Shown: piece by piece, positions 1 to 64,000 of the stretch
Layout of the letters: every line of letters begins with the position of its first letter
Position numbering within the stretch: the first letter of the stretch is position 1
Source of the DNA: an uncultured Solirubrobacterales bacterium
Lineage (GTDB): Bacteria; Actinomycetota; Thermoleophilia; Solirubrobacterales; 70-9
Reading direction: 5' to 3'
DNA length: 64,000 nucleotides
NCBI GenBank assembly: GCA_963816505.1
Contig: CAWFKT010000002.1
Span: forward strand, 448,895 to 512,894
Made by a program: the position numbers and the translations under genes
The notes under the pieces: generated by a model
Databases searched by the model: none
Told to the model about the DNA's origin: nothing
The model's input: the letters and a program-made list of their open reading frames with translations, nothing else

Positions 1-71
1 CCTGGCCCGAGCTCGATCCGCAGCCGGCCCAGGCTCCGCAGCGGCCTCGCTTCGGCGGCGATGACCTGCAC
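1..71 (-). CDS. recF: Possible 5' end of recF (partial, runs off window)
   Basis: Open minus-strand frame from GTG (71..69), 12 nt after the dnaN stop. Translation VQVIAAEARPLRSLGRLRIELGP loosely resembles RecF N-termini, and the position after dnaA-dnaN is canonical. Only 23 codons are visible. Confidence 0.3.
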   Translation of the reverse strand, partial: MQVIAAEARPLRSLGRLRIELGP

Positions 72-83
72 CCCGGGCTCACC

Positions 84-1190
84 TCAGACGTTGAGGCGGA
101 TCGGCATCACGAGATAGCGGAAGTCTTCGTTGTCGACCGGCTGCAGCAGACCCGGGCGCAGCGGCGAGATCAGCCGCAGCACCACCTCGTCGCCCTCGAC
201 GCTTTCGATCCCCTCGCGCAGGAAGTCGGGGTTGAAGCCGATCTCCAGCGGCTCGCCCTCGAAGGCGGCCGGCATCGTCTCCTCGGCGTCGCCGACGTCG
301 GGGGTGGAGGCCGCCACCGTCAACTCCCCCGGCGCGAAGGAGAGGCGCAGCGGCGCGTTGCGCTGGGCGAGCTGGCTGACCCGCCTGACCACGTCGAGGA
401 ACTCGGGGCGCGGCAGGCGCACGTCGTGCTCGTAGGACTCCGGCAGGAGCTGTCGAAAGTTGGGGAACTGGCCGTCAATCAGCCTCGTGTTGAGGACGAT
501 CTCCCCTGCCTTGAAGATGGCCTGGTTGCGCAGCAGCACCACCGAGACGGACTCGACCCCGTCGGCCGAGACGATCCGGCCCAGCTCGCGCAGCGCCTTG
601 GCCGGGATGTTCGCCTCGAGCTCGCCCCCGATCGCGCTCTCCAAATCGGTTCGCTTGACCGCGAGGCGATAGGAATCGGTGGCGACCATCGTCATCTCCG
701 AACCGCTTGCACTGACCAGCACCCCGGTCAGGACGGGGCGCATGTCGTCGCGCGAGGCGGCGCCGGCGACGAGGTCCACGGTCGCGGCGAGCGCCGCCGC
801 CGGGATCGTCAGCGGCTCGCCCTCCTCCTCGGGGAAGGTCGGGAAGTCCTCGCTGGGCAGGACGCGAAGGTGAAAGCTCGAGCCGCCGCTGCGGATCTCG
901 ACGTCGCGCTCCGCTTCGCGCAGCTCGATCTCGACATCCGCGTCGCCCAGCGAGCGCGAGAGCTCGGCGAGAAGGCGACCCGGTAGAAGCACCGAACCGG
1001 GGCCGTCGCTCTCGGCCGCAAGCTTCGTCTTCAGGCCCAGCTCGAGATCGGTGGCGCAGAGGGTGACGCCGTTCTCGTCCGCCGTGAGGAGGATCCCCGA
1101 GAGGGATTGGGTCGCGGCGCGGGTGGATACCGCTCGGGAGACGACCGAGAGCTTGGTGACCAGCTCGTCGCGTTTGGTTGTCAGCTTCAA
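84..1190 (-). CDS. dnaN: DNA polymerase III beta subunit (sliding clamp)
   Basis: ORF 84..1394 trimmed to TTG 1190 (LKLTTKRDELVTKLSVVSRAVS..., a typical clamp N-terminus). 368 aa, ends ...FRYLVMPIRLNV. Directly downstream of dnaA. Confidence 0.92.
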   Translation of the reverse strand: MKLTTKRDELVTKLSVVSRAVSTRAATQSLSGILLTADENGVTLCATDLELGLKTKLAAESDGPGSVLLPGRLLAELSRSLGDADVEIELREAERDVEIRSGGSSFHLRVLPSEDFPTFPEEEGEPLTIPAAALAATVDLVAGAASRDDMRPVLTGVLVSASGSEMTMVATDSYRLAVKRTDLESAIGGELEANIPAKALRELGRIVSADGVESVSVVLLRNQAIFKAGEIVLNTRLIDGQFPNFRQLLPESYEHDVRLPRPEFLDVVRRVSQLAQRNAPLRLSFAPGELTVAASTPDVGDAEETMPAAFEGEPLEIGFNPDFLREGIESVEGDEVVLRLISPLRPGLLQPVDNEDFRYLVMPIRLNV

Positions 1191-1360
1191 GTGGTGATTG
1201 CCTTCTTGAGTTGGATTAGAGCTTGTGGAAAAGCATGGAATCGCCAGCCGCTTCGCTTTGGACGGCGCTTGTCGGGCTGTGGACCGGTCTGTGGGAAAGC
1301 ATGGATTCTTACAGTGCCGTCGGCCGTCAGGCCTGGCCTGTGGGAGCGGTGTGGATTGCG
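1191..1360. promoter_or_regulatory. Probable oriC: cluster of DnaA-box-like 9-mers in the dnaA-dnaN spacer
   Basis: Five same-orientation TGTGGR boxes: TGTGGAAAA 1224, TGTGGACCG 1279, TGTGGGAAA 1290, TGTGGGAGC 1339, TGTGGATTG 1350 (reverse complement of the TTNTCCACA type). Two sit in a 19-nt direct repeat (1224-1242 and 1290-1308, 17/19 identical). The region is locally AT-richer than its surroundings. Confidence 0.6.
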
Positions 1361-2655
1361 GCACGCAGCTCGTTGACCCGAGCGGCAAAGGCATCGTCCT
1401 CGGCGAGGCGGGCTTCGATGCGCCTGATCGAGTTGAGCACCGTGGAATGGTCGCGGCCGCCGAAGAGACGACCGATTTGGGGCAGTGAGAGGTCGGTCAG
1501 CTCGCGGGTGAGGTAGATCGCGACCTGACGAGCACGCAGCGGCGTAGCGGCACGGCTCGATCCGAGCAGCTCGGCGGGGGATACGTCGAAGCTGGCAGAG
1601 ACGCGCTGCTGGATCTGCTCAACCGGCGTTGTCCGTGAGGAGCGCGAAACCCTGGGAATGACCGCCTCGACCAGCTCGGGGCTGAGCGGTTTGGCGGTGA
1701 GCGAGGCGTGAGCGAGGACCCGGGTCAGCCCGCCGTGGAGCTGTCGCATGTTGACGTCGATGCGGCGGGCGAGGACGGCGAGCACGTCGCCTTCGGTGTC
1801 GACCCCGGCCTCGCGCACGAGTCGGCGCAGCACGGTGAGACGGGTCGCCATGTTCGGCGGCTCGACGGGAACGGTCAGTCCCCACTCGAAGCGGTCGCGC
1901 AGGCGCGACTCGAGCGTCGAGAGCTCGCTGGGGATCCGATCGGCGGAGAGGACCAGTTGACTCCCCCCTTCGTAGAGCGCGTTGAAGGTGTGGAAGAACT
2001 CGTCCTCGGTGTGGCGCTTGCCCTCGAGGAACTGCACGTCGTCGACGAGCAGGACGTCAAGATCGCGGTAGCGGCGCTTGAAGCCCTCGACGCCGGTCGT
2101 GCGCAGCGCGGCGACGAACTCGTTGGTGAAGCCCTCGGCGGTGGTGTAGCGGACGTTGAGGCCAGGGGCGTTGACGGCCAGGTAGTTGGCGATCGCGACG
2201 AGCAAGTGGGTCTTGCCCAGTCCCGGCGGGCCGTGCAGGAAGAGCGGGTTGTAGGCCTCCGAAGGCGCCTCGGCGACGGCCAGGGCTGCTGCGTGGGCGC
2301 CGCGGTTGCCCTCGCCGATGACGAAGCGGTCGAAGGTGTAGTTGACGTTGAGGCCTACCTCTGGATCGCAGTCGAGCTGCGGCTTCGAGGCATCACCGAC
2401 GGCGGCGATGCTGACATCGGTCAATCCCGACCCGGCCGCGAGAAGGGCCTCGCGGATCAGCCCGGCGTAGCGGCGCTCGGCCCAGGCGTGAATGCCGGCG
2501 GGCGCCGAGAGGTGGAGGGTGCCGGCCTGGGCGCCGACGACATTCAGCGGCTCGAGCCAGAGCTGGAACGTGGAGGCGGGCAGCGCCGCCCGCAGCCTGT
2601 CTTGGACATCCTGCCAGAGGGAGTCGAGATCGAGTTTCGCAGGGTCATCGGGCAC
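1327..2655 (-). CDS. dnaA: Chromosomal replication initiator DnaA
   Basis: ORF 1327..2922 trimmed to GTG 2655, because the upstream part overlaps divergent rpmH. Walker A GPPGLGKTHLL, Walker B LLVDDVQF, C-terminal DNA-binding region ...GGRDHSTVLNSIRRIE... 442 aa. Confidence 0.93.
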   Translation of the reverse strand: MPDDPAKLDLDSLWQDVQDRLRAALPASTFQLWLEPLNVVGAQAGTLHLSAPAGIHAWAERRYAGLIREALLAAGSGLTDVSIAAVGDASKPQLDCDPEVGLNVNYTFDRFVIGEGNRGAHAAALAVAEAPSEAYNPLFLHGPPGLGKTHLLVAIANYLAVNAPGLNVRYTTAEGFTNEFVAALRTTGVEGFKRRYRDLDVLLVDDVQFLEGKRHTEDEFFHTFNALYEGGSQLVLSADRIPSELSTLESRLRDRFEWGLTVPVEPPNMATRLTVLRRLVREAGVDTEGDVLAVLARRIDVNMRQLHGGLTRVLAHASLTAKPLSPELVEAVIPRVSRSSRTTPVEQIQQRVSASFDVSPAELLGSSRAATPLRARQVAIYLTRELTDLSLPQIGRLFGGRDHSTVLNSIRRIEARLAEDDAFAARVNELRAAIHTAPTGQA

Positions 2656-2759
2656 CGGCGAGCGACCATAGCGACGGTCGGGCGCGGCTGAACCAAGCCC
2701 ACCGCAAATGCCGCAAGAAAGATTCCGAGCGCCTCGGCGCCGAGTCGAGGGCGCGTCCG

Positions 2760-2765
2760 TATACT
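2760..2765 (+). promoter_or_regulatory. Candidate -10 element (TATACT) for rpmH; near-leaderless transcript
   Basis: TATACT lies 10 nt upstream of the rpmH ATG and there is no Shine-Dalgarno in between. Motif only, no -35 assigned. Confidence 0.25.
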
Positions 2766-2775
2766 GCGACGGCCG

Positions 2776-2910
2776 ATGAAGCGGACTTATCAGCCTAAGA
2801 AGCGCAAGCGGGCGAAGACGCACGGGTTTCGGGCGCGGATGAGCACGCGTGGAGGCCGGGCGATCCTCTCTCGCCGACGCCGTAAAGGCCGGAAGCGCCT
2901 CACTCCCTAG
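2776..2910 (+). CDS. rpmH: 50S ribosomal protein L34
   Basis: Hand translation [44 protein letters not shown]. Too short for the ORF track. Divergent from dnaA; its TAG stop abuts the rnpA ATG. Confidence 0.92.
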
Positions 2911-3280
2911 ATGGCGGCGCAACGACGTCGCCGCCTTTCGCGCAGCGGCGAGTTCGACCGCGTCTACCGTGACGGATCCTCACATGCGACCCGCTACCTC
3001 GTCCTCTATAGCTTTCCCCGCAAGACCGAGGAGGCAGACGAGGTGAGGCTTGGTGTGTCGGTGAGTCGCAAGATCGGTGGGGCGGTCGATCGCAACCGCG
3101 TCAAGCGCTCGCTGCGCGAGGCGTTCTGGGCGCTCTCCGGACCGGCTTCCCGCCTCCCACGATTTCGTCCTGGTCGCCCGGACGGAGATCGGCGAGCTGA
3201 TCGAGCGCGAGGGGAGCGCGGGCGTTCGCGCCAGCCTCGAAGAGGCGCTGAGCGCCGCCGGCAAGGGGCGTTCCACGTGA
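2911..3280 (+). CDS. rnpA: RNase P protein component (one apparent frameshift near 3138)
   Basis: N-terminal part in the frame of 2911 (...RLSRSGEFDRVYRDG...VSVSRKIGGAVDRNRVKRSLREAF). The C-terminal part continues in the frame of ORF 3077..3280 (...LPASHDFVLVARTEIGELIE...). Confidence 0.8.
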
Positions 3281-3549
3281 AACGGAGCCTCCTCGCCCTG
3301 GTCGGCGCCTACCAGCGCTGGATCTCGCCCTTGATGCCGCGCCGCTGCCGCTACGAGCCGACCTGTTCCGCCTACGCCGCCGAGTCGGTCCGCCGGTTCG
3401 GCGCTGTGCGCGGAACCCTGCTCGCCACCTGGCGATTGCTTCGCTGCAACCCGTTCAGCCACGGCGGCTTCGACCCCGTTCCCGAGCGCTTCACGCTCAA
3501 GGTCGGCCCCGTCGACCCTGCCGTTCACCACCGCGAGGCCCACTCGTGA
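3277..3549 (+). CDS. yidD: Membrane protein insertion efficiency factor YidD
   Basis: GTG 3277 overlaps the rnpA stop (GTGA). ...YQRWISPLMPRRCRYEPTCSAYAAESVRRFGAVRGTLLATWRLLRCNPFSHGGFDPVP is the YidD signature with conserved Cys residues. Confidence 0.85.
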   Translation: MKRSLLALVGAYQRWISPLMPRRCRYEPTCSAYAAESVRRFGAVRGTLLATWRLLRCNPFSHGGFDPVPERFTLKVGPVDPAVHHREAHS

Positions 3550-4298
3550 TCGTCGACGCCAACATCCTGCAGCCGCTGATCGACATCGTCAACTCGGTCC
3601 TCAAGTTCTTCCACGACAGCGCCGGGCTGAGCTGGGGGATGTCGATCATCGCCCTGACGATTCTTACCCGCGCGATCCTGATCCCGCTCACCTATCGCCA
3701 GCTCAAGGGGATGCGCGCGATGCAGGCGCTGCAGCCGCAGATCAAGGAGATCCAGGCCAAGTTCAAAAACGACAAACAGCGCATGCAGCAGGAGATGATG
3801 CGCTTCTACCAGGAGAACAAAGTCAACCCCTTTGCCTCCTGCATCCCGCTGCTCGCGCAGCTGCCGGTCTTCTTCACGCTCTTCTCGGTTCTCCGCCACG
3901 ACCTGCCCGAAGACATCGGCTGCGAAGCCGGGCATTGCGGCTCCGAAGCTTCCTTCCTCTTCATCCACGACCTGACCGCGAAGGCCCATGGCGCCGAACT
4001 GATCGCCCTGCTGATCCTCTACATCGGCACGCAGCTCGTCTCCGGCCTGGTGATGTCGGTCACGGCCGATAAAAGCCAGCGCACGATGATGATGCTGCTG
4101 CCCTTCATCTTCGTCCCCTTCGTGATCAACTTCCCGGCCGGCCTGATCCTCTACTGGATCACGACAAACTTCTGGACGATCGGACAGCAGTACGCGATCC
4201 AGCGCATCATCCCGGCGCCGCAGGTGGCCACACCGGCCGAGGCAATGGCGCTGAAGGCGCCGCCTCCGCCTCCCAAAAAGAAGAAGAAGCGGCGCTAG
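3546..4298 (+). CDS. yidC: YidC/Oxa1-family membrane protein insertase (short Gram-positive type)
   Basis: GTG 3546 overlaps the yidD stop. ...LIPLTYRQLKGMRAMQALQPQIKEIQAKFKND...RFYQENKVNPFASCIPLLAQLPVFF...; basic C-tail PPPPPKKKKKRR. Confidence 0.92.
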   Translation: MIVDANILQPLIDIVNSVLKFFHDSAGLSWGMSIIALTILTRAILIPLTYRQLKGMRAMQALQPQIKEIQAKFKNDKQRMQQEMMRFYQENKVNPFASCIPLLAQLPVFFTLFSVLRHDLPEDIGCEAGHCGSEASFLFIHDLTAKAHGAELIALLILYIGTQLVSGLVMSVTADKSQRTMMMLLPFIFVPFVINFPAGLILYWITTNFWTIGQQYAIQRIIPAPQVATPAEAMALKAPPPPPKKKKKRR

Positions 4299-4300
4299 GT

Positions 4301-4415
4301 GGAAGGGCCGGGCACCCCTTCCGGCTCAACTTTTTGGATGTGGGGTGGAGTTGCTGGCGCCGCAAGGTTGGCGCCCAAAAAGTACAAGCCGCCGGAAGGG
4401 GTGCCCGGCCCTTCC
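4301..4415 (+). repeat. Palindromic element A (core-bearing family, forward orientation)
   Basis: Arms GGAAGGGCCGGGCACCCCTTCCGGC (4301-4325) and its exact reverse complement (4391-4415), 25/25 bp. Interior is TCAACTTTTTGGATG...GCCCAAAAAGTACAAGCC. Confidence 0.9.
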
Positions 4416-4446
4416 CCATGATCCGTAGCTGGAATAGGGTGCAGGT

Positions 4447-4930
4447 GTGAGCGGAGATACCGATTGGCCGGAGCAGCCTGCAGAGCGGGTTCGGGAGATC
4501 GTTGAGGGGGTCCTCGACGAGCTCGATCTGGAGGGCGAGGTCGAGATCGCCGAGGACGACGACCGGATCACCGCCTCGATCGACGGCGACGAGGACTACG
4601 GGCTGCTGATCGGCAAGCGGGGGCAGACGATCGACGCCCTGCAGCTGCTCGCCTACCAGGCCGCTTTCCGAGGGGTGCGCGAGCGCAAGCGGGTCGTGGT
4701 CGACGCCGCCGGCTATCGCGAGCGCCGTCGGGAGACGCTTGACGGCGCGGGCCGACCGGGCCGCGGAGCAGGCGCTGGACGACAGCGGCGCGGTCGAGAT
4801 GGACTCGATGAGCGCCCAGGAGCGGCGGGTCGTGCACGAGCACCTCAAGGAGCGGGCCGGGGTCGAGACTTACAGCGAAGGGGACGAGCCGCATCGGTGC
4901 GTGGTCGTTGCTCCTTTGGTTTCGGAGTGA
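4447..4930 (+). CDS. jag: Jag/KhpB-type RNA-binding protein (KH + R3H; one apparent frameshift near 4741)
   Basis: KH part in the frame of 4447 (...DYGLLIGKRGQTIDALQLLAYQ...). R3H part in the frame of ORF 4739..4930 (...MSAQERRVVHEHLKERAGVETYSEGDEPHRCVVVAP). Conserved position after yidC. Confidence 0.82.
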
Positions 4931-5044
4931 GGGAGCGCCCCGGTGGGGGTTCCGCTTAACTTTTTCGAGTCGCGCCCCGGCTGCTGACCATGGCCGGCGG
5001 CGAAAAAGTACAAGACGCTCCACCCCCACCGGGGCGCTCCCTCA
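4928..5044 (+). repeat. Palindromic element B (core-bearing family, forward orientation)
   Basis: Arms TGAGGGAGCGCCCCGGTGGGGGT (4928-4950) and the exact reverse complement (5022-5044), 23/23 bp. Interior is ...CTTAACTTTTTCGAG...CTGCTGAC...CGAAAAAGTACAAGACG... The left arm begins with the jag stop TGA. Confidence 0.9.
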
Positions 5045-5700
5045 GTGAGGCGCAGAGGGCGACGATCTCGGTGGTCTTGGAGCTTTTGGCGACCGAGCGG
5101 GCGTCGGTTAGCTCTGTTACCGATCCGGCGCGGGCTTGGCGGGTGCACGTTGCGGACAGTCTCACCGGGCTCGAGTTCGACAAGCTGCGCACCGCGCGCC
5201 GAATCGCGGATATTGGCTCTGGGGCTGGCTTTCCCGGACTTGTCCTCGCGGTTGCCCTGCCCGAGTCAAAGGTAGACTTGATCGAGTCGGTTGGCCGCAA
5301 GTGCGAGTTCATCGAGCGTGCGATCGAGGCGGCGGGCATCGCCAACGCGAACGTCATCAACGCTCGCTCCGAGGAGCTAGCCGAAGGAGACGGCCGCGAG
5401 GCCTACGCAGCCGTCACCGCCCGCGCGGTGGGCCGCCTCTCAACCCTCGCCGAGCTGGCCTCGCCCCTACTCGAAGAAAACGGCGTCCTCGTCGCCTGGA
5501 AGGGCAAGCGCGACCCCGACGAGGAGGCCCAGCTGGTCAACGCCGCGGAGAAGCTTGCGATGCGGCCGGAACAGCTCCTCCACGTCGGTCCTTACGCCGG
5601 CAGCGAGCACCGTCACCTTCACCTGCTCCGCAAGATAGGCCCCACCCCCACGAAGCTGCCGCGCCGTCCGGGCATGGCCAAGAAGCGCCCTTACGGGTGA
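4990..5700 (+). CDS. rsmG: 16S rRNA (guanine527-N7)-methyltransferase RsmG/GidB
   Basis: SAM-binding region ...RIADIGSGAGFPGLVLAVALPESKVDLIESVGRKCEFIERA... Conserved position between jag and parA. ATG 4990 lies inside repeat B; the alternative start is GTG 5071. Confidence 0.88.
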   Translation: MAGGEKVQDAPPPPGRSLSEAQRATISVVLELLATERASVSSVTDPARAWRVHVADSLTGLEFDKLRTARRIADIGSGAGFPGLVLAVALPESKVDLIESVGRKCEFIERAIEAAGIANANVINARSEELAEGDGREAYAAVTARAVGRLSTLAELASPLLEENGVLVAWKGKRDPDEEAQLVNAAEKLAMRPEQLLHVGPYAGSEHRHLHLLRKIGPTPTKLPRRPGMAKKRPYG

Positions 5701-5824
5701 GGTGCGGGGGCCGGTCCGGTGGAGCCTCGCGAAGCGGCCCCCGGCAAGGTGATCATGAGCCGCGAAGCGGCTCCAATTTGGTGAGCGAAGCGAACATAGG
5801 CTCCACCGGACCGGCCCCCGCACC
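5701..5824. repeat. Palindromic element C (different interior)
   Basis: Arms GGTGCGGGGGCCGGTCCGGTGGAGCC (5701-5726) and the exact reverse complement (5799-5824), 26/26 bp. The interior carries the direct repeat CGCGAAGCGGC at 5728 and 5761 and a central TGATCA. Confidence 0.9.
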
Positions 5825-5848
5825 CCCACAGAAATAGTCTGCCCAGCC

Positions 5849-6607
5849 ATGGGCGTCGTCTACGCGATCTCAAACCAGAAGGGCGGCGTCGGCAAGACGA
5901 CGACCGCGGTCAACGTTGCCGCCTGTCTGGCCGCCTCGGGCGCCCAGACCCTGCTCGTCGACCTCGACCCCCAGTGCAACGCCACCGTCGCCCTCGGCGG
6001 CGAGCGCGACATGCACCCCTCTTCCTACGACTGCCTGACCGGTGACGTCTCGGTCGCCGAGGCGGCCCGGCCGGCCGGGCCCGACAACCTCTGGCTGGTC
6101 CCGGCCAACCGCGATCTGGCCGGCGCCGCGGTCGAGCTGCCGCGGATCGAGGGCTCCGAGACCCGCTTGCGCGAGCGCCTCGGCCCGGTGCGCGAGCGCT
6201 TCGCCTACACCCTGCTCGACTGCCCGCCCTCGCTGGGCCCGGTCAGCGTTAACGCCCTGACCGCCGCCGACCGCGTGATCGTCCCGGTGCAGGCCGAGTA
6301 CCTGGCGCTGGAGGGCCTGGTCCAGTTCCTCGACACGCTGGCGACGATTCGCCGTGAGCTCAACCCGGCGCTGAAGGTGTCGGGCCTGCTGGTCACCATG
6401 CACGACGAGCGCACCCGCTTGGCGCAGGACGTCGAGCGGGAACTACGCCAGCATTTCCCCGAAATGGTCTTCGAGACGGTCATACCGCGCAGCGTCAGGG
6501 TCGCCGAGGCGCCGAGCTATGGCCTGCCCGTGACCGAGCACTCTCCTACCTCGCGCGGCTCGGTCGCCTACCGCAGCCTCGCCAAGGAGCTGGCGGAACG
6601 TGGCTAG
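5849..6607 (+). CDS. parA: Chromosome partitioning ATPase ParA/Soj
   Basis: Deviant Walker A in MGVVYAISNQKGGVGKTTTAVN... 252 aa. Overlaps the parB start by 8 nt. Confidence 0.92.
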   Translation: MGVVYAISNQKGGVGKTTTAVNVAACLAASGAQTLLVDLDPQCNATVALGGERDMHPSSYDCLTGDVSVAEAARPAGPDNLWLVPANRDLAGAAVELPRIEGSETRLRERLGPVRERFAYTLLDCPPSLGPVSVNALTAADRVIVPVQAEYLALEGLVQFLDTLATIRRELNPALKVSGLLVTMHDERTRLAQDVERELRQHFPEMVFETVIPRSVRVAEAPSYGLPVTEHSPTSRGSVAYRSLAKELAERG

Positions 6608-7468
6608 CGCGACCAAGCGTGGGCTCGGCAGCGGCCTGGCGGCGATCCTGCCGGAGGCCGTCGGCGAGGATGCGGGCGAGCTGCGCGAGTTGCCGATCGA
6701 GCTGATCAAGCCGAATCCGAACCAGCCGCGGACCAAGATCGACCCGGAGGCGCTGGCCGGGCTCGCCTCCTCGATCGAGACCAACGGCGTCGTCCAGCCG
6801 CTGCTCGTCCGCCCCCTGCCCGACGGCAGCTACGAGCTGATCGCCGGCGAACGTCGCTGGCGCGCCGCTCAGACGGCCGGACTGGAGAAGGTCCCGGCGG
6901 TCGTCCGCGATCAGGAGCTGGCCGAGCGCCTGCAGGTGGCGCTGATCGAGAACATGGTCCGCGAGGACCTCAACCCGTCGACGAGGCGCGCGCCTGCGCC
7001 GCCCTGGTCGACGAGCTCGGACTGTCCAAGGAGGAGCTGGCTCGCCGCGTCGGCCGCAGCCGTCCCGCCGTCTCCAACCTGATCCGCCTGCTCGACCTCC
7101 CCGACGAGACGCTCGAGCTGCTCGAGTCCGGCAAGCTCAGCGAGGGCCACGGCAAGGCCCTCCTCGGCGCCGAAGGAAACGACGTGCGCCGCCGCCTCGC
7201 CCGCGACGCTGCGCGGGCGGGCTGGTCGGTCCGCGAGACCGAGAACAGGGTTAAGCTGGCCGGCCAGCCAAAAAAGGGGGTGGCCCGGCGACAACCGGCG
7301 CCGGAGGAGGCCGCGGCAATGCGCGAGGTGGCCGACGAGCTCGAGGCCGCCCTCGGCCACGAGGTGACGGTGCGGCCGAGAGGAGGGGAGATCGCCGTCG
7401 AGATCCGCTTCGACGACCTCGACCAAGCGCTCGACCTCGCCCGCGCTGTCAAGCGCGCCGGCCGCTGA
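6600..7468 (+). CDS. parB: Chromosome partitioning protein ParB/Spo0J (one apparent frameshift near 6977)
   Basis: ParB N-terminal boxes ...IELIKPNPNQPRTKIDPEAL...VVQPLLVRP...YELIAGERRWRAA... The HTH and C-terminal half (...LSKEELARRVGRSRPAVSNLIRLLDLP...) continue in another frame to the stop at 7468. Confidence 0.85.
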
Positions 7469-7518
7469 GCGCCGCCGCCTTTCGGCCCGGATCGCCCCGC
7501 TATCCTTCGCCTGGCTGC

Positions 7519-7592
<74 letters not shown>

Positions 7593-7595
7593 CTC

Positions 7596-8090
7596 GTGCA
7601 ACAGATGCAGATCTACGGCGTCAGCTTCGACATGGTCGGCAAGCAGCCGATCGTCTTGCTGAAGACGGTCGACAGCAACAAGTTCCTGCCGATCTGGATC
7701 GGCCATCCCGAGGCGGCGGCGATCCTGATGAAGCTGCAGGGCGCTTCGACGCCGCGGCCGATGACCCACGACCTGCTCTCCGACCTGCTCGAGCAGCTCG
7801 ACGCCAAATGCGAGCGGGTCTCTGTCACCGAGCTGCGCGACAACACCTTCTACGCCTCGATCACGGTCTCGATCAACGGCACCGAGCTGGAGATCGACTC
7901 GCGCCCGTCCGACGCCCTCGCGCTTGCAGTTCGCGTCTCGGCGCCGATCTTCGCGGACGAGGAGGTGATCGAGGAGTCGGCGATCGAGTTCGAGCACGAT
8001 GTCGAGGACACCGAGGAGGTCGTCGACAAATTCAAAGAGTTCCTCGACGAGGTCACCCCCGACGACTTCGCCAAGGGCGAAGACTCCTAG
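7596..8090 (+). CDS. Bifunctional nuclease (BFN/DUF151) domain protein
   Basis: ...FLPIWIGHPEAAAILMKLQGASTPRPMTHDLLSDLL...VSVTELRDNTFYASI...IDSRPSDALALAVR... matches the BFN family as I recall it. Acidic C-tail. The ORF starts 4 nt after tRNA-Ile; ATG 7605 is an alternative start. Confidence 0.7.
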   Translation: MQQMQIYGVSFDMVGKQPIVLLKTVDSNKFLPIWIGHPEAAAILMKLQGASTPRPMTHDLLSDLLEQLDAKCERVSVTELRDNTFYASITVSINGTELEIDSRPSDALALAVRVSAPIFADEEVIEESAIEFEHDVEDTEEVVDKFKEFLDEVTPDDFAKGEDS

Positions 8091-8141
8091 TAGACGGCGC
8101 CCAGCCTGCGTATCTCGGGGTCTTCAGTCGGCTTCCTCGGG

Positions 8142-9215
8142 TCACGCACCAGTGTGCGCTCCCCTCGTCAGCCTCCCTGCATCCCCCGACCTACTTGACT
8201 GGTCGCCGTCTATGGCCAGTTCGAGGATCTTCTCGACCAGACCCTCGAACGACATGCCGGCCGCCTCAGCGGCCTGGGGGAGGAGGCTGGTGTCGGTGAG
8301 GCCCGGGATCGCGTTGACCTCGAGCACCTGCGGCCCGTCGGCGGCGAGGATCAGGTCGACGCGGGAGAAGCCCGCGCAGCCGAGCGTCTCGTAGGCGGCC
8401 AGCGCGGTCGTCGGTGACAGCGCCGGCCTCCGCCTCGCCGAGCTTGGCCGGGCAGACGAACTCGGTGCGGCCGATCTCGTAGCGGGCTTCGAAGTCGTAG
8501 CTGTCGCCGGCTCGCGGGATCGCCTCGACGATCGGCAGCGGCTCGCCGCCGAGCACGCTGACCGCCAGCTCGCGGCCGTCGACGAAGCGCTCGAGCAGCA
8601 CCCGGTCGTCGTAGCTGAAGGCGGAGACCAGCGCCTCGGGCACGTCGAACCAGGTCTCGGCGAACTTGATCCCCAGCGCCGACCCACCGCGGCTCGGCTT
8701 GACCACGAGCGGGAAGCCGAGGCGCTCCTCGAGCCCGGCCGAGCGCGTCGGCGGCGCCGAGCTCGCGGAAGGCGGTCTCGTTGAAGGCGAACCAGTCGGG
8801 TGTCGGGATGCCGGCCGAGCGCAGCTCGTGCTTGGCGAGGACCTTGTCGATGCAGCGCGCGCAGGCAGCGACGCCCGGGCCCGGTGAAGGGGATGCCGAG
8901 GATTTCGAGCAGCTCCTGAGCGGTTCCGTCCTCGCCGCCCGGGCCGTGCATGGCGACGAAGGCGATGTCGGGCCTCTCGGTGCCCAGGCGCTTGACCAGA
9001 TCGCCGTCGGCTTCCAGCGGCAGCACCTCGTGGCCGAGCCGCCCGAGGGCGTCTTCGACCCGGGCGCCGGAGCGCAGCGAGACCCCGCGCTCGAGCGAGC
9101 GACCGCCTTTGAGCACGGCGACCTTCACGCGCCCTCGGCCTTCCGGAACGGCAACACGTCTCCGCCGGCCTTCTTCGACCCGCCACCTCCGGACGCGGAA
9201 CCCAGGCGAATCCAT
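8142..9215 (-). pseudogene. ddl: D-alanine--D-alanine ligase, reading frame broken about three times as assembled
   Basis: VKVAVLKGGRSLERGVSLRSG..., ...FVAMHGPGGEDGTAQELLEILGIPFTGPG, ...FPLVVKPSRGGSALGI..., ...GCAGFSRVDLIL...VLEVNAIPGLT... lie in three frames (shifts near 8872, 8737, 8410). Start is ATG 9215 (AAGGAG 6 nt upstream) or GTG 9128. Confidence 0.85.
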
Positions 9216-10558
9216 ATCTGACTCCTTCGCCTGGGTGGAGCAGCGGAGGTGGCGGGTTTCGAGGTCAGCGCGCCGTAGAGTTCGACCTGCTCGCCGATCG
9301 CCTTGCCGATGCGGCGGATGCCCTCGCGGATCTCGTCCTCGCTGCCGGCTGAGAAGTTGAGCCGCATCGAGTTGCTGCCCGCGCCCGTCGACATAGGCGG
9401 CCTGGCCGGGGACGAAGGCGACGTTCTCGCGCAGCGCCTTCGCCAGCAGGTCGCTGGTGTCGATGTAGGGGGGCAGCGTCGCCCAGATGAAGAGGCCGCC
9501 GTCGGGCTCGGTCCAGGTCGCCTGGGCCGGGAAGTAGCGATCGCAGCGCCTCGATCATCGCGTCGCGCCGGCCGCGGTAGATCCCGATCAGGCTCTCGAC
9601 GTACTCGCGCCAGCGGCCTTCGGCGAAGTACTCGCGGACGAAGTACTGGGTCAGGGTCGAAGTGCAGAGGTCGGCCGCCTGCTTGCCGAGCACGACCTTG
9701 TCCATCACCGGCGGCGGCGCCACCGCCCAGCCGAGGCGGATGCCGGGCGAGAGGATCTTCGAGAAGGTGCCGATGTAGATGACGAAGTCGCCGCCGTCGA
9801 GCTGGTAGAGCGGCGGCAGTGGATCGCCCTCGAAGCGGAGCAGCCCGTAGGGGTTGTCCTCGACGACGAGCAGCTCGCGCGAGCGGGCCAGCTCGACCAG
9901 GCGCCGGCGCCGTTCGAGCGACATCGTCACCCCGGCCGGGTTCTGGAAGGTCGGCACCGAGTAGACGAACTTGGGCCGCCGCCCTTCGCCGTCGAGCCGC
10001 TCGCAGGGACGCCTCGAGCTCGTCGATCCGCATCCCCTCCGAGTCGCACTCGATCTGGATCGTCTCGGCCTGGTAGCTGCAGAAGACCGGGATCGCGCCG
10101 GGATAGGTCGGCGCCTCGCAGATCACCGCGTCGCCGGGGTCGACCAGCGTCTTGCAGAGCAGGTCGATCGCCTGCTGGCCGCCGGTGGTGACGATCACGT
10201 CCTCGGGGTCGGGCAGCATCCCCTCGGCCCCCATCACCTCGACGATGCAGTCGACGGTCTCGCCGAAGCCCTCGGTCGGGCCGTACTGGAGCGCCTCGGC
10301 CGCCGACTCCTGGGCGATCCGCGTCATCTGCGCGGCGAAGGCCTTTGGCGGGAAGGTCGAGGTGTCGGGCAGCCCGCCGGCGAGGGAGATCACGTCCGGC
10401 CGCGCCGTGACCGCCATCAGGTCGCGCATCGCCGAGGAGCGCATCACCCGGGTCCGCTCGGCGAAGAGGCCGGCGTAGCGCTCGAGGTCGCTGCTGCGGG
10501 CGTGGGCGCGGCGGCGATGAGGGGGATCGGGCATCCGAATAGTGTGGCGGATCGGCAC
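9125..10558 (-). pseudogene. Class I/II PLP-dependent aminotransferase (2-aminoadipate/LysN-like), frame broken about three times as assembled
   Basis: ...SLAGGLPDTSTFP..., ...VTTGGQQAIDLLCKTLVDPGD..., ...PTFQNPAGVTMS..., ...IYIGTFSKILSPGIRLGW... (PLP lysine in SK) lie in three frames (shifts near 10000, 9545, 9388). The stop overlaps ddl GTG 9128. Confidence 0.75.
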
Positions 10559-10587
10559 AGAGTCGCCGGGGGAGCTAGGTTTTCGGC

Positions 10588-11022
10588 GTGGGATCTTTCT
10601 CCGGAATCTGCCTCGAGCTCGGCGTCGGCATCGCGATCGGGATGCTCGCCGGCACCACCGGCACGCACGGCTCCGCCCGCGGGCGGATGACGATCCTGGC
10701 CGGAGTGATCGCCCTCGTGATCGGCTTTCTGCTTTCCGGCAGCGCCGAAGTGAGCAGCCTGGCGGGCGCCTTCTTCTGCCTCGTCGGCGCGGTGTTCGCC
10801 TGCCTGGTCGTCAGCGACGTGGTCAGCGGCGCCGGCCGGCGCGAGGGCGGCGGCAGCGGCGCCCTGGGCTTCCTCGTCTCGGTAGCGGCTCTAATCGTCC
10901 TAGCGATCGCAATTCTGATCTCACCAGCCATCCTGCTGATCATCGCCGCCTTGGTCTGGCTCGGTATCTCACGCCGGCGACGCGCCCAGCGTAAACACGC
11001 TGGACTGCGCGTACTGCGCTAA
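10588..11022 (+). CDS. Small integral membrane protein, unassigned
   Basis: 144 aa with about four hydrophobic helices (e.g. ILAGVIALVIGFLL, FFCLVGAVFACLVV, VAALIVLAIAILISPAILLIIAALVWLGI). No family recognised. Confidence 0.55.
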   Translation: MGSFSGICLELGVGIAIGMLAGTTGTHGSARGRMTILAGVIALVIGFLLSGSAEVSSLAGAFFCLVGAVFACLVVSDVVSGAGRREGGGSGALGFLVSVAALIVLAIAILISPAILLIIAALVWLGISRRRRAQRKHAGLRVLR

Positions 11023-11135
11023 GGCCTTCCCCGGTAGGGGTGGAACGTCTTGTACTTTTCCGGCAGCCGCTCGCGGCGTCAGCAGACGCGTCCACACCGG
11101 AAAAGTTAAGTGGAACCCCTACCGGGGAAGGCCTT
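11021..11135 (-). repeat. Palindromic element D (core-bearing family, reverse orientation)
   Basis: Arms AAGGCCTTCCCCGGTAGGGGT (11021-11041) and the exact reverse complement (11115-11135), 21/21 bp. Interior is CTTGTACTTTTCCGG...GTCAGCAG...CCGGAAAAGTTAAG, the reverse complement of the B-type core. Confidence 0.9.
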
Positions 11136-11167
11136 CGGCCACCACCGCGGTTGAGGATGATGCGCTG

Positions 11168-12685
11168 GTGCCCGCCAAGAAGCTGATCCTCACCTACGTC
11201 GACTCGTTGCGCACCGACATGCTCGTGCGCGCCGTCGACGAGGGGCGGGCGCCCACGTTCGGCGCCCTGATCGAGCGCGGCTCGCTGATCCCGGACTGCG
11301 TCTCCAGCTTCCCCTCCGTGACCCCGGTTGCCTGCGCCGAGATGGTCAGCGGCAGCGGTGCGGACGGGCACTGGATCAGCGGCATGAACTGGTACCACCG
11401 GCTCGAGCGACGCTACGTCGAGTACGGCTCCTCGCTGGAGGCGAGCCGCACCGTCGGCGTCTTTCGCACCCTCTACGACCTCGTCTACAACATGAACCTG
11501 GCCCACCTCAACCCCTCGATCGAGACCCTCTTCGAGCAGCTCGACGACGCCGGCCTGCGCACCGCCTGCACGCCCTTCCTGATCTACCGCGGCCGCCACC
11601 GCCACCAGGTATCGCTCGACGGGCTGCTGCGCCGCGCGGTCGACGCCACCCGGCTCAAGTTCCGCCACCACACCTGGGGGCCCGGCGAGCTCTTCTACGG
11701 CGACCTCTACGCCAGCCGCGAGGTTCCCTGCAAGTCGACCTCGATCCCGGGCAGCCGCGACGGCTACTCGGCCTGCTGCTCGGCGGAGCTGATCAAGGAC
11801 GACGGCTTCGACTTCCTGCTCTTCTCGCTTCCCGACAACGACAACTACTCGCACCGCTTCGGGCCGCAGGCCAGCGTCGAGTCGATCGCCAAGGCCGACC
11901 ACTGCTTCGGCAAAGTCGTCGATGCGGCGGGCGATCTCGACACCTTCCTCGACCGCTACGCGGTGATCCTGCTCGCCGACCACGCCCAGACGCCGGTGCA
12001 CCGCGGCCTGCCGCTGGCCGAGCTGCTCGGCCGTGAGTGGTCGGTGCTGCGCCCCTCGGAGTCCGAGCCGCAGAAAGCGCAGCTGGCGGTCAGCCCGACC
12101 GGCCGCGCCGCCCACGTCTACCTGCTGGCGGGGGAGGGGGAGCGGGCCGACCCTGAGGCGGTGGGGCGAGCGCTGGGCGAGATCGAAGGCGTCGACCTGG
12201 TCTGCTGGATGGAGACGGTCGACGGCGCGCCGCTGAGGCGAGAAGAGCCGGGCACGCCGGGAAGCGACGCGGTCGCGGTGATCGAACGAGACGGCCGGCG
12301 ACTCAGCTTCGGTCCCGGTACTGCCGCGGCCGATCTCCGCGGTGGGCACTGGCAGCTCGACGGGGACCTCGCCGTCTTGGAGGCAACGATCGAGGGCGGT
12401 CGGCTGCGCAGCGAGGCCTATCCTGACCCGCTCGCCCGAGTCTGGTCGGCGCTGAGCGGCCCGCACGCCGGCGACTTCATCGTCTCCCTGGCGGAGGGCT
12501 ACGAGGCAGTCGACTGGGGAGGCGTCTCCCACGCCGGCGGCGGCAGCCACGGCGCCCTCCAAGCCGGCGACTCGCTCGGCCCGCTCCTCTTCGTCGGCTG
12601 CGGCCCAGACGACCCAGGCCGGCGAGAGCAATGGGCTCTGCGCGATGTGACCCCCGTGGTGCTTGACCACTTCGGATTGACCTGA
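11168..12685 (+). CDS. Alkaline-phosphatase-superfamily type I phosphodiesterase/nucleotide pyrophosphatase-like protein
   Basis: ...TYVDSLRTDML...SSFPSVTPVACAEMVSG..., ...LFSLPDNDNYSHRFGP..., ...ILLADHAQ... resemble metal and nucleophile motifs of the AlkP superfamily. 505 aa. Confidence 0.65.
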   Translation: MPAKKLILTYVDSLRTDMLVRAVDEGRAPTFGALIERGSLIPDCVSSFPSVTPVACAEMVSGSGADGHWISGMNWYHRLERRYVEYGSSLEASRTVGVFRTLYDLVYNMNLAHLNPSIETLFEQLDDAGLRTACTPFLIYRGRHRHQVSLDGLLRRAVDATRLKFRHHTWGPGELFYGDLYASREVPCKSTSIPGSRDGYSACCSAELIKDDGFDFLLFSLPDNDNYSHRFGPQASVESIAKADHCFGKVVDAAGDLDTFLDRYAVILLADHAQTPVHRGLPLAELLGREWSVLRPSESEPQKAQLAVSPTGRAAHVYLLAGEGERADPEAVGRALGEIEGVDLVCWMETVDGAPLRREEPGTPGSDAVAVIERDGRRLSFGPGTAAADLRGGHWQLDGDLAVLEATIEGGRLRSEAYPDPLARVWSALSGPHAGDFIVSLAEGYEAVDWGGVSHAGGGSHGALQAGDSLGPLLFVGCGPDDPGRREQWALRDVTPVVLDHFGLT

Positions 12686-14358
12686 TGCGGAAGAGCGCCC
12701 TGTGCCTCCTGCTCTTTGTGGCGCTCCTCTTGCCCGCAACCGCATCGGCCGAGGTCGGCGCATCGCAAGCGACCCGCATCGCCGCGCATGACCCGAATGC
12801 AATCAAGGAGCGCGAAGAGAACACGGTGCTCACCCACAGCGCCAGCAAGGTCGAAGGCAGCTGGGATGTCGCCTACTTCGCCGACGAAAAAGAGGTCGCG
12901 CTGGTCATCGTCGACCCGAAGACCGGCCGCGTGCGCGAGTCGTGGACCGGCTATCAGGTCGCCTGGAAAATGGCCCGCGGCTACTCCGGCGCCTTCGGCC
13001 ACAAGCTCAACGCCCCCTACGTCTTCCTGCCGCTCTGCGCGATCTTCCTGCTCGGGCTGGTCGACTGGCGGCGGTTGAGGCGCATCGCCAACCTCGACCT
13101 CGTCTTCCTGCTCGGCTTCGGCGTCTCCAACTTCTTCTTCAACCGGGCCGAAATCGGCGTCTCGGTCCCGCTCCAGTACATCCCGCTCGTCTACCTCTTC
13201 GGCCGGGCGCTGTGGATCGGCCTGCGTGGCCGGGGGGAGGGGATCAAGCCCGCCTGGCCGGCAGCCTGGCTGCTCGTCGCCGCGCTCTTCCTGATCGGCT
13301 TCAGGGTCGGGCTCAACATGGCCGACTCGGGCGCGATCGACGTCGGCTACGCCGGCGTGGTCGGCGCCGATCGGATCTCCCACGGCGAACCGATCTACGG
13401 CAACTTCCCCAAAGACGTCTCCCAGGGAGACACCTACGGCCCGGTCAACTACTTCGCCTACGTCCCCTTCGAGCGGATCTGGCCCTGGTCGGGAACCTGG
13501 AACGACCTCCCCGCAGCCCACGGCGCGGCGGTCTTCTTCGACCTAGCCACCTTCGCCCTCCTGATCCTCCTGGGCCGCCGAATCCGCCCCGGCCCCGAGG
13601 GCAACAAACTCGCAGCGACCCTGGCCTTCGGCTGGGCGGCATACCCCTACACGGCCTACGCCCTCCTATCGAACTCCAACGACACCCTGGTGGCGATGCT
13701 GCTGGTGGCAACACTGTTGGCACTGGCGCGCCCTGCTGCTCGAGGTGTCATGGCGGCACTTGCGACGCTGGCAAAGTTCGCACCGGCGGTGTTGGTCCCG
13801 ATGCTCGCGACGTATCGGCCCGCGGGTCCTGTCGCCGCAGGGGACCCACCACCCCTTCCGGTCGCTAAAGCGTCCTCAGGGGAGGTCCCCCCTGCGACGC
13901 CACCCGCGGGAGTGAAGTTTGCGATTGCTTTCGCACTCACAGCGCTTGCCCTGCTGCTGTGGCCCGCGATAGATCCCGGCCTGCACACGTTCTACGACCG
14001 GACGATTGCCTATCAAGCCGGCCGAAATTCACCATTCAGCATCTGGGGGCAGGTAGCTTGGCTGGAACCCGCACGCATCGCGATCCTCGCAGCAGTCGCC
14101 GCCCTCGCCCTGCTCTTTGCTTTCCGCCCCAAGGAGAAGAAGCTCACGCAAGTAGCAGCGCTGGGTGCGTCTCTCCTAATCGGCCTGCAGCTAACGATGC
14201 ACCACTGGTTCTACCTCTACATAGTCTGGTTCTACCCACTACTCCTCATAGCCCTGGTGTCCCTGGAAAGGAAGTCGGATACCCCTCCGAACGGCTTGTA
14301 CTTTTTCGGCGATACAAACTCGGCCAGCCGATCACTCTCCACCGAAAAAGTTGAGTGA
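12685..14358 (+). CDS. Polytopic GT-C-like membrane glycosyltransferase (DUF2029/GT87-like) with N-terminal extracytoplasmic domain
   Basis: Signal peptide, about 90 aa soluble domain, then at least 10 hydrophobic helices. Loop ...DVGYAGVVGADRISHGEPIYG...DTYGPVNYFAYVP... The ATG overlaps the upstream stop (TGATG). The last ~29 codons lie inside repeat E. Confidence 0.55.
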   Translation: MRKSALCLLLFVALLLPATASAEVGASQATRIAAHDPNAIKEREENTVLTHSASKVEGSWDVAYFADEKEVALVIVDPKTGRVRESWTGYQVAWKMARGYSGAFGHKLNAPYVFLPLCAIFLLGLVDWRRLRRIANLDLVFLLGFGVSNFFFNRAEIGVSVPLQYIPLVYLFGRALWIGLRGRGEGIKPAWPAAWLLVAALFLIGFRVGLNMADSGAIDVGYAGVVGADRISHGEPIYGNFPKDVSQGDTYGPVNYFAYVPFERIWPWSGTWNDLPAAHGAAVFFDLATFALLILLGRRIRPGPEGNKLAATLAFGWAAYPYTAYALLSNSNDTLVAMLLVATLLALARPAARGVMAALATLAKFAPAVLVPMLATYRPAGPVAAGDPPPLPVAKASSGEVPPATPPAGVKFAIAFALTALALLLWPAIDPGLHTFYDRTIAYQAGRNSPFSIWGQVAWLEPARIAILAAVAALALLFAFRPKEKKLTQVAALGASLLIGLQLTMHHWFYLYIVWFYPLLLIALVSLERKSDTPPNGLYFFGDTNSASRSLSTEKVE

Positions 14359-14377
14359 GGAGGGGTATCCGACTTCC
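14270..14377 (-). repeat. Palindromic element E (core-bearing family, reverse orientation)
   Basis: Arms GGAAGTCGGATACCCCTCC (14270-14288) and the exact reverse complement (14359-14377), 19/19 bp. Interior is CTTGTACTTTTTCGG...CCGAAAAAGTTGAGTG. Confidence 0.9.
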
Positions 14378-14392
14378 CACCCGGTACCGGGT

Positions 14393-15175
14393 CTAAGAGG
14401 TAGGAGCGGGCACCATCACAGGTGTAATCGAGTCAGCAAGCCCTCGGTCGTTAACGTCAACCGCCGCCCCCATAACCCAGACATCCTCCTCGGCAGTCTC
14501 GAACTTAACCGGCATCTGAGTGATCATCGACTCAAGGATCAGCTCCGGTTTCACCCCCAGCACACTCGTCCGCGACCCGGTCATGCCCACGTCGGAGATG
14601 AACGCGGTCCCCTGCGGCAGCACCCGCGCGTCCGCAGTCGGCACGTGTGTGTGCGTCCCCAGCACGGCCGCGGCCCGCCCGTCGAGGTGCCAGCCCATCG
14701 CCACCTTCTCGCTGGTCACCTCGGCGTGGAAGTCGACGATCGAGAAGTCGCACTCGATCTTCTCGAGGATGCTATCGACCTCGTGGAAGGGCGAGCGGGC
14801 GACCTTGAGCCCGATCGCGCCGCTGAGGTTGATCACGCCGACGCGGCGCCCGCCCGCTTCGACCACCGTGTAGCCGCGGCCGGGGTTGGCGTAGGGGTAG
14901 TTCGCCGGTCGCACCACCCGGTCGCTGCGGTTGAGGAAGCCGTAGACCTCGCGGTGGCGGTAGACGTGGTTGCCGGTCGTGATCACGTCGGTGCCGGCGT
15001 CGAAAAGGGCTTTCGCCGTCTTCTCGGTGATCCCCATCCCGCCGGCCGAGTTCTCGCCGTTGACCACGACCAGGTCCGGCGCGAAGCGCTCGCGCAGCGC
15101 CGGCATCGCGTCTCTCAGCCCGCGCCGGCCCGGTCCGCCCACCACATCGCCGATGAATAGCACCACCATGGTCAC
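14393..15175 (-). CDS. YmdB-like (TIGR00282) metallophosphoesterase
   Basis: ...VLFIGDVVGGPGRR...VVVNGENSAGGMGIT...TGNHVY...DFHAEVTSEK...GTHTHVPTAD... are calcineurin-like phosphoesterase motifs in the YmdB arrangement. 260 aa. Confidence 0.85.
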   Translation of the reverse strand: MTMVVLFIGDVVGGPGRRGLRDAMPALRERFAPDLVVVNGENSAGGMGITEKTAKALFDAGTDVITTGNHVYRHREVYGFLNRSDRVVRPANYPYANPGRGYTVVEAGGRRVGVINLSGAIGLKVARSPFHEVDSILEKIECDFSIVDFHAEVTSEKVAMGWHLDGRAAAVLGTHTHVPTADARVLPQGTAFISDVGMTGSRTSVLGVKPELILESMITQMPVKFETAEEDVWVMGAAVDVNDRGLADSITPVMVPAPTS

Positions 15176-15193
15176 CTGACCCTATCTGCGATA

Positions 15194-15901
15194 TTGCGCC
15201 GAGGTGGAGATTTGAGAGAGCGCAGCGATGTCCTGGAGCGCGCGATGGGCTACCCGTACCCGGCGCCGTCGCGTCCCTTCGTGCAGCAGGGCCACGCCAC
15301 GATCGATCCCGCCGAGGTCGAGGTCGATTGGAGCGGCCGGGTGCCGGTTCTGGCCTACGGCTCCAATGCCGCCCCCCGGGCGCTGGCCCACAAGCTCGCG
15401 CTCAGCGACGACCCCGTCCTCGTCGTCCCGGCCTGGCTGCACGATTTCGACGTCGTCTACTCGGCCCACATCTCTCCCTACGGCGCGGTGCCGGCGACGC
15501 TGCAGCGCAGCCCCGGAACGGCCGCCCGCGTGCACCTCGCCCAGATGACCGAGGAGCAGGTCGTGCTCGTCTCGGCGACCGAGCCGAACTACGAGGCGGT
15601 GACGCTCGAGGACGTCGAGTGCCGGCCCGAGGGCGGCGAGGTCGTGACCCGGCTCTCCGCCTACTTCAGCCGCCACGGCTGTCTGCTCGTCGACGGCTCC
15701 GAGGTCGCCCTCTCGGCGGTGCAGGCAAGCGGCAGGACCTTCGCCTCGATGAGCGAGCCCGAGGTTCTGGAGTACGTCAGAGGGGCCTGCTGCCCGGACG
15801 ACGACATCGAGGAGTTCGTCCTCGCCAACGTCACCGATCCCGCCCTGGCGGACTCGCGAACCGCGACGCTGGCGCGGCGGCCGGGGCCGATCTCCTCCTA
15901 G
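15194..15901 (+). CDS. Gamma-glutamylcyclotransferase/AIG2-like fold protein (tentative)
   Basis: ...VPVLAYGSNAAPRAL... matches the YGSN(L) N-terminal motif of the GGCT family. The rest is unassigned. The likely start is ATG 15245 (MGYPYP...). Confidence 0.4.
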   Translation: MRRGGDLRERSDVLERAMGYPYPAPSRPFVQQGHATIDPAEVEVDWSGRVPVLAYGSNAAPRALAHKLALSDDPVLVVPAWLHDFDVVYSAHISPYGAVPATLQRSPGTAARVHLAQMTEEQVVLVSATEPNYEAVTLEDVECRPEGGEVVTRLSAYFSRHGCLLVDGSEVALSAVQASGRTFASMSEPEVLEYVRGACCPDDDIEEFVLANVTDPALADSRTATLARRPGPISS

Positions 15902-17250
15902 ACCGCGGCGAAGCGGCGCAGGGCGAAACGGGCGAGAAGGCCGTAGGCGACGATCAGGATCGCCAGGTGCGCGAGCGCCGCCGCGATGCTCGGCCCGGCC
16001 GGGTCCAGGGCGCCGGTCATCGCCTGCAGCGCAGGCTTGAAGGGGAAGAGGGCGGTGATCAGATCGATCGCCCCGTTGAGCGCCGGCCCGACAGTGCCGG
16101 AGGGGATCAGCGAGAGGAAGGCGATCGGCAGCGTCACCATGAAGGCCAGCAAGGAGACGGCGCGGACCTCGCGCGCGGCCGCGCCAAGCGCGGCGCCGGC
16201 CGTCCCCAGGGCGGCGCCCCCGGCGACGATCGCCGCCAGCCAGAGGCCGATGCGGCCCCAGTGCAGGGGCACGAAGAAGGAAAGGCCTGCCAGCATCAGC
16301 AGCGTCACGACCAGGCCGACCGCGACCCCTAGCGCGACCTTCTCGGTGAGCAGGGCCGAGCGCGAGACGAGCCCGCGGGTGAGCCGGGGAAAGGCGTTCT
16401 CCTCTCGCTCCAGGGCAAGCGAGCCGGCGACGAGCAGGACGGTGACGAAGGCGAGGGTGAAGGTCGCGGCGACGGCGATCGCGAAGACTTCGAGCGGTGG
16501 GGTGGAGGCGTTGAGCACCTGCTTCTTGACCGCGATCGGTTGGGTGAGGCGGGTGAGCAGCGGCGCCGCAGTGCCGAGGTTGGCCCGGGTGAGGGTGGTG
16601 AACCTGAGCACCTGGTCGAGCGAATCGCGCAGCGGTCCGGGCGGCAGTGCCGGCCGCAGAGCCGAGAGGATGCGAGCGGTGTTGTGCAGGCCGAGGATCT
16701 GGATCGTCTGGCCGAGCACGCTGAAGTTGCCGCCGTTGAGGATCAGCCCCATGAACTTGCCGCCTTCGGCGGCGATCCGGCGGGCGATCACCAGGTTGGC
16801 CTGGGTCAGCAGCGAGTCGATCCGGTCGTTGACCAGGCGCGCCTTGACCGGGTCCTCCTCGTTGACGATCACTTCGACCTGGGGAGTGCTGGGGCTGGGG
16901 GTGGAGAGCGAGTTGATCCGTTCGACCAGGTCGCCGGGCAGGATCAGCGCCGCCAGCACGTCACCCGAGCTGACCTCTTCGACCGCTTCGGCGCGACTCT
17001 TCACGTGCACGCACTCGACCCGTTCGCAGATGCGATTGCTGACCCCGATTTTCGGCAGCTGGGTGGTGCCGACGCTGACCCTGGAATCGCTCGGCACGTC
17101 GTTGAGGAAGGCGACCCGTGGCTTCTCGGGCGAGCGCGAGATCGCGAAGCCGACGAGGACCGCGATCAGCACCGGGTAGGCGACCAGCAGGAACGCCTGC
17201 AGGGGGGAGCGGCGGAGGATCTGCAGGTCCTTGAGCAGCAGCCAGCGCAT
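15898..17250 (-). CDS. ABC-2-type transporter permease with large extracytoplasmic loop
   Basis: 450 aa: N-terminal TM, about 200-aa loop, then 5 C-terminal TM helices. Start overlaps the upstream ATPase stop by 1 nt at 17250. Confidence 0.75.
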   Translation of the reverse strand: MRWLLLKDLQILRRSPLQAFLLVAYPVLIAVLVGFAISRSPEKPRVAFLNDVPSDSRVSVGTTQLPKIGVSNRICERVECVHVKSRAEAVEEVSSGDVLAALILPGDLVERINSLSTPSPSTPQVEVIVNEEDPVKARLVNDRIDSLLTQANLVIARRIAAEGGKFMGLILNGGNFSVLGQTIQILGLHNTARILSALRPALPPGPLRDSLDQVLRFTTLTRANLGTAAPLLTRLTQPIAVKKQVLNASTPPLEVFAIAVAATFTLAFVTVLLVAGSLALEREENAFPRLTRGLVSRSALLTEKVALGVAVGLVVTLLMLAGLSFFVPLHWGRIGLWLAAIVAGGAALGTAGAALGAAAREVRAVSLLAFMVTLPIAFLSLIPSGTVGPALNGAIDLITALFPFKPALQAMTGALDPAGPSIAAALAHLAILIVAYGLLARFALRRFAAV

Positions 17251-18011
17251 CAGTGGCCGCGGTGGTGGAGGTAGGCGACGAAGGCTGTCTCGAAGTCCTG
17301 GTCGGCAGCCTCGGGCGCCTCGCGGCGCACGGCCTCGCGGAGGCCCTCGGCGGAGCCGTCGAAGAGCGCCTCGCCGTCGGCGAGCACCAGCAGTCGGCCC
17401 CCGTAGCGCTCCGCCTCCTGGATGTCATGGGTGGAGAAGATCACCGTCGTCCCCCGCCCGGAGGCAAGCGCCGAGACGAAATCCCAAAGCCGAGCCCGCT
17501 GCCGCGGGTCCAACCCCACGCTGGGCTCGTCGAGCAGCAGCACCGAAGGCCGCGCCAGCAGCCCGATCGCAATATTGATCCGCTGCTGGTTGCCACCGGA
17601 GAGCCGAGCCACGATCTCTCCCCGCCGCTCGCCAAGGCCGGTCAACTCCAACATCTCCTCCACGGAAACGCGCGGATCGGAGTGCTTCTCAAGTCGGGCA
17701 AAGAGCAACAGGTTCTCCTCGACGGTCAATCGCCGGTAAAGCGCAGCCTGCTGAGGAACCCAGCCAACCTCACCCTGAGGGACATGAACCTCACCTTCGT
17801 CGGGCTTGGAGATGCCAGCGAGAATCGAGAGCAACGTGGTCTTGCCCGCTCCATTGGGCCCGATCACGGCGACAAGCTCTCCGGCCGAAGCCTCGAAGTC
17901 CACCCCTCGAAGCGCCGGCCGCGCTCCGTACTTCTTCACAAGCTTCCGTGCCTCGAGCACGGCCACGCTAGTCCCGCTCCCCGCATCCATGCGCCGAACG
18001 CTATCCGCCAA
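17250..18011 (-). CDS. ABC transporter ATP-binding protein
   Basis: Walker A GPNGAGKTT, signature LSGGNQQR, Walker B VLLLDEPSVGLD, H-loop STHD. 253 aa. Confidence 0.9.
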   Translation of the reverse strand: MADSVRRMDAGSGTSVAVLEARKLVKKYGARPALRGVDFEASAGELVAVIGPNGAGKTTLLSILAGISKPDEGEVHVPQGEVGWVPQQAALYRRLTVEENLLLFARLEKHSDPRVSVEEMLELTGLGERRGEIVARLSGGNQQRINIAIGLLARPSVLLLDEPSVGLDPRQRARLWDFVSALASGRGTTVIFSTHDIQEAERYGGRLLVLADGEALFDGSAEGLREAVRREAPEAADQDFETAFVAYLHHRGH

Positions 18012-18047
18012 GGGACACCGGCATTGTTAGCTGTGGCTTGAGCGAAG

Positions 18048-18122
18048 GGGACGCGGGTGCCCCTACCCCGGACGCACGGCTTCGCCGTGCTTGAGTGTCC
18101 GGGGTAGGGGCACCCGCGTCCC
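18048..18122. repeat. Palindromic element F (short, core-less relative)
   Basis: Arms GGGACGCGGGTGCCCCTACCCCGGAC (18048-18073) and the exact reverse complement (18097-18122), 26/26 bp. The 23-nt loop GCACGGCTTCGCCGTGCTTGAGT is itself a small hairpin. Confidence 0.9.
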
Positions 18123-18141
18123 TCCCCTAAACTCGGCCCAA

Positions 18142-19113
18142 GTGCCGTTCCCCGCAACACGCATGCGTCGTCTCCGCCGCACGGAGGCCCTCCGCGGCCT
18201 CGTTCGAGAGACGAACCTGTCGCCGGCCGACCTGATCCAGCCACTCTTCGTGGTTGCAGGAGAAGATGTCCGCGAGGAGATCGACTCGATGCCCGGCATC
18301 GAGCGGTTCTCGATCTCGGAGCTGGTTGCGGAGGCGACCGAGATCGCCACTGCGGGTGTTGGGGCTGTCCTCCTTTTCGGCGTCCCTGCGGCCAAGGACG
18401 AGTCCGGATCGGGCGCCTACGACGATGAGGGCGTCGTGCAGATGGCGGTGCGGGCGCTGAAGGAGGCCCACCCGGACCTGACCGTGATCACAGACGTTTG
18501 CTTGTGCGAGTACACGTCGCATGGGCACTGCGGCTTCGTGCGCGATGGCGAGGTCGACAACGACATCACGGTTGAGCTGCTGGCGAAAACTGCGGTCTCC
18601 CACGCTGAGGCTGGCGCCGACGCGGTCGCACCGAGCGACATGATGGACGGGCGGGTTGGGGCGATTCGGCATCAGCTCGACGAGGAGGGGCACTCCGGGG
18701 TGCCGATCGTCGCTTACAGCGCCAAGTACGCCTCTGCTTTCTATGGGCCGTTTCGAGACGCCGCCGATTCGACGCCTGAGTTCGGCGATCGACGGGGCTA
18801 CCAAATGGACCCCGCCAACGCCGCCGAGGCGGTGCGCGAGGCCGAGCTCGACCTCGAAGAGGGGGCGGACATGCTGATGGTCAAGCCGGCCACCGCCTAC
18901 CTCGACGTGGTCCGCCGGGTCAAGGAGGCGACCAACGCCCCGCTGGTCGCCTACCACGTCTCCGGCGAGTACTCGATGCTGAAGGCCGCCGCCGAGCACG
19001 GCTGGATCGACGAGCAGGCCGCCGTGCTGGAGACGCTGACCTCGATCCGCCGCGCCGGCGCCGACGCGATCGTCACCTACTACGCGAAGGAGGCCGCGCC
19101 GTGGATTCGGTGA
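18142..19113 (+). CDS. hemB: Porphobilinogen synthase (delta-aminolevulinate dehydratase), Zn-type
   Basis: ...[31 protein letters not shown]..., Cys-rich metal site [14 protein letters not shown], ...ADMLMVKPA... Start set to GTG 18142 because the upstream part of ORF 18091 lies in repeat F. Confidence 0.92.
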
Positions 19114-20186
19114 AGGTCCCGCAGTCGAAGGCCCGCTCCCGCAAGGACGGCGCCGCGATCCCGCTCGACGAGGCCGACAAGCGGCTGATGAACCTGCTGC
19201 AGTCGAGCTTCCCGCTCGACCCGGAGCCCTTCGCGCTCGCCGCCGCGGAGGCCGAACTCGAGCTGGACGACGTCCTCGCCCGCACCAAGCGCCTACTCGA
19301 CGAGCGGATCATCCGCGAGATCACGCCGATCTTCGATACCCGCGCGCTCGGCTACGAGTCGATGCTGGTCGCTGCCAAGGTCGACTCCGAGCATCCCCAG
19401 CGCGCCGCCCAGGCGGTCAACGCCCATCCCGGCGTCTCGCACAACTACCTGCGCACCCACGACTTCAACCTCTGGTTCACGATCGCCACCCCGCCCGACT
19501 CCAAGCTCGGCCTGGCCGGCACGCTGGAGGTGTTGATGCGCGAGACCGGCGCCGAGTCGATGCGCGAGCTGCCGACCCTGACCCTGTTCAAGATCAACAT
19601 GAACCTGGAGATGGAGAAGGGCACCGATGCGCTCGCCGCCGCCGCGGACGCATCGCCGCCGCGCGAGCTCGAGGCGCAGCCCTACGACGCGCGCGACATC
19701 GCCGTGATCCGCGCCCTGCAGGGTCCGATGCAGCCGGTCGAGCGCCCTTACGACGAGGCCGCCGCCGAGCTGGGGATGAGCACGCCGGAGCTGCTCGAGC
19801 ATCTCGGCGGCATGGTCGAGCGCAAGCTGCTGCGCCGCGTCGCCGCGATCCTCTTCCACCGCCGTGCCGGCTTCTCGGCCAACGGCATGGGAGTCTGGAA
19901 GGTGCCGGAGGGGGAGATCATGGAGATGGGCGGGCGTATGGCCTCCTTCCGCGGCATCTCGCACTGCTACCAGCGCCCCACCTACGAGGACTGGCCCTAC
20001 AGCGTCTTCACGATGGCTCACGGGCGCTCCAAGGAGGAGTGCGATGCGATCCTCGACTCGATCGCCGAGGACTGCGACATGGGCCCCGACGACCGCGCCA
20101 CCCTCTACTCCTCGACCGAGTACAAGAAGATCCGCCTTCACTACTTCACCGACGACTACCGGCGCTGGGAGGAGGAGCATTCCTAG
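19101..20186 (+). CDS. Fused two-module AsnC/Lrp-like protein of the siroheme decarboxylase (AhbA/AhbB, NirD/L) type
   Basis: Two tandem modules: (1) ...[22 protein letters not shown]...[25 protein letters not shown]...[20 protein letters not shown]... (2) ...[13 protein letters not shown]...[26 protein letters not shown]...[23 protein letters not shown]... Overlaps the hemB stop. Confidence 0.65.
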
Positions 20187-21453
20187 CGACGAGCGCTCGG
20201 CGGAGCTGTACCGGCGGGCGCTGAAGGTCCTTCCCGGTGGGGTTAACAGCCCTGTGCGGGCGATGGGGCAGATTGGGCGGGAGCCGATCTTCGTCGAGCG
20301 TGGCGAGGGCTGCGAGTTGGTCGATGTCGACGGCAATCGCTACGTCGATTGGGTCGGGTCCTGGGGGCCGCTGATCCTTGGCCATGCGCACCCGGCTGTG
20401 GTCGCGGCGGTCACTGAGGCCGCGGCGCGGGGGACTAGCTTTGGCGCCGCGACCGAGGCCGAGGTCGAGCTCGCGGAAGAGGTCGTCGCTCGGGTTCCCT
20501 CGGCGGAGATGGTGCGGATGACCAGCTCCGGCACCGAGGCGGCGATGAGTGCCGTGCGGCTGGCCCGGGCGGCCAGCGGCCGCGAGGTGGTGGTCAAGTT
20601 CGCCGGCGCCTACCACGGCCATTCCGACGGGCTGCTGGCCGAGGCCGGCTCGGGCCTGGCGACGCTGGCGATCCCGGCCAGCCCCGGGGTCACCCGCGCC
20701 CAGGCGGCCGGCACCGTGGTCGTGCCGTGGAACGATCGCGAGGCGGTCGAGCGGGCCCTCGCCGAGCACCCCGTCGCCGCCCTGATCGCCGAGCCGATCG
20801 CCGCCAACATGGGCGTCGTGCCGCCCGCCACCGGCTTCCTCGAGTTCCTCCGCTCTGCCACCGCAGAGGCGGGCGCGCTGCTCGTCTTCGACGAGGTGAT
20901 CAGCGGCTTCCGGGTCGCCCGCGGCGGCGCCCAGCAGCTCTACGCGGTGGAGCCCGACCTGACCGTGCTCGGCAAGGTGATCGGCGGCGGCCTGCCCGCG
21001 GCGGCTTACGCGGGCTCGCGGCAGCTGATGGAGCGGATCGCCCCGGCCGGCGACGTCTACCAGGCAGGCACGCTGTCCGGCAACCCGCTTGCCACCGCGG
21101 CGGGCCTCGCCACCCTGCGCGAGCTCGACGCCGCGGCCTACCGGCGCCTCGCCGAGCTGACCGATCGTCTCTCCGCGGGCTTCCGCGCTCTCGCCGGCGA
21201 CCGGCCTCTCCAGGTCGCCACCGCCCCCGGCCTGCTCACCCTCTTCTTCAGCGAGAAGCCGGTCACCGACTTCGCCGCCACCGGCTGCGACCTCGAAGCC
21301 CACGCCCGCTTCTGCCGCGCCCTGCTCGACCGCGGCGTCTACCCACCCCCCTCCCAGTTCGAGGCCTGGTTCGTCTCCCTCGCCCACGACGAGGCGGCGA
21401 TCGACCGCACCCTCGAAGCCGCCGCGGAGTCGCTAGGCGAGGCACTCCGGTGA
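20179..21453 (+). CDS. hemL: Glutamate-1-semialdehyde 2,1-aminomutase (start codon uncertain)
   Basis: ...ELYRRALKVLPGGVNSPVRAMG..., ...SWGPLILGHAHP..., PLP-lysine region ...LTVLGKVIGGGLP... There is no ATG, GTG or TTG between the upstream stop and the conserved N-terminus; only ATT 20179 or CTG 20206 are available. Confidence 0.88.
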   Translation: MPSDERSAELYRRALKVLPGGVNSPVRAMGQIGREPIFVERGEGCELVDVDGNRYVDWVGSWGPLILGHAHPAVVAAVTEAAARGTSFGAATEAEVELAEEVVARVPSAEMVRMTSSGTEAAMSAVRLARAASGREVVVKFAGAYHGHSDGLLAEAGSGLATLAIPASPGVTRAQAAGTVVVPWNDREAVERALAEHPVAALIAEPIAANMGVVPPATGFLEFLRSATAEAGALLVFDEVISGFRVARGGAQQLYAVEPDLTVLGKVIGGGLPAAAYAGSRQLMERIAPAGDVYQAGTLSGNPLATAAGLATLRELDAAAYRRLAELTDRLSAGFRALAGDRPLQVATAPGLLTLFFSEKPVTDFAATGCDLEAHARFCRALLDRGVYPPPSQFEAWFVSLAHDEAAIDRTLEAAAESLGEALR

Positions 21454-21493
21454 CGGGCGCAACGTTTTCTCCTCCCCACAGGGGGACAGCGCG

Positions 21494-21973
21494 TTGCACC
21501 GGGGGCTCCAGATGAGCTCCGACCCGGAGCGGGCACTCACGGCTCTTGCCGCCCAATTGCGGTCCGAGGACACGCCAATCTCCGAGCACGTGATCGAGCC
21601 GGACGAGCGGCCGGCGTTCGGCCTGCTCGCTGCCCGCGGCGAACGCGCTTCGGCGGCGCCGGGGGAGTACGCGTTCGTGGTCGAGGCGGTGCGCGAGGGA
21701 TACCTGCTGCATTACGGCGAGTCGAGGCTGCTGCACGGCCACGACGGGAACCTTGCCCTGCTCGCCGGCGACTACCTCTACGCGCTCGGCATAGAGCGGC
21801 TCGCCGCGCTCGGCGACGAGAAGGCGGTCGCCGTTCTGGCGCAGTTGATCGGCCGCTGCGCCCAGCTGCATGCCGAGGCCCGCGAGGCCGAGGTCCCCGC
21901 CCTGTGGCGCTCTGCCGCTCTCTCTGTCGGCGGCGCCGACCACGGCGACCCCGGCGCGGCGCGAGTCAAATAG
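21494..21973 (+). CDS. Hypothetical protein; possible degenerate polyprenyl-synthase-like (HepS-like) subunit
   Basis: 159 aa. ...NLALLAGDYLYALGIERLA... recalls the LxGD helix of trans-prenyltransferases, but there is no DDxxD. It heads the qcr-menG-prenyl synthase string. Confidence 0.4.
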   Translation: MHRGLQMSSDPERALTALAAQLRSEDTPISEHVIEPDERPAFGLLAARGERASAAPGEYAFVVEAVREGYLLHYGESRLLHGHDGNLALLAGDYLYALGIERLAALGDEKAVAVLAQLIGRCAQLHAEAREAEVPALWRSAALSVGGADHGDPGAARVK

Positions 21974-21999
21974 ACTTCCCGCTTCTTGAGGGTGAGCTG

Positions 22000-22680
22000 T
22001 TGAGCGACGAAACGGACAAGCAAAACGGGGCCGAGGCGGCTGGTCGGCCAGAGCGCCCGCAGCCCGAGCCACCGGGCTACTTCGAGGGCGAGTCGATGAC
22101 GCGCCGTCGCGCCTTCACGGTCGCCGTGCAGGGCCTGGGTGGGCTCGCCGGCGCGGCGATCGTCCTCCCCGCCGTCGGCTTCGCCGTCGCGCCGATCTTC
22201 CACCAGGGCAAGGAACGCTGGGAGGCGGTCGGCCCGCTGAGCGATTTCGTCGAAGACACCTACCGCCAGGTCGTCTTCACCGAAACCGAGTCGATCGGCG
22301 ATGCCGGCAAGACCACAGCCTACGTGCGCCGCAGCTCCAAGCAGCTCGGCGAAAAGCCGGGGCTGTTCGTCGCGGTCTCCAACCGCTGCGCCCACCTCGG
22401 CTGTCCGGTTCGCTTCGTCGAGGCGGCGGGCAACTTCATCTGCCCCTGCCACGGCGGCGTCTACGACTTCCAGGGCAAACGGATCGGCGGCCCGCCGGTG
22501 CGCCCCCTCGACCACTTCCAGACCCGCGTCCGCAACGGCCAGGTCGAGCTCGGCCCCCGCTACAGCGTCACCTCGCAGCTCGAACCGGTCCGCGCCCGCG
22601 ATCCCGGCGAGTTCACCGGTGGTGTCTGGGAATACCTGTACCCGCCGCGCCCGTCCACCTTCCCGCCGCCGAGCAGCTGA
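22000..22680 (+). CDS. qcrA: Menaquinol-cytochrome c reductase Rieske iron-sulfur subunit
   Basis: Rieske boxes CAHLGCP and CPCHGGVY. Tat-like MTRRRAF followed by a TM helix. Start is TTG 22000 or ATG 22096. Confidence 0.88.
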   Translation: MSDETDKQNGAEAAGRPERPQPEPPGYFEGESMTRRRAFTVAVQGLGGLAGAAIVLPAVGFAVAPIFHQGKERWEAVGPLSDFVEDTYRQVVFTETESIGDAGKTTAYVRRSSKQLGEKPGLFVAVSNRCAHLGCPVRFVEAAGNFICPCHGGVYDFQGKRIGGPPVRPLDHFQTRVRNGQVELGPRYSVTSQLEPVRARDPGEFTGGVWEYLYPPRPSTFPPPSS

Positions 22681-22693
22681 GGTCTGGCTGACG

Positions 22694-23584
22694 ATGAAGC
22701 TCGATTCCCTGATCCCCGCACCGCTCCGCAAACCGGCCAAGCCGGGGGAGGGCAATGGCGCCGCCGGCGCGGCGCCAGCCGACCTCAAGGCCTCGCCTCC
22801 CGAGCGCCCCTCGGACGCGCAGCGGATCAAAGAGCGCGCGGTCGAAGCGCCGGTCGACGTGCTCGCCTGGGTCGACCAGCGCACCGCCGCGTCGGGCTTC
22901 CTCACCGGCATGCTCTACCGCAAGGTCCCGAAGGGCACCAACTGGTTCTACACGCTTGGCTCGGCGACCCTGATCGCCTTCATCTCGCAGGCGATCACCG
23001 GAGTCTTCCTGGCGATGTTCTACACGCCGTCGACCACCCAGGCCTACGCCTCGATCGCCCACATCAACAACGACGTCTTCCTCGGCCAGCTCGTCCACGG
23101 GATGCACAAGTGGGGCTCGAGCGTGATGGTGATCCTGATCTTCCTCCATATGGGCCGCACCTTCTTCTTCGGCGCTTACAAGTACCCGCGCGAGCTCAAC
23201 TGGGTGATCGGGGTCGTGCTGCTGATCCTGACGATGACGATGGCCTTCACCGGCTATCTGCTGCCCTTCGACCAGCGCTCCTTCTGGGCTTCGGTCGTCG
23301 GCATCAACATCAACGGCACCGGGCCTGTCGTCGGCCCCTACCTGAGCGACTTCCTGCGGGCCGGGCCCGAGCTGGGCGCGACCACGCTGTCGCGCTTCTA
23401 CGCGATCCACATGCTCCTCCTCCCCGGCGCGATCATCGCCCTGATCGGCGCTCACATGTATCTCGTCGTCAAGCTCGGCACGACCGCACCGCCGTGGATG
23501 AAAGCCGACAAGCCCAAGATCGCCTCCCCGACCGCGCAGCTCGACGCCGGCGTCGAGGGCAACGGAGCGGGGCCGACCTCATGA
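22694..23584 (+). CDS. qcrB: Cytochrome b6-type subunit of the bc complex
   Basis: ATG 22694 within ORF 22301..23584. ...WGSSVMVILIFLHMGRTFFFGAYKYPRELNW... and ...FYAIHMLLLPGAIIALIGAHMYL... are haem-ligand histidine helices. 296 aa, split-b type. Confidence 0.9.
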   Translation: MKLDSLIPAPLRKPAKPGEGNGAAGAAPADLKASPPERPSDAQRIKERAVEAPVDVLAWVDQRTAASGFLTGMLYRKVPKGTNWFYTLGSATLIAFISQAITGVFLAMFYTPSTTQAYASIAHINNDVFLGQLVHGMHKWGSSVMVILIFLHMGRTFFFGAYKYPRELNWVIGVVLLILTMTMAFTGYLLPFDQRSFWASVVGININGTGPVVGPYLSDFLRAGPELGATTLSRFYAIHMLLLPGAIIALIGAHMYLVVKLGTTAPPWMKADKPKIASPTAQLDAGVEGNGAGPTS

Positions 23585-24282
23585 AGCCAAGCGAGAAGCA
23601 GGCATACCTCGAGGAATACGAGCTGCTGAAGAAGAAGGGCAAGCCCTTCTTCCCCTACGCGGTGTTGAAGGACTCGGCGATGATGCTGATCGTCGTCGGA
23701 GTGATCATCCTGATGTCGGTCCTGCTCGGCGCCGAGCAGGGGCCGAAGGCGGACCCGACCACGACCACCTACGTGCCCCGGCCGGAGTGGTACTTCTTCT
23801 TCCTCTTCGAGCTCCTGCGCGTGATCAAGCCGCCGGAACTGGTCCCGATCGCCACGATCGGGATCCCCACGGCTTGCATGGTCCTGCTGCTCCTGCTGCC
23901 GTTCTACGACCGCGGCCCGGAGCGCAACCCGATTCGCCGGCCGATCGCGACCACCGCGGGCTGCATAACAATCGCGGCGATGGCCTACCTCACCTTCCTC
24001 GGCGCGACCGGGGGCTCGCCGACCGAAATCGACATGAAGGTCGCGAAGCGCTACGAACCGGGCAAGGAGGTAGTCGCCGGCTCGGGCTGCCTGGCCTGCC
24101 ACAAGCTCGGCGAGAACGGCAACAACGGCCCCGGTCCTGAACTGACCCACATCGCCCAGCGGATCCCGCGCGCGGCGATCATCCGCTCGGTGGAAATCGG
24201 CCCCGGTATCATGCCTTCCTTCCGCGACCTACCGCCGAAGAAGCTCAACGAGCTCGCTGATTTCCTCTCCTCGCTCGACTAA
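23581..24282 (+). CDS. qcrC: bc-complex subunit IV fused to mono-haem cytochrome c (Bacillus QcrC type)
   Basis: ATG 23581 overlaps the qcrB stop (ATGA). ...PRPEWYFFFLFELLR... is the PEWY region. C-terminal CLACH haem c motif and ...GIMPSF... Confidence 0.88.
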   Translation: MKPSEKQAYLEEYELLKKKGKPFFPYAVLKDSAMMLIVVGVIILMSVLLGAEQGPKADPTTTTYVPRPEWYFFFLFELLRVIKPPELVPIATIGIPTACMVLLLLLPFYDRGPERNPIRRPIATTAGCITIAAMAYLTFLGATGGSPTEIDMKVAKRYEPGKEVVAGSGCLACHKLGENGNNGPGPELTHIAQRIPRAAIIRSVEIGPGIMPSFRDLPPKKLNELADFLSSLD

Positions 24283-24325
24283 GCCCTCCCGGGATTCCGC
24301 CCAGTTCGCCGGGCAGGTAAACCGT

Positions 24326-24994
24326 ATGTTCGACCGGGTCGCCGGCCGCTACGACGCGCTCAACTCGGTGATGACGGCGGGGCTGCACCACCGCTGGCGC
24401 CAGCGCGCCGCCGATCGCGCCGAGCTGCGGCCGGGGGACTCGGCGCTCGACGTCTGCTGCGGCACCGGCGACCTGGCGCTCGAGCTGGCCGGCCACGTGG
24501 CGCCCGGCGGCCACGTGGTCGGCTGCGACTTCTCCGAGCCGATGCTCGACCTGGCCCGCGAGAAGGCCGGCGCTCGCGAGGCGACGGCGGTCCGCTTCGA
24601 GTGGGCCGACGCCCTCTCGCTGCCCTACGACGCCGGCCGCTTCGACGCCGTCACGGTCGGCTTCGGCGTGCGCAACCTCGCCGACCTCGACCGCGGCCTG
24701 CGCGAGATGGCTCGCGTCCTCCGTCCCGGCGGGCGCCTGGTTGTGCTCGAGATCACCCAGCCCACCCGGCCGCCGCTCTCGACCTTCTACTCGCTCTGGT
24801 TCGACCGGATCGTGCCCCTGCTCGGCAGCTTCTCCGGCGACGCCGAGGCCTACTCCTACCTGCCCGAGTCGGTGCGCAGCTTTCCCGGCCCGGCCCGGCT
24901 GGCGGAGCTGATGGACTCGGCCGGGCTGGAGCAGATCCGCTGGACGGTTCTCGCCGGGGGGATCATCGCGATCCACAGCGGCGTCCTCGGGTGA
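24326..24994 (+). CDS. menG: Demethylmenaquinone methyltransferase (UbiE/MenG family)
   Basis: ...FDRVAGRYDALNSVMTAGLHHRWR..., SAM motif LDVCCGTGDLALEL, ...RVLRPGGRLVVLE... 222 aa. Confidence 0.88.
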   Translation: MFDRVAGRYDALNSVMTAGLHHRWRQRAADRAELRPGDSALDVCCGTGDLALELAGHVAPGGHVVGCDFSEPMLDLAREKAGAREATAVRFEWADALSLPYDAGRFDAVTVGFGVRNLADLDRGLREMARVLRPGGRLVVLEITQPTRPPLSTFYSLWFDRIVPLLGSFSGDAEAYSYLPESVRSFPGPARLAELMDSAGLEQIRWTVLAGGIIAIHSGVLG

Positions 24995-25956
24995 CCCGCC
25001 GCTCCGTCGTCCCGCCGCCGGTAACCGCGGTCCTCGACGCGTCGAGCCGCTGGCTGCCCGCCCGGTTGGCCGAGGTCGAGCAGCAGCTGCGCGAGCAGAG
25101 CCAGAGCAACGGCGAGCTGCTGGGCGGCGATGCCGCCGCCACGCTTGCCGCCGGCGGCAAGCGCCTGCGGCCCCTGCTGGTCCTGCTCTGCGCCGGGGCG
25201 GACGGAGGAGAGCGAGCCGTGCGGGCGGCGACGGCGATCGAGCTGATCCACATGGCGACCCTCGTCCACGACGACGTCCTCGATGCCGCGCCGCTGCGCC
25301 GCGGCCAGCCGACCGTCGCCGCCTCCTCGGGCCGGGATCGGGCGACGGCCGTCGGCGACCTGCTCTTCTCGCGGGCGTTCGCGCTCCTCGCCGAGCACGG
25401 TGACGATCGCGCCGTCGCGCTCCTCGCCGAGGCCTCGGTCGCGCTGGCGCGAGGAGAGCTGTTCCAGCGCCACGATGCCTTCGAGATCGGCATCGCCGAG
25501 GCGCGCTACCTCGAGCGCTGCCGGCTCAAGACCGCGAAGCTGTTCGAGTGCGCCTGCCTGATCGGCTCCGGCGTCGAGGCTCTCGGCGCCTTCGGAGCCG
25601 AGATAGGCCTGGCCTTCCAACTCCTCGACGACGTGCTCGACATCGCCGGCCCGGTCGAGCGGACCGGCAAGGCGCGCGGCACCGACTTTCTCGACGGTAC
25701 CGTCACCCTGCCGCTGATCGTCGCGGTCGCGGCCGAGCCGTCGATCGCGGCAGTCGACTTGCGCGCTCTCGATCCGGCCGGCGCCGAGCGGCTCTGCGAT
25801 CGCGTCGCCGCAACCGGAGCGCTGGACGCGGTCCGTTCCCGCGCGCTGGCGATGGTCGCGAAAGCAAAGGCCGTGCTTGACGCGGCTGCCTTCGACCCCG
25901 AGCAGCGGCAGCTGCTCGACATCGTCGCCGACGGCGTGGTGCAGCGCTACAGCTGA
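24991..25956 (+). CDS. Long-chain trans-polyprenyl diphosphate synthase (HepT/IspB-like)
   Basis: GTG 24991 overlaps the menG stop (GTGA). First Asp-rich motif LVHDDVLD, second FQLLDDVLD. 321 aa. Confidence 0.88.
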   Translation: MTRRSVVPPPVTAVLDASSRWLPARLAEVEQQLREQSQSNGELLGGDAAATLAAGGKRLRPLLVLLCAGADGGERAVRAATAIELIHMATLVHDDVLDAAPLRRGQPTVAASSGRDRATAVGDLLFSRAFALLAEHGDDRAVALLAEASVALARGELFQRHDAFEIGIAEARYLERCRLKTAKLFECACLIGSGVEALGAFGAEIGLAFQLLDDVLDIAGPVERTGKARGTDFLDGTVTLPLIVAVAAEPSIAAVDLRALDPAGAERLCDRVAATGALDAVRSRALAMVAKAKAVLDAAAFDPEQRQLLDIVADGVVQRYS

Positions 25957-26045
25957 TAGCCGGGCGCCGTCTCCTCCGTTCCCGCCTGGCCGCGCTAATG
26001 ACACCCGGCTATCACGCGCCCATGCTCCCGCGCGTCCGGGGACGG

Positions 26046-26378
26046 CTAGCGGAAGTCGTCGGCGCCGATCAGGTCCGCGTCCAGCGCGGCGACGAAGGTG
26101 TCGAGGACGAACTGCATGTTCTCGTGCTCGAGCGCTTTCAAGACGTCGCTGAGCGCCCTGGTGCCGAAGTCGAGCTCCTCGTCGAAGGCGTCGATCGCGG
26201 CTTCGCCGTGAACCTCGTCGCAGTGCCAGTCGCACTCCGGACAGCGCCGCCAGAGGCGCCAGTGGCCGCGGTCGCCGGCCTGCTCCCAGCAGGTCGGCTG
26301 GACCAGCAGCGAGGTGCAGCGCGGGCAGACGTGGAGCCCGGCCGCGGTCTTCGTCTGACTGGCGCTTGCGTCTCTCAT
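26046..26378 (-). CDS. Small zinc-ribbon protein, unassigned
   Basis: 110 aa from ATG 26378. CPRC...(30 aa)...CPEC pairs (…LHVCPRCTSLL…WRRCPECDWHC…), acidic helical C-terminus. The longer ORF 26046..26960 runs antisense to tatA and tatC and is discounted. Confidence 0.5.
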   Translation of the reverse strand: MRDASASQTKTAAGLHVCPRCTSLLVQPTCWEQAGDRGHWRLWRRCPECDWHCDEVHGEAAIDAFDEELDFGTRALSDVLKALEHENMQFVLDTFVAALDADLIGADDFR

Positions 26379-26516
26379 ACTTGCCCTATCGAACCCGCGA
26401 AACACCAACTCAATCCGCACTTTTCCGCGGCAGGGCGACAAAACCCAATTATCGAGTAGGCCGTCGCCCGAATTCGCTGCGATCCGACCGAGCTGGGCGA
26501 GCGTTACCATTGGTCG

Positions 26517-26771
26517 ATGCCAAACGTCGGACCTTTCGAGCTTGCGATCGTCGTGATCATCGCCCTGATCGTCTTCGGGCCGAAACGGCTGCCGGAGCTG
26601 GGCCGTTCGCTCGGCAAAGGAATCCGCGAGTTCCGCGGCTCGGTCAGCGGCGAGAGCCATGAGCCGGAGCGCCCCGAGGCGATCGAGCCGCCGGCGGCGC
26701 CCGCCGTCCCGCCCACGCCCCCCGCCGAGCCGGGTGCCGAGGGCGAGCCGGTCGCCCACGATCGCCGCTGA
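26517..26771 (+). CDS. tatA: Twin-arginine translocase subunit TatA/E
   Basis: MPNVGPFELAIVVIIALIVFGPKRLPELGRSLGKGIREFR is the canonical TatA N-terminus. Pro/Glu-rich tail. Confidence 0.92.
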   Translation: MPNVGPFELAIVVIIALIVFGPKRLPELGRSLGKGIREFRGSVSGESHEPERPEAIEPPAAPAVPPTPPAEPGAEGEPVAHDRR

Positions 26772-26783
26772 GGACAAGCCGCG

Positions 26784-27554
26784 ATGGCTCGCATGAGGTC
26801 GGTCTCCCACGAGGATCGCCTCACCCTGGTCGAGCATCTCGACGAGCTCCGCACCCGCCTGGTCGTCTGCCTCGTCGTCGTCGGCGTCGCCCTGGCGCTC
26901 TGCTTCTGGCAAAACCACCTGCTGCTGGAAATCGCCAACGGCCCGCTGCCCAGCGAGCACAAGAAGCTGCTCACCTTCGGCGTCACCGAGGCCTTCACGA
27001 CGACGCTGACGGTCGCCACCTACGGCGCTCTGATCCTCTCGATGCCGATCCTGCTCTACCAGGCCTACGCCTACGTGCTGCCCGCCTTCAGCGACCGCGA
27101 GCGGCGTGTGATCGTGCCGATCCTGCTGATGGTCCCGATCCTCTTTATCGCCGGGGTCGCTTTCGCCTACTTCGCCGTGATGCCGGCCGCGGTCAAGTTC
27201 CTGCTCGGCTTCAACGACACCCAGTTCAACGTCCAGGTTCGCGCTCGCGACTACTACAGCTTCTTCTCGACCACCATGCTCGCCTGCGGACTCGTCTTCC
27301 AGCTCCCCTTGGCGATCCTCGCCGTCACCCGCCTGGGCATCGTCAAGGTCGAGCAGCTCACCCGCAACCGCCGCTACGCCTACCTGATCATCGCGATCAT
27401 CGCCGCCGCGCTGCCCGGCGTCGACCCGATCTCGATGCTGATCGAGATGGTGCCGCTGCTTGTCCTCTTCGAGTTGAGTATCTTGATCGCTCGGGCTTTC
27501 GGTACGCCGAAGGCTGCGGGAGGAATGGCAAGGCCCTCAACCCAGGAGCGCTGA
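26784..27554 (+). CDS. tatC: Twin-arginine translocase subunit TatC
   Basis: ...LTLVEHLDELRTRLVVCLV... then six TM helices. 256 aa. Follows tatA. Confidence 0.9.
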   Translation: MARMRSVSHEDRLTLVEHLDELRTRLVVCLVVVGVALALCFWQNHLLLEIANGPLPSEHKKLLTFGVTEAFTTTLTVATYGALILSMPILLYQAYAYVLPAFSDRERRVIVPILLMVPILFIAGVAFAYFAVMPAAVKFLLGFNDTQFNVQVRARDYYSFFSTTMLACGLVFQLPLAILAVTRLGIVKVEQLTRNRRYAYLIIAIIAAALPGVDPISMLIEMVPLLVLFELSILIARAFGTPKAAGGMARPSTQER

Positions 27555-27560
27555 ATCGAG

Positions 27561-28355
27561 TTGGCGGAAGGCGAGCGACGGCTGGTTTTCGACACCCGTG
27601 GACGGCGTAAACACGTCGTTCGGGTCGTCTACGCGATCCTCGCCCTGCTGATGGGCGCCAGCCTCTTCCTGGTTGTCGGGCCGTTCAACATCGGCGCTCT
27701 GCTCGGCACCAACGAAGCCACGAGCGGCACCAAGATCCTCAACGAACAGGCGGAACGGACCGAAGCCAAACTGCGCCGCGACCCGACCAACGAGGCGCTG
27801 CTGCTCTCGTTGACCCGCACCCGGATCACAGCAGCCAACGGCGCCACCGAAGTCAACCCGGAAACCGGCGGCACCGTCTACACGGTCGAAGGCCACGAAG
27901 AGCTCAACCGTGCGGCCGAAGCTTGGAGCGAATACCTGAAGCAGACCAAGGAACCGAGTCCCTCAACCGCGCTGCTGATGTCGCGCACCTACTTCAGCCT
28001 CGCCGAAACCTCGCGCAGCCTCGAAGAAGCCGTTGTCAACATCAACAAGGCGGCAGCGACGCAGCGCATCTCGGCGGAAGCGCAGCCGAGCATCAACTCG
28101 CTGACCAACCTGGCGATCTACGAGTTCTACGCCGGCGACTTCGCGGCGGGCAACAAGGCCACGAAGGAAGCGGAAGCCAAGGCGACGACCAAGGCCGAAG
28201 CCAAAGAAGTCGGCAAACAGATGGCCGAATACCGCACCCGCGGCAAACAGTTCCAGACCCAGAAGAAGGAAATCGCCAAACAGGAAGGCAGCCAGCGCAA
28301 GGAAGCCCTGGAAAACCCCCTCGGCGGCCTGGGCGGAGGCGGCATCGGCGAATAG
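27561..28355 (+). CDS. Membrane-anchored helical protein, unassigned
   Basis: TTG start 7 nt after tatC. N-terminal TM (VVYAILALLMGASLFLVVGPF), then an Ala/Glu/Lys-rich helical ectodomain and a Gly-rich tail. Confidence 0.5.
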   Translation: MAEGERRLVFDTRGRRKHVVRVVYAILALLMGASLFLVVGPFNIGALLGTNEATSGTKILNEQAERTEAKLRRDPTNEALLLSLTRTRITAANGATEVNPETGGTVYTVEGHEELNRAAEAWSEYLKQTKEPSPSTALLMSRTYFSLAETSRSLEEAVVNINKAAATQRISAEAQPSINSLTNLAIYEFYAGDFAAGNKATKEAEAKATTKAEAKEVGKQMAEYRTRGKQFQTQKKEIAKQEGSQRKEALENPLGGLGGGGIGE

Positions 28356-28358
28356 AAA

Positions 28359-28432
28359 TGGGCCGCGAAGGACTCGAACCTTCAACCTTGAGCTTAAGAG
28401 GCTCCTGCTCTAACCAGTTGAGCTAGCGGCCC
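28359..28432 (-). tRNA. tRNA-Lys (anticodon CTT)
   Basis: The reverse complement folds as acceptor GGGCCGC/GCGGCCC, D arm GCTC-AACTGGTTA-GAGC, anticodon loop CTCTTAA, T arm GAAGG-TTCGAGT-CCTTC, discriminator A. Confidence 0.88.
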
Positions 28433-28462
28433 TCGGCGGGCAAGTATAGGAAGGCGCGGCGC

Positions 28463-29215
28463 TCAGCGGACGCTGCAGGCCTTTTCGACATCCCCGTAGA
28501 TGATCAGGCCTTCGGTGAAGGCGAAGCGGCCGTGTGTGCGGAAGATGCCGCTGCCGCAGCGAGCTGCCACGTAGCTGCGTTCGGTTCCCTGGGAGCGGTA
28601 GCGCCTGCCGACTTTGACGTCGAGGTGGGTGATGGAGCCGAGGCCGCCCGCGATCGGCGGTATGTCGACGGTCGCACGGTAGCGGTAGAGGCCGCCCCGT
28701 TCTTCGATCGGGATCGTGATCACGAAGGTTTGGACCGCCGGCACCGTCGTGCGGGCGTGGAGGATGACCGTCGGGTGGCCTTCCTGGGGCGGCCCGTTGA
28801 AGAGCGTCATCAACGAGCTGGCCGCGATCGGCGCGCCCGTTCCCAGCGCGATCAGGGCGCCGACGTGCCCGGTGCCGACGATCGCCCCGCGGCAGCGGCT
28901 GCGGGCTTCCGCCGGCGTCGCTTCTTGCAGCTGCGAGGGCCGGCAGATCGGCAGGCCGGCGGTGCTCAGCCTGCCGTTGCGATCGAACTCGAGTTCCAGC
29001 TGCTGCAGCGCCGGGGGAACGCCGCCGCCGACCGCTTTGAGGTCGGCGTGTCCCTCGAAGTCGATCGGGGCGAAGGCCCTGCGCGGCAGGTCTCGCGGCG
29101 TGAAGCCGCCGTCGGCCGTCAGCACCAGGCTGCCGGTCTTGACCAGCGCAGCGTTGGCCCCGCCCGCGAGCAGGACGCAGGCGATCAGCACTCCGCTTGC
29201 CAGAAGCCGCTTCAA
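28463..29215 (-). CDS. Secreted Cys-containing beta-rich protein, paralog P1 of 3 (family unassigned)
   Basis: TTG start with GGAGGAG upstream. Signal peptide ...LLAGGANA. Shared family motifs GLPICRP...C(R)GAIVGTG, LFNG, IPPIAGGLGSIT, RSYVAARC, ...KACS. Confidence 0.7.
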   Translation of the reverse strand: MKRLLASGVLIACVLLAGGANAALVKTGSLVLTADGGFTPRDLPRRAFAPIDFEGHADLKAVGGGVPPALQQLELEFDRNGRLSTAGLPICRPSQLQEATPAEARSRCRGAIVGTGHVGALIALGTGAPIAASSLMTLFNGPPQEGHPTVILHARTTVPAVQTFVITIPIEERGGLYRYRATVDIPPIAGGLGSITHLDVKVGRRYRSQGTERSYVAARCGSGIFRTHGRFAFTEGLIIYGDVEKACSVR

Positions 29216-29407
29216 ATCTCCTCCCCCAAGCAGGCTAGCGCTCCAATCAAGCCGGCTCGCACAAAACCACCCTTAACAGAGTCTTCTGTTTCATTTCCCC
29301 CGCTCCGGCGGTCGGACCGCCAAACTACGCATGTGCCTGTGAGGAGGAGCAGGGGGCGGAGCGATGACGCGCGCGCTGAGCGCGAGGGAAAGCGCCGCCC
29401 GCCGCTG

Positions 29408-32400
29408 ATGCTGCGCTACCCACGCCGGACGCTCGGGATCGGGCTGGCCCTCGTCCTCGTCCTCGTCGCCTTTGGTTTCAGCCTCGAAGAAAAGCTGACG
29501 CCGAGCTCGCTCGACATCCAAGGCACCACGGTGCACCGTGCAAACGCGATGCTGAGCAAGTACTTCGGCAACACCGCGCCCTTCGTGATCCTCCTGCGCG
29601 GCAAGCCCGCGGCGATCGACCGCCAGGGCCCGGAATTGATCCGGGCGCTGCGCCGCAACCCGAAAGTGACCACGCTCTCGCCGTGGGACCGCGGGACCGT
29701 CGGGCGCCTGCGACCCTCTCCACGCCGCGCGCTGATCATCACCGACTTCCACGTCGGGCTCGACGCGGCCGTCAACGAAAAGGTGCCGGCGGTCGACGAA
29801 CTGATCGAAGAGAACATCCGCCCGCCGGTGCGCGCCACCCAAACCGGCTTCGCCACCCTGCTGCGCTCGGTCCAGGACGAGTCGATCAGCGGTGGCGAGC
29901 ACGCCGAGCTGATCGCGCTGCCGATCCTCCTGCTCGTCCTCCTGCTCGTCTTCCGCTCTCCTGTGGCCGCCGGGGTGCCGCTCGGCTTCGGCGCGATCGC
30001 GGTCTTCGCCTCTCGCGGCATGCTCGCGATCGCGACCAGCTGGTTTGACGTCAGCGCCCTGGCACTCACCGTCTGCTCGATGATGGGATTGGCACTGGGG
30101 GTCGACTACGCCCTCTTGATGGTCTCGCGCTTCCGCGAGGAGCTCGCCAACGGCGCCGACCCGATCGACGCCGCCTGGGCGACCCGGCGCACCGCCGGGC
30201 GCACCACGGTCTTCGCCGGCAGCACACTGGTGCTCTCGATGCTCGTCGCCCTCTTCGTCGTGCCGGGGGTCCTGCTTGCCTCGCTGGCCGGGACCCTGGC
30301 GATGGTCGTCGTGCTCACCGTGGTCGTCGCCACCCTCCTTGGCCCGCCGGTGCTCGTCCTGCTCGGCCCCAACATCGATCGCTGGCGGATCGGCCGGGCG
30401 CCGAACGGCGAGCGCTCGGTGCTGATGACGGTTGTCTCCGCCGCTCTGCGCCGCCCGGCCCCGGTCGCAGCGGCGATCGGCGGAGTCGTGCTGGTTCTTG
30501 CGGCCCCTGCGATCGCGCTCAAAACCGGTCCATTCAGCATCGGCCAGCTCCCTCACGACGATCCTGCCCGCAAGGACGCCGAACTGATCTCGAGCACGAT
30601 CGGCGCCGGTTACGAAGCGCCGTTCACGATCATCGCCGCGGCCAAAGAAGGGACGATCACCGAACCGCAGCGCCTCGCGGTCCTGAGCCGCTGGCAGCGG
30701 CGTATCGCGGCGACCCCCGGCGTGCAGAGCGTTGTCGGCCCCGAACAGGTAGCGCGCGCGGTCGAACCGCTGCGCAAGGGGTTCTCGGGCGTGCTCGCCT
30801 CTAACAAGAAAGTCGGGCCGCTGGCGAACGTCGCCCGGCTAAGCCGGAATTTGGGCCGCGTCGCCAAAGGTGTCGCGGTATTCCGATCCGGGTTCTCGCA
30901 GGCGGCGGCGGGAGCCGGGTTGCTCGCCGAGGGTTCCGGCAAGGCCGAAGAAGGAGCGGTGGCGATCGCCGCGGGGCTGGGCAAGGCTGCGGCCGGCTCC
31001 GCGGAAGCGGTCGCCGGCCTCGAAAAGTTCGCCAAAGGGACGCGTGAACTGGCCAACGCCGAGTCCAGGGCCGCCACCGGTGGGCTGGCGCTGAGGATCA
31101 ACCTGCCCGACATCAGCCTCAACCTCCGCAACAACGCGCTGCGGATATCGGAAAAGCTCCACGAATCGCTGCTCGGCGACGCCAACGTGAAGACGCCTCA
31201 ACTCCAGGCCGCGGCGCAGGTGGCCGACGAACAGCTGGCCGCGGCGTTGAAACAGCTCGAAGGGATGACATCGGGCAAGTCGGACCCCAACTACACCGCG
31301 GCGGTGGAAGCCGTCCGCAGGGCCACCGCGGCGGTCAGCGGCACCGACCCGGCCACCGGACAGCCTTACGAGCCCGAATACGCCGGCCTGCCGGCCGAAC
31401 TCACTGCCCTGCAGGGCCGCCTGCTCGAATACGCCGGCCAGGCCAAGGAAGTCTCGCGATACCTCACCTCCGAAACCGACCACATCGACCGGCTGGCCTC
31501 GGTTGCCAAGAAACTCTCAGAAGGCCTCTACGAAATCTCCAAGGCCGGCCACAAGGTCGCCAAGACGGCTGCCAAGATCGACCGCGAAAACAAGCAGGCG
31601 GCGAGCGAACTCGAAGAAGCGGTCCCCCAGGTGAGCGAACTCGCCAACGGGCTCACCCAGCTCACCGGCGGCACGACCGAACTCCAGCGCGGCCTCGGCG
31701 AAGCCTTCAGCCGCTCTTACCCTCTGCAGGCCGGTACCCGCCGGATCGCAGTCCGAGTGCAGTCGCAGAGCGACAACCTCAACCGGCGCGCCGCCAACCT
31801 GCGCCGAACCTCGCCCGGCATCTTCAACTCTGGTTACTTCGTCCTTTCCGCCCTCGACGGGACCCGCGGCCAGCTAAACGAACGCGCCGGTGAAACCATC
31901 GACCTCAACGGCGGCGGCCAGGCGACGGCGATCACCGTCTTCTCCCGCTACGGCTTCAACTCCCCCGGCTCGATCGCGCTCAACAAGAAGCTCGAAGGCG
32001 ACGCCGCGGCGCTCGGCGAAGAAGCGGGCGTCGAAACCGGAGTCGCCGGCGGGCCGCCCACGCTCAACACCTACAGCCGCGTGACCAAAGACCGCATCCC
32101 CTACGTAGTCGCGGCGATCACCCTTGCCACCTTCCTCGTGCTGATCCTCGTCCTGCGGGCGCTGCCGCTGGCGGCGATCGCGGTCGGCCTCAACCTGGTC
32201 ACCGTCGGCGTCGCCTTCGGCATCCTCACCCTGCTGACCAACGTGCCCGACGGCTGGCCGCTGGGTGGCCGCACCTACGTCGACGCGGTCGGGGCGACGA
32301 TGATCTTCGGCATCGTCTTCGGGCTCTCGATCGACTATGCGGTCTTCCTGCTCGTGCGGATGCGCGAGCACTACGACCGCGAGGGCGACAACGCCGCCGC

Positions 32401-32656
32401 GATCGCCTTCGGCCTGGAGAAGACGGCGCGGGTGATCACCGGCGCCGCGGTGATCATGCTGGCCGTCTTCATCGCCTTCTCGGCGACGCCGATCGCGACG
32501 GTCAGCCAGCTCGGAGTCGGCCTGACCGTCGCGGTGATCCTCGACGCCACCGTGGTGCGCATCGTCCTGCTGCCGGCGCTGATGCTGCTGATCGGCGACA
32601 GGGTCTGGTGGCTGCCGCGGCCGCTGGAGCGGGTGCTGCCACGGCTCAACGTCTGA
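29408..32656 (+). CDS. MMPL-family (RND-type) transporter with long helical extracytoplasmic insert
   Basis: ATG 29408 within ORF 28532..32656 (the upstream part is antisense to P1). Two 6-TM MMPL halves (...GLALGVDYALLMVSRFREEL... and ...GLSIDYAVFLLVRMREHY...). Ala/Leu/Glu/Lys-rich insert in the second loop. 1082 aa. Confidence 0.88.
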   Translation: MLRYPRRTLGIGLALVLVLVAFGFSLEEKLTPSSLDIQGTTVHRANAMLSKYFGNTAPFVILLRGKPAAIDRQGPELIRALRRNPKVTTLSPWDRGTVGRLRPSPRRALIITDFHVGLDAAVNEKVPAVDELIEENIRPPVRATQTGFATLLRSVQDESISGGEHAELIALPILLLVLLLVFRSPVAAGVPLGFGAIAVFASRGMLAIATSWFDVSALALTVCSMMGLALGVDYALLMVSRFREELANGADPIDAAWATRRTAGRTTVFAGSTLVLSMLVALFVVPGVLLASLAGTLAMVVVLTVVVATLLGPPVLVLLGPNIDRWRIGRAPNGERSVLMTVVSAALRRPAPVAAAIGGVVLVLAAPAIALKTGPFSIGQLPHDDPARKDAELISSTIGAGYEAPFTIIAAAKEGTITEPQRLAVLSRWQRRIAATPGVQSVVGPEQVARAVEPLRKGFSGVLASNKKVGPLANVARLSRNLGRVAKGVAVFRSGFSQAAAGAGLLAEGSGKAEEGAVAIAAGLGKAAAGSAEAVAGLEKFAKGTRELANAESRAATGGLALRINLPDISLNLRNNALRISEKLHESLLGDANVKTPQLQAAAQVADEQLAAALKQLEGMTSGKSDPNYTAAVEAVRRATAAVSGTDPATGQPYEPEYAGLPAELTALQGRLLEYAGQAKEVSRYLTSETDHIDRLASVAKKLSEGLYEISKAGHKVAKTAAKIDRENKQAASELEEAVPQVSELANGLTQLTGGTTELQRGLGEAFSRSYPLQAGTRRIAVRVQSQSDNLNRRAANLRRTSPGIFNSGYFVLSALDGTRGQLNERAGETIDLNGGGQATAITVFSRYGFNSPGSIALNKKLEGDAAALGEEAGVETGVAGGPPTLNTYSRVTKDRIPYVVAAITLATFLVLILVLRALPLAAIAVGLNLVTVGVAFGILTLLTNVPDGWPLGGRTYVDAVGATMIFGIVFGLSIDYAVFLLVRMREHYDREGDNAAAIAFGLEKTARVITGAAVIMLAVFIAFSATPIATVSQLGVGLTVAVILDATVVRIVLLPALMLLIGDRVWWLPRPLERVLPRLNV

Positions 32657-32680
32657 CCGTCGCTCCCGTCGTTTCTCGTC

Positions 32681-33469
32681 TCAGGGCTTCTGGGCGCACT
32701 TCCCGGTCAGCGTCGGGGTCAGCGATTCGCCGTCCTTGAAGACGAACTGTCCGCGCGACTTCATCTTCTTCGAGAGACAGGTGGAGCTGACGTAGCTGCG
32801 CTTCTTGCCCTTGTAGCTGAAGGTCTTGAAGATCTTCGTCTGAAAGCTGGTGATCGCGCCCTGACCGCCGGCGATCAACGGGATGACAACGTCGAGGCGC
32901 GGCCCGTAGCCTTCCTTGTTGAGGTTGGTCACCGTGCCGACCAGGACCAGCGTGGTCTGGATCGGCGACTGGCTGTAGGTGTGCAGGAGGATCACCGGCT
33001 TGCCTCCCACCGGGACGCCGTTGAAGGCCGTGATCGTCGTCGTCACCGGGAAGATTTTTTCGCCGACCACCAGGTCGGCCGTGCCGATGCCGCTTCCGAT
33101 CTTGGCTTTTTTGCAGGCTTCGAGGGCCGCTTCGGTCGAGGTGTTCTGCAGCAGGCCGGCGTCGCAGGTGGGGTAGCCCTTGCTGAAGATCGTCACGCCT
33201 TTGGGGAAGTCGATGATCGCCTCGGTGGCCGGGATCGGGGCGCCGTTGTTGGCTTTGGGATTGGTCGTCGACGTAGCGGTGGCCACGTTGAGCGTGACCG
33301 CTTCGGCGGTTTTCTTCGAGAGCTTTTGCGGCGTGATGCTGACGGCGATGCTCTGGGTGTTGCCGTCGGGGCCGTTCAGCACCGGCGAGGTCGTGGCGGC
33401 GGCTACTGCCACGACCGAGACGGTCACGGCGATGGCCATCGTGGCGGTGAGGGTCAGACGTTTGCGCAT
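32681..33469 (-). CDS. Secreted Cys-containing beta-rich protein, paralog P2 of 3
   Basis: ATG 33469 (MRKRLTLTATMAIAV..., GGAG 10 nt upstream). Motifs GYPTCDAG...CKKAKIGSG, AFNG, IPLIAGGQGAIT, RSYVSSTC, ...GKCAQ. Lys-rich with locally lower GC. Confidence 0.7.
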   Translation of the reverse strand: MRKRLTLTATMAIAVTVSVVAVAAATTSPVLNGPDGNTQSIAVSITPQKLSKKTAEAVTLNVATATSTTNPKANNGAPIPATEAIIDFPKGVTIFSKGYPTCDAGLLQNTSTEAALEACKKAKIGSGIGTADLVVGEKIFPVTTTITAFNGVPVGGKPVILLHTYSQSPIQTTLVLVGTVTNLNKEGYGPRLDVVIPLIAGGQGAITSFQTKIFKTFSYKGKKRSYVSSTCLSKKMKSRGQFVFKDGESLTPTLTGKCAQKP

Positions 33470-33708
33470 TGGCGTTCCACTCCTGTTCGATTTGGCCAAG
33501 CGCCTCCAGGTCCCTTAACCACGCCGCATGCCCAGAGTAGCGCGTTGAATTCCAGTTAAGTCCCTGCTCGGTCCGGGCGTGGCAGCGGGTCGCTCGGATA
33601 CGATTCGCCCGCCGTTCCGCCGGATTCGGAGGCCGGTGGAACCGCAAGCGACGATCCGTGGCTGCCAATCCCTCAGGCGAGGAAAAAGGCTCGGCACAAA
33701 GCCGGGGG

Positions 33709-35064
33709 GTGACCCCTGTGCGGATCGTCGTCATCGCGGTCTTGGCGGTGGCGGTGATCGGCCTCGCCTACGTCATCCTCAGCGGCGGCAGCGAACACAA
33801 GTACAACCTCCTCTTCCAGAACGCCAGCCAGCTCGTCCCCGACAACCAGGTCCTGATCGGCGGCCAGCCGGTCGGCTCGGTCGAAAACATCGAACTGACC
33901 AGCGACAACCTGGCCAAGGTCGTGGTCAGCGTCGAACAGGAACTGCACGAGGGCACCACGGCAACCATCCGCGCGACGTCGCTCTCCGGCGTCGCCAACC
34001 ACTACGTCTCGATCAGCCCCGGCCCGAACAGCAACCCGCCGCTCGGGGAAGGCGCCACCCTCGGCCTCGCCTCGACCACGACGCCGGTCGACATCGACCA
34101 GTTCTTCAACACCTTCCCGGCGCCGGTCCGCCGCGGCCTCGCCCAGTTCATCAAGGGCAACGCGCAGTGGTACGCCGGCGCCGGCAAGGCCGCGAACAGC
34201 ACCTTCAAATACCTCGGCGTCGGCTTCAACCGGGCGGGCGCCTTCGTCCACGAGCTCAACGCCGACGAACATCTCTTCGCCCGCTTCCTGGTCAGCTCGA
34301 GCCGGCTCGGCACCGCGGTCTCCGAACGCAGCACCGAGCTCTCCAGCGCCATCGCCAACGCCAACGCGGCCTTCGGCGCGATCGCCAGCCAGAACACCGC
34401 GCTCGACCAGAGCCTGAAGCTGCTGCCACCGACCTTCCGCCAAGCCAACACGACCTTCGTCAACCTGCGCGCCGCCCTCGACGACGTCGAACCGCTGATC
34501 GAAACGACGAAGACGGCGACAAAGGAACTCGCTCCCTTCCTCAGCGAATTCCGCCCGGTGCTCTCGAAAGCCGTCCCGGTCTTCAAGAACCTGCGCCTGA
34601 CCGTGCGGCGCAAGGGCTTCGCCAACGACACTGCGGAACTGCTCGGCACGCTGCCGGCGGTTGAACAGCGGGCGGGCCGCGCCTTCCCGCACGCCGAAAG
34701 CGCGATCTCCGCCTTCCAGCCCAACCTCAACTTCATCCGTGCTTACACGCCGGATCTCTTCAACGGCTTCGCCAAGCTGGGCCAGGCGAGCGCTCCCTAC
34801 GACGGCAACGGCCACTACGTCCGCGCCAGCCTCACCGACCTCAACCTCTTCAAGTACAACAGCGGCTCCCGCGCCCTGGAACCGATCGCACCCAGCGAAC
34901 AGTACGACCCCTTCGGCAGCTCGGCCGGCGTCAAGCGCCGCTGCCCGGGCGGCGGCGCTCCCTCCGCCGGCGACGGCTCCAACCCCTTCGTCGAACCGCC
35001 CCACAGCGGCGCCGGCGTGACCACGTCCGAATGCAACCCGGCGGACTCGCCACCCGGCCGATGA
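33709..35064 (+). CDS. MCE-family protein 1 of 6
   Basis: N-terminal TM (IVVIAVLAVAVIGLAYVIL), then an MCE/MlaD domain (...YNLLFQNASQLVPDNQVLIGGQPVGSVENIEL...RATSLSGVANHYVSISPG...). GTG 33709 chosen; GTG 33658 is possible. Stop overlaps the next start (ATGA). Confidence 0.85.
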   Translation: MTPVRIVVIAVLAVAVIGLAYVILSGGSEHKYNLLFQNASQLVPDNQVLIGGQPVGSVENIELTSDNLAKVVVSVEQELHEGTTATIRATSLSGVANHYVSISPGPNSNPPLGEGATLGLASTTTPVDIDQFFNTFPAPVRRGLAQFIKGNAQWYAGAGKAANSTFKYLGVGFNRAGAFVHELNADEHLFARFLVSSSRLGTAVSERSTELSSAIANANAAFGAIASQNTALDQSLKLLPPTFRQANTTFVNLRAALDDVEPLIETTKTATKELAPFLSEFRPVLSKAVPVFKNLRLTVRRKGFANDTAELLGTLPAVEQRAGRAFPHAESAISAFQPNLNFIRAYTPDLFNGFAKLGQASAPYDGNGHYVRASLTDLNLFKYNSGSRALEPIAPSEQYDPFGSSAGVKRRCPGGGAPSAGDGSNPFVEPPHSGAGVTTSECNPADSPPGR

Positions 35065-36575
35065 GGAGAACACTGGTCATAGGCGGGCTGGTCGCGGCGG
35101 CAATCGTCGCGGTCGTGCTGATCGCCTCGGGCGGCGGTGGAGGCGGCGGCTACCTCGTGCGGGCGATCTTCGACAACGGCGGCTTCATGGTTAAAGGCGA
35201 GCAGGTGCGGGTGGCCGGCGCCAACGTCGGCGAAATCGAATCGGTCGGCGTCACCTTGCCCGGCGAGGTCGACAGCTACGAAGGCGGCAAGGAACAGGCG
35301 ATTACCGGCAAGGCGGTGATCGTGATGAACATCACCGACCCCGGCTTCCAGGACTTCCGCAGCGACGCCAGCTGCCTGATCCGCCCGCAGTCGCTGATCG
35401 GCGAGAAGTTCGTCGATTGCCGCCCGACCGTGCCGCGGGCCCCCGGCTCGCCCCCTGCCCCGCCGCTGAAGCAGGTCCCCTCCGGCAAGCCCGGCGCCGG
35501 TCAGTACCTGCTGCCACTGGAGAACAACAGCACCAGCGTCGACCCGGACCTGATCAACGACATCCAGAAACTGCCCTACTCGCAGCGCTTCCGCCTCATC
35601 TTCAACGAACTCGGCGCCGGCCTCGCCGGCCGCGGCGCCGACATCGAAGCCGCGGTCAAGCGCGCCAACCCGGCCCTGCGCGACATCGACCGCCTGCTTG
35701 GCATCCTCAACGGCCAGCGCGATCAGCTGACCCAGCTCGCCGCCGACTCCGAGCAGATCCTCGGGCCGCTCTCGCGCGAACGCGCCCACGTCGCCGGCTT
35801 CCTCGCCAACTCCGGCGCGGCAGCCCAGGCCAGCTCCGAACGCGGCGCCGACCTGGAAGCCTCGCTGCGCAAGTTCCCCGCCTTCCTGCGCGAGTTCCGC
35901 ACCACCATGCACAGTCTGCAGGGCTTTTCCGACGCGGCTACGCCGGTCTTCGCCGAGCTCGGCAAGGCCGCGCCCTCCTTCACCGAAGCGACCCGCCTGC
36001 TGACGCCCTTCTCGGCCGCCTCGACCGTCTCGCTGAAGTCGCTCGGGGTCAACGCCGAAAAGTCCGGCCCGACCTTCCGTAGGGTCGACCCGGTCGTGAT
36101 CAAGGCCCGCGAACTGGCCCACTCCGGCGCCGAACCGACGACCAAGCTGGCCGAATTCTTCGAAAGCACGAGGGAAACCAAGGGCTTCGACGGCCTCGTC
36201 GAACTGATCTACAACGTCACCGCTGCCAACAACGGCTTCGACAAATACGGCCATTTCACCCGCCTCTTGACGACCCTGACCAACTGCCTCGAATACGAGC
36301 AGGAAGCCAGCGGCTGCTCGGCCAAGTTCACTGGTCCCAATGCCACCACCTCGTCGCTCAGCGGCGTCGACCTGCGCGCCTTCCTCGAAGAAGAAGAAGC
36401 GAAGCGAGCCGGCGGCACCACCGCCCGTCCGGGCGCCCCGACGACGACCGTCGCGCCATCCAAGCCGACAGCGCCCGCCGCCCCCAAGCTGGGCGAAGGC
36501 CGCCGGCTCGGGGCAAGCTCGGCGCTGCCCGCCCCGCGGCAGCGCGCCCTCCTCGACTACCTGCTCGGGCCATGA
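35061..36575 (+). CDS. MCE-family protein 2 of 6
   Basis: MRRTLVIGGLVAAAIVAVVLIA... then ...YLVRAIFDNGGFMVKGEQVRVAGANVGEIESV...IRPQSLIGEKFVDC... ATGA overlaps at both ends. Confidence 0.87.
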   Translation: MRRTLVIGGLVAAAIVAVVLIASGGGGGGGYLVRAIFDNGGFMVKGEQVRVAGANVGEIESVGVTLPGEVDSYEGGKEQAITGKAVIVMNITDPGFQDFRSDASCLIRPQSLIGEKFVDCRPTVPRAPGSPPAPPLKQVPSGKPGAGQYLLPLENNSTSVDPDLINDIQKLPYSQRFRLIFNELGAGLAGRGADIEAAVKRANPALRDIDRLLGILNGQRDQLTQLAADSEQILGPLSRERAHVAGFLANSGAAAQASSERGADLEASLRKFPAFLREFRTTMHSLQGFSDAATPVFAELGKAAPSFTEATRLLTPFSAASTVSLKSLGVNAEKSGPTFRRVDPVVIKARELAHSGAEPTTKLAEFFESTRETKGFDGLVELIYNVTAANNGFDKYGHFTRLLTTLTNCLEYEQEASGCSAKFTGPNATTSSLSGVDLRAFLEEEEAKRAGGTTARPGAPTTTVAPSKPTAPAAPKLGEGRRLGASSALPAPRQRALLDYLLGP

Positions 36576-38008
36576 GGAACCGCGGCGGCATACAGGGAGT
36601 GGCGAGCAGCCCGGTGATCGTCGGCGCGGTCACCGTGCTGGTCGTGATCGTCGCCGTCTTCCTCGCCTACAACGCCAACAACGGGCTGCCCTTCGTCTCC
36701 ACCTACAACCTCAAGGCGCGCGTGCCCAACGCCAACGCCCTGGTCAAGGGCAACGAGGTGCGGATCGGCGGCGCCCGGGTCGGCGTCGTCAAGTCGGTGG
36801 TGCCGGTGCAGGAAGCGGGAGGCCGCGTCTCCGCCGAACTCAGCCTCAGCCTCGACAAGAACGTCGAGCCGCTGCCGGTCGACTCGACGATGATCATCCG
36901 GCCCAAATCTCCGCTCGGACTCAAGTACCTGCAGATCTCCCCCGGAAACTCGCCGAAGGGCTTTGCCGCCGGTGAAACGATCCCCCTCTCCGCCGCGCAC
37001 CCCGAACCGGTCGACATCGACCAGTTCTTCGACATGTTCGACGAAAAGACCCGGACCGCGATCCAGCGCAACCTGGCCGGCTTCGGCAACGCGCTCGCGG
37101 GCCGCGGGCCGCAGATCAACAACGCCTTCGTCTCGCTGCGCCTGCTGCTCGAAAGCAGCCAGCCCGCACTCGGCGACCTGGTCGCGCCGAGCACCGGCTT
37201 CGGTGAATTCTGGCGCGCCCTGGAGAGCCTCTCCGCCACCGTCGCGCCGGTCGCCGAGGAGCAGGCGAGCATGTTCGCCGCCCTCGACCGCACTTTCGCC
37301 GCCTTCGCGCGGGTCTCGCGGCCCTTCATCCAGGAAACGATCTCCAAGGGCCCGCAAACGCTCGACGCGGCGATCGTCGACCTGCCGGCGCTGCGGCCGT
37401 TCCTGCACGATTCCGCACGCTTCTTCACCGCGCTGGCGCCGGGCGCGAAGGCGATCGCCGACACCTCGCCGACGATCGCCGCCGCGCTGCGCGCGGGCAT
37501 TCCGGCGCTCAACGCCTCGCCGGCGCTCAACGCCCAGCTGCCGCCGACCGCCGACGCCCTGCTCGCCTTCCAGCAGGCGCCCGGTGTCTTCAACGGGCTC
37601 GACCTGCTGACCGAGACCAACAACCTGCTCAAACCGGCGATCCGCTTCATTGCCCCGGCGCAGACCACCTGCAACTACCTCAGCATCACCCTCAACAACC
37701 TGGCCAGCGCATCGAGCGAAGACAACGGCCTCGGCGGCTGGTTCAACGCGATCACCTTCGAGCCGCCGGAAGGCCCCAACTCCGAGGGCGGCCCGGCCTC
37801 AGCGCCGGCCAACGGCGGTAGCGCCGATCGGCTAAACCACCTGCACTCCAACCCCTATCCCAACACGGCCGCGCCCGGGCAGCCGAAAGAGTGCGAAGCG
37901 GGCAACGAGCATTACGAAACCGGTGTGACGAGGATCGGCAACACCCCGGGCAACGACGGCATAACGACATCCGGCCAGTCGAAAAAGCAGCTGGGGGAAG
38001 AAAAGTAA
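36572..38008 (+). CDS. MCE-family protein 3 of 6
   Basis: ...VGAVTVLVVIVAVFLAYN...YNLKARVPNANALVKGNEVRIGGARVGVVKSV...IIRPKSPLGLKYLQISPG... Confidence 0.87.
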   Translation: MRNRGGIQGVASSPVIVGAVTVLVVIVAVFLAYNANNGLPFVSTYNLKARVPNANALVKGNEVRIGGARVGVVKSVVPVQEAGGRVSAELSLSLDKNVEPLPVDSTMIIRPKSPLGLKYLQISPGNSPKGFAAGETIPLSAAHPEPVDIDQFFDMFDEKTRTAIQRNLAGFGNALAGRGPQINNAFVSLRLLLESSQPALGDLVAPSTGFGEFWRALESLSATVAPVAEEQASMFAALDRTFAAFARVSRPFIQETISKGPQTLDAAIVDLPALRPFLHDSARFFTALAPGAKAIADTSPTIAAALRAGIPALNASPALNAQLPPTADALLAFQQAPGVFNGLDLLTETNNLLKPAIRFIAPAQTTCNYLSITLNNLASASSEDNGLGGWFNAITFEPPEGPNSEGGPASAPANGGSADRLNHLHSNPYPNTAAPGQPKECEAGNEHYETGVTRIGNTPGNDGITTSGQSKKQLGEEK

Positions 38009-39520
38009 TGGGACGCTTGCCGGAGCGCGATACGAGGGCCGGAGCGACCAAGAGCAGCCGCTTCAAATGGCGGCCCAGCAACGCGATGATCGCGGTGATC
38101 TTCCTGCTCGTCTTCACGGTCGGGCCCTACCTCGCCTTCACCGGCCACGTGCCGTTCACCAGCTACGGCTACGAGCTGAAGGCGACCTTCAGCAACGGCG
38201 TCAACATCTCGACCAACTCGCCGGTGCGGATCGCCGGGGTCAACGTCGGCACGGTGATCGCAACCGAACGCGACGGCGACGCGACGACGGTCACCTTCAC
38301 GGTCGAAGGCCAGGGACGGCCGATCCACGACGACGCCTTCGCCGCAATCCGGCCGCGGATCTTCCTCGAGGGCAACTTCTTCGTCGACCTCTCGCCCGGC
38401 AGCCCGAGCGCCCCGGAACTCTCCAGCGGCGACACGATCCCGGTCAGCCATACCTCCACCTGGGTCCAGATCGATCAGGTCCTCACCGCCCTGCAGTCGC
38501 CGGTCCGGGCCGACCTCAGCCGGCTGCTCGAGAGCTACGGCACCGCGCTCACCCACAAGCCGACCGCCGCCGAAGACAGGACCCAGCTGCCGGAGGTGCG
38601 GGGCAAGTCGGCGGCCGAAGCGCTCAACCGCGCCTTCCACACCGGTGGCGACGCGGGCCGCTACAGCGCCCAGGTCACCAACGCCCTGCTCGGCACGCAG
38701 CCGCACGACCTCTCGCGGCTCGTCGCCAGCGCCGGGCGCACCTTCGGCGCCCTCTCCCGCCACGAGGAGGACCTCAAGGGCCTGATCGTCAACTTCGACG
38801 TCTTCACCGGCGCCCTCGCCTCGCAGTCGGCAAACCTCTCGGCGACGATCCACCGCCTGGCGCCGACCCTGAAGACCTTCCACAGCTCGCTGGTCAGCCT
38901 CAACAGCACGCTGCCGCCGCTGCGCGCCTGGGCGATCGAGCTGAGGCCCTCGGTGGCAGAACTGCCGGCCTGGATCAAGGCCGGGCGCCCCTGGATCGAA
39001 CAGGCCCGCCCGCTGCTCTCCGGCAAGGAGGCGGGCGGCACGGCGAAGCTGCTGCGCGAAGGCACTCCGGGCCTCGCCGGCGCCGCGCAGGCCGGCAAGG
39101 CGATGGCGCTGCCGCAGCTCAACCGGATCAGCCTCTGCACGACGAAGGTGCTCGTCCCGACCGGCAACCAGACGATCGACGACCAGTTCAGCACCGGTGG
39201 CCCTAACTACCGCGAGTTCCTCTACGCGCTGGCTGACTTCTCCGGCTGGGGAGCAGAGCTTCGACGGAAACGGCACCTTCCTGCGCACGCAGCCGGGCGG
39301 CGGCGGCGTGCTGGTCGAACAGAAGAACCCGCTCGGCAACCTGAGCACGGATAAGCAGGACTTCGCCCACACGATCGCGCCGCCGCTGGGCACCCAGCCG
39401 CAGCTCGGTGGAGCGCCGCCGAAGAAGCCGAACGTGCGCTGCGACAGCAACCCGGTCCCTGACGTGAACGGCCCGCTCGGTCAGGTCGGAGCGCCCAGCC
39501 CCGCGGCGGTGAGCCCATGA
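38008..39520 (+). CDS. MCE-family protein 4 of 6 (one apparent frameshift near 39247)
   Basis: ATG 38008 (TAATG overlap). ...MIAVIFLLVFTVGPYLAF...YELKATFSNGVNISTNSPVRIAGVNVGTVIA... The C-terminal ~90 aa continue in the frame of ORF 39197..39520. Confidence 0.82.
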
Positions 39521-40937
39521 CCGAGACCACTCCGAGAGCAAGCCGTTGGCGGCACTTCCGCAACTCGCTCACCCGGCAGAGCAGGGGGCGCAGCAAGGAC
39601 ACGATCGCGATCGCGGTCCTGGTTGCGCTCGGCGTCGTGATGACGCTCTGGATCTTCACCCAGCAGAAGGCCTCGCTGCCCTCCTGGGTTCCCTTCGTCG
39701 GCGAAGAATTCGTCCACGTCAGCGGCGACTTCACCACCGCCCAGGCCGTCACCCCGGGCCAGGGCCAGGCCGTCGACATCGCCGGCATCCAGATCGGCAA
39801 GGTCACCTCGGTCAACCTCGAAGACGGCCACGCCGTCGTCGGCATGGACATCGAGCCCAAGTACCTCGAACTGATCCATCCAAACGCGACCCTGCTGCTG
39901 CGCCCGAAGACGAACCTCAACGACATGATCGTCGAGGTCGATCCGGGCAGCGGCAAGGGCCACATCGAAGACGGGCTACAACTTCCCGCTCTCGCGCACC
40001 GAACCGAACGTCAACCTCGACGCCTTCCTGGGGCACACTCGACGCCGACACGCGCCAGTACATCCAGCTGCTGGTCGCCGGCGGCGCCCAGGGCATCGGC
40101 GGCCGCGGCCATCAGCTCTCCGGCGCGCTGCGCCGCCTGCAGCCCTTCTCCCACTACGTCGCCGACCTCAACCGCGCCGTGGCCAGGCGTCGCGTCGCCC
40201 TCGCTCGCGTGATCCACGACTTCGGCCTGCTCACGACCGAACTCGGCAACCACGACTCGGAGATCGAACGCTTCGTCACCTCCTCCAAGGCGGCGCTCGG
40301 CAACTTCGCCAACCAGCAGCAGCTCGATCCAGCGGACGCTGATCGAGTTCCCCTCCAGCCTCAGCGCCGCCGAATCGGCCTTCGCCAGCGTCAACCGCTT
40401 CTCGACCACCGCCCGCCCGGCCCTGCTCGGGCTGATCCCGCAGGCGCAGGCGCTGGGGCCGGCGCTGCATGCAAACGCGAAGTTCTTCGAACAGACGACG
40501 GCGCCGATTCGCGACCAGATCCGACCCTTCACCCGCGAAACCCGCTCTGTCCTCACCCACGCCACGGAAGCCTCCGCGCCTTTCAACAAGTCGGTGCGCA
40601 GCTTCGGCGACGCGCTCGGCGCCTTCAACGGCTTCCTCAACGAGCTCGCCTACAAGCCGAAGGGCGCTCAGCAGAGCTACCTCTTCTACCTGCCCTGGCT
40701 CAACCACGACACCAACGCCACCTTCAACCTCGAAGACCCGGCGGGACTGATGGGCCGCGGCCTGATGCATGATCTCCTGCAACGGCAGCGAACTCGCCAA
40801 CGGCATTGCCGCTGGCAAAGCGTACATTCAGACCGTTCTGCGCGGCTCGAACATTCCGCGCAAGGGCGAATTGCCGCCGATACCTCCGCTCCAAAGAAAC
40901 ACCGACCGCGACCGGCTGCGGCCCGGGAACAGAATGA
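39517..40937 (+). pseudogene. MCE-family protein 5 of 6, frame broken at least 4 times as assembled
   Basis: ...IAIAVLVALGVVMTLWIF...VHVSGDFTTAQAVTPGQGQAVDIAGIQIGKVTSV...LLLRPKTNLNDMIVEVDPG..., then segments in shifting frames (shifts near 39975, 40030, 40330, 40768). The 3' end is uncertain. Confidence 0.7.
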
Positions 40938-42504
40938 GCAAGCGCGCCCCCAGCACGACCCAGCTCCTCGTCATCGCCGGCTTCGCGCTCTCCTGCTTCG
41001 GCATCCTGCTCTTCCTCTGGATCACCTTCGGCGGGCCGACGCCGTTCAAGGCGAAGCCCTACGAGATCGAGATCCCCTTCAACGAGGCGACCCAGCTCGC
41101 CCAGCAGTCCGACGTGCGCATCTCCGGCGTCTCGGTCGGCAAGGTGGCAGGACATCGTCGTCGCCCCCAACGGCAAGCAGGCGCTGGCCAAGGTCGACAT
41201 CGAAGACAAGTACGGCCCGATCCCGCAGCGACACGCGGGCGATCCTGCGCACCAAGACGCTGCTCGGCGAGACCTACGTCGAACTGACCCCGGGGAACCG
41301 CAACGGGCCGGCACTGCCCGACGGCGGCACCCTGCCCGAGGCGCAGGTCGCCGAATCGGTCCAGCTCGACGAGATCTTCCGCACCTTCGACCCCAGCACC
41401 CGCGCCGCCTTCCAGACCTGGCAGCAGGAAGCGGCGGTCGCGATCGAGGGCCGTGGCGCCGACCTCTCCTACGCTTTCGGCGAGCTCGAACCGGCCTTCA
41501 CCCAGTTCGACCACCTCTTCCGCGTCCTCGACAGCCAGCGGCTCGCGGTCAAGCAGCTCTTCCGCAACGGCGCCACCTCGCTGCGGGCGCTGCGCGGCCG
41601 CCAGGGCGAGTTGGCCGGCCTGATCCGCAACTCGAACGCGGTCTTCAGCACGACCGCCGCCCGCGACCGCCAGATCGAAGCGCTCTTCCGCGCCTTCCCC
41701 ACCTTCGAGGACGAGTCGCGGTTGACCCTGGACCGGCTGAAGACCTTCTCCGTCAACTCCGACCCGGTGATGCAGCAGCTGGTCCCGGTCGCCGAACAGC
41801 TCTCGCCGACCCTGATTGCCCTCTCCAAGCTGGCGCCGCAGGCGAAGGGCCTCTTCGAAGGCCTCGAACCGGTGATCGCCCGCGCCCCGACCGGCTTCCC
41901 GGCCCTGCGCAAGCTCTTCCGCGACAAGTTCCCGCCGCTGCTGCGGGCGGTCGACCCGTTCCTGCGCAACGTCAACCCGATCGTCACCGGGCTCGGCCTT
42001 TACAAGCACGAGCTGACCGCGACGATGGCCAACGTCGCCTCGATCTCCAATGCCAAGCTGCCGACCAACGCCGCCGGCGAAAACGTCCACTACCTGCGAG
42101 CGATGGGTCCCTTCAACCCGGAATCGCTGGCGACCTACCCGAGCCTGACCAAGACGAGCCGGACCAACGCCTATGCACAGCCGCTCGCCGCAAAGTCCCT
42201 GGCCACGGGCCTGCCAAGCTTCGACACCGCCGGCTGTGGCACCGGCGTGACCGCCACGTTGAACTCGGAAACGCCGAAAAACTCGGTCTTCAAAGCGCGC
42301 ACCGAACAGAGCAAAAAGACCGCCGAAGAAAACGAAAAACTGTCGCAGACCTTCTTCGAAAGGCCTAAGAAGTTCGCCTTCGGCGAACAGAGCGATTCCG
42401 CCGCGATCGGCGCCCCCGGTTGCATCCAGCAGGCGCCGTTCAACCCGGTCGGCCGCAGCGGCGCGGCGACGGCCTACCAGCACTACTACGAAGAGAGCAA
42501 ATAG
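40934..42504 (+). pseudogene. MCE-family protein 6 of 6, two apparent frameshifts (near 41149 and 41226)
   Basis: MSKRAPSTTQLLVIAGFALSCFGILLFLWITF...YEIEIPFNEATQLAQQSDVRISGVSVGKV | DIVVAPNGKQALAKVDIEDKYGPIP | DTRAILRTKTLLGETYVELTPG..., then an intact ~420-aa helical and C-terminal region. Confidence 0.78.
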
Positions 42505-42617
42505 CGCCCCGGATTCTTTCGGCCGACTTTGCAGGGAGGCCGGCTGTGGGAGCGCTCGGCCTCTGATTTGCTGGAGCCTCGGAGCGGTTCCGCCGCCTCC
42601 GGCCCTTAACTAAGTCG

Positions 42618-44041
42618 ATGGCTTCCGCTCCCACAGCCCACGTCCCGCCGCAGAACATCGAGGCGGAGGAATCGGTGCTTGGGGCGATGCTGGTCGCCGA
42701 GCCGACGCTGACCCGGGTGATCGACGAGGTGAAGCTGAACGCGGGCGACTTCTACCTCGACAAGCACGCGGCGATCTTCACCGCGATCCACGACCTCTAC
42801 GCGGCCTCCAAGCCGGTCGACGAGCTCAGCGTCAGCGAGTCGCTGACCCAGCGCAACCAGATCGAGGAGGCGGGGGGCAAGCACTACGTCTCCGAGCTGG
42901 CGGCGAAGGTGCCGGCCGCCGGCAACGCCAAGCACTACGCCGAGATCGTCCAGCAGAACTCCCTCCTGCGCCGCCTGCTCGGCGCCGGCCAGGAGATCCA
43001 GGGCTGGGTCCACGAGCGCGACGGCGAACCGCGCGAGCTCTCCGAGCGGGCCGAGAAGCTGCTCTTCGACGTCGCCCACAAAGAGCAGGCCAGTGACTTC
43101 CGTCTGCTCTCGGAGATCCTCCACGACGAGGTCGATCGCCTCGAGAAGCTCTCCACCGGCGAGCTCGAGCTGACCGGCACCCCGTCGGGCTTCCGCGACA
43201 TCGACGCGATCACCGGGGGGTTTCAGCCGGGGAATCTGATTATCGTCGCTGCAAGGCCTGCAATGGGCAAGTCAGCGATCGTCGCCAACATCGCCGAAAA
43301 CGTGGCGGTGAAGCGGAACATGCCGGTCGCTTTCTTCTCGCTCGAGATGTCCGAGGTGGAGCTGGCGCAGCGCTTCATCGCCTGCCGGGCGCGGATCTCG
43401 GGCGACAAGCTGCGCAAGGGGCAGGTTGCCTCTAAAGACTGGCCGAAGGTGGTGCGAGCCTGCAACGAGCTGGAGGAGGCGCCGCTCTGGTTCGACGACT
43501 CCTCCGACCTCGGCGTGCTCGATTTGCGGGCGAAGGCGCGGCGGCTGCACGCGCAGGAGCAGGACCGCGGCGGGCTGGGCCTGATCATCGTCGACTACCT
43601 ACAGCTGATGCGCTCCGACGATCCTCGCGCGAACAGGGTCGAGCAGGTCGGGCAGATGAGCCGCGGCCTGAAGATCCTCGCCCGCGAGCTGGAGGTGCCC
43701 GTGCTGGCGATCTCCCAGCTCTCGCGCGCACCCGAGCAGCGCCATCCGCCGAAGCCGATGCTCTCCGACCTTCGCGAATCGGGAAATCTTGAGCAGGATG
43801 CGGATCTTGTCGCATTCCTCTTCCGCGAGGACTACTATCGCGACCCCGACGACGAGCCGGACGGGCTTGCCGACCTGATCATCGCCAAGCACAGGAACGG
43901 GCCGATCGGCACGCCGAAGCTGGTCTTCCTCGACCGCTTCCCCAAGTTCGCCGACTTCGCCGGCCAGGAGCAGCCGATCGAGCAGCCCGCCGGCGAAGGG
44001 CCGCCGCTCGAGGACCCCGCTTCGGTGGGGCCTGAGTTCTG

Positions 44042-44042
<1 letters not shown>
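42618..44042 (+). CDS. dnaB: Replicative DNA helicase DnaB
   Basis: ...PPQNIEAEESVLGAMLV..., Walker A ...AARPAMGKSA..., ...IIVDYLQLM..., ...ISQLSRAPEQR... 474 aa with no intein-sized insert. Confidence 0.93.
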
Positions 44043-46866
<2,824 letters not shown>

Positions 46867-46968
46867 GCAGGGATTGTATTGATACGAGTTGTTCCCTGAG
46901 AGGCCGGGCGCGGAGACGCCGGGGTACAGAAAGTCGCGCGGGCCAGGCTTCTCCACTACAGTCTCGGG

Positions 46969-47658
46969 GTGGCTTCAGGTAGACGCACGGCTAGGCTGAG
47001 CGAGCGGCTGCCAAGGGGCCGGCACGGGTTGCCGCGGGAGGCCGTGACGGAATCCCAGCGCAACCGCATCCTCCAGGCGATGATCGAGGTCGTCTCCGAG
47101 CGCGGCTACCCCGAGACCCGCGTGGTCGACGTGATCGGCGTCGCCGGGGTCTCGCGCAAGACGTTCTACGAACTCTTCTCCTCCAAGGAGGACTGCTTCC
47201 TCGCCGCCTACGACGTCCTGCTCGGCAACCTGCTGGGCGATACGGCGAAAGGCTTCGAGAGCAAGCCCGGCTCGCCCTGGGCCGAGCGCGTCTCCGCCGG
47301 CCTCGGCGAGCTGCTCAAACACCTCTCCGAGCATCCCGACGAGGCGCGCTTCGCGATCGTCGAGGTCCTCGCCGCCGGCCCCAAAGCGCTGGCCCGGCGC
47401 GACGCGGCGCTGCGCCAGTTCACCGGCTTCCTCGACGCCGGCCGCGCCGAGACCTCGGTCGAGCTGCCCGGGATCACCTCGCTCTCGCTCGCCGGAGGGG
47501 TCAACGAGCTGCTCTACAGCGAGATCCTGCACGGCGCGGCGGCCCGCCTGCCGAGCCGCCTGCCCGACCTGATGTTCTGGATCACGCTGCCCTTCCTGGG
47601 CCCGGAGGGGGCGGCACAGGAGCGCGAGCGGACCCGCCTTTCGATGCTCGAACGCTAG
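46969..47658 (+). CDS. TetR-family transcriptional regulator
   Basis: HTH region ...SQRNRILQAMIEVVSERGYPETRVVDVIGVAGVSRKTFYELFSSKEDCFLAAYD... 229 aa. Divergent from the lipoprotein gene. Confidence 0.88.
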   Translation: MASGRRTARLSERLPRGRHGLPREAVTESQRNRILQAMIEVVSERGYPETRVVDVIGVAGVSRKTFYELFSSKEDCFLAAYDVLLGNLLGDTAKGFESKPGSPWAERVSAGLGELLKHLSEHPDEARFAIVEVLAAGPKALARRDAALRQFTGFLDAGRAETSVELPGITSLSLAGGVNELLYSEILHGAAARLPSRLPDLMFWITLPFLGPEGAAQERERTRLSMLER

Positions 47659-47804
47659 CTCCCGCCTTGTTAAGCCGCTCTTTTCTGTGAATGCCGGGGT
47701 TTATCTAGATTGCGAGACTGGTAATTTGGGCATTGGAGGGATAGACCAAGGCTTTCGATGGCCGGGGCTGTGACGCCAGGCCGCAAAGGAGAGAGATAGA
47801 GCAA

Positions 47805-48573
47805 ATGCGCAAGCGCTTGATTACGACACTGGCCCTGGGGGCGATGCTCGCCATCGTCGTGGCGGGGATCGCTTCGGCGGAAAAGCCCACGATCGTCCAG
47901 GTGGGGAACCTCAAACTGACCCTCAACGGCAGCTTCTCGCCGAAGGCGCTGCCGAAGTCGGGCAAGCCGGCGCCGATCACGTTGAACGTCAGCGGCAAAA
48001 TCGAAACGATCGATCACACGCACGCGCCGGCGCTGAAGGAAGTGGTCGTCGAAACCGACAAGAACGGCTCGATCGACGTCAAGGGCCTGCCCACCTGCAC
48101 CTCGGGCAAACTGCAGGCGCAGGACACGGCGGCAGCGGAAAAGATCTGTAAGACGGCGATCATCGGCAGCGGCATCACCAATGTCGAAGTCGAATTCCCC
48201 GAACAGAAACCGTTCATTGCCAAAAGTAAATTGATCGCCTTCAACGGCGGCACAAGCGGTGGCAAGACGACGATCTTCATCCACGCTTACCTCAGCTCGC
48301 CGGTATCGGCGGCTGTCGTGACGACGGTGAAAATCTCGAAAATCCACAACGGCCGCTACGGCACCAAATCAGTCGCGACGATCCCGAAGATCGCCGGCGG
48401 CTACGGCTCGGTCAAGGAATTCTCGCTGACCTTCGCCCGTGGCTACAAGAACACGCCGTTCCTGCTTCGCCAACTGCCCTGACGGTCACCTCAACGCGAA
48501 AGCCACCTCGGTCTTCGCCGACGGCACCCGTCTGGTCGGCAGCTTCGTCCGCTCCTGCACCCCGAAGGGCTGA
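47805..48573 (+). CDS. Secreted Cys-containing beta-rich protein, paralog P3 of 3 (one apparent frameshift near 48455)
   Basis: AAAGGAGAG upstream of the ATG. Signal peptide ...VVAGIASA. Motifs GLPTCTSG...CKTAIIGSG, AFNG, IPKIAGGYGSV. The C-terminus (...NCPDGHLNAKATSVFADGTRLVGSFVRSCTPKG*) is in the next frame, ending at 48573. Confidence 0.7.
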
Positions 48574-48603
48574 CGAACAGCTTCATCTCAGGACGAAAAG
48601 GGG

Positions 48604-48634
48604 AAGAAAGGGCGGCCATCGGCCGCCCTTTCTT
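48604..48634. terminator. Bidirectional intrinsic terminator between convergent genes
   Basis: Stem AAGAAAGGGCGGCC / GGCCGCCCTTTCTT (14 bp) with a 3-nt loop. T-rich run follows on the plus strand (CTTTCTTTGT) and TTTT follows on the minus strand. Confidence 0.7.
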
Positions 48635-48639
48635 TGTCC

Positions 48640-49356
48640 CTAACGCCGCGGGTCGTGCGGGTCGGCGGGCGGGATCAGGCCCTCGGCCTCCTGGCGGCGC
48701 TCGCCGCGGCGCAGCATCCGCTGGGTGAGGATCGCGATGCTGAGGATCGCCGTGGCGCCGAGGCTGAGCTGGACGCTTAGCAGTCCCTGGCGGGTCCAGT
48801 AGACATCGCGCAGATCGAGCAGCAGCGCCGCCTCGTCGAAGGTGAGGCCCATCCCCACCCCGGTCGTCACCGCGAGGCGCTCTTCCAGCGCCTCGTCGTC
48901 GGTCAGCAGCGCGGTCGTCCCGGAGGCGAAGGCGATCAGGATGCCGGGGACGAAGTGGTGGATGTGGCGGCCGCCGACCTTGACGTTGCGAAATGGCCAC
49001 CACTCGTCGCGGATCCCCCAGGTCGAGATCCTCACCATCGCGAAGGAGCCGAGGAAGCCGGCGAGCAGGTTGAAGAGGACCGTTTCTGTCCGCGGCGCCT
49101 CGCTGTAGCCGCTGACCGCGACGCCGACCGTGTCCAGGGCGGCGGCCGGCGCCGCCTCGACCAACCCCTCGCCGTCGGCCTCGTGGCGCGAGCGCCGCTG
49201 CAGCATGCGGCCGAACTGGCCGGCGAGCACGACCCCCGCGCCGCCCAGCGCCACGGTCGCCAGCCCCACCGTGGCGCGCTCCGAGCGCGCCCAGCCCAGC
49301 CTCGTGCGCGCCTTGGCACGGCGGGTCAGGCGGGTCGGCAATCGGCGCGAGCCCAT
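48640..49356 (-). CDS. Integral membrane protein, unassigned
   Basis: 238 aa with Arg-rich N-terminus and 4-5 hydrophobic helices (...VLFNLLAGFLGSFAMVRI..., ...HHFVPGILIAFASGTTALL..., ...LSVQLSLGATAILSIAIL...). Confidence 0.55.
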   Translation of the reverse strand: MGSRRLPTRLTRRAKARTRLGWARSERATVGLATVALGGAGVVLAGQFGRMLQRRSRHEADGEGLVEAAPAAALDTVGVAVSGYSEAPRTETVLFNLLAGFLGSFAMVRISTWGIRDEWWPFRNVKVGGRHIHHFVPGILIAFASGTTALLTDDEALEERLAVTTGVGMGLTFDEAALLLDLRDVYWTRQGLLSVQLSLGATAILSIAILTQRMLRRGERRQEAEGLIPPADPHDPRR

Positions 49357-49381
49357 CGCCCGCAGCCTAACGCGGGGTCGC

Positions 49382-49834
49382 TCAGCGTTCCTCGGTGACG
49401 ATCGTCTTCACCGAGGCGACGGCGCCGTCGGCGAGCTCGATCTCGACCATGTGGGTGCCGACCTCGCGGATCGGCTGTTCGAGGCGGACCTTGCGCCGGT
49501 CGATGCGCAGGTCGCGGGCGTCGCGGATCGCCTCGACGATCTCCTTGGCGCCGACCGAGCCGAACAGCTTGCCGTCCTCGCCGGCCCGCTGGTAGATCGT
49601 CAGCACGGTCTTGGAAAGCAGCGACGCTGCCTGCTCTTCGCGTTCGGCGCGAGCCTTTTCCGCCTTTTCCGCCGCCGCCCGGCGCTGTTGCGCCTGCTCC
49701 AGCGCGCCAGGGGTCGCTTTCGCGGCCAGCTTGCGCGGGATCAGGTAGTTGCGCAGGTAGCCGGGCGAGACATCGATGGGCTCGCCGCGCCGGCCGAGCT
49801 CCTCGACGTCCTCGAGCAGGATCGCCTGGGTCAT
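49382..49834 (-). CDS. rplI: 50S ribosomal protein L9
   Basis: [37 protein letters not shown]... is the canonical L9 N-domain. 150 aa. Confidence 0.92.
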   Translation of the reverse strand: MTQAILLEDVEELGRRGEPIDVSPGYLRNYLIPRKLAAKATPGALEQAQQRRAAAEKAEKARAEREEQAASLLSKTVLTIYQRAGEDGKLFGSVGAKEIVEAIRDARDLRIDRRKVRLEQPIREVGTHMVEIELADGAVASVKTIVTEER

Positions 49835-50118
49835 CAGCGCTCTCCGACGTAGGGCAGCAGAGCGATCTCCCGCGCGCGCTTCACCGCCACCGAGAGCTGG
49901 CGCTGGTGCTTGCGGGAGAGGCCGGTGACGCGCCTGCCACGCGTCTTCCCCTTGTCGGAGAGGAAGCGTCGCAGCAGGTTGAGGTCCTTGTAGTCGACCG
50001 CCTCGGAGTTGATCCGCGTGTATTTACGCGGACGGGCGCGGTCGTCGCGACGACCGCGCGCGGGGTGCTGCTCGTGAATTCCTGAGTCGTTCGATCTCTG
50101 GCCATACGGGCTGGCCAT
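49834..50118 (-). CDS. rpsR: 30S ribosomal protein S18
   Basis: ...[50 protein letters not shown]... Confidence 0.92.
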
Positions 50119-50127
50119 CCTACAGAC

Positions 50128-50598
50128 CTAGAAGGGAATGTCGTCGTCCCCGCCGCCGCCAGCCGCCGCGCCGGCGAAGTCCGAGGATCGGCGGGCACGT
50201 CGCTGCTGGGGCTGAAGCCGCCGCCCTGGCCGCCCTCGCCACCGCCGCCCGAGCCGTCGCGCGAGCCGAGGAACTGGACCGAGTTGGCGATGATCTCGAC
50301 GTTCTGGCGTTTGACGCGCCGTCTTTTGCTCCCACTCGCGCCAGTCGAGCCGGCCCTCGACCGCGACCGGGCGGCCCTTGGAGAGGTAGTTGGCGCAGTT
50401 CTCGCCCTGTGCACCCCAGACGATGACGTCGAAGTAGTTGGGCTTGTCGACCCATTCGCCCGTCTGACCGTTCTTGCGGCGGCTGTTGACCGCCACGCGC
50501 AGCTTGCAGACCGAGGTTCCGCCCGGCGTGCTGCGCAGCTCGGGATCGCGGGTCAGGTTTCCGGTCACGACCACCACGTTCACGTTCGACGCTGCCAC
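50128..50598 (-). pseudogene. ssb: Single-stranded DNA-binding protein, two apparent frameshifts (near 50318 and 50190)
   Basis: GTG 50598 with GGAGGAG upstream. ...NVNVVVVTGNLTRDPELRSTPGGTSVCKLRVAVNSRR...NYFDVIVWGAQGENCANYLSKGRPVAVEGRLDWREWE | ...KRQNVEIIANSVQFLGSRDGSGGGGEGG... | ...GGGGDDDIPF* (canonical acidic tip). Confidence 0.85.
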
Positions 50599-50746
50599 AG
50601 CTCTCAACTCCTCCGAATCGTTGTCTGGATTCCAGTCTAAGAGTGCAGCCGGCGAAACTCTCCCCCCCGGCCCCGCAATCTCCGCACAAATACGGGCCGA
50701 TTGGCCGATTCCCGACGATACGGGCCGGTTATCGGCCCGTCGGCGG

Positions 50747-51223
50747 CTACTCGGCCGGAGCGGCGGGCGGCGCCTCGACGACGCTCTCCGCGGGTGCCTC
50801 GGCCGCCGCGGGAGCGGCATCCTCGTCCTCGGCGGCTACCGCGACCGGGGGTGGGCCCTGGGGCCCGCGATCGCGCGAGGCGCCGTGCGCGGGGGCGGCA
50901 ACGGCGGGCGGCACCATCACCGGCGCCTCGGAGTCGACTTTGAAGATGCGGAAGCGCAGCACGCCGTCGGCGATCTTGAGGTTGTGGTTGAGCTCGTCGA
51001 GCAGCTCCGACCGGCGCCTCGAAACGAAACCAGCGGTAGTCGGCCTCGTTGCGCGAGCTCGATCTCGTAGGCCATCTTGCGCAGGCCCCATTTGTTCTCG
51101 TGCTTCAGCGTCCCGTTGGCCTCGATCCGGCCGCGCACGTCCTGTGCGAGCACGTCGCGCACCGGCCTCGTCGGGGCCGGGGTCCAGCATCAGGACCAAC
51201 TCGTATTCGCGTGGGGCTGCCAA
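50747..51223 (-). pseudogene. rpsF: 30S ribosomal protein S6, about three apparent frameshifts (near 51170, 51048, 51012)
   Basis: TTG 51223. AAPREYELVLMLDPGPDEA | RDVLAQDVRGRIEANGTLKHENKWGLRKMAYEIELAQ | EADYRWFRFEAP | SELLDELNHNLKIADGVLRFRIFKVD..., plus an Ala/Pro/Glu-rich tail. First gene of rpsF-ssb-rpsR-rplI. Confidence 0.82.
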
Positions 51224-51257
51224 AGACGGCGAGGGACTATAGCGGCAGGGGGCGGCG

Positions 51258-51357
51258 GTCGGGTACCCCTTCCCGCTCAACTTTTTGGATGGGTGCGTAT
51301 GGCGACGCCTCAAGGTGGACGCCCAAAAAGTACAAGCCGCGGGAAGGGGTACCCGAC
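51258..51357 (+). repeat. Palindromic element G (core-bearing family, forward orientation)
   Basis: Arms GTCGGGTACCCCTTCCCGC (51258-51276) and the exact reverse complement (51339-51357), 19/19 bp. The interior TCAACTTTTTGGATG...GCCCAAAAAGTACAAGCC is nearly identical to element A. Confidence 0.9.
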
Positions 51358-51438
51358 AGCTCGCTCTCAGTGGGGCGCGAACACCGCTGATCCGTCTTCG
51401 GGAGCGGCCGGCGCGGAGACGACCGGTGGGGGAGCTTC

Positions 51439-51782
51439 TTACGTTGGGGGTGGTGCCGGCGTAGGCGTGGATGCGGCTGGTTCTGGAGCTTTGGGAGGGG
51501 GCGGAGGGGTTGGGACGTAGTGCTCGTGCTTGTGGCGGCTGGTGCTCGTGATGAATCGGCTTCGGTTGCGGACGAGGTCGCTTGGGTTTGGGTGCGATGA
51601 CCTTGACGGGCGCTGCATTCACTTTCGGCAGGCCGACGTCGGCGGGTATTGGTGGCGGCGCGGGGGGCTTGAAGCAGGCTTGGTGCTACGCGCAGGGCAA
51701 GGAGCACGGCGGCTATGGCGAGGAGGGCTAGGCCGGCTTGGCGACCAGCGACATCCGCAGAAGTTTCCCACACCGTCGTCAC
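51439..51782 (-). pseudogene. Possible small membrane-anchored Pro/His-rich protein (frame appears broken; low confidence)
   Basis: From GTG 51782: VTTVWETSADVAGRQAGLALLAIAAVLLAL (TM). Pro-rich segments then appear in other frames (...PIPADVGLPKVNAAPVKVIAPKPKRPRPQPKPIHHEHQPP..., ...HEHYVPTPPPPPKAPEPAASTPTPAPPPT* with stop at 51441..51439). Confidence 0.25.
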
Positions 51783-51860
51783 GGCTCTGCGGCGGCTGCA
51801 GAGTTCTCCCCCGCTTTGTTGACGAAATGGGCTGGCATGGGCTCGGGGTAGTCTGGGCGC

Positions 51861-53327
51861 GTGGCTGACAGCGGCGACCCACTGATCATCGTCTCCAACC
51901 GGGGGCCGGCCCAGTTCGAGCGTGACGAGCAGGGGGAGCGCACAGTGCGGCGTGGCGGCGGCGGGCTGGTCACGGCGCTCTCCGGACTGGTCTCCCACCG
52001 CGACGCGCTCTGGATCGCCTCGGCGATGACCGACGAGGACGTCGCCGTCTCCGAGGAGCGCGGTGGGCCGGTCGAGCTTTCGATCGACGGCATCGACTAC
52101 CGCGTGCTGCTGGTCGGCAGCGACGCCGAGGCCTACGACCGCTTCTACAACGTGATCGCCAACCCGATCCTCTGGTTCATCCAGCACTACCTCTGGGACC
52201 TCTCCAACGCTCCCGACATTCGCCAGGAGGAGCTCGACGCCTGGGATTTCGGCTACCAGGCCGTCAACCGCGACATCGCCGCTGCGGTGCTGGGCCAGAT
52301 CGAGGGCCGCGAGCGACCGCTGGTAATGCTGCACGACTACCACCTCTACACGGCGCCGGCGATGATCCGCGCCGAGCGGCCGGACGCCTTCCTGCACCAC
52401 TTCGTCCACATCCCCTGGTCCCAGCCCGACAGCTGGCGCATCCTTCCCGGGCGAATCCGCGAGGCGCTCTTCCGCGGCATGCTCGCCAACGACATCATCG
52501 GCTTCCACACCGGCCACTACTGCATCAACTTCCTGCGCTGCTGCGACGAACTGCTCGAGGCCGACGTCGACTACGAGCTCGGGCTCGTCCGCCACGCGGG
52601 CGGCGAGACCCGCACCCGCGCCTACCCGCTCTCGATCGACGCCGAACGGCTGCGCCGCGCGGCGGAGTCGCCCGAGGTGGCGGCGGCCGAGCGCGAGGTG
52701 CTGGAGCGCCGCCGCAAGCACCTGATCATCCGCGTCGACCGCGCCGACCTCTCCAAGAACGTGCTGCGCGGCTTCACTGCCTTCGACGTCTTCCTCACCC
52801 AGCACCCCGAGTTCCGCGAACAGGTCACCTTCATCGCCCACCTGCAGCCCTCGCGCCAGGACGTCCCCGAGTACGTCGAGTACCTGGAGCGGATCGAAGC
52901 CCTGGTCGCGGTCGTCAACCACCGCCACGGCAGCACCGACTGGATGCCGATCGACCTGAAGATCTACGAGAACTTCCCCGAGGCGGTCGCCCGCTACAAG
53001 CACTTCGACCTGCTGATGGTCAACTCGCTCTTCGACGGGATGAACCTGGTCGCCAAGGAGGCGCCGGCGGTCAACACCCGCGACGGCGTGCTGATGCTCT
53101 CCGAGAACACCGGCTCCCACGAGGAGCTCGCCGACTCCGCTCTCTCGGTCAACCCCTTCGACATCCAGGAGCAGGCCGAGGCGATCTACCGGGCGCTGAC
53201 GATGGACCCCGAGGAGCGCCGGCTGCGCGCCCAGCACCTCAAGGAGCTGGTCTTCTCGCGCAACCCCGGCGACTGGGTCGACGACCAGCTCAAAGACATC
53301 GCCGAGCTGCGTGAGGCGGTCCGCTAG
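51861..53327 (+). CDS. otsA: Trehalose-6-phosphate synthase (GT20)
   Basis: ...LIIVSNRGPAQFERDEQG...GGGLVTAL..., ...YNVIANPILWFIQHYLWD..., ...VMLHDYHLY..., ...IIGFHT..., ...LMVNSLFDGMNLVAKE... Confidence 0.9.
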   Translation: MADSGDPLIIVSNRGPAQFERDEQGERTVRRGGGGLVTALSGLVSHRDALWIASAMTDEDVAVSEERGGPVELSIDGIDYRVLLVGSDAEAYDRFYNVIANPILWFIQHYLWDLSNAPDIRQEELDAWDFGYQAVNRDIAAAVLGQIEGRERPLVMLHDYHLYTAPAMIRAERPDAFLHHFVHIPWSQPDSWRILPGRIREALFRGMLANDIIGFHTGHYCINFLRCCDELLEADVDYELGLVRHAGGETRTRAYPLSIDAERLRRAAESPEVAAAEREVLERRRKHLIIRVDRADLSKNVLRGFTAFDVFLTQHPEFREQVTFIAHLQPSRQDVPEYVEYLERIEALVAVVNHRHGSTDWMPIDLKIYENFPEAVARYKHFDLLMVNSLFDGMNLVAKEAPAVNTRDGVLMLSENTGSHEELADSALSVNPFDIQEQAEAIYRALTMDPEERRLRAQHLKELVFSRNPGDWVDDQLKDIAELREAVR

Positions 53328-53334
53328 CGCCGCT

Positions 53335-54576
53335 CTAGGTATCGAGCTTGGCGAGCAGCTCGACCCAGTCGCGCAGCAGGCGCGGCGAGAGGAACTCCTT
53401 GCGGGCGTGTTCCTTGCCGGCCCGCCCGAGGCGCTTGCCCAGCTCCGGGTCGGCGAGGATCTCCAGACAGCGCTGGGCGCACTGCTCGGGCGAGTCGACC
53501 AGGTAGCCGCTCTCGCCGTCGTCGATCTGCAGCGGGATGCCGCCGACGTTGCCGCCGATCGTCGGTCGCCCCTTCCAGAGCGCCTCGGTGACGGTCAGGC
53601 CGAAGCCCTCGCGGATCGACTTCTGAATGCAGACGTCGGATTGGGACTGGAAGGCGTTGACCTCGATCGCGCCGACGTTGTTGAGGTTGTTGAGGATCTT
53701 GATGTCGTCGTCGCCTTCGGCGTACTCGAAGGTGTGCTGGAAGAACTCCCAGCCCTCCGGGTCGTCGGTGGCCATCGAGCCGACCAGGGCGAGCTGCACC
53801 TCGGGCACCTGCTCGTGGACGATCCGGTAGGCGTCGATCACGCCCATCGGGTCCTTCCAGGGGTCAAAGCGCGAGACCTGGGTCAGCAGCGGCCGGTCGA
53901 CGTCGATGCCGAACTGGCGGGCGACGAAGGCGGCGTCGTCGGGCGAGAAGGCCATGTTCTTCGGCGAGAGCGGGTCGATCGCCGGCGGGATGATGTTGAC
54001 CCCGTCCTTGCCGTGGTCGACCCCCTCGGGGACGTAGGCCGGCATGTGCCAGACCGTCGCGTCGTATTCCTCGATCATCGGCAGCAGGCGGGCGATCGGC
54101 GCCGGGTTGGGCTCGGAGAGGTCGATGTGGCAGCGCCAGATCCAGTTGCGGCCCTTGTCGAGGGCGCCGCGGCGCAGGCCGATCGGCTGCGGGTCGTGGA
54201 CGATCACCGTGTCCCACTCGCCCTGCAGGCCCTCGGCGTTGATCGCGTTGATCTCGTCGAAGAGCGCCCATTCGGAGTCGCTCAGCGTCTCCTCGGCCCC
54301 CTGCAGCGAGTTGTGGAGCAGCTTGGTCGCGTTGTAGAACTCCTCTTTGCCGAAGATCACGTGCCAGTGGGCGTCGAGCCCGATGTCGCGCATCAGCGGC
54401 ACGATCGTGTAGAGGATCTCCGAGACGCCGCCGCCGAACGCGGTGGCGCTGACGTGCAGGACGCGGTGCCCTTTCATCGGCTCGGCCAGCTCGCGAATCC
54501 GTTCGATCGTCTCCTTGCCGGCGATGTGGGTGTAGTCGGCGAGGGACTTCTGGCCTAGGGAGACTTCCTGAAGCAT
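53335..54576 (-). CDS. treT: Trehalose synthase TreT-like glycosyltransferase (GT4)
   Basis: ...HVSATAFGGGVSEILYTIVPLMRDIGLDAHWHVIFGKEEFYNATKLLHNSLQG... (TreT-type FxxxTKxxHNxLQG), ...SRFDPWKDP..., ...SIREGFGLTVTEALWKGRP... 413 aa. Confidence 0.78.
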   Translation of the reverse strand: MLQEVSLGQKSLADYTHIAGKETIERIRELAEPMKGHRVLHVSATAFGGGVSEILYTIVPLMRDIGLDAHWHVIFGKEEFYNATKLLHNSLQGAEETLSDSEWALFDEINAINAEGLQGEWDTVIVHDPQPIGLRRGALDKGRNWIWRCHIDLSEPNPAPIARLLPMIEEYDATVWHMPAYVPEGVDHGKDGVNIIPPAIDPLSPKNMAFSPDDAAFVARQFGIDVDRPLLTQVSRFDPWKDPMGVIDAYRIVHEQVPEVQLALVGSMATDDPEGWEFFQHTFEYAEGDDDIKILNNLNNVGAIEVNAFQSQSDVCIQKSIREGFGLTVTEALWKGRPTIGGNVGGIPLQIDDGESGYLVDSPEQCAQRCLEILADPELGKRLGRAGKEHARKEFLSPRLLRDWVELLAKLDT

Positions 54577-54624
54577 CCGGGAGTTCTACAGGCCCGGCCG
54601 GTCAGGCGACGGGCGGGGCGCCGG

Positions 54625-55770
54625 TCAGCCGCCGGGGCGCTTGCCCAGGGTGACTTCGACTTCCTTGCGCTTGCCGTCGCGGAGGATTTCCAGCGTCACC
54701 ACGTCGCCCGGCTGATAGGCGGAGATGTAGCGGGCCAGGTCGTCGGGGCCGACGACCTTGTGGCCTTCGACCGCGAGGATTACGTCGCCGCCGGTGCTGT
54801 AGCGGGCGGCCTGGAAGCGCAGGTTGCCGTCGCCGCCCTTGAGGCCCGCCTTGTCCCCTGGGCCGCCGGGGACGACTTCGGCCAGCAGGCCGCCGTAGTC
54901 GGTGTCGAGCCCGAGCTTCTGCGCCAGCTGCGGGTAGAGCGGTTGCGTGCTGACGCCGATGTAGGCGTATTCGGCTTCGCCGCCGTGTTCGAGCATCGCC
55001 AGCGAGCGCTTGATCGCCGAGACCGGGACCGCGAAGCCGACGCCGGAGTTGGAGCCGGAGCTGGTCTCGATCTGCTCGTTGATGCCGAGCACCCTCGCGT
55101 CGGCGTCGAGCAATGGACCGCCCGAGTTGCCGGGGTTGATCGAGGCGTCGGTCTGGATCGCCCCCTCGATCTGGAATTTGGTCAGCGATTCGACCGAGCG
55201 GTCGATCGCCGAGATGACGCCGACCGAGAGCGAGTGGACCTCGCCGAAGGGGCTGCCGATCGCGGCGACGGGTTGGCCGACGACGATGCTGTGGTCGTCG
55301 CCGAGCGCCAGCGGGTGCAGCGCGAAGCCGTCGGGCTTGACCTCGAGCAGGGCGACGTCGGCGAAGGGGTCGAAGCCGACGATTTCGGCGGAGACGACGT
55401 TGCGGTCGGGGAATTCGACGAAGACTTCCTTGGCGGGCTTGCGGCTGTCGCCCGATTCGTCGGTGACGACGTGGGCGTTGGTGACGATGTGGCCCTTGGT
55501 GTCGAGCACGAAGCCCGAGCCCTCCGCCGCCCCGCCGCCGCTGCCGAAGACCGAGCGGATCGTCACCACTCCCGGCGAGGCTTCGCGGTAGACCTTGGCC
55601 GCGTCGAAGCCGTGTTCTGCCGTCTCGACGATCACCTTCGGCGCCGGCGCGGCAGCGCCGCTCGTCGTCGCGGCGGGCGCCGAGGCCGAGTTGTCGTTGC
55701 CGCCCGAGCCGCCGCAGCCGGCCAGGGCCAGTGCCACGGTCGCGGTCGCCCAGAGGGCCCGGCGTTTCAT
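54625..55770 (-). CDS. htrA: HtrA/DegP-family serine protease with PDZ domain (lipoprotein-type signal)
   Basis: Lipobox ALALAGC. Catalytic regions ...GHIVTNAHVV..., ...DVALL..., ...NPGNSGGPLLD... C-terminal PDZ (...GGPGDKAGLKGGD...). The ATG overlaps the kinase stop. Confidence 0.9.
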   Translation of the reverse strand: MKRRALWATATVALALAGCGGSGGNDNSASAPAATTSGAAAPAPKVIVETAEHGFDAAKVYREASPGVVTIRSVFGSGGGAAEGSGFVLDTKGHIVTNAHVVTDESGDSRKPAKEVFVEFPDRNVVSAEIVGFDPFADVALLEVKPDGFALHPLALGDDHSIVVGQPVAAIGSPFGEVHSLSVGVISAIDRSVESLTKFQIEGAIQTDASINPGNSGGPLLDADARVLGINEQIETSSGSNSGVGFAVPVSAIKRSLAMLEHGGEAEYAYIGVSTQPLYPQLAQKLGLDTDYGGLLAEVVPGGPGDKAGLKGGDGNLRFQAARYSTGGDVILAVEGHKVVGPDDLARYISAYQPGDVVTLEILRDGKRKEVEVTLGKRPGG

Positions 55771-56837
55771 GCGGCTGCCCTGGGCGGCAGCGCCGCGGCC
55801 GGCTTTGCCGCCTCCGCCCGCGCACGCGGCAGGTCGAGGGTGAAGGCGGTGAAGCGCTTGCTCGAGGCGATCGCGACCCGGCCGTCCATGCGCTGCGCCA
55901 GCTCGCGCGCGATCGCCAGCCCCAGCCCCGAGCCCCCCGCCGAGTCGCCGGTGTAGAAGCGCTCGAAGATGCGGCTCTGGGCGCGGCGCGGGACGCCGGG
56001 GCCGTCGTCGGAGACGGTCAGCTCGGCGCGGCGGTTGACGGAGTAGGTGGTCACGGTTACCTTCGTGCCTTCGGGCGTGTGGGTGAGGGCGTTGTCGAGC
56101 AGGATACGGATCACCTGGCGCACGCGGTCGGCGTCGGCGTCGGCGATCACCGGCTGATCGGGGGTGCGCAGCTCCAGCCGCGAGCCGTGATGGTCGGCGC
56201 GCGGCCCGAACTCGCGGGTCACTTCACGGGCGAGGGAGCCGAGGTCGACGCTGCTGTTCTTCATCGCGACGGCGCCGGCGTCGAGCTGGGAGAGGTCGAG
56301 CAGGTCGGCGGTGAGCTTGGTCAGGCGCTCGATCTGTTCGCGCATCGTGTGCACGAACTCGGCCCGCTCCTCGGGGCTTGGGTCCTCTTCCTCGAGCAGC
56401 TCGACGAAGCCGCCGAGGCTGAAGATCGGCGTGCGCAGCTCGTGTGAGGCGTTGGCGATGAACTGCTTGCGGGCGCTGTCGAGCTCGGCCAGGCGCCGCT
56501 GCATTTCGTTGAAGGTCCGCGCCAGCGGGCGTAGCTGGCCGGCGGAGGTGACCGGGATCGGGGTTTCGAAGTTGCCGTCGGCGACCTTGCGCGCGGCGTC
56601 CTGCAGGTGGCGGACGTTTCGCACCGCCAGCCGGGCGTAGTAGAGGCCGGCGACGCCGGTGGCGAAGACGGCGATCGCGCCGCCGATCAGGATCTGCTCT
56701 TTGACCGCCCCGAGGCCGCTGGCGGCGCCGCCGATCGCGACCGTGTAGACGTAGATCAAGAGCGCCGTGCCAGTGGCGATCCCTACCGAGATCACGACGA
56801 TCCGGTTTCCCAGCGGGGTGAGCCCCTTGCGCAGCAT
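55767..56837 (-). CDS. Sensor histidine kinase (HAMP-HisKA-HATPase)
   Basis: Two TM helices plus HAMP, H-box ...ANASHELRTP..., N/G boxes ...LLDNALTHTP..., ...DDGPGVP..., ...GGSGLGLAIAREL... Confidence 0.9.
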   Translation of the reverse strand: MLRKGLTPLGNRIVVISVGIATGTALLIYVYTVAIGGAASGLGAVKEQILIGGAIAVFATGVAGLYYARLAVRNVRHLQDAARKVADGNFETPIPVTSAGQLRPLARTFNEMQRRLAELDSARKQFIANASHELRTPIFSLGGFVELLEEEDPSPEERAEFVHTMREQIERLTKLTADLLDLSQLDAGAVAMKNSSVDLGSLAREVTREFGPRADHHGSRLELRTPDQPVIADADADRVRQVIRILLDNALTHTPEGTKVTVTTYSVNRRAELTVSDDGPGVPRRAQSRIFERFYTGDSAGGSGLGLAIARELAQRMDGRVAIASSKRFTAFTLDLPRARAEAAKPAAALPPRAAA

Positions 56838-57533
<696 letters not shown>

Positions 57534-57612
57534 GAAAAGAAAGGGTATCTCCGCCGCTCTTGGACAGATGTGCGAGTACCAAGTACTAAGGTTCTAGAGT
57601 ACGGAGACCGAT

Positions 57613-57801
57613 ATGAGGCGCAGGATGCAACCACGACAGTTGAAGAGCCTGGTGGACACCGGCCACTACAAGCCCGAGCCCTCGCTCGTCGCCGCCGCGA
57701 TGCTGCAGCGCCGCAGCGTGCGGGAGCTGCTCGCCGGCGAGAGCCTCATGCGAGCTGGTCGTACCCCCCCGGCTCCAGAAGCCGGCCGCCGGGCAGCCTG
57801 A
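57613..57801 (+). CDS. Small protein with FlgM-like C-terminal motif (tentative)
   Basis: GGAGA 5 nt before the ATG. ...QLKSLVDTGHYKPEPSLVAAAMLQR... resembles the anti-sigma-28 FlgM C-terminal helix pattern. The 3' end overlaps convergent thiL by about 55 nt. Confidence 0.35.
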   Translation: MRRRMQPRQLKSLVDTGHYKPEPSLVAAAMLQRRSVRELLAGESLMRAGRTPPAPEAGRRAA

Positions 57802-58753
57802 TCTCGACCCCGCTGCCGGCGACGGCCTCGCCGATTCGGGTCAGCGCTATCCCTTCCGCGTCCTGCACGGCCCGCTCCGCCTCCGCGAGGCGCTCCGCCG
57901 GGATGCTCGCCAGCAGCTCGTAGTCCTCGCCACCGCCAAGCAGCTGCCAGGGGTCCTCTCCCAGGGCGGTGAACAGCTCTCTGCTTCCCGGCGCCAGGGG
58001 GATCTTCTTGGCCTCGATCCGCAGGCCGAGGCCGCTGTCGGCGGCGATGTGCCGGGCGTCACCGCCAAGCCCGTCGCTGAGGTCGATCATCGCCGTCGCG
58101 CCCGTTCGCGCCAGCGCCCGCCCGGCGCCGAGCCGCGGCGCCGGTTCAAGCTGGCGCCCGCGCAACGCCGCCAGCCAATCCTCTGCTGATTGTGACTTTG
58201 ACCACGCTATGGGGGGGTCAATCCCACAGTCAGCGTCCAGCAACAGGCGCAGGCCGGCGACGGCGGCGCCGATCTCGCCGGTCAGGACGAGCGCGTCGCC
58301 GGGTTGGGCGCCGGCCCGACTGACGAAATCCTCCGGGTTGGCAGCGTGGCCGACGACCGTGATCGCGAGGAAGAGCTCGGCGGCTCGGCTGACGTCGCCG
58401 CCGGCGAGGGTCGTCCCGGTCGATGCGGCGAGGTCGAGCAGGCCGTCGAGCAGCTCGAGGCAGCCGCCCTCGTCGAGGTCGGGAGGGACGCCGAGGACGA
58501 CGTAGGCCTCGCCCGGTTCGGCGCCCATCGCCGCCAGGTCCGAGAGCGCCGCCGCGAGCGCCTTGTGGCCGATCTGCGCCGGCGTGGCCAGGTCGCGGCG
58601 GAAGTGCACGCCGTCGACCAGGGCGTCGACCGAGGTCGCGGTCGCGCCCCCGGGCAGGGTGACGGCCGCGTCGTCGCCGCTGCCAAGCCGCACCCGCGCC
58701 CCGGCCGCCGGCAGCCGCTCCCGCACCCGCGCCAGTAGCTCGAACTCGCCCAT
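57746..58753 (-). CDS. thiL: Thiamine-monophosphate kinase
   Basis: MGEFELLARVRERL...GSGDDAAV...SVDALVDGVHF...IGHKALAAALSDLAAMGAEP..., ...TLAGGDVS..., ...MIDLSDGL... 335 aa. Confidence 0.9.
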   Translation of the reverse strand: MGEFELLARVRERLPAAGARVRLGSGDDAAVTLPGGATATSVDALVDGVHFRRDLATPAQIGHKALAAALSDLAAMGAEPGEAYVVLGVPPDLDEGGCLELLDGLLDLAASTGTTLAGGDVSRAAELFLAITVVGHAANPEDFVSRAGAQPGDALVLTGEIGAAVAGLRLLLDADCGIDPPIAWSKSQSAEDWLAALRGRQLEPAPRLGAGRALARTGATAMIDLSDGLGGDARHIAADSGLGLRIEAKKIPLAPGSRELFTALGEDPWQLLGGGEDYELLASIPAERLAEAERAVQDAEGIALTRIGEAVAGSGVEIRLPGGRLLEPGGYDQLA

Positions 58754-58766
58754 CGGCCCATTGTCC

Positions 58767-58820
58767 CCGCTGACTTCGTCTTTATGCGTCCTATTGGCCT
58801 CCTAACGACGAAGTCAGCGG
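58767..58820. other. 14-bp perfect inverted repeat in the thiL / flippase-like divergent spacer
   Basis: CCGCTGACTTCGTC (58767-58780) and GACGAAGTCAGCGG (58807-58820) with a 26-nt AT-richer loop. It occupies more than half of the 94-bp spacer. Confidence 0.8.
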
Positions 58821-58847
58821 CCAGTCTCGTCACTATGGTGCCCCCAC

Positions 58848-59927
58848 GTGGAGCGCAGCGAGCCACTTCTACACCGCATCGGCGAGGCCGGGGCGAAATT
58901 CGGCACCAAGCCGCCGCGCAGCAAACGCGTCCGGCTGGCGATCCAGCTCGGCATCGCGATCCTCGTCTTCGGCTTCCTCGTCCTCACCGTCGTCAACCAG
59001 TGGGCCGAGATCAAGGACAAGGGCGTCCACTTCCACGTCCTCTGGCTGATCCCGGCCTTCGTCGTCCTGCCGATCTTCTACGCGCTCAACGCGGTCGGCT
59101 GGGACCTGATCCTGCGCTTCCTCGGCTACCGGCTCGGGGCAGGGCGGGCGCAGGTCGCCTGGGGCCAGCCGCTGCTGGCCCGCTACGTGCCCGGCAGCGT
59201 TCTCTACGTCCTCGGTCGGGTCCTGCTCTCCGAGCGGGTGGGGGTGCCGCGGCGCTTGACGATTGCCAGCATCGTCTACGAACAGGCGCTGCAGGCGACC
59301 TCGGCGGTCATCGTCGCCGCCTACTTCCTGATCGACCACCCCGACCTGCAGGGCCAGTCGTGGCGCTGGGGGGTGCTGGTGCTGATCCCGCTGGCGATCG
59401 CGCTGCTGCACCCGCGCGTCTTTGGCCCGCTCGCAAACCGGGTGCTGCGGGCGTTCGGCAGGGAGCCGCTGCCGGAGGTGATCTCGCTGCGCGGGGTCTT
59501 CGCCGTGCTCGCTTTCTACACGCTCAACTGGGGCGTCGCCGCGGTCGGCATCTGGTGCGTGGCGCGCTCGGTCAGCTCGATCGCGCCGAGCGACATGCTC
59601 GCCGCCGGCGCCGCCCAGGCCTTCGGCTACGTGGCGGCGCTGGTCACCCTCGTCGCCCCCGCCGGCCTCGGTGTCCGCGACGCGGCGTTTGCCTGGGCCT
59701 TCAAGTCGGTGGCGCCGGGCAACAGCTTCGCGGTCGCCTCGCTGGTGGCGATCGTCGTGCGGGGGGTGCTTACGCTGGTCGAACTGATCTATGTCGCGAT
59801 CGTTACGGCTATGGGGCGGCGGGAGGGGTGGTCCATTCATACGGGGGTAATTCACCCGTCGCCCGAGGAGGAACGGGCCGAGGAGGGGGAGTCCCCCGCC
59901 CGAACTCGCGGGCTTCGCCCGCTCTGA
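58848..59927 (+). CDS. Flippase-like / LPG-synthase-TM (UPF0104-like) membrane protein
   Basis: 359 aa with about 8 TM helices. ...AVGWDLILRFLGYRL...LLARYVPGSVLYVLGRV... pattern. The last ~18 codons lie inside repeat H. Confidence 0.5.
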   Translation: MERSEPLLHRIGEAGAKFGTKPPRSKRVRLAIQLGIAILVFGFLVLTVVNQWAEIKDKGVHFHVLWLIPAFVVLPIFYALNAVGWDLILRFLGYRLGAGRAQVAWGQPLLARYVPGSVLYVLGRVLLSERVGVPRRLTIASIVYEQALQATSAVIVAAYFLIDHPDLQGQSWRWGVLVLIPLAIALLHPRVFGPLANRVLRAFGREPLPEVISLRGVFAVLAFYTLNWGVAAVGIWCVARSVSSIAPSDMLAAGAAQAFGYVAALVTLVAPAGLGVRDAAFAWAFKSVAPGNSFAVASLVAIVVRGVLTLVELIYVAIVTAMGRREGWSIHTGVIHPSPEEERAEEGESPARTRGLRPL

Positions 59928-59965
59928 GTATCCGCCCGTTCGGGGGACTCCCCCTCCTCGGCCCG
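59874..59965. repeat. Palindromic element H (core-less relative)
   Basis: Arms CGGGCCGAGGAGGGGGAGTCCCCCG (59874-59898) and the exact reverse complement (59941-59965), 25/25 bp. The interior contains GCTCTGAGTATCC, similar to the loop of F. Confidence 0.9.
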
Positions 59966-59967
59966 CG

Positions 59968-60990
59968 TCAAAGCGGGACGCGCGCTCCTAGTTGGTAGGC
60001 GGTGAGCACCAAGAGGAGAAGCTTTAGGGCTCGGTCTCTTGAGAGAGCTGCGGCGGGCAATGGCCATAGGAGATACCAGGGGAGGAGCCAGGCGGTGGCT
60101 AGCAGAAGACCAAAGGTGGCCCAGGCGGTGGCGCGTAGCCAGTCGTTGCCTCGGTAGGTCCAGGTGAGGAGGTAGATGATGAGGGCTGCGTATAGGGCCA
60201 GGGCGGCGGCTCTTGTTGCGGCGCTGTCCAGGCCGGTGATGCGGGCGATGGTTGTCGGGATGCTTAGGTGGCTCGTGTGGCCCTGGTTCTCGCCTGCCTG
60301 CCCGAGCGCGTCGAGCCAGTGCCAGCCGAAACCGAGATACGCAGCGCCCCCGATCGCAGCGAGCGCCCCGGCAGCCCCAACCAACAGTCGGCCGATGGGC
60401 CGAAATGTCGACCTGGAGTTGACATTTCGGCCCATCGGCGGCCGGTTCACGACGCCGAGGAGGGCGAAGGGGGCTGCCACCGCGGCCGAGGCCTTGATGG
60501 CGACTGCGGCTACGAGGGACGCGCCGGCTGAAGCCTCTCGCGCCGTCAGCACGCCCGCTATGCCGAGCGTGGTCAGCAGGACGGCGATGGCGTCATTGTG
60601 GGGACCGCCGACTACGTGTACGAGGACCAGGGGGTTGAGGGCGACGAAGGCGGCGGCCCGCAGCGGGTCGATGCCGCGGGCGGGGGCGAGGCGGGCTACC
60701 AGGGCCGCGATCGTGAGGACGGCCAGGGCCGAGGCGGCCTTGAGGACGTAGACCGCGACGCCGACCGGCAGCCAGGCGAGCGGGTAGGTCGCCAGGGTGA
60801 AGAGGGGGCCGTAGGCGCTGGTCGTGTGGGGCCAGGTGACGTGAGCGAAGGCGGGGTCGCCCGGGGCCGCGGCCGGTCCCCGCAAGTAGGGGTCGATGCC
60901 GTGCAGGGCGCCGAGGCGGGCGTAGTCGACGTAGCTGTAGATGTCGTGGGAGAGCAGCGGCGGCAGGCAGGCGAAGGCGAGGAGGAGCAC
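59968..60990 (-). CDS. GT87/DUF2029-like polyprenol-phosphate-mannose-dependent mannosyltransferase (N-terminus probably longer)
   Basis: ...LLSHDIYSYVDYARLGALHGIDPY...TSAYGPLFTLATYP... plus at least 8 TM helices. The frame stays open upstream to 61107 and encodes a further TM (AAYALIWAGFLAYLGVLAW), but no canonical start codon lies there. Confidence 0.65.
   Translation of the reverse strand: MLLLAFACLPPLLSHDIYSYVDYARLGALHGIDPYLRGPAAAPGDPAFAHVTWPHTTSAYGPLFTLATYPLAWLPVGVAVYVLKAASALAVLTIAALVARLAPARGIDPLRAAAFVALNPLVLVHVVGGPHNDAIAVLLTTLGIAGVLTAREASAGASLVAAVAIKASAAVAAPFALLGVVNRPPMGRNVNSRSTFRPIGRLLVGAAGALAAIGGAAYLGFGWHWLDALGQAGENQGHTSHLSIPTTIARITGLDSAATRAAALALYAALIIYLLTWTYRGNDWLRATAWATFGLLLATAWLLPWYLLWPLPAAALSRDRALKLLLLVLTAYQLGARVPL
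60391..60439. repeat. Perfect 19-bp inverted repeat embedded in-frame in the GT87-like CDS
   Basis: GCCGATGGGCCGAAATGTC (60391-60409), an 11-nt loop, then GACATTTCGGCCCATCGGC (60421-60439). Encodes ...PMGRNVNSRSTFRPIG... on the minus strand. The centre is AT-richer than its surroundings. Confidence 0.85.
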
Positions 60991-61107
60991 GACGATCGTG
61001 CCCCAGACGACGCGGCGGCCGAGCCGCGGCGCCCAGGCGAGGACGCCCAGGTAAGCGAGGAAGCCGGCCCAGATGAGGGCGTAGGCCGCCCCTGGCGCGA
61101 GGCTCAG

Positions 61108-63243
61108 CTATTCGCTCCCGGCTTCGCCGGCGCTGGCGCCTCCGCCGACGCCCGTGGACGGCAGCGGCGCCACCGGCGTCGGTTCTTGCCCGGCGCCCGG
61201 CGCGTAAGCGTCGGGGTTGTAGCCGCCGGTCGCTTCTTCGCCGAGTTCCCGCGCCCGTTCGGATTCTTCATTCGCCGCGCCGTAGACGCCGCCGTGCGCG
61301 CGCGGCGGCGCGGCGGTGAAGCTGCCGAAAAAGGGCGCCCATTCGATCGGCGTCTTCGGCACGCTGAATTCCTCGCAGGGGACTTCGGCGCCCGAGTAGA
61401 GCGAGTGCCAGATTTCCGCCGGGAAGGTGCCGCCGAAGACGGTGATCCCGTGCACGCTGGTCATTTCGATCGCGTTGGACTGCGGGTAGCCGACCCAGAC
61501 CACGCTGGTCAGGTTGGGCTGGTAGCCGGCGAACCAGGCGTCGGTCTCGCGGTCGGTCGTGCCGGTCTTGCCGGCCTGGCCGGGGCAACCGGTGTAGGCG
61601 GCGGTGCCGGTCCCTTCGACGATGTTGTCGTGCAGAAGCCGCGTCACCTGGTAGGCGACCTGCTTGGAGATCACCCGCCGCGGCGCGGTGCGGTTGGGCC
61701 GCTCGACCCGGCCGCCGGGGAAGGCGACGCGGCGGATCGCGATCGGGTCGTGGCGGATCCCGCCGGAGGCGAGGGTCGCGTAGGCGTCGGCCATCTCCAG
61801 CGGCGAGACGCCCACCCGCAGGCCGCCGATCCCCTCCGCCGGAATCCCGTCCAGCGGGCTGACGATCCCCATCGAGTGAGCCGTTTCCGCCACCCGCTGC
61901 GGGCCGACGTCGAGGTCGAGCTGGGCGAAGACGGTGTTGTCGGAGGCGACCGTCGCCTGCTGCAGGTTGACCCGGCCGAGGTAGCCCTCGTCGGCGGTGT
62001 GGACTTCCCAGTGCCCCCACTTGGGCAGGTTGAGGTCGAGCGGTTTCGAGGTGTAGTAGGTCGTGTAGGGGTCGATCCCCTGCTTGATCGCCGTCGTCAG
62101 CACGAAGGCCTTGAAGGTCGAGCCGGGCTGGCGGTGGCCCTGGGCGGCGAGGTTGAACTGGTTGCGGTCGTAGCTCGTGCTCGAGGCCATCGTCTCGATA
62201 TCGCCGTTGTGCGGGTTGATCGAGACCAGCGCCGAGGAGGGGTCGGTCGGGTAGGGCAGGGTCGAGTGCATCGCGTTCAGGCCGATTTCCTGCAGGCGCG
62301 GCTGGATCGTCGTGTAGACCCGCAGCCCGCCCTTGCGCACCGCGTCGACGCCGTAGCGTTCGATCAGCTCGTTTTCGACGTAGTCGAAGAAGAAGGGTTC
62401 GCGGTGGGCGAAGTAGGAGCCGGAGGCGTCGAGGCCGAGGCCGCGCCGCTCGGCCGCCGCCGCCCGCGCCGCCGAGACGTAGCCGAGGTGGGCCATCTTC
62501 GCCAGCACCTCGTTGCGCCGTTGCCGCGCCTGGCCGGGATGCAGCAGCGGGTTGTATTCCGAGGGCGCCTGCGGCAGCCCGGCCAGCAGCGCCGCCTGGT
62601 CGAGGCGCAGCTTCCAGACCGGCTTGGAGAAGTAGATCTTCGCCGCGGCCTGGACGCCGATCGCGGTGGCGCCTTCGACCGTCCCGTAGGAGGCGGTGTT
62701 GAGGTACTGGTCGAGGATTTCTTTCTTCGAGTGTTTTTCGGCGTACTCGATCGCCAGCTTCGCCTCGATGATCTTGCGTTCGAGTGTCCGCTTCGGGTTG
62801 CGGATGCAGAGGTTGCGGACGAGCTGCTGGGTGATCGTCGAGCCGCCCTCGACCGTCTTGCCCGCTTCGAGGTTCTTCAGCTCGGCGCGGGCGATCCCCT
62901 CGAGGTCGATGCCGCCGTGTTCGTAGAAGCGCTGGTCCTCGATCGCGACCGTCGCCCGCTGCAGCTGCTTGGGGATGCGGCCGATCGCGACCGGCTCGCG
63001 CGCTTCGTCGGACTCGATCAGCCCCAGCTTGCTGCCGTCGCCGGCGTAGATCGCCGAGTTGCCGGCCCGGCTGACCGTCTTGCAGGCCGCCAGCGAGGGC
63101 GCCTCGGCGGCGACGTTCAGCACCCAGGAGGCGATCGCGATCCCGGCCAGGACGAGCGCGACGAGCAGGCCCGCGCCGACGAAGAGCAGCTTGCTCGGTG
63201 CCCCCCCGCGGCGTCGCTGACGTCGCCGATTGCGCTGCGCCAT
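61108..63243 (-). CDS. Class A penicillin-binding protein (transglycosylase + transpeptidase)
   Basis: GT51 motifs ...ATVAIEDQRFYEHGGIDL...GGSTITQQLVRN..., transpeptidase ...GSTFKAFV..., ...SDNTVF..., ...KTGTT... N-terminal TM. 711 aa. Confidence 0.92.
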   Translation of the reverse strand: MAQRNRRRQRRRGGAPSKLLFVGAGLLVALVLAGIAIASWVLNVAAEAPSLAACKTVSRAGNSAIYAGDGSKLGLIESDEAREPVAIGRIPKQLQRATVAIEDQRFYEHGGIDLEGIARAELKNLEAGKTVEGGSTITQQLVRNLCIRNPKRTLERKIIEAKLAIEYAEKHSKKEILDQYLNTASYGTVEGATAIGVQAAAKIYFSKPVWKLRLDQAALLAGLPQAPSEYNPLLHPGQARQRRNEVLAKMAHLGYVSAARAAAAERRGLGLDASGSYFAHREPFFFDYVENELIERYGVDAVRKGGLRVYTTIQPRLQEIGLNAMHSTLPYPTDPSSALVSINPHNGDIETMASSTSYDRNQFNLAAQGHRQPGSTFKAFVLTTAIKQGIDPYTTYYTSKPLDLNLPKWGHWEVHTADEGYLGRVNLQQATVASDNTVFAQLDLDVGPQRVAETAHSMGIVSPLDGIPAEGIGGLRVGVSPLEMADAYATLASGGIRHDPIAIRRVAFPGGRVERPNRTAPRRVISKQVAYQVTRLLHDNIVEGTGTAAYTGCPGQAGKTGTTDRETDAWFAGYQPNLTSVVWVGYPQSNAIEMTSVHGITVFGGTFPAEIWHSLYSGAEVPCEEFSVPKTPIEWAPFFGSFTAAPPRAHGGVYGAANEESERARELGEEATGGYNPDAYAPGAGQEPTPVAPLPSTGVGGGASAGEAGSE

Positions 63244-63273
63244 CGCCAGAGGGTACTTCGGCCCGGCGCCCGC

Positions 63274-63699
63274 TCAGGCCTGGGTGTCCTCGGTCGAGAG
63301 GTTGTGGACGACTCCCTCGACCAGGAGCTGGTTGGGGATCACGACCGAGGTGCCGTCGCCGGGGTTGACGTAGGTGTAGGAGAGGGTGATGTCGGTGACG
63401 CGGCCCTCGGTCTCCTCGAAGCGGATGCGGTCGCCGATCTTGATCGGCTGCGAGACGGCGAGCTGAACGCCGGCGACCATGTTGGCGATCGTGTGCTGCG
63501 CGGCGAAGCCGACGATCGCCGCCAGCACGGCGGTCGAGGCGAGGATTCCGGTCGCCAGCCGCTTCAGCTCGGTGAACTGGCTGAGCGCGATCGCGACGAC
63601 GACGAGGAAGACGACCAGGAAGATCAGGCGGCGTAGGAAGCGGAGGCGGGTCTTGGTGGACCGCGAGACCTGTGAGACTGCCGGCGTCATGGATGCCAC
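63274..63699 (-). CDS. MscS-family mechanosensitive channel-like protein (short)
   Basis: ...ILASTAVLAAIVGFAAQHTIANMVAGVQLAVSQPIKIGDRIRFEETEGRVTDITLSYT...VVIPNQLL... is the pore helix TM3 plus beta-domain signature. Only 141 aa. Confidence 0.6.
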   Translation of the reverse strand: MASMTPAVSQVSRSTKTRLRFLRRLIFLVVFLVVVAIALSQFTELKRLATGILASTAVLAAIVGFAAQHTIANMVAGVQLAVSQPIKIGDRIRFEETEGRVTDITLSYTYVNPGDGTSVVIPNQLLVEGVVHNLSTEDTQA

Positions 63700-64000
63700 G
63701 GTATCCCGAAAGCCCTCCTTCCCCTATTCCAATTGGGGCCCAGTCGTCGGCCTGCTTGGGGTGCTGCTCGCCCTTGTTACCGGGGTTGTGCTTGCGATTC
63801 CGGCGGTCATTGCCGGTCATCGGCCGCATGGGCATTTGACCGATGCAGCGAATGCGGTCGTTCAGTTCATGGCCGAGCTGAGCTTTCTGCTGGTGCCGAT
63901 CGCGATCGCCTGCTGGAAAGGGGCGTCGTTTCGGGAGGCGTTGCGGCGGTTGGGGCTGCGGCGCTTCCGGCCATCTGCGATCAAGTGGATGTTCGCGGCG
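63689..64000 (+). CDS. Membrane protein, possibly CPBP/CAAX-type protease N-terminus (partial, runs off window)
   Basis: Hand translation from ATG 63689: MDATVSRKPSFPYSNWGPVVGLLGVLLALVTGVVLAIPAVIAG...FMAELSFLLVPIAIACWKG...REALRRLGLRR... No stop before 64000. The family call is weak. Confidence 0.3.
   Translation, partial: MDATVSRKPSFPYSNWGPVVGLLGVLLALVTGVVLAIPAVIAGHRPHGHLTDAANAVVQFMAELSFLLVPIAIACWKGASFREALRRLGLRRFRPSAIKWMFAA

Follow-up and report, generated by a model that had tools for sequence, protein, structure and literature searches.

The three hairpins that occupy the gaps of the yidC-jag-rsmG-parA string in this Solirubrobacterales DNA are best explained, with a probability of roughly 0.6, as independent copies of palindromic, non-autonomous mobile DNA of the MITE or REPIN kind that resides at Solirubrobacterales gene ends and whose two arms would correct one another. 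The element families to which they belong are previously undescribed. Their members are found in multiple copies scattered through the genomes, orthologous sites may have or lack one, a single site carries different families in different lineages, and remnants occur.

The hairpins, here called A, B, and C, had been picked out by a sequence-only reading as perfect palindromes, and all three turned out to be real: between positions 4000 and 6100 of the window (the whole 64,000-nucleotide stretch that was analysed) there are exactly three inverted repeats with 100% arm complementarity. A has perfect 25-nt arms (4301-4325/4391-4415) around a centre of 65 nt and begins 2 nt 3' of the yidC stop codon (TAG, 4296-4298), B has perfect 23-nt arms (4928-4950/5022-5044), and the perfect arms of C measure 27 nt (5701-5727/5798-5824) rather than 26 as first read. 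C directly abuts the rsmG stop codon (TGA, 5698-5700), and its centre contains GCGAAGC three times (at 5729, at 5762, and within GAGCGAAGCGAAC). Pfam matches back the gene string (YidC, Jag/KhpB with KH and R3H domains, GidB/RsmG, and ParA), and dnaA and dnaN lie upstream. The expectation that these genes are normally tightly packed held up, as in element-free relatives jag and rsmG overlap in GTGA and the rsmG-parA gap spans only 14-25 nt. Three elements in a row are nevertheless just mildly unusual for this genome, because about 20% of the gaps in the window are occupied by such an element, and the term intergenic does not wholly fit B, which includes both the jag stop codon and, at its centre, the likely rsmG start codon. 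The features are listed in Table 1.

Table 1. Positions of palindromic elements, promoter-like boxes, and codons within the window.
Feature	Position	Strand	Description
Element A	4301..4415	+	F1 subtype b, GCTCAACTTTTT...AAAAAGTACAAGCCG
-10-like box TAGGGT	4435..4440	+	7 nt upstream of the GTG (4447) that starts jag; likely drives a leaderless jag mRNA
Element B	4928..5044	+	F1 main subtype, TCCGCTTAACTTTTT...AAAAAGTACAAGACGCTCC
jag (KhpB) stop TGA	4928..4930	+	first 3 bases of the B left arm; R3H-domain frame ends ...APLVSE*
ATG in the B centre	4990..4992	+	in frame with rsmG; likely rsmG start
Element C	5701..5824	+	family F3
-10-like box TAGTCT	5835..5840	+	8 nt before the parA ATG (5849); likely promoter of a leaderless parA mRNA
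F1 copy	11021..11135	-	main subtype, opposite orientation; 21-bp perfect arms
F1 copy	14270..14377	-	subtype b, opposite orientation; 19-bp perfect arms; between convergent genes
Short palindromic element	18048..18122	.	26-bp perfect arms; 23-nt centre GCACGGCTTCGCCGTGCTTGAGT
Long imperfect palindrome	42534..42646	.	outside the named families; 21-nt arms, 86% complementary; intergenic gap
F1 copy	51255..51360	+	subtype b; 22-nt arms at 95% (19 perfect); divergent gap upstream of rpsF
F5 palindromic element	59874..59965	.	25-bp perfect arms; centre ...GCGGGCTTCGCCCGCTCTGAGTATCCGCCCGTT

Five families of non-coding elements, F1 to F5, were distinguished, with sizes of 75-145 bp. F1, which is defined by the core AACTTTTT...AAAAAGTACAAG and includes A and B, has five copies in the window, and the AAAAGTACAAG core occurs five times where 0.07 occurrences are expected. 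The copy at 11021..11135 adjoins the stop codon of its upstream gene (10588-11022). F5 also fills the yidC-jag gap of three related loci (L165, L141, and L144), and the centre of the short element at 18048..18122 resembles a truncated F5 centre. There are about 11 intergenic palindromes in the window, or roughly one per 6 kb. When arms of at least 13 nt and loops of up to about 190 nt were counted, the whole window yielded 15 perfect inverted repeats, compared to 0, 1, and 0 in three shuffles. The notion that GC-rich sequence or long-read errors gave rise to spurious palindromes is effectively refuted: indel errors are indeed present in the assembly, where jag and rpsF are frameshifted, but the shuffles fall far short of the observed count and the same families recur at orthologous positions in dozens of independent assemblies, short-read ones included.

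Beyond the window, the two-part F1 pattern matched at least 120 stretches in the genome collection. Matches with more than 60% G+C numbered 89 (87 of them usable) and were all in Solirubrobacterales, Thermoleophilia or Actinomycetota MAGs, with at least 87 F1 copies in Solirubrobacterales/Thermoleophilia assemblies; complete MAG chromosomes such as OY970376.1, OY970392.1, OY969417.1, and OY970165.1 are among the carriers. The core consensus is kept across many genomes and contains an asymmetric internal loop (TYA opposite ACAAGMC). A stop codon lies within 2 nt of an arm end in about 40 of 74 classified F1 copies, and the gene contexts were convergent in 32, tandem in 35, and divergent in 7 cases; in tandem contexts, 22 copies had the same orientation and 13 the opposite one.

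Comparing 80 related yidC-jag-rsmG-parA regions, I found the same gaps empty, filled with other families, or holding remnants, which indicates that the elements come and go. At the jag-rsmG junction, 46 of 81 loci were empty and 35 carried F1, namely the window and 34 related genomes with elements akin to B. The rsmG-parA gap was short in 35 of 55 loci and held F3, F4, F1 or F2 in the other 20, while the yidC-jag gap ranged from 2 to 440 nt and contained none to two elements of several families. Different F1 centre subfamilies share one site in different lineages. In L104, a syntenic MAG locus, each of the three gaps contains a palindrome, and the families in the first and third differ from those in the window; hairpins consisting of arms only were found in L150 and L158. 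An RsmG neighbour-joining tree showed occupied and empty states interleaved; a count of gains and losses was dropped due to weak resolution and a few misaligned rows, so that interleaving is all that can be claimed. The sequence-only reading had set a dispersed repeat against a lineage-specific UTR structure, and the further genomic copies together with the empty sites in relatives, whose gaps do not just repeat the sequence seen here, rule out a UTR structure specific to this locus.

An alternative prompted by the arms-only hairpins was set aside, since in the rsmG-parA gap the net gain in length corresponds to the entire element including its outer arms and G-rich arms of a similar kind occur in several families and at many sites. 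At the jag-rsmG site the net gain amounts to about 92 nt rather than about 115, and the empty 26-nt spacer (..GACCCCACCGCTGCGCTC..) resembles the F1 right arm. This likeness is not general, as the rsmG-parA gap contradicts it, and it may be a coincidence.

Element B would have separated the jag stop from the rsmG start with which it overlapped (GTGA) and would now provide the start codon and about 18 N-terminal codons of rsmG, with the element encoding the segment MAGGEKVQDAPPPPGRSL. Conservation of frame and start makes the central ATG the likely start codon in use: the GidB domain begins at residue 36 of the reading frame that it opens, and an in-frame rsmG start lies inside the element in 35 of 35 occupied loci.

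The arms of the elements stay paired as their sequence changes. Among 70 non-orthologous F1 copies, the 20-bp stem was 95.5% paired, and 19 of its 20 pairs had changes on both sides. Doubly changed cells numbered 480, compared to 144 ± 11 in shuffles, of which none out of 500 reached 480; the covariation was also scored with an alignment-free version. Slid-arm controls were 40-55% paired, and F1 pairing ended sharply at position 20-21. One-sided changes were nearly absent, with 40 double and no single changes at columns 10/117. The cells that departed from Watson-Crick pairing comprised about 16-24 G.T, about 27 C.A, and about 26-36 of the transversion type, and the arm mismatches showed no wobble (G.U) excess on either strand. 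Strand-specific RNA selection in the form of a G.U versus A.C asymmetry likewise found no support, with the exception of one C.A that recurs at arm position 7, probably through inheritance.

The 35 orthologous jag-rsmG copies allowed a comparison with the drift of the adjacent gene. Differences in the outer arms amounted to 0.46-0.55, compared to 0.34-0.49 at third codon positions of rsmG and 0.14-0.29 in the inner arm and core. The outermost 8 bp of each arm differed between orthologs about as much as silent positions, yet were about 95% Watson-Crick paired; all 20 pairs were intact in 21 of the 35 copies, and 6 had one mismatch. Compensated transversions and compensated length changes were seen between close relatives. 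At one orthologous site with related arms, the L151 centre matches those of L158, L171, and L175 in reverse complement (78-83% identity), which speaks for exchange between the arms. The F4 elements of L151 and L170 have centres that are the same but for 1 of 51 nt. Outer arms that drift as if neutral while keeping their pairing, without G.U tolerance, point to copying of one arm from the other at the DNA level rather than to selection on an RNA fold, which is the less likely reason for the kept arms.

The claim that each element would form a very stable hairpin was confirmed by prediction. RNA folds of A, B, and C reached -79.3, -81.8, and -90.9 kcal/mol, far below shuffled controls (z of -7.0, -8.8, and -9.5), the minus-strand RNAs folded with equal strength, and the DNA folds came to -47.5, -49.2, and -53.2 kcal/mol. 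Such stability would suit hairpins selected by the host as RNA structures that end or process transcripts (U-tract-less terminators, RNase III sites or 3' stabilisers), with the repeats serving as raw material. The placement of the elements is in keeping with this: they are found at the 3' ends of genes, with enrichment in convergent contexts and depletion in divergent gaps, and A and C each fit exactly into the space from the upstream stop codon to the conserved -10-like box of the next gene. The cores are conserved in place, the stem of about 20-21 bp corresponds to about two turns of dsRNA, and gaps refilled by different families across lineages could mean that some hairpin is wanted there. 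I nonetheless consider this explanation unlikely. The mismatches lack G.U tolerance and strand asymmetry, both orientations occur and the centre is inverted at one site, and in over half of the relatives the gaps are empty and the genes tightly packed. Moreover, the outer arms change at or above the silent rate, faster than compensatory mutation could follow if selection acted alone.

The terminator and promoter predictions also bear on a role in transcription. None of A, B, and C has the shape of a U-tract terminator, as no T-run follows the right arms, and a terminator scan of the elements returned just two weak sub-hairpins before an internal ACTTTTT run (2 versus 1.1 in shuffles); canonical terminators or sigma-70 promoters within the elements were not supported by the scan. 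The genome does use canonical terminators elsewhere, as illustrated by a bidirectional one (A-tract/hairpin/T-tract) at 48604-48634. The -10-like box upstream of jag reads TAGGGT, TAGACT or TAGGCT in relatives, and that of parA is kept in nearly all 55 relatives with a readable gap, a few of which have TAATCT or TAACCT. With conserved boxes of their own at jag and parA, the genes probably do not form one long polycistron, and B, which lies within the jag-rsmG unit and holds the rsmG start, would be an odd place for a terminator. A search of the whole window against Rfam 15 at gathering scores found only two tRNAs and no match at the elements, and sub-threshold matches at a permissive E-value across 4200-5900 were to generic long hairpins (miRNA precursors) and nothing relevant. 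The earlier reading is partly supported: its check for a dispersed repeat came out positive and the hairpins are as stable as it claimed, while the segmenting, stabilising or attenuating of a polycistronic mRNA is a putative role, and several results lean against it as the reason for which the structures are kept.

A further explanation is that a folded-ssDNA enzyme (an HUH/Y1 RAYT-like protein or an attC-type recombinase) moves intact hairpins only, in which case hot spots would be re-invaded, and perfect arms would reflect recent birth and selection for mobility without any correction in place. The F3 centres hold GCGAAGC, which is known as a very stable DNA mini-hairpin. The core consensus is conserved across many genomes, and the same site is held by different families and F1 centre subfamilies. 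In addition, a sequence-free conserved stem beside a sequence-conserved core with an asymmetric loop is the pattern of hairpins read by ssDNA enzymes, with parallels in the determinants of REP recognition by TnpA_REP (PMC8266576) and in the compensatory changes of REPINs (PMC3116915). I regard this explanation as quite improbable, given that the arms at the jag-rsmG site follow host kinship: the window, L126, and L121 have most of the arm in common, as do L146, L150, L137, and L104. Arms of such kin differ by single compensated changes, which indicates inheritance in place and not replacement. Within a genome no two copies share arms, the GTAG guide motif is not conserved (column 17), and no HUH or recombinase gene was found nearby, neither among the scanned window proteins nor in an IS-sized unit bounded by these arms in 1.02 Mb of related DNA.

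The scanned window proteins (about 20 of roughly 55 genes) included no transposase, recombinase or integrase, and 1.02 Mb of related DNA contained no IS-sized unit or long-range inverted repeat with these arms. The only transposase found beside F1 copies, an IS1595-type gene between two of them in L032, was rejected as a parent because it has its own unrelated 24-nt ends (TGGAGCTAAGCGGGTACGCACTAG). In the 64 kb and about 1 Mb of fragments drawn from many genomes, neither the scanned window proteins nor the stretches separating inverted F1 pairs yielded a tnpA_REP/RAYT gene. No target-site duplication of the TA, TNA, YTAR or CTNAG type was consistent, whether in the flanks of 87 copies or in comparisons of filled with empty sites; the flanking triplets are stop codons and their complements, which extend the palindrome and form no direct repeat. 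Outer arms were shared by none of roughly 35 same-genome F1 pairs, and there is thus no sign of recent transposition.

Among known systems, the elements resemble REPINs and BIMEs in being intergenic hairpin doublets of about 100 bp, mostly outside genes and at 3' ends, with compensatory changes. REPINs and BIMEs of Pseudomonas, E. coli, and Stenotrophomonas reach hundreds of copies and are mobilised by RAYT/TnpA_REP, proposed to act as folded ssDNA, and I know of no REPs in the host actinobacterial order. The order of conserved and variable parts differs, however: in the elements the outer 8 bp vary while the inner arm and the centre flanks are conserved. In a REPIN, two inverted REPs, whose ends are invariant and whose spacer is less conserved, form one long hairpin maintained by compensatory changes (PMC3116915), and a REP is defined by a palindrome of 20-50 nt preceded by a conserved tetranucleotide, usually GTAG (PMC8266576). 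Here, GTAG lies inside the F1 stem (GGTAGGGG) in only about half of the main-subtype copies (at column 17, 33 of 70 have T and the rest C, G or A), is missing from the A and C arms, and is not followed by a separate local palindrome.

The elements are like MITEs in their size (100-150 bp), in having terminal inverted repeats and a predicted long hairpin, and in their dispersed intergenic copies with presence/absence polymorphism at orthologous sites. Bacterial examples are Correia/NEMIS in Neisseria, ERIC/IRU in enterobacteria, RUP and BOX in Streptococcus, and SMAG in Stenotrophomonas, and MITEs at times give promoters, terminators or coding sequence to neighbouring genes, as element B appears to do. 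In contrast to MITE terminal repeats, which are read by a transposase, conserved between copies, and decay independently in each copy, the arms seen here are copy-specific and perfectly matched, and neither a target-site duplication nor a parent IS was detected. Integron attC sites are likewise palindromes (imperfect, 57-141 bp) of copy-variable sequence right after stop codons, and their recombinase reads a folded single strand with unpaired bases. However, the neighbours of the elements are core housekeeping genes without cassettes or array logic, their stems are perfect where the outer attC stem has extrahelical bases, and their ends are G-rich/C-rich (GGAAGGG.../...CCCTTCC and similar) with no RYYYAAC/GTTRRRY core sites. 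Concerted arms that differ between lineages around a centre found in both orientations recall the palindromes of the human Y chromosome, with their arm-to-arm gene conversion, and plastid inverted repeats, with their flip-flopping single-copy region; there the arms are kilobases long as opposed to 20-29 bp here, and I know of no earlier record of arm homogenisation at this scale.

Taken as mobile palindromes with self-correcting arms, the elements would work as follows. Each family core, kept across genomes, is presumably recognised by a protein and is flanked by a stem of 20-29 bp, the outer part of which would accept any sequence provided that the arms match. A mutation in one arm would be removed or copied to its partner via arm-to-arm recombination or gene conversion, or the mismatch may be repaired in an extruded hairpin or cruciform, and this mutual correction at the DNA level is the most likely reason for the perfect pairing. 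The elements would settle where they are tolerated, in the few bases between a stop codon and the signals of the next gene, and a putative 3'-end hairpin effect on the yidC, jag, and rsmG transcripts is possible as a by-product. Cores that are more conserved in place than silent sites are unlike a dead selfish element and agree with either a function for the host or homogenisation that is still going on. Part of the arm pattern could also arise from repeated re-insertion at hot spots. A bolder version, which is tentative and on balance doubtful, would make self-correcting palindromes, with arms continually re-templated by hairpin repair or centre-flipping recombination, a new class of mobile DNA that is recognised by its structure, inserts at the first bases behind stop codons, and can be taken over by the host as the start of a gene.

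Small palindromic repeats such as REPs, REPINs, and MITEs are known mainly from Proteobacteria and Firmicutes, and the searchable literature on Solirubrobacterales/Thermoleophilia, an abundant but poorly studied soil lineage, yielded none of this kind. The elements fill roughly one in five gaps and probably affect assembly and binning, and since stop and start codons lie inside them, they distort gene calls. A repeat element that probably supplies the start codon and N-terminus of a universal housekeeping gene is documented here with rsmG. The combination of a conserved core with arms that drift neutrally yet stay paired makes it testable whether palindromes persist by selection on the fold or by copying, and the jag-rsmG series of 35 genomes offers a ready natural experiment. 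If the self-correcting reading is true, the elements would offer a natural way of following, in vivo, how hairpins or cruciforms extrude and how mismatches are corrected in a phylum that to my knowledge lacks MutS/MutL.

Exactly three inverted repeats with perfectly complementary arms (100%) were found at 4000-6100, one each in the yidC-jag, jag-rsmG and rsmG-parA gaps (elements A, B and C, see table). The palindromes described in the sequence-only reading are thus all present and perfect, apart from the arms of C being 27 nt, one longer than it had given. Its gene string was matched by Pfam domains, namely dnaN and dnaA on the minus strand, followed by YidC, Jag/KhpB (KH and R3H), RsmG/GidB, ParA, and ParB. 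Across the whole window, 15 inverted repeats are perfect over arms of 13 nt or more, vs 0, 1, and 0 in three shuffles, and palindromic structures are therefore far beyond chance. The predicted folds of A, B, and C are as good on the minus strand as on the plus strand. Long intergenic palindromes number about 11 in the window (~1 per 6 kb), and since ~1 gap in 5 carries one, three in a row, previously called unexpected, is only mildly surprising for this genome. The label intergenic does not quite suit B, which overlaps coding ends: the TGA stop of the jag R3H-domain frame (4928-4930) is the first triplet of its left arm, and the rsmG frame opens within it.

Palindromic elements and associated sequence features in the window
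Feature	Position	Arms	RNA MFE (kcal/mol)	z	DNA MFE (kcal/mol)	Remark
Element A	4301-4325/4391-4415	25 nt	-79.3	-7.0	-47.5	100% complementary
Element B	4928-4950/5022-5044	23 nt	-81.8	-8.8	-49.2	100% complementary
Element C	5701-5727/5798-5824	27 nt	-90.9	-9.5	-53.2	100% complementary
Further F1-core elements	11021-11135; 14270-14377; 51255-51360					core motif in either orientation
GCGAAGC in C	5729-5735; 5762-5768; 5786-5792
-10-like hexamer, jag	4435-4440					TAGGGT; also TAGACT in relatives
-10-like hexamer, parA	5835-5840					TAGTCT; also TAGGCT in relatives

A, B, and three further window elements share the core motif TYAACTTTTTSS - ~40 nt - SSAAAAAGTACAAG, an 11-mer of which occurs 5 times in the window vs 0.07 expected, and were grouped as repeat family F1. 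A pattern fitting all five copies matched at least 120 stretches in a 185,579-species genome collection; among the matches listed, the 89 with G+C >60% (87 usable) were all in MAGs labelled Solirubrobacterales, Thermoleophilia, or Actinomycetota, and the rest were chance matches in AT-rich genomes. The outermost layer of F1 is a 20-21 bp stem. Its outer 8 bp are copy-specific, and its inner 12 bp fit a loose consensus, which is TCCCGGYAGGGGT for the main subtype, that of B, and GGGCACCCCTYCC for the subtype of A. Next, going inwards, come a small internal loop (TCCRCTT opposite ACGYTCC) whose R-Y pair covaries perfectly (GC 39, AU 31, unpaired 0), a loop that is asymmetric (TYA facing ACAAGMC), an invariant helix (ACTTTTT/AAAAAGT), and a centre of ~40 nt, of which there are three subfamilies or more.

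The F1 core is missing from C, which was assigned to a second family, F3, whose centres contain two or three copies of GCGAAGC, a motif that forms an exceptionally stable DNA mini-hairpin. F3 copies bearing it also occur in related loci from MAGs and metagenomes (L124, L132, L151, L158, and others). F2 arms end in TCCCTGGAG and F4 arms in GGGTGTCCCTCG; F4 centres contain a 28-nt perfect palindrome, AAACGGCGGTCTAATTAGACCGCCGTTT, whose sequence resembles the kind of site that dimeric proteins bind. F5 comprises the window element at 59874 and probably that at 18048, and the centres of both carry an extended GCGAAGC form, GGCGAAGCC, on the minus strand. All five families have a common general build; no Rfam family matched the elements, and the searchable literature held nothing on such repeats in the Solirubrobacterales/Thermoleophilia lineage. 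A 30-nt imperfect palindrome at 60383-60447 (87% complementary, 5-nt loop) lies outside these families and apparently within a coding region.

The sequence-only reading implied repeat elements, to be judged by further genomic copies and by the same gaps in relatives. The MAG locus L104 (MFD05442.bin.2.195), syntenic with window 10-6563 at ~78% DNA identity, holds one perfect palindrome in each gap. The one between jag and rsmG alone is F1, as B is; the outer two gaps hold two F2 copies that face opposite ways. Scanning metagenomes with RsmG added 80 further yidC-jag-rsmG-parA regions (71-88% protein identity). The jag-rsmG gap was empty or short (8-45 nt) at 46 of 81 readable loci and occupied at 35, in every case by F1 in the same orientation, 0-6 nt past the jag stop, and with three different centre subfamilies. 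Its commonest empty state is 26 nt, with the jag TGA and the rsmG GTG start overlapping as GTGA. Among 55 readable rsmG-parA gaps, 35 were empty or short (14-64 nt) and 20 held F3, F4, reversed F1, or F2, most beginning 0-3 nt past the rsmG stop, while the yidC-jag gap (45 readable) held 0-2 elements of several families, 17 loci being without a palindrome (gap 2-130 nt) and 28 having at least one (gap 115-440 nt). Occupied and empty states are interleaved on the weakly resolved RsmG tree. The sites are dynamic, which bears out the repeat hypothesis; such turnover is typical of DNA that moves, or that is at least unstable, and not of a conserved regulatory structure.

In L150, L121, L122, L162, and L166, the short rsmG-parA gap retains an arms-only hairpin or a remnant with an internal deletion. 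The arms-only forms, which also occur in the jag-rsmG gap of L158 and include GGTGGGGATCGGGTgtcACCCGATCCCCACC and a 12+12 palindrome, TTGCTGAGTGAG/CTCACTCAGCAA, look like elements minus their centre, or precursors. The 26-nt spacer of empty jag-rsmG sites, e.g. in L167 (TGAgcgccGACCCCACCGctgCGCTCgac), encodes the ancestral RsmG N-terminus and resembles the F1 right arm (ACCCCCACCGgggCGCTC; window 5015-5044), and the net length gain on occupation is ~92 nt, not ~115; coincidence, homology-guided targeting, or host sequence re-used as an arm could account for this.

Across 70 non-orthologous F1 copies the 20-bp stem was 95.5% paired, with two-sided changes at 19 of the 20 pairs. All four Watson-Crick types were common at variable positions (at one of them AU 27, GC 19, CG 11, UA 10, unpaired 3), and doubly changed cells numbered 480, whereas column shuffling gave 144 +/- 11 and never as many as 480 in 500 rounds. 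With the partner shifted by 1-3 columns pairing fell to 40-55%, pairing stopped sharply after position 20-21 (54% at the three flanking positions), and an alignment-free fixed-register count agreed. Non-Watson-Crick cells were of similar frequencies (G.T about 16-24, C.A about 27, transversion-type about 26-36), and the one-sided changes expected as G.U intermediates of a selected RNA helix were almost absent, so neither strand resembles a selected RNA. These patterns indicate that complementarity is enforced at the DNA level.

The orthologous jag-rsmG copies have 20/20 perfect arms in 21 of 35 genomes and a single mismatch in 6. Between-genome divergence at this site is 0.46-0.55 for the outer arm (positions 13-20) and 0.14-0.29 for the inner arm and core, vs 0.34-0.49 for rsmG third codon positions. 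Arm sequences follow host relatedness and change one compensated step at a time, with transversions and length changes among the compensated steps, e.g. GGGAGCG in the window, GCGAGCG in L126, and GAGAGCG in L121 (one mismatch still uncompensated), or AGGCCC/GGGCCT in L146 vs AGGGCC/GGCCCT in L150. As the stem is near-neutral in rate yet almost never mismatched, waiting for specific second mutations is a poor account; the pattern is the one expected if either arm soon serves as template to mend a mismatch in the other. L151 has an F3-type centre in its yidC-jag gap that is the reverse complement of its counterparts there in L158, L171, and L175 (78-83% identity, vs 51-58% in direct orientation), and the arms are related. 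This is consistent with physical exchange between arms, though re-insertion in the opposite orientation might also have produced it. The 51-nt F4 centres of L151 and L170 in the rsmG-parA gap differ at 1 base and their outer arms differ, although genome pairs in this set diverge by ~40% on average at rsmG third codon positions; either extreme conservation or recent exchange would fit.

Cores are conserved across genomes, even in place, so something reads them, which could be an enzyme moving them or a host factor. This conservation is the main reason to retain two other explanations. An RNA function as the reason for the structures is unlikely, the mismatch spectrum being unlike selected RNA on either strand; mobility selected on structure, with turnover, is likewise a distinctly doubtful account.

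Gene context was assessed for 74 non-orthologous F1 copies on a simple GC3-based gene map: 32 were convergent, 35 tandem, and 7 divergent. In about 40 of the 74, a stop codon lies within 2 nt of the 20-bp arm end, and in many convergent pairs stop codons abut both ends. Smaller classes 16 and 29 nt inside F1 are in-frame TAG (in GGTAGGGG) and TAA (in CTTAAC); because the terminal class is ~8x commoner than either, genes do not simply read into the element at random, and very short ancestral spacers explain part of the adjacency, not all. With respect to the gene upstream, one orientation is only slightly favoured (22 to 13), and no direct target duplication was found in the copies and filled-vs-empty sites compared.

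In each of the 35 genomes occupied at the jag-rsmG site I found the rsmG frame open across the right half of the element, with an in-frame start inside. In 24 of them this start is ATG, placed 14 nt ahead of AAAAGTACAAG, and in the others it is GTG, through an A-to-G change in the motif or within the centre. The encoded peptide, M-A-x-x-E-K-V-Q-D-A-P-P-P-P-G..., joins RsmG at the conserved ...L-S/D-E-A-Q-R. Given the conserved frame and start, the element has split the ancestral GTGA overlap and probably now supplies the start codon in use and ~18 codons.

TANNNT-type -10-like hexamers lie 7-8 nt before the jag and parA starts in the window and nearly all relatives (L121-L200), with no Shine-Dalgarno sequence at these starts, as in leaderless promoters of actinobacteria. 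Jag and parA thus probably have their own promoters and form separate transcription units, which would place A and C between units and B inside the jag-rsmG unit. The stems are not followed by a U-tract. The genome also uses ordinary terminators, as shown by a bidirectional intrinsic one of canonical form between convergent genes (48604-48634; A-tract, 14-bp GC-rich stem, 3-nt loop, T-tract). The proposed transcript-segmenting role is not favoured as the cause of persistence.

The window also contains frame breaks. Jag changes frame at 4738-4759 (KH part in frame 1, R3H part in frame 2), with a KH-R3H spacing of 22 nt vs 21 nt in all relatives, and rpsF (50747-51240, minus strand) is split over two frames; on these grounds both are probably single-base indel errors typical of long-read MAGs, not real pseudogenes. 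In the ORF after parA (6600-7082, 160 aa) the N-terminal domain of ParB is the sole match; what remains of parB may lie in another frame (a possible indel) or be missing.

No transposase partner was found among the window proteins scanned, and no IS-sized unit bounded by these arms in 1.02 Mb of related DNA. An IS1595-type transposase between two inverted F1 copies in L032 was rejected as a partner, since the 24-nt ends that bound it are unrelated to those of F1, which leaves it a mere neighbour. This IS (L032 1382-2577; Zn-ribbon and DDE_Tnp_IS1595, 309 aa) has a back-to-back IR-IR junction (1548-1599) abutting one end and a further solo end (1382-1418), an example of end-only palindromes arising from an IS. 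REPs are defined by a short palindrome that a conserved GTAG precedes and by a tnpA_REP gene next to them (PMC8266576). The first feature does not apply here, a GTAG-like sequence being found inside the stem in only about half of main-subtype F1 copies, and no tnpA_REP gene turned up among the window proteins scanned or the related DNA covered. REPINs combine compensatory changes with invariant ends and a variable spacer (PMC3116915); the elements share the compensatory changes, whereas their layout is the reverse.

On the best-supported reading, A, B, and C arose as separate copies of palindromic repeats that are non-autonomous, belonging to several related undescribed families at Solirubrobacterales gene ends, with perfect arms kept by arm-to-arm copying at the DNA level. 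The palindromes are real and REPIN/MITE-like, and are unusual in their copy-specific, probably mutually correcting arms, their placement flush to stop codons, and the start codon probably donated to rsmG. Proof that arms of only 20-29 bp correct each other, or of a new recombinase that reads structure, would raise their interest.

Follow-up and report, generated by a model that had tools for sequence, protein, structure and literature searches.

The DNA analysed here, a window of 64,000 nt, carries five copies of a repeat, each of them one long composite hairpin of 105-120 nt. As its A/T-rich core is near-invariant and its arms vary in sequence yet remain paired, this is an undescribed element that belongs with bacterial repeats such as REP and ERIC, not with classical MITEs. 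An earlier note on the same DNA had proposed the five copies. Their coordinates and orientations were borne out by a search with the pattern AACTTTTYSG-N(25-50)-CSRAAAAGTACAAG, which matched at 4328-4388(+), 4958-5014(+), 51279-51336(+), 11049-11107(-) and 14295-14352(-) and gave a mean of 0.00 matches in 100 dinucleotide-preserving shuffles of the window (0 expected by chance). The motif AAAAGTACAAG, with up to one mismatch allowed, picked out the same five sites alone. A covariance model of 120 copies, run with filters off, returned exactly five matches in the window (79-115 bits), the runners-up being other hairpins with at most 31 bits. In the window copies the arms are 19-25 nt long and 95-100% complementary, and 33-37 nt separate the two conserved boxes. 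Hereafter, F is the orientation used in the earlier note and R the reverse strand.

Copy A (type 2, 4301-4415, plus strand) lies between yidC (3546-4298) and khpB/jag, which match the Pfam families 60KD_IMP and KH_KhpA-B, respectively. It consists of a left arm (4301-4325), TC, the core (4328-4388), CC and a right arm (4391-4415); the left arm begins 2 nt past the yidC stop codon, F being the sense strand. Its 25-nt arms are 100% complementary (MFE -79.3 kcal/mol, z -7.0; 89.6 bits). Copy B (type 1, 4928-5044, plus strand) is found between khpB/jag and rsmG (Pfam GidB), with a left arm at 4928-4950, TCCGCTT, the core at 4958-5014, ACGCTCC and a right arm at 5022-5044; its 23-nt arms are also 100% complementary (MFE -81.8, z -8.8; 110.3 bits). 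The probable khpB stop codon, TGA (4928-4930), constitutes the first three bases of the copy B arm, F being again the sense strand. Left uncorrected, the khpB/jag ORF extends as far as a TAA within copy B, where the ATG from which the rsmG ORF is called also lies. Copy D (type 1, 11021-11135, minus strand; arms 11021-11041 and 11115-11135, core 11049-11107) is flanked by a 144-aa ORF, whose TAA stop (11020-11022) overlaps the arm, and by a phosphodiesterase-family gene (11168-12685); here R is the sense strand (MFE -71.9, z -7.9; 114.7 bits with the covariance model). Copy E (type 2, 14270-14377, minus strand; arms 14270-14288 and 14359-14377, core 14295-14352) sits between two convergent genes, one on the plus strand with a weak GT87-family match below the Pfam cut-off, the other, on the minus strand, being ymdB (MFE -62, z -6.9; 96 bits). 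Copy G (type 2, 51258-51357, plus strand; arms 51258-51276 and 51339-51357, or 51255-51276 and 51339-51360 at their outermost limits, core 51279-51336) occupies the divergent gap between the minus-strand genes rpsF-ssb-rpsR-rplI and a gene with its start at 51861 which, by eye, looks like a trehalose-6-phosphate synthase (MFE -60, z -6.6; 79.1 bits). The same window also holds several long-hairpin families with other cores.

All copies follow one plan. The outer stem (19-25 bp) is free in sequence between copies and keeps its pairing within each: the two arms of a copy are complementary, and their outermost 8-10 nt are unrelated from one copy to another. In most copies mismatches form a small symmetric loop: TCC/TCC in type 1 and TC/TC in many of type 2 (GGA/GGA and GA/GA on the opposite strand). 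There follow a 2-bp clamp, RC/GY, which covaries, an asymmetric internal loop made up of TYA (5') and ACAAGMC (3') in the F orientation, and an invariant inner stem, ACTTTTTSG paired with CSAAAAAGT. The apical part, of about 35 nt, carries the subfamily motif GCTGRCGCC or CCGTCCGA, and its loop motifs are conserved. The R strand reads CTTGTAC-TTTTTSG, with GTAC invariant in 120/120 copies, and the two A5/T5 tracts are inverted relative to each other in a genome of 68-70% GC. The three pairs extending the inner stem are G.U-rich solely on the F strand (149 G.T versus 18 A.C). Outer-stem mismatches, read on the F strand, are A.C or C.A in 32 cases versus G.T or T.G in 7, and the bias persists where F alone is the sense strand, which points to a DNA-level process or to a single-stranded intermediate of the R strand, and not to sense RNA.

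The most informative feature of the element, a strong compensatory pattern, had been missed in the earlier note. When 31 pairs were scored over 120 copies, 97.2% of the cells were paired, versus 71.2% in shuffles, and 891 were double-change cells, versus 240. The covariation score of 0.643 (0.155 in shuffles) was reached by 0/500 shuffles, and slid controls gave 39-56% pairing. All 20 pairs of the outer stem covary. The same tendency is seen at orthologous sites. When 119 orthologous sites were compared, the core was intact in 83, the flanks being about 80% identical; the presence of the element in both species indicates that many copies are ancient and were inherited vertically. In these orthologous pairs third codon positions differ by 35% and the arms at 29% of their base pairs, with 135 compensated versus 17 uncompensated changes; the arms thus diverge at about the rate of third codon positions, and the core boxes are unchanged. 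Copy E, for instance, has its orthologue at L111:5018-5135, with about 10 arm differences, all compensated. Indels mirrored on both arms were found in 4 of 33 orthologous pairs, and partly mirrored ones in two more; some of the mirrored indels are of 1 nt. Finally, the core in L110 is inverted relative to those in L036 and L086.

Further copies are found outside the window, as expected of the dispersed family that the earlier note had proposed. At least 119 blocks (8 kb each) from about 80 Solirubrobacterales/Thermoleophilia MAGs contain the exact pattern, and in 767 kb the covariance model found about 107 copies at or above 64.7 bits. As far as sampled, the element is specific to a clade of uncultured soil Solirubrobacterales with small genomes (2.5-3 Mb), and no copy was found on viral contigs. 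The A/G and B/D subfamilies that had been distinguished in the window are real: they recur in other genomes as type 2, which also takes in E, and type 1. Scores are all-or-none, with a single partial copy (55.7 bits) standing between these copies and the opposite-strand echoes (about 50 bits). Decayed copies are nearly absent, one truncated and one core-deleted copy having been seen.

At 18 orthologous sites the element is lacking, and the unit of presence or absence is the whole hairpin. The site of copy D, for example, is empty in L103: aligning the flanks leaves a net gap of 6 nt, although the left flank aligns poorly at base level. No direct repeats were seen at the junctions where filled and empty sites align cleanly (L023/L010, L029/L107, L033/L112, L052/L055 and L107/L029). 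No transposase was seen in the 64-kb window plus 0.92 Mb of further DNA, and no RAYT in the window or the 119 blocks, so that on both counts, target-site duplication and transposase, the absence recorded in the earlier note stands. The genes between paired copies gave housekeeping-type translations, as judged by eye, and 0.98 Mb contained no orphan half-site or end, no long version and no autonomous relative. Copies would be gained and lost rarely, as entire hairpins, and cores would be exchangeable between families within a retained stem; both steps are partly shown.

As to its location, copies of the element are scattered between genes or at their ends, in both orientations, in agreement with the first reading of the window. 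Of the genes that run towards an element, 40% stop no more than 3 nt from the end of an arm, and the element occupies 24% of convergent, 12% of tandem and 9% of divergent junctions (P = 7e-5). The divergent gaps, copy G being of this type, amount to 13 junctions. In tandem junctions the F strand is the sense strand 36 times versus 17 for R (P = 0.013). Canonical hairpin-plus-U terminators are not in excess (8 found versus 7.8 expected). In the window copies the right arm is not followed by a T-run, whichever orientation is read, and without a U-tract after the hairpin classical intrinsic termination is not encoded; the element was rejected as a Rho-independent terminator on that ground. The terminator consensus was matched solely in copies A and B, where the left arm folds locally ahead of the internal T5. 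No conserved promoter or terminator was found beside the element.

The element could not be assigned to a named family, in keeping with the earlier note. At gathering scores, Rfam (release 15) found two tRNAs alone in the window, an E-value search of 4250-5100 gave chance hairpin matches of the miRNA-precursor type below threshold, and full-text literature searches yielded no description of such an element for this clade. The original label, REP/MITE-type, is supported for its REP half, and partly so. Like REP, BIME and REPIN sequences, the element is an extragenic, multi-copy hairpin, present in both orientations at gene 3' ends and in convergent gaps, with frequent compensatory changes and very long persistence in its lineage; compensatory changes are common in REPIN hairpins (PMC3116915), and REPINs persist over very long times (bioRxiv 10.1101/2021.07.10.451892). 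However, REPs are 20-40 nt long and conserved in sequence whereas the element is 3-5 times longer (105-120 nt) with outer arms that differ in every copy; REPs have GTAG or GTGG 5' of the palindrome where it has GTAC; and the layout of a REPIN, conserved ends or two REPs around a free spacer, is inverted to an invariant centre with 8-10 free outer bp. These REP/RAYT systems are those of Proteobacteria, and the host clade here is Thermoleophilia; their Y1 HUH transposase gene is typically flanked by repeats, and no such gene was seen in the window or in the 119 blocks. The MITE half of the label is not supported: the termini are not conserved between copies, cleanly aligned junctions lack target-site duplications and, as said above, no autonomous relative was found in 0.98 Mb. 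ERIC/IRU (about 127 bp), Correia elements and other palindromic repeats resembling MITEs are long imperfect hairpins of transcribed intergenic regions, lying in either orientation and present or absent as whole units at orthologous sites. They resemble the element in size, in forming one long hairpin, in intergenic location and in this whole-unit behaviour, but have a full-length consensus with terminal inverted repeats and mostly TA or similar target duplications, whereas the element has termini that differ in every copy and no duplication was seen. In the phage T7-type RNase III hairpins, as in the element, an asymmetric internal loop separates a lower from an upper stem, and their cleavage provides the upstream mRNA with a protective hairpin at its 3' end. 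The analogy would be functional only; these hairpins are non-repeated and without an invariant A/U stem. Integron attC sites, too, conserve structure above sequence and have a variable centre and asymmetric unpaired bases, and GCTYAAC of the element fits their R'' consensus, RYYYAAC. They were rejected because the partner box GTTRRRY is missing (GTACAAGMC is found instead), because the conserved boxes are internal and not terminal, and because the copies are dispersed beside yidC, khpB, rsmG, ymdB and others and do not form intI cassette arrays.

The explanation that we favour, tentatively and at somewhat less than an even chance, is a hairpin retained by the host at transcript ends, its core bound by a putative factor and its arms maintained by template switching together with selection. 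Transcription of a flanking gene would produce an RNA bearing a very stable hairpin just past the stop codon, which may halt 3' exonucleases, end or insulate transcription, or do both, particularly where genes converge; RNA runs were searched for the sequence and none contained it. In favour are the strong covariation, the intact cores beside drifting arms, the near-absence of decayed copies, the preference for gene ends and convergent junctions, the G.U-rich pairs of the F strand and the canonical terminators that are not in excess. An E. coli REP serves both to terminate transcription and to stabilise mRNA, and a correlation with expression is seen for REPs of convergent gene pairs (bioRxiv 10.64898/2026.03.23.713779). 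The invariant A/U stem and the asymmetric loop would then be the docking or processing site of a putative trans-acting factor, a candidate being an RNase III-type or other RNA-binding protein, by analogy with enterobacterial REP and ERIC. The perfection of the arms would come from template switching from arm to arm in the DNA (quasipalindrome correction) combined with selection for pairing, and the same switching could invert the core, for which the mirrored indels and the inverted core of L110 speak; template switching is established for the homogenisation of arms and the inversion of spacers (PMC8604942, PMC7202029). The invariance of the core might reflect concerted evolution, through gene conversion between copies, in place of selection at each locus. 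The use of both orientations and of divergent gaps is awkward for the favoured explanation, since an asymmetric core would need an orientation-independent role, and the missing U-tract and the bias of the outer-stem mismatches also speak against it.

The main rival, which we hold to be rather unlikely, makes the repeat a mobile, non-autonomous element related to REPIN/RAYT or IS200/IS605 (PATE). A single-copy HUH tyrosine transposase, its gene lying elsewhere, would take as substrate the folded single strand, in which there is an asymmetric loop and GTAC adjoins the inner palindrome; vertical inheritance would maintain the family and any host benefit would be secondary. Dispersed, multiple copies in both orientations, the 18 empty sites with the hairpin present or absent as a whole, the lack of target-site duplication (as in ssDNA transposition), and GTAC plus palindrome on the R strand, reminiscent of REPs with their GTAG and palindrome, all fit such an element. 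So do the outer-stem mismatches of the R strand, G.T 32 versus 7 regardless of the direction of transcription, as expected from a single-stranded R-strand DNA intermediate. But neither a transposase nor a transposase-like gene flanked by two inverted copies was seen in the 64 kb and 0.92 Mb, the conserved part is the centre where REPINs conserve their ends, viral contigs are without any copy, and about 70% of the orthologous comparisons are shared between species with relics nearly absent, which argues against a selfish family without host selection, as it should leave many.

The same mismatch bias, independent of the sense strand, would also suit a cruciform or hairpin acting at the DNA level, a BIME-like site for gyrase or a nucleoid protein that handles supercoiling between convergent genes, with the A-tracts as bend or melting points. 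Enrichment at convergent junctions and two inverted A5/T5 tracts in so GC-rich a genome agree with this, and TCAACTTTTTG of type 2 fits the IHF core consensus, TCAANNNNTTR, which type 1 does not. We nevertheless consider it improbable: a duplex-binding protein would conserve the sequence of the arms rather than their complementarity, the G.U-type pairs found on one strand only in the inner-stem extension are typical of single-stranded nucleic acid, and no sign of such a protein was found. Least probable is a free-standing gene, present in many copies, for a structured RNA such as a small RNA, a ribozyme or a riboswitch. Strong covariation around an invariant core and conserved apical loop motifs are what it would show, but there is no Rfam match, no conserved flanking promoter or terminator and no hammerhead, twister or similar core recognisable by eye, and the element lies in both orientations relative to genes, usually a few nt from their stop codons.

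A wider reading, to which we give a small chance, one below that of the mobile element and slightly above that of the DNA-level site, is a modular hairpin system of several families in which interchangeable cores are set in generic perfect stems, each core addressing a dedicated putative protein that acts on the folded single strand of RNA or DNA. At least two families would share the T5/A5 inner stem and the RRGAC-GC loop, and templated copying of the arms would let the stems drift at the neutral rate with pairing intact. If true, the system would amount to a structured 3'-UTR code of a new class, or else to a new class of hairpin mobile elements without target-site duplication, outside the REP/RAYT paradigm.

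Detailed knowledge of REP-like repeats is confined to Proteobacteria and a few further cultured groups. The present work delimits a family in an abundant clade of uncultured soil actinobacteria with streamlined genomes, and its signature is unusually clean: an invariant core, near-neutral paired arms, indels mirrored from arm to arm, core inversion and the swapping of cores between families. The element explains why ORF callers run genes into its hairpins or start them inside, as with khpB/jag and rsmG at copy B. The covariance model is ready for RNA and repeat family databases. To conclude, the family offers a natural system in which selection can be separated from template switching in the upkeep of hairpins, and a lead on how transcripts may be ended or insulated in high-GC bacteria without classical terminators.

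The five stretches that the earlier note had singled out are present in the window in the orientations it stated, i.e. copies A (4301-4415), B (4928-5044) and G (51258-51357) on the plus strand, and D (11021-11135) and E (14270-14377) on the minus strand. The core pattern AACTTTTYSG-N-CSRAAAAGTACAAG is matched five times in the window and not once in 100 dinucleotide-preserving shuffles; the 11-mer AAAAGTACAAG, with one mismatch allowed, recovers the same five sites. The arms around each core are 19-25 nt long with a complementarity of 95-100%, and each copy folds into a single hairpin of -60 to -82 kcal/mol (z from -6.6 to -8.8 versus shuffles). A covariance model built from an alignment of 120 copies and run with filters off over the 64 kb returned exactly these five (79-115 bits), the next-best matches being unrelated hairpins of at most 31 bits. 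The proposed division into two subfamilies proved real, with A, G and E of type 2 and B and D of type 1.

The exact pattern was found in at least 119 blocks (of ~8 kb, designated by L-numbers) from a collection of species-representative genomes. Among the matches listed, nearly all the source MAGs are labelled Solirubrobacterales or Thermoleophilia, and several are complete chromosomes of 2.5-3.0 Mb. Complete chromosomes that carry copies include OY969700.1, OY969417.1, OY970392.1, OY969705.1, OY969721.1 and OY970377.1. One block, L079 (JBLMYD010000083.1), comes from a MAG labelled Chloroflexota; its left arm and core are near-identical to those of L065, which belongs to a Solirubrobacterales MAG, and mis-binning of the contig is therefore probable. 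The window and the listed blocks together provided a set of 132 copies in 0.98 Mb. Viral contigs contained no copy, and nothing relevant came out of Rfam, either at gathering scores on the whole window or by an E-value search of 4250-5100. None of the RNA runs contains the window region. The DNA runs are soil metagenomes with at most 13% of the region's words, and contigs from them gave only fragments and core-box matches belonging to other copies. An exact-protein look-up of the window YidC found no match on record.

The anatomy is described here from the outside to the inside, on the F strand (the orientation used in the earlier note; R is the reverse). The outer stem is mostly of 19-22 bp, perfect in 83 of 129 copies and with one mismatch in 39. 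Inside it, most copies have a short internal loop of symmetric mismatches. In type 1 it is TCC/TCC or TTC/TTC; many members of type 2 have TC/TC, and some, among them A and G of the window, have no such loop. Read on the R strand, these loops are GGA/GGA and GA/GA, i.e. tandem purine mismatches. There follow a covarying 2-bp clamp (GC/GC in 60 copies, AC/GT in 53) and an asymmetric loop, in which 5' T-Y-A faces 3' ACAAG-M-C. The inner stem has nine pairs, formed by ACTTTTTSG and CSAAAAAGT, and is invariant save for covarying CG/GC and TA/CG pairs; the apex spans some 35 nt and bears subfamily motifs (GCTGRCGCC, 52 copies; CCGTCCGA, 20 copies). Over the 31 proposed pairs of the 120-copy alignment, 97.2% of the cells are standard pairs versus 71.2% with shuffled partners, and 891 cells versus 240 are changed on both sides; the covariation score is 0.643 versus 0.155, and none of 500 shuffles reaches 0.643. 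Sliding the partners by 1-3 columns lowers pairing to 39-56%, and double changes are seen at all 20 outer-stem pairs. The structure is conserved; the arm sequence is not.

Several interpretations of the core were tried and discarded. The asymmetric loop, read as a K-turn, a loop E or a UAA/GAN motif, in no case fits both subfamilies, the core does not fit a hammerhead-like reading of CUGACGC...GAAA, and a GGUGGAG/CUCCACC pseudoknot was not adopted, being possible in type 1 only. A small ORF (SD-like GGTGGAG followed by TTG or GTG) is rejected because core lengths (54-62 nt) cover all residues modulo 3; two example copies, examined by eye, reach box 2 in different frames. As to an internal promoter (TTGTAC as -35, TAACTT or TACTTT as -10), there is no consistent partner hexamer, and a consensus scan gave no promoter-like site.

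BLAST of 600-nt flanks placed many copies between the same genes in different species (for instance window A and L067, B and L046, E and L111); many copies are old and orthologous. The 119 orthologous-site comparisons comprised 79 with the same orientation, 4 inverted (L110 relative to L036 and L086), 18 empty and 18 others. At these last sites lies a hairpin of a different family, a larger insert or unrelated hairpin, a copy that is truncated or has lost its core, or an intact copy that the alignment boundary interrupts. Degenerate derivatives are rare, one being seen of each kind: a truncated copy that lost the right half of the element (L088 about 3780-3900; L088:3822), and one that kept the arms and outer loop, the inner stem and apical part being cleanly deleted (L047 about 1280-1343, junction GAAGCGTCTTG^AAGCGGAA).

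In 28 orthologous pairs that share a loop register, 383 of the 535 arm pairs are unchanged and 135 are changed on both sides yet Watson-Crick; the rest are 13 one-side changes and 4 other cases. Arm pairs differ at 29%, and the flanking genes at 15%, 12% and 35% for codon positions 1, 2 and 3; arm drift is close to neutral. In 70% of comparisons none of the 22 specified positions of the core has changed, for a chance expectation, at third-position drift, that we put at about 0.65^22 (~1e-4). Model scores are all-or-none: in 767 kb there are ~107 copies at 64.7 bits or above and opposite-strand echoes at ~50 bits, with a single partial copy (55.7 bits) between them.

At the empty orthologous sites the entire hairpin is absent, arms included, and the genes are a few bases apart or have overlapping stop codons (L023/L010, L029/L107, L033/L112, L052/L055). 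An older terminator hairpin that merely received a core can therefore not account for the element, and insertion into such a pre-existing hairpin is rejected as its general origin. No direct repeats flank the filled sites; hallmarks of transposition, whether cut-and-paste or TSD-forming, are absent. The core can nevertheless be exchanged in place inside a retained stem: L069 has a family-1 core (that of the present element) where L099 and L118 have, within arms homologous to those of L069 (GCGGGYGGCCCTCCC), the core GAGCGGC-N4-GCCGCTC-TTGAGT. Similarly, window 59874-59965 is the orthologous site of the L097 family-1 copy and carries yet another core.

These replacement cores belong to other hairpin families. 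A second group, of one or two families, comprises long perfect hairpins with a core made of a small GC hairpin, then CTTGAGT (window 18048-18122) or TTTGAGTATCCGCC (window 59874-59965); its other loci are L099:2083-2160, L118:6088-6169, L041:3201-3275, L111:404-481, L037:4803-4905, L059:5164-5258 and L103:7078-7170, and at some sites its core substitutes for the family-1 core within homologous arms. A third family, GCTGGGATTTTTGCC...GCAAAAATCAGGACGCCGC (also written GCTGGGATTTTTGCCGG ... GCAAAAATCAGGACGCCGC), was found at L043:949-1077, L043:5376-5497, L002:3877-3996 and L016:3476-3598. It has in common with family 1 a T5/A5 inner stem and a 3'-side RRGAC-GC loop; judged by these motifs, the two may be sister families that share a recognition factor or have related ones. 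Larger composite hairpins also exist, with cores of 88-105 nt that contain two or three GC hairpins and have a GATTGCATTTC-type motif in common (L046:5611-5748, L046:7122-7261, L028:6986-7136, L016:5724-5855, L071:4116-4262); one of the two in L046 occupies the site of window copy A.

Selection on pairing would yield compensatory changes. Indels of 1 or 2 bases are mirrored at equal depth on both arms, fully in 4 of 33 pairs and partly in 2 more. The near-neutral drift of the arms, the mirrored indels and the core inverted in one lineage together point to arm-to-arm templated copying. Template switching by DNA polymerase between inverted repeats is an established process that homogenises and extends arms and inverts spacers (PMC8604942; PMC7202029). 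Such switching would likely be the mechanical basis of the perfect arms, with selection discarding the copies that lose the hairpin. Arm-to-arm copying would also explain why generic perfect stems of this kind recur in further families of these genomes.

Two strand signals were detected. The three pairs extending the inner stem are G.T or T.G on the F strand in 149 cases versus 18 A.C, and, taken by itself, the inner module folds more stably as F RNA in 110 of 132 copies; this, together with the F sense bias described below, fits an F-sense RNA. In the outer stem, the rare mismatches on F are A.C or C.A 32 times versus 7 for G.T or T.G. This second bias is found when counted once per orthology cluster (24 versus 5, p = 5e-4), a conservative count and the sole use of the flank-BLAST clusters, which are over-merged because the flanks hold other repeats; it persists where F alone is the sense strand (10 versus 2). 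Base composition cannot be its source, and deamination, with the asymmetries that transcription and replication usually give it, would bias the mismatches the other way. The bias points to a process at the DNA level that follows the polarity of the element itself: G.T might be preferentially repaired in an F-strand DNA hairpin or, alternatively, a single-stranded R form might be required. The two signals are opposed and we cannot fully reconcile them.

In the window, copy A lies between yidC and khpB/jag, and B between khpB/jag and rsmG. The genes on either side of D are co-directional and those flanking E convergent; G lies upstream of rpsF. Another long hairpin, with perfect 27-nt arms and a 70-nt core containing GCGAAGCG three times, is found at 5701-5824; rsmG stops at 5700 and parA starts at 5849. 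Counting copies A and B, every gap of yidC-khpB-rsmG-parA thus has a long hairpin. The neighbourhood is of origin type (84-4298): a 436-aa ORF, likely dnaN (84-1394), and dnaA (1327-2922), both on the minus strand, then a gap and the yidC-khpB-rsmG-parA run on the plus strand. Two tRNA genes lie at 7519-7592 (plus) and 28359-28432 (minus). The khpB/jag frame breaks near 4743, where a related metagenome contig has one base fewer; once corrected, it stops at 4928-4930 with a TGA that forms the beginning of copy B. The reading of the rpsF region (50900-51240) is likewise split into two frames, and both breaks are probably assembly indels in the MAG. In three species, inverted family-1 copies are paired about 0.4 kb apart in a conserved arrangement (L011:4543-5091, L021:7205-7730, L076:4121-4692), the downstream gene resembling, by eye, chlorite dismutase/HemQ.

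Over all loci, 40% of the genes reading into an element end within 3 nt of the arm end, the stop codon often overlapping the arm (TGA-GGG..., TAG-GGG...). Occupancy is 24% for convergent, 12% for tandem and 9% for divergent junctions (p = 7e-5), values that are inflated by the choice of loci in absolute terms, with ratios unaffected. Of the tandem junctions, 36 have F and 17 have R as the sense strand (p = 0.013).

As to its kind, the element is an intergenic palindromic repeat, in a clade for which full-text literature searches returned no description of any. The REP/MITE reading of the earlier note is half right. The element departs from REPs and REPINs in size, GTAG and conserved ends, and from MITEs in lacking conserved TIRs and a TSD. 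It also fails as an integron attC site and as an intrinsic terminator. In behaviour, by analogy, it would resemble a REP, BIME or ERIC element. The main rival to the transcript-end reading favoured below is a REPIN-like element, a folded single strand mobilised by a transposase whose gene lies elsewhere. This reading, which we consider unlikely, is favoured by indels of entire hairpins that leave no duplication and by the wobble bias of the R strand; it is weakened in that no transposase was found in about 1 Mb, that the conservation pattern is inverted and that relics are lacking. A topological site acting at the DNA level is more doubtful still, and a free-standing RNA gene has very little chance of being correct.

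We tentatively favour the reading that the host retains the element as a transcript-end hairpin whose core is sequence-specific. The position directly after stop codons and the enrichment between convergent genes argue for it, as do the long retention although the genomes are streamlined, the purifying constraint that acts on the core, the heavy wobble use on the usual sense strand, and a number of classical terminators not above chance. A transcript-end role and REPIN-like mobility would not be mutually exclusive, as the history of REPs shows; those of E. coli are documented terminator and stabiliser elements (bioRxiv 10.64898/2026.03.23.713779). The element is not itself a classical terminator, the U-tract being absent. 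In window 1-20000, hairpin-plus-T-run terminators are not enriched (8 versus 7.8 expected in shuffled sequence) and no sigma-70 consensus promoter was found. Scarce consensus terminators and promoters are typical of high-GC Actinomycetota, and this scarcity bears on how transcripts end in this genome.

Follow-up and report, generated by a model that had tools for sequence, protein, structure and literature searches.

A hairpin repeat family of Solirubrobacterales with copy-specific, complementary arms: evidence leaning to arm-to-arm templating at the DNA level

The inverted repeat located between jag/khpB and rsmG in the 64,000-nucleotide stretch of Solirubrobacterales DNA analyzed here (the window) is best regarded as one copy, designated element B, of a high-copy hairpin family of this order that is subject to gain and loss. 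Members of this family share a near-invariant core, and their long outer arms differ from copy to copy and remain complementary. On balance, we favor the explanation that these repeats are MITE- or REPIN-like mobile hairpins, whose arms would be kept complementary by arm-to-arm templating at the DNA level with selection helping. The initial annotation of the window had attributed the complementarity either to selection on the hairpin or to arm-to-arm templated correction, and this proposal is supported by the analysis presented below, with the evidence leaning to templated correction.

Element B spans 117 nt, with 23-nt arms, present where initially described and 100% complementary, that enclose a spacer of 71 nt (Table 1). 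As single-stranded DNA, it has a folding energy of -48.8 kcal/mol (z -8.85), the opposite strand folds equally well, and the DNA folding z-scores of the hairpins range from -6.3 to -9.0. In the internal loops, the TCC of the 5' side is unpaired and faces TCC at 5019-5021, and the adjacent GC forms a 2-bp helix with GC at 5017-5018, a helix that covaries between GC and AT in the family (alignment columns 27/101: GC 42, AU 34). The inner stem P2 (helix 3) is 99.5% paired across the alignment and its three innermost pairs covary. The setting of B is the chromosome-origin region, with dnaN and dnaA on the minus strand and yidC, jag/khpB (KH and R3H domains), rsmG and parA on the plus strand as identified by Pfam. 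The 5' end of the element coincides with the jag stop codon TGA (4928-4930), and its 3' end lies 5 nt upstream of the conserved RsmG N-terminus. An ATG at 4990-4992 in the apical region, a feature of the jag-rsmG site only, is in frame with rsmG, the rsmG gene call of the source record begins at 4990, and translation of the RsmG N-terminus probably includes the 3' arm of B. With no T run after the 3' arm and the T5 run located inside the hairpin, the reading as an intrinsic terminator with a U tract was rejected. Likewise, a sigma-70 promoter reading of CTGAC...TACAAG was discarded, as the spacing of 21-23 nt, judged by eye, is too long.

Table 1. Hairpin elements A to H of the window and the component parts of element B
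Feature	Position	Strand	Description
Element A	4301..4415	+	Family 1 (CTCAAC...CAAGCC subfamily), between yidC and jag; 25 bp, 100%; 85.9 bits
Element B	4928..5044	+	Family 1, between jag/khpB and rsmG; covariance model 113.4 bits
B, outer stem P1, 5' arm	4928..4950	+	TGAGGGAGCGCCCCGGTGGGGGT; partner 5022-5044; 23 nt, 100% complementary
B, internal loops, 5' side	4951..4958	+	TCC, GC, TT, A
B, inner stem P2, 5' strand	4959..4967	+	ACTTTTTCG; partner CGAAAAAGT at 5001-5009
B, apical region	4968..5000	+	Family-conserved GC-TG-N-C motif
B, P2 3' strand and junction	5001..5021	+	CGAAAAAGT, then conserved bulge ACAAG, then AC-GC-TCC
B, outer stem P1, 3' arm	5022..5044	+	ACCCCCACCGGGGCGCTCCCTCA; 23 nt, 100% complementary
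Element C	5701..5824	.	Other family; three GCGAAGC motifs in loop; 27 bp, 100%
Element D	11021..11135	-	Family 1, core in opposite orientation; 21 bp, 100%; 116.4 bits
Element E	14270..14377	-	Family 1, between convergent genes; 19 bp, 100%; 89.3 bits
Element F	18048..18122	.	Other family; GC-rich hairpin and TTGAGT in loop; 26 bp, 100%
Element G	51255..51360	+	Family 1; 22 nt, 95%: 19 perfect bp, then one mismatch; 76 bits
Element H	59874..59965	.	Relative of F; loop ends ...TCTGAGTATCCGCCCGTT; between convergent genes; 25 bp, 100%

Eight hairpins of the window, A to H, had initially been treated as one set, which does not hold, as only A, B, D, E and G share the core and C, F and H belong elsewhere. 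Using a covariance model built on the family of the former group, designated family 1, these five elements score 76-116 bits, whereas C, F and H reach 24-33 bits on both strands. Because the latter score only at the level of generic hairpins, the eight elements do not constitute one family and at least three families are represented, with F and H both containing a GC-rich inner hairpin and, after it, T(C)TGAGT. The arm lengths initially given are correct, and the only difference concerns G, where one mismatch follows the 19 perfect bp. Paired substitutions that had been quoted between copies are indeed present, with CCCCGGTGGGGGT/ACCCCCACCGGGG in B where D has CCCCGGTAGGGGT/ACCCCTACCGGGG, and GGGCACCCCTTCCGGC in A where G has GGGTACCCCTTCCCGC, each with its complementary partner, and the outer arm parts GAGGGAGCG and AAGGCCTT are unrelated as described.

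Family-1 repeats are about 115 bases long, and the core common to the five copies of the window is TCC-RC-TT-AACTTTTTCG, a loop, and CGAAAAAGT-ACAAG-AC-GY-TCC. In the 5' to 3' direction, one arm is followed by TCC-RC-TT, AAC-TTTTT-CG, about 35 nt, CG-AAAAA-GT, ACAAG, AC-GY-TCC and the complementary arm, and in D and E this interior is found on the opposite strand. Structurally, this corresponds to an outer stem P1 of about 21 bp, a strictly conserved and asymmetric junction (TCC facing TCC unpaired, the 2-bp RC/GY helix and TTA facing ACAAGAC), the 9-bp inner stem P2 and an apical region of about 35 nt with the GC-TG-N-C motif. The tetranucleotide GTAG is frequent in the arms without being fixed. 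Whatever their orientation, copies lie only 0-4 nt away from stop codons, and the distance between the core and the stop codons of neighboring genes has a peak at 28-32 nt, which corresponds to the stem base. With the arms left unspecified, the core pattern has five matches in the window, which amounts to five family-1 copies per 64 kb, and none in any of 100 shuffles. The same pattern retrieved 120 genome loci, mostly from Solirubrobacterales/Thermoleophilia MAGs, and matches in AT-rich taxa were rejected as chance occurrences lacking arms. Another 65 copies were obtained from 321 kb of rsmG-anchored metagenome loci, and the copy set drawn from these two sources contains 146 distinct copies. 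Loop subtype was dismissed as a marker of genomic position, since the ATGG-type loop is also found at loci without a match to the jag/rsmG flanking proteins. When the window was searched against Rfam 15, only two tRNAs reached the gathering threshold and no family was assigned to any hairpin. A permissive E-value search yielded generic long-hairpin (miRNA precursor) matches as the strongest, the rest being weak matches (E above 0.8) to assorted RNAs, and a tRNA/tmRNA reading of the hairpins was set aside as unrelated. No published account of comparable repeats was found for Solirubrobacter, Conexibacter or Thermoleophilia, and family-1 hairpins apparently represent a previously undescribed family.

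The larger copy set is not full of mismatched arms, with 95.5-96.7% of stem cells being Watson-Crick paired across copy sets. Over a 20-bp stem, 69 of the 146 copies (47%) are perfect, 30 have one mismatch, 22 have two, 9 have three to four and 16 have at least five, such that 83% contain no more than two. Copies falling under a cut-off of 15 paired positions out of 20 number 13, and decayed copies account for about 9%. Arm perfection as initially put forward is not universal. Covariation was assessed on 81 of 90 copies, namely those with at least 15/20 pairs, and orthologue analyses were carried out without this filter. In the 81-copy alignment, 96.7% of cells are paired as compared to 71.4% in shuffles, and double-change cells number 598 versus 146. 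The covariation score is 0.637, well above the 0.153 of shuffles and the maximum of 0.161 obtained when partners are slid by 1-3 columns, a shift that lowers pairing to 41-54%. Neither of the two refuting outcomes named initially, many mismatched arms or no covariation above expectation, was observed. Changes on both sides are observed for all 21 P1 pairs, many of which exhibit all four Watson-Crick types, and also in the 2-bp RC/GY helix and in the three inner P2 pairs. P1 tends to be about 21 bp long, a preference that is not explained by an open-ended mutational process alone.

The spectrum of the remaining mismatches and the orientation of the elements bear on the level at which pairing is maintained. 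Among 2,660 stem cells, 50 A·C, 32 G·T and 37 transversion-type mismatches were counted. Strand-specific wobble tolerance was rejected as a reading of the A·C excess, which is due to one hot column, and without this column the counts become 37 A·C versus 31 G·T, a difference that is not significant. The spectrum is that of raw mutation with no wobble tolerance, whereas a selected RNA stem is expected to be G·U-rich on its own strand. Relative to the gene ending at the element, about 24 elements of an unbiased set have the same orientation, 16 have the opposite orientation and 16 lie between convergent genes. Furthermore, the loop of one element has been inverted in place in a relative (described below). 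The absence of wobble bias, the mixed orientation and the in-place inversion of the loop all point to complementarity being kept at the DNA and not at the RNA level. A generic structured functional RNA was rejected in view of the lack of wobble tolerance and of any consistent orientation to transcription.

Orthologous copies at the jag-rsmG site reveal that arms diverge in place with compensation. A family-1 element is found in 46 of 82 orthologous loci, with constant position and orientation, and in most of them the distance to the conserved RsmG codons is either 36 or 39 nt. The stems at this site are mostly perfect, yet very unlike each other, and some orthologues carry 4-5 mismatches (loci L170 and L142). 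Compensated stem differences grow with the divergence of the host genes (Mantel r 0.31, p 0.0005). They amount to 0.19-0.37 per pair, versus 0.34-0.52 at rsmG third codon positions, which are near-saturated in these distant orthologues (d3 at least 0.25), and 0.25-0.30 in the loop, in a comparison that uses a single-gene NJ tree and assumes descent of the 46 copies from one insertion. Differences involving a mismatch amount to 0.08-0.12. Among 38 nearest-neighbor pairs covering 760 positions, double changes outnumber single changes by 188 to 68. As many as 83 of these 188 doubles (44%) are purine/pyrimidine swaps, for which there is no route through a wobble pair. Filled and empty states of this site are interleaved on the single-gene NJ tree.

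A similar pattern is observed at short evolutionary distance, using four close relatives (L321-L324) that were reached through a protein cluster, an exact-protein look-up of ParA having yielded no strain-level relative. The window and L322 have 88% nucleotide identity over 12 kb. In element E, they differ by two compensated pairs (A:T to G:C twice) with no single change in 19 bp, and by three changes in the 70-nt interior. In the outer palindrome of the C site, two adjacent compensated pairs are found in 11, and F is identical in these two genomes, which differ by 12% overall. Altogether, four doubles and no singles are observed in 56 pairs, meaning that the 8 substitutions in 112 stem nucleotides form 4 exact complements. 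Presence and absence are also polymorphic among relatives. D is missing from L321 and L322 (86-88% nucleotide identity), and E is present in L322 and missing from L321, L323 and L324. In L321, F is reduced to one arm, and since the element is retained in three relatives, deletion is the best interpretation. In L323, the loop at the F site is inverted between identical flanks, and the arms, changed at many positions, are still perfect over 25 bp. Spacer content also varies: the yidC-jag spacer measures from 2 to 441 nt and contains 0-3 elements of various families in either orientation. In the window and in L102, family 1 occupies the jag-rsmG site in both and two adjacent spacers carry different families.

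Selection alone would explain these hairpins as functional structures in which independent point mutations become fixed as compensatory pairs, with an mRNA 3' structure, a terminator, an RNase III site, a DNA cruciform or a protein-binding site as candidate functions. Adjacency of the elements to stop codons, often those of two convergent genes, strong conservation of the core and of the unpaired junction, the 100% identity of F between genomes 12% apart and the incorporation of B into the rsmG start are all consistent with this explanation. However, G·U pairs are not in excess on either strand and the orientation is mixed, which argues against selection on an RNA, and stems of about -45 kcal/mol should lose little stability through a single mismatch. 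Stems turn over near the silent-site rate with 3-4.5% mismatches, and transversion-type doubles are abundant. By our own calculation, a stepwise weak-selection model with 3.5-4.5% mismatched pairs requires a scaled selection coefficient near 4.4 and slows stem turnover to about 0.05 of the neutral value. Under effective selection against mismatches, compensated replacement proceeds at about 2v/s of the neutral rate, which is orders of magnitude too slow, and stepwise models as a whole allow roughly 0.05 of the neutral rate at most. By comparison, the ratio observed is at least 0.3-0.6 for third positions and about 1 for the loop. A model of unbiased arm-to-arm conversion, again by our own calculation, predicts that the ratio is near 1, that few mismatches persist, that wobble pairs are not favored and that transversion-type doubles arise freely, and these predictions match what is seen. 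Selection alone is hence regarded as unlikely, although conversion and selection are not cleanly separable by sequence data. Some selection is still required, because the junctions remain unperfected, a stem length of about 21 bp is preferred and F is invariant between diverged genomes. In particular, neither the TCC x TCC nor the TTA/ACAAGAC junction is ever converted into perfect pairs, and selection therefore acts on the element.

A second alternative, which we consider even less likely, derives the arms from the insertion site. The mobile unit would consist of the core with inner arms, landing in the apex of existing palindromes or terminator hairpins or triggering an inverted copy of the flank, and frequent turnover would keep the copies young and perfect. 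At several empty sites in relatives, a short palindrome or one arm was found that resembles the outer arms present when the site is filled. In L322, the C site contains only a palindrome with 11-bp arms, GGATCGGGGGC-A-GCCCCCGATCC, matching the outer arms of C, and the D site contains a single TAGGGCCTT; further matches were observed at the jag-rsmG site of L161, L181 and L188 and in an in-frame case in L323/L324. Within a copy, the outer 9 bp reach 92% complementarity, but their identity between copies is near-random, and this is true even of copies whose loops are 86-94% identical (mean identity of outer arms 0.39). These outer segments are not direct repeats, since their direct identity of 26%, versus 29% in the control, gives no indication of a target-site duplication, and the longest direct repeat between flanks (mean 4.14 versus 4.12 in the control) gives none either; the AAGGCCTT of D is of no use in this respect, because it is itself a palindrome. 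On the other hand, compensated changes between orthologues in both the inner and the outer stem are left unexplained, and pairing shows no irregularity at the supposed junction of inner and outer arms. Moreover, palindromes at empty sites fit either insertion at existing palindromes (or inverted flank copying) or deletion footprints, those with zero loop being equally like such footprints and F in L321 being best read as a deletion, and few close filled/empty pairs are contained in the sample. Part of the difference between copies in the outermost 8-9 bp may nevertheless come from the insertion site and not from compensatory substitution, a question that leaves the in-place orthologue result unaffected.

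Searches for a mobilizing partner were negative within the sequences covered. No long autonomous or parent element with split half-sites was present in 978 kb, no match was found on plasmids, and among the viral matches listed (at least 120) none had a hairpin, these being AT-rich chance matches without arms. A tblastn search using an approximate E. coli RAYT query, a weak test, gave no match in the Solirubrobacterales loci or in the window, and genes between element pairs had no Pfam match. With no long autonomous version and no target-site duplication, mobility is therefore argued from presence/absence patterns only.

Chance, either as a small-sample accident or as generic GC-rich self-complementarity, would draw on the 68% G+C of the genome and the richness of hairpin arms in G/C runs, and practically no credence is given to it, being already refuted by about 100 perfect inverted repeats of at least 16 bp in 656 kb of related DNA versus about one in its first-order Markov shuffle, by the restriction of core-pattern matches to the real window, by the loss of pairing in slid partners and by the 95.5% pairing over 146 copies.

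Arm-to-arm templating, as the favored explanation, can be formulated as follows. The sequence of the core is under purifying selection and could be read by a propagating or a host protein, and P1 would need only to be a duplex of fixed length. A change arising in one arm would be either reverted or copied to the other arm by intramolecular template switching, acting within the quasi-palindrome during replication, and the stem would therefore drift near the neutral rate while still being paired. Template switching that creates and repairs perfect stems has been published (Monttinen & Loytynoja 2022, PMC8794818), and template switching in quasi-palindromes is documented also in PMC5453318 and PMC3820800. 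A probable contribution comes from selection, both for hairpin stability after the stop codon and for transposability, and part of the outermost 8-9 bp may have been acquired from the insertion site, as an existing palindrome or as an inverted copy of the flank. A wider and doubtful extension would place at least six structure-defined hairpin families in one class, in which a protein recognizes the conserved asymmetric junction and gauges a stem that is two turns long and unconstrained in sequence, hairpins settle at post-stop palindromes or invert-copy the flank, interiors flip and arms template-switch about neutrally. If true, nature would demonstrate in this class, at genome scale, that long perfect stems are maintained by replication template switching instead of by selection on paired point mutations, and a new hairpin-specific mobilizing enzyme would also be implied.

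The survival of long perfect stems in the face of mutation has been a puzzle for a long time. It is usually attributed to compensatory point mutations fixed in pairs under selection, and stems are then expected to evolve slowly and through wobble intermediates. The fast turnover, the absence of wobble bias and the many transversion-type doubles described here for hundreds of related hairpins, with orthologous copies in many genomes, make template switching testable in nature and at the bench. In an understudied soil lineage, short intergenic spacers are colonized by hairpins that provide stops and even the rsmG start codon, and the family accounts for breaks between contigs and for unusual gene starts in these MAGs. 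For annotators, the case calls for caution, as covariation alone does not prove a functional RNA.

Among known systems, REPINs and hairpin-forming MITEs are the closest kinds to family 1. REPINs are REP doublets that form hairpins and are mobilized by RAYT transposases (Bertels & Rainey 2011, PMC3116915), and compensatory changes on both sides of their hairpins have been reported as common (PMC3116915). Family 1 resembles them as a high-copy, extragenic, long hairpin of about 100 bp with compensatory changes, two inverted arms about 70 nt apart and persistence in a lineage with gain and loss. However, in REPINs the outer ends (REP 16-mers) are conserved and the spacer is free, whereas family 1 combines a conserved interior with free arms; conserved terminal REP units are not found, as the core is near-invariant and all 21 arm pairs vary, and the host belongs to an actinobacterial order. 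Classical bacterial MITEs (Correia/nemis, ERIC, RUP) are short, non-coding, intergenic long hairpins inserted in both orientations, which can give neighboring genes stops, starts or processing sites. Presence or absence at orthologous sites is common to them and to family 1, but family 1 has no conserved terminal inverted-repeat sequence, its arms being copy-specific, no target-site duplication and no related full-length insertion sequence in about 1 Mb. Integron attC sites are 60-140 nt long, follow stop codons directly and conserve structure and unpaired bases with variable sequence, and family 1 has an RYYYAAC-like motif (GCTTAAC/GCTCAAC). Identity with attC was rejected, since this motif is inside the hairpin and not at its end, has no GTTRRRY partner, and the context consists of origin-proximal housekeeping neighbors (dnaN, dnaA, yidC, jag, rsmG, parA) with both orientations and no cassette array. 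Template switching, in turn, accounts for one-step compensatory changes including transversion-type ones without wobble intermediates, for extension of arm identity and for loop inversion, but it is a process and not an element family, and it has been shown mainly in rRNA and other RNA genes and in short-loop reporter hotspots, so that its application to mobile hairpins with a structured 70-nt interior, present in hundreds per genome, is an extrapolation. Thus, compensated hairpin repeats are known as a phenomenon, and it is the scale, the rate evidence and the architecture that are new in family 1.

At the jag-rsmG junction, all 46 orthologous family-1 elements (among loci L121-L200, L102 and the window) contain an in-frame start codon within the hairpin. 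For 30 of these elements, this codon is an ATG at a conserved position in the apical loop, and several others exhibit a change of GTACAAG to GTGCAAG, creating an in-frame GTG. In relatives with an empty site, the start codon of rsmG is a GTG that overlaps with the stop codon of jag (GTGA). Based on the presence of in-frame starts inside all 46 elements and this GTG start at empty sites, the 3' half of element B, the family-1 hairpin separating jag/khpB and rsmG in the window, is probably translated and constitutes the N-terminus of RsmG (MAGGEKVQDAPPPPGRSLSEAQ...); the gene call in the source record likewise begins at 4990. The jag/khpB reading frame upstream is apparently shifted at about 4745-4755, with the KH part in the frame starting at 4447 and the R3H part in the frame ending at the TGA at 4928-4930; either the frameshift is real or the assembly contains an error.

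Some flanking ORFs run into an element and terminate at a stop codon in its conserved core. The ORF 12685-14358 ends at the TGA of GTTGAG in element E, a family-1 copy (14270-14377), and the TAA of CTTAAC ends the flanking ORF at five loci (L009, L029, L041, L057 and L069). Where the ORF stops within the core, as in element E and these five loci, the gene end is provided by the element. In the relatives L323 (1510-1570) and L325, a GT87-like gene contains, in frame and in the segment that encodes the protein N-terminus, a roughly 60-nt hairpin element with the core TCGAGGACGGACCGTGGCCCGCCCGCAG, which adds 20 codons as compared to L324 (about 1362-1400). The same core is also found in L072 with different arms.

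Within family 1, 13 of 133 copies share a C·A mismatch at stem position 13 from the core (ggCagg/cctAcc), and the reciprocal T·G was observed once. The recurrence of this mismatch may mark a subfamily, or it may reflect a G·T that is tolerated on the opposite strand or a mutational asymmetry. The T run of the inner stem P2 covaries and is not essential, because variant copies (L186 at 2913 and 4263, L196 at 1555) have AACTTGCTCGG...CCGAGAAGT as P2 in place of T5/A5.

Two hairpins of other families were compared at orthologous sites in relatives. The copy of element F in L322 is identical to that of the window, the L323 copy has an inverted loop and arms that differ yet remain perfect, and only one arm, GGGGCACCCCGTCCC, is left in L321. 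At the site of the 124-nt element C (5701-5824), L322 has only GGATCGGGGGC-A-GCCCCCGATCC (255-285), immediately after the rsmG stop codon, which matches the outer arms of element C with two compensated differences. This short sequence represents either a palindrome that preceded the insertion or the footprint of a deletion. Metagenome contigs of the close relatives L323, L324 and L325 start within the 5'-terminal part of the gene just downstream of the site of element D, another family-1 copy, and hence break near this site, as would be expected if a repeat there had halted assembly.

Coordinates and example loci of hairpin features
Feature	Window	Other loci	Remarks
In-frame ATG of element B	4990-4992		within 4968-5044
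Element F orthologous site	18048-18122	L322 about 15508-15570; L323 6740-6815; L321 about 17414	
Position-13 C·A mismatch, examples		L002, L016, L022, L044, L046, L054	
Second-family copies		L089 949-1077; L089 5376-5497; L052 5924-6044; L002 3877-3996; L033 3476-3598	
Palindrome GCCGATGGGCCGAAATGTC / GGCCGACGGGCCGATATGTCAAGG	60391-60439	L005 1580-1630	19-24 bp arms, short loop

The palindrome listed in the table is recurrent in two genomes and contains no family-1 core; it may represent an operator or a different repeat. Besides family 1 and the second family of the table, at least four families with a core in a perfect hairpin are present in these genomes. A second family, CTGGGATTTTTGCC...GCAAAAATCAGGACGCCGC, has the layout TTCGCTT...T5...A5...GACGC in common with family 1, which suggests that the two form a superfamily.
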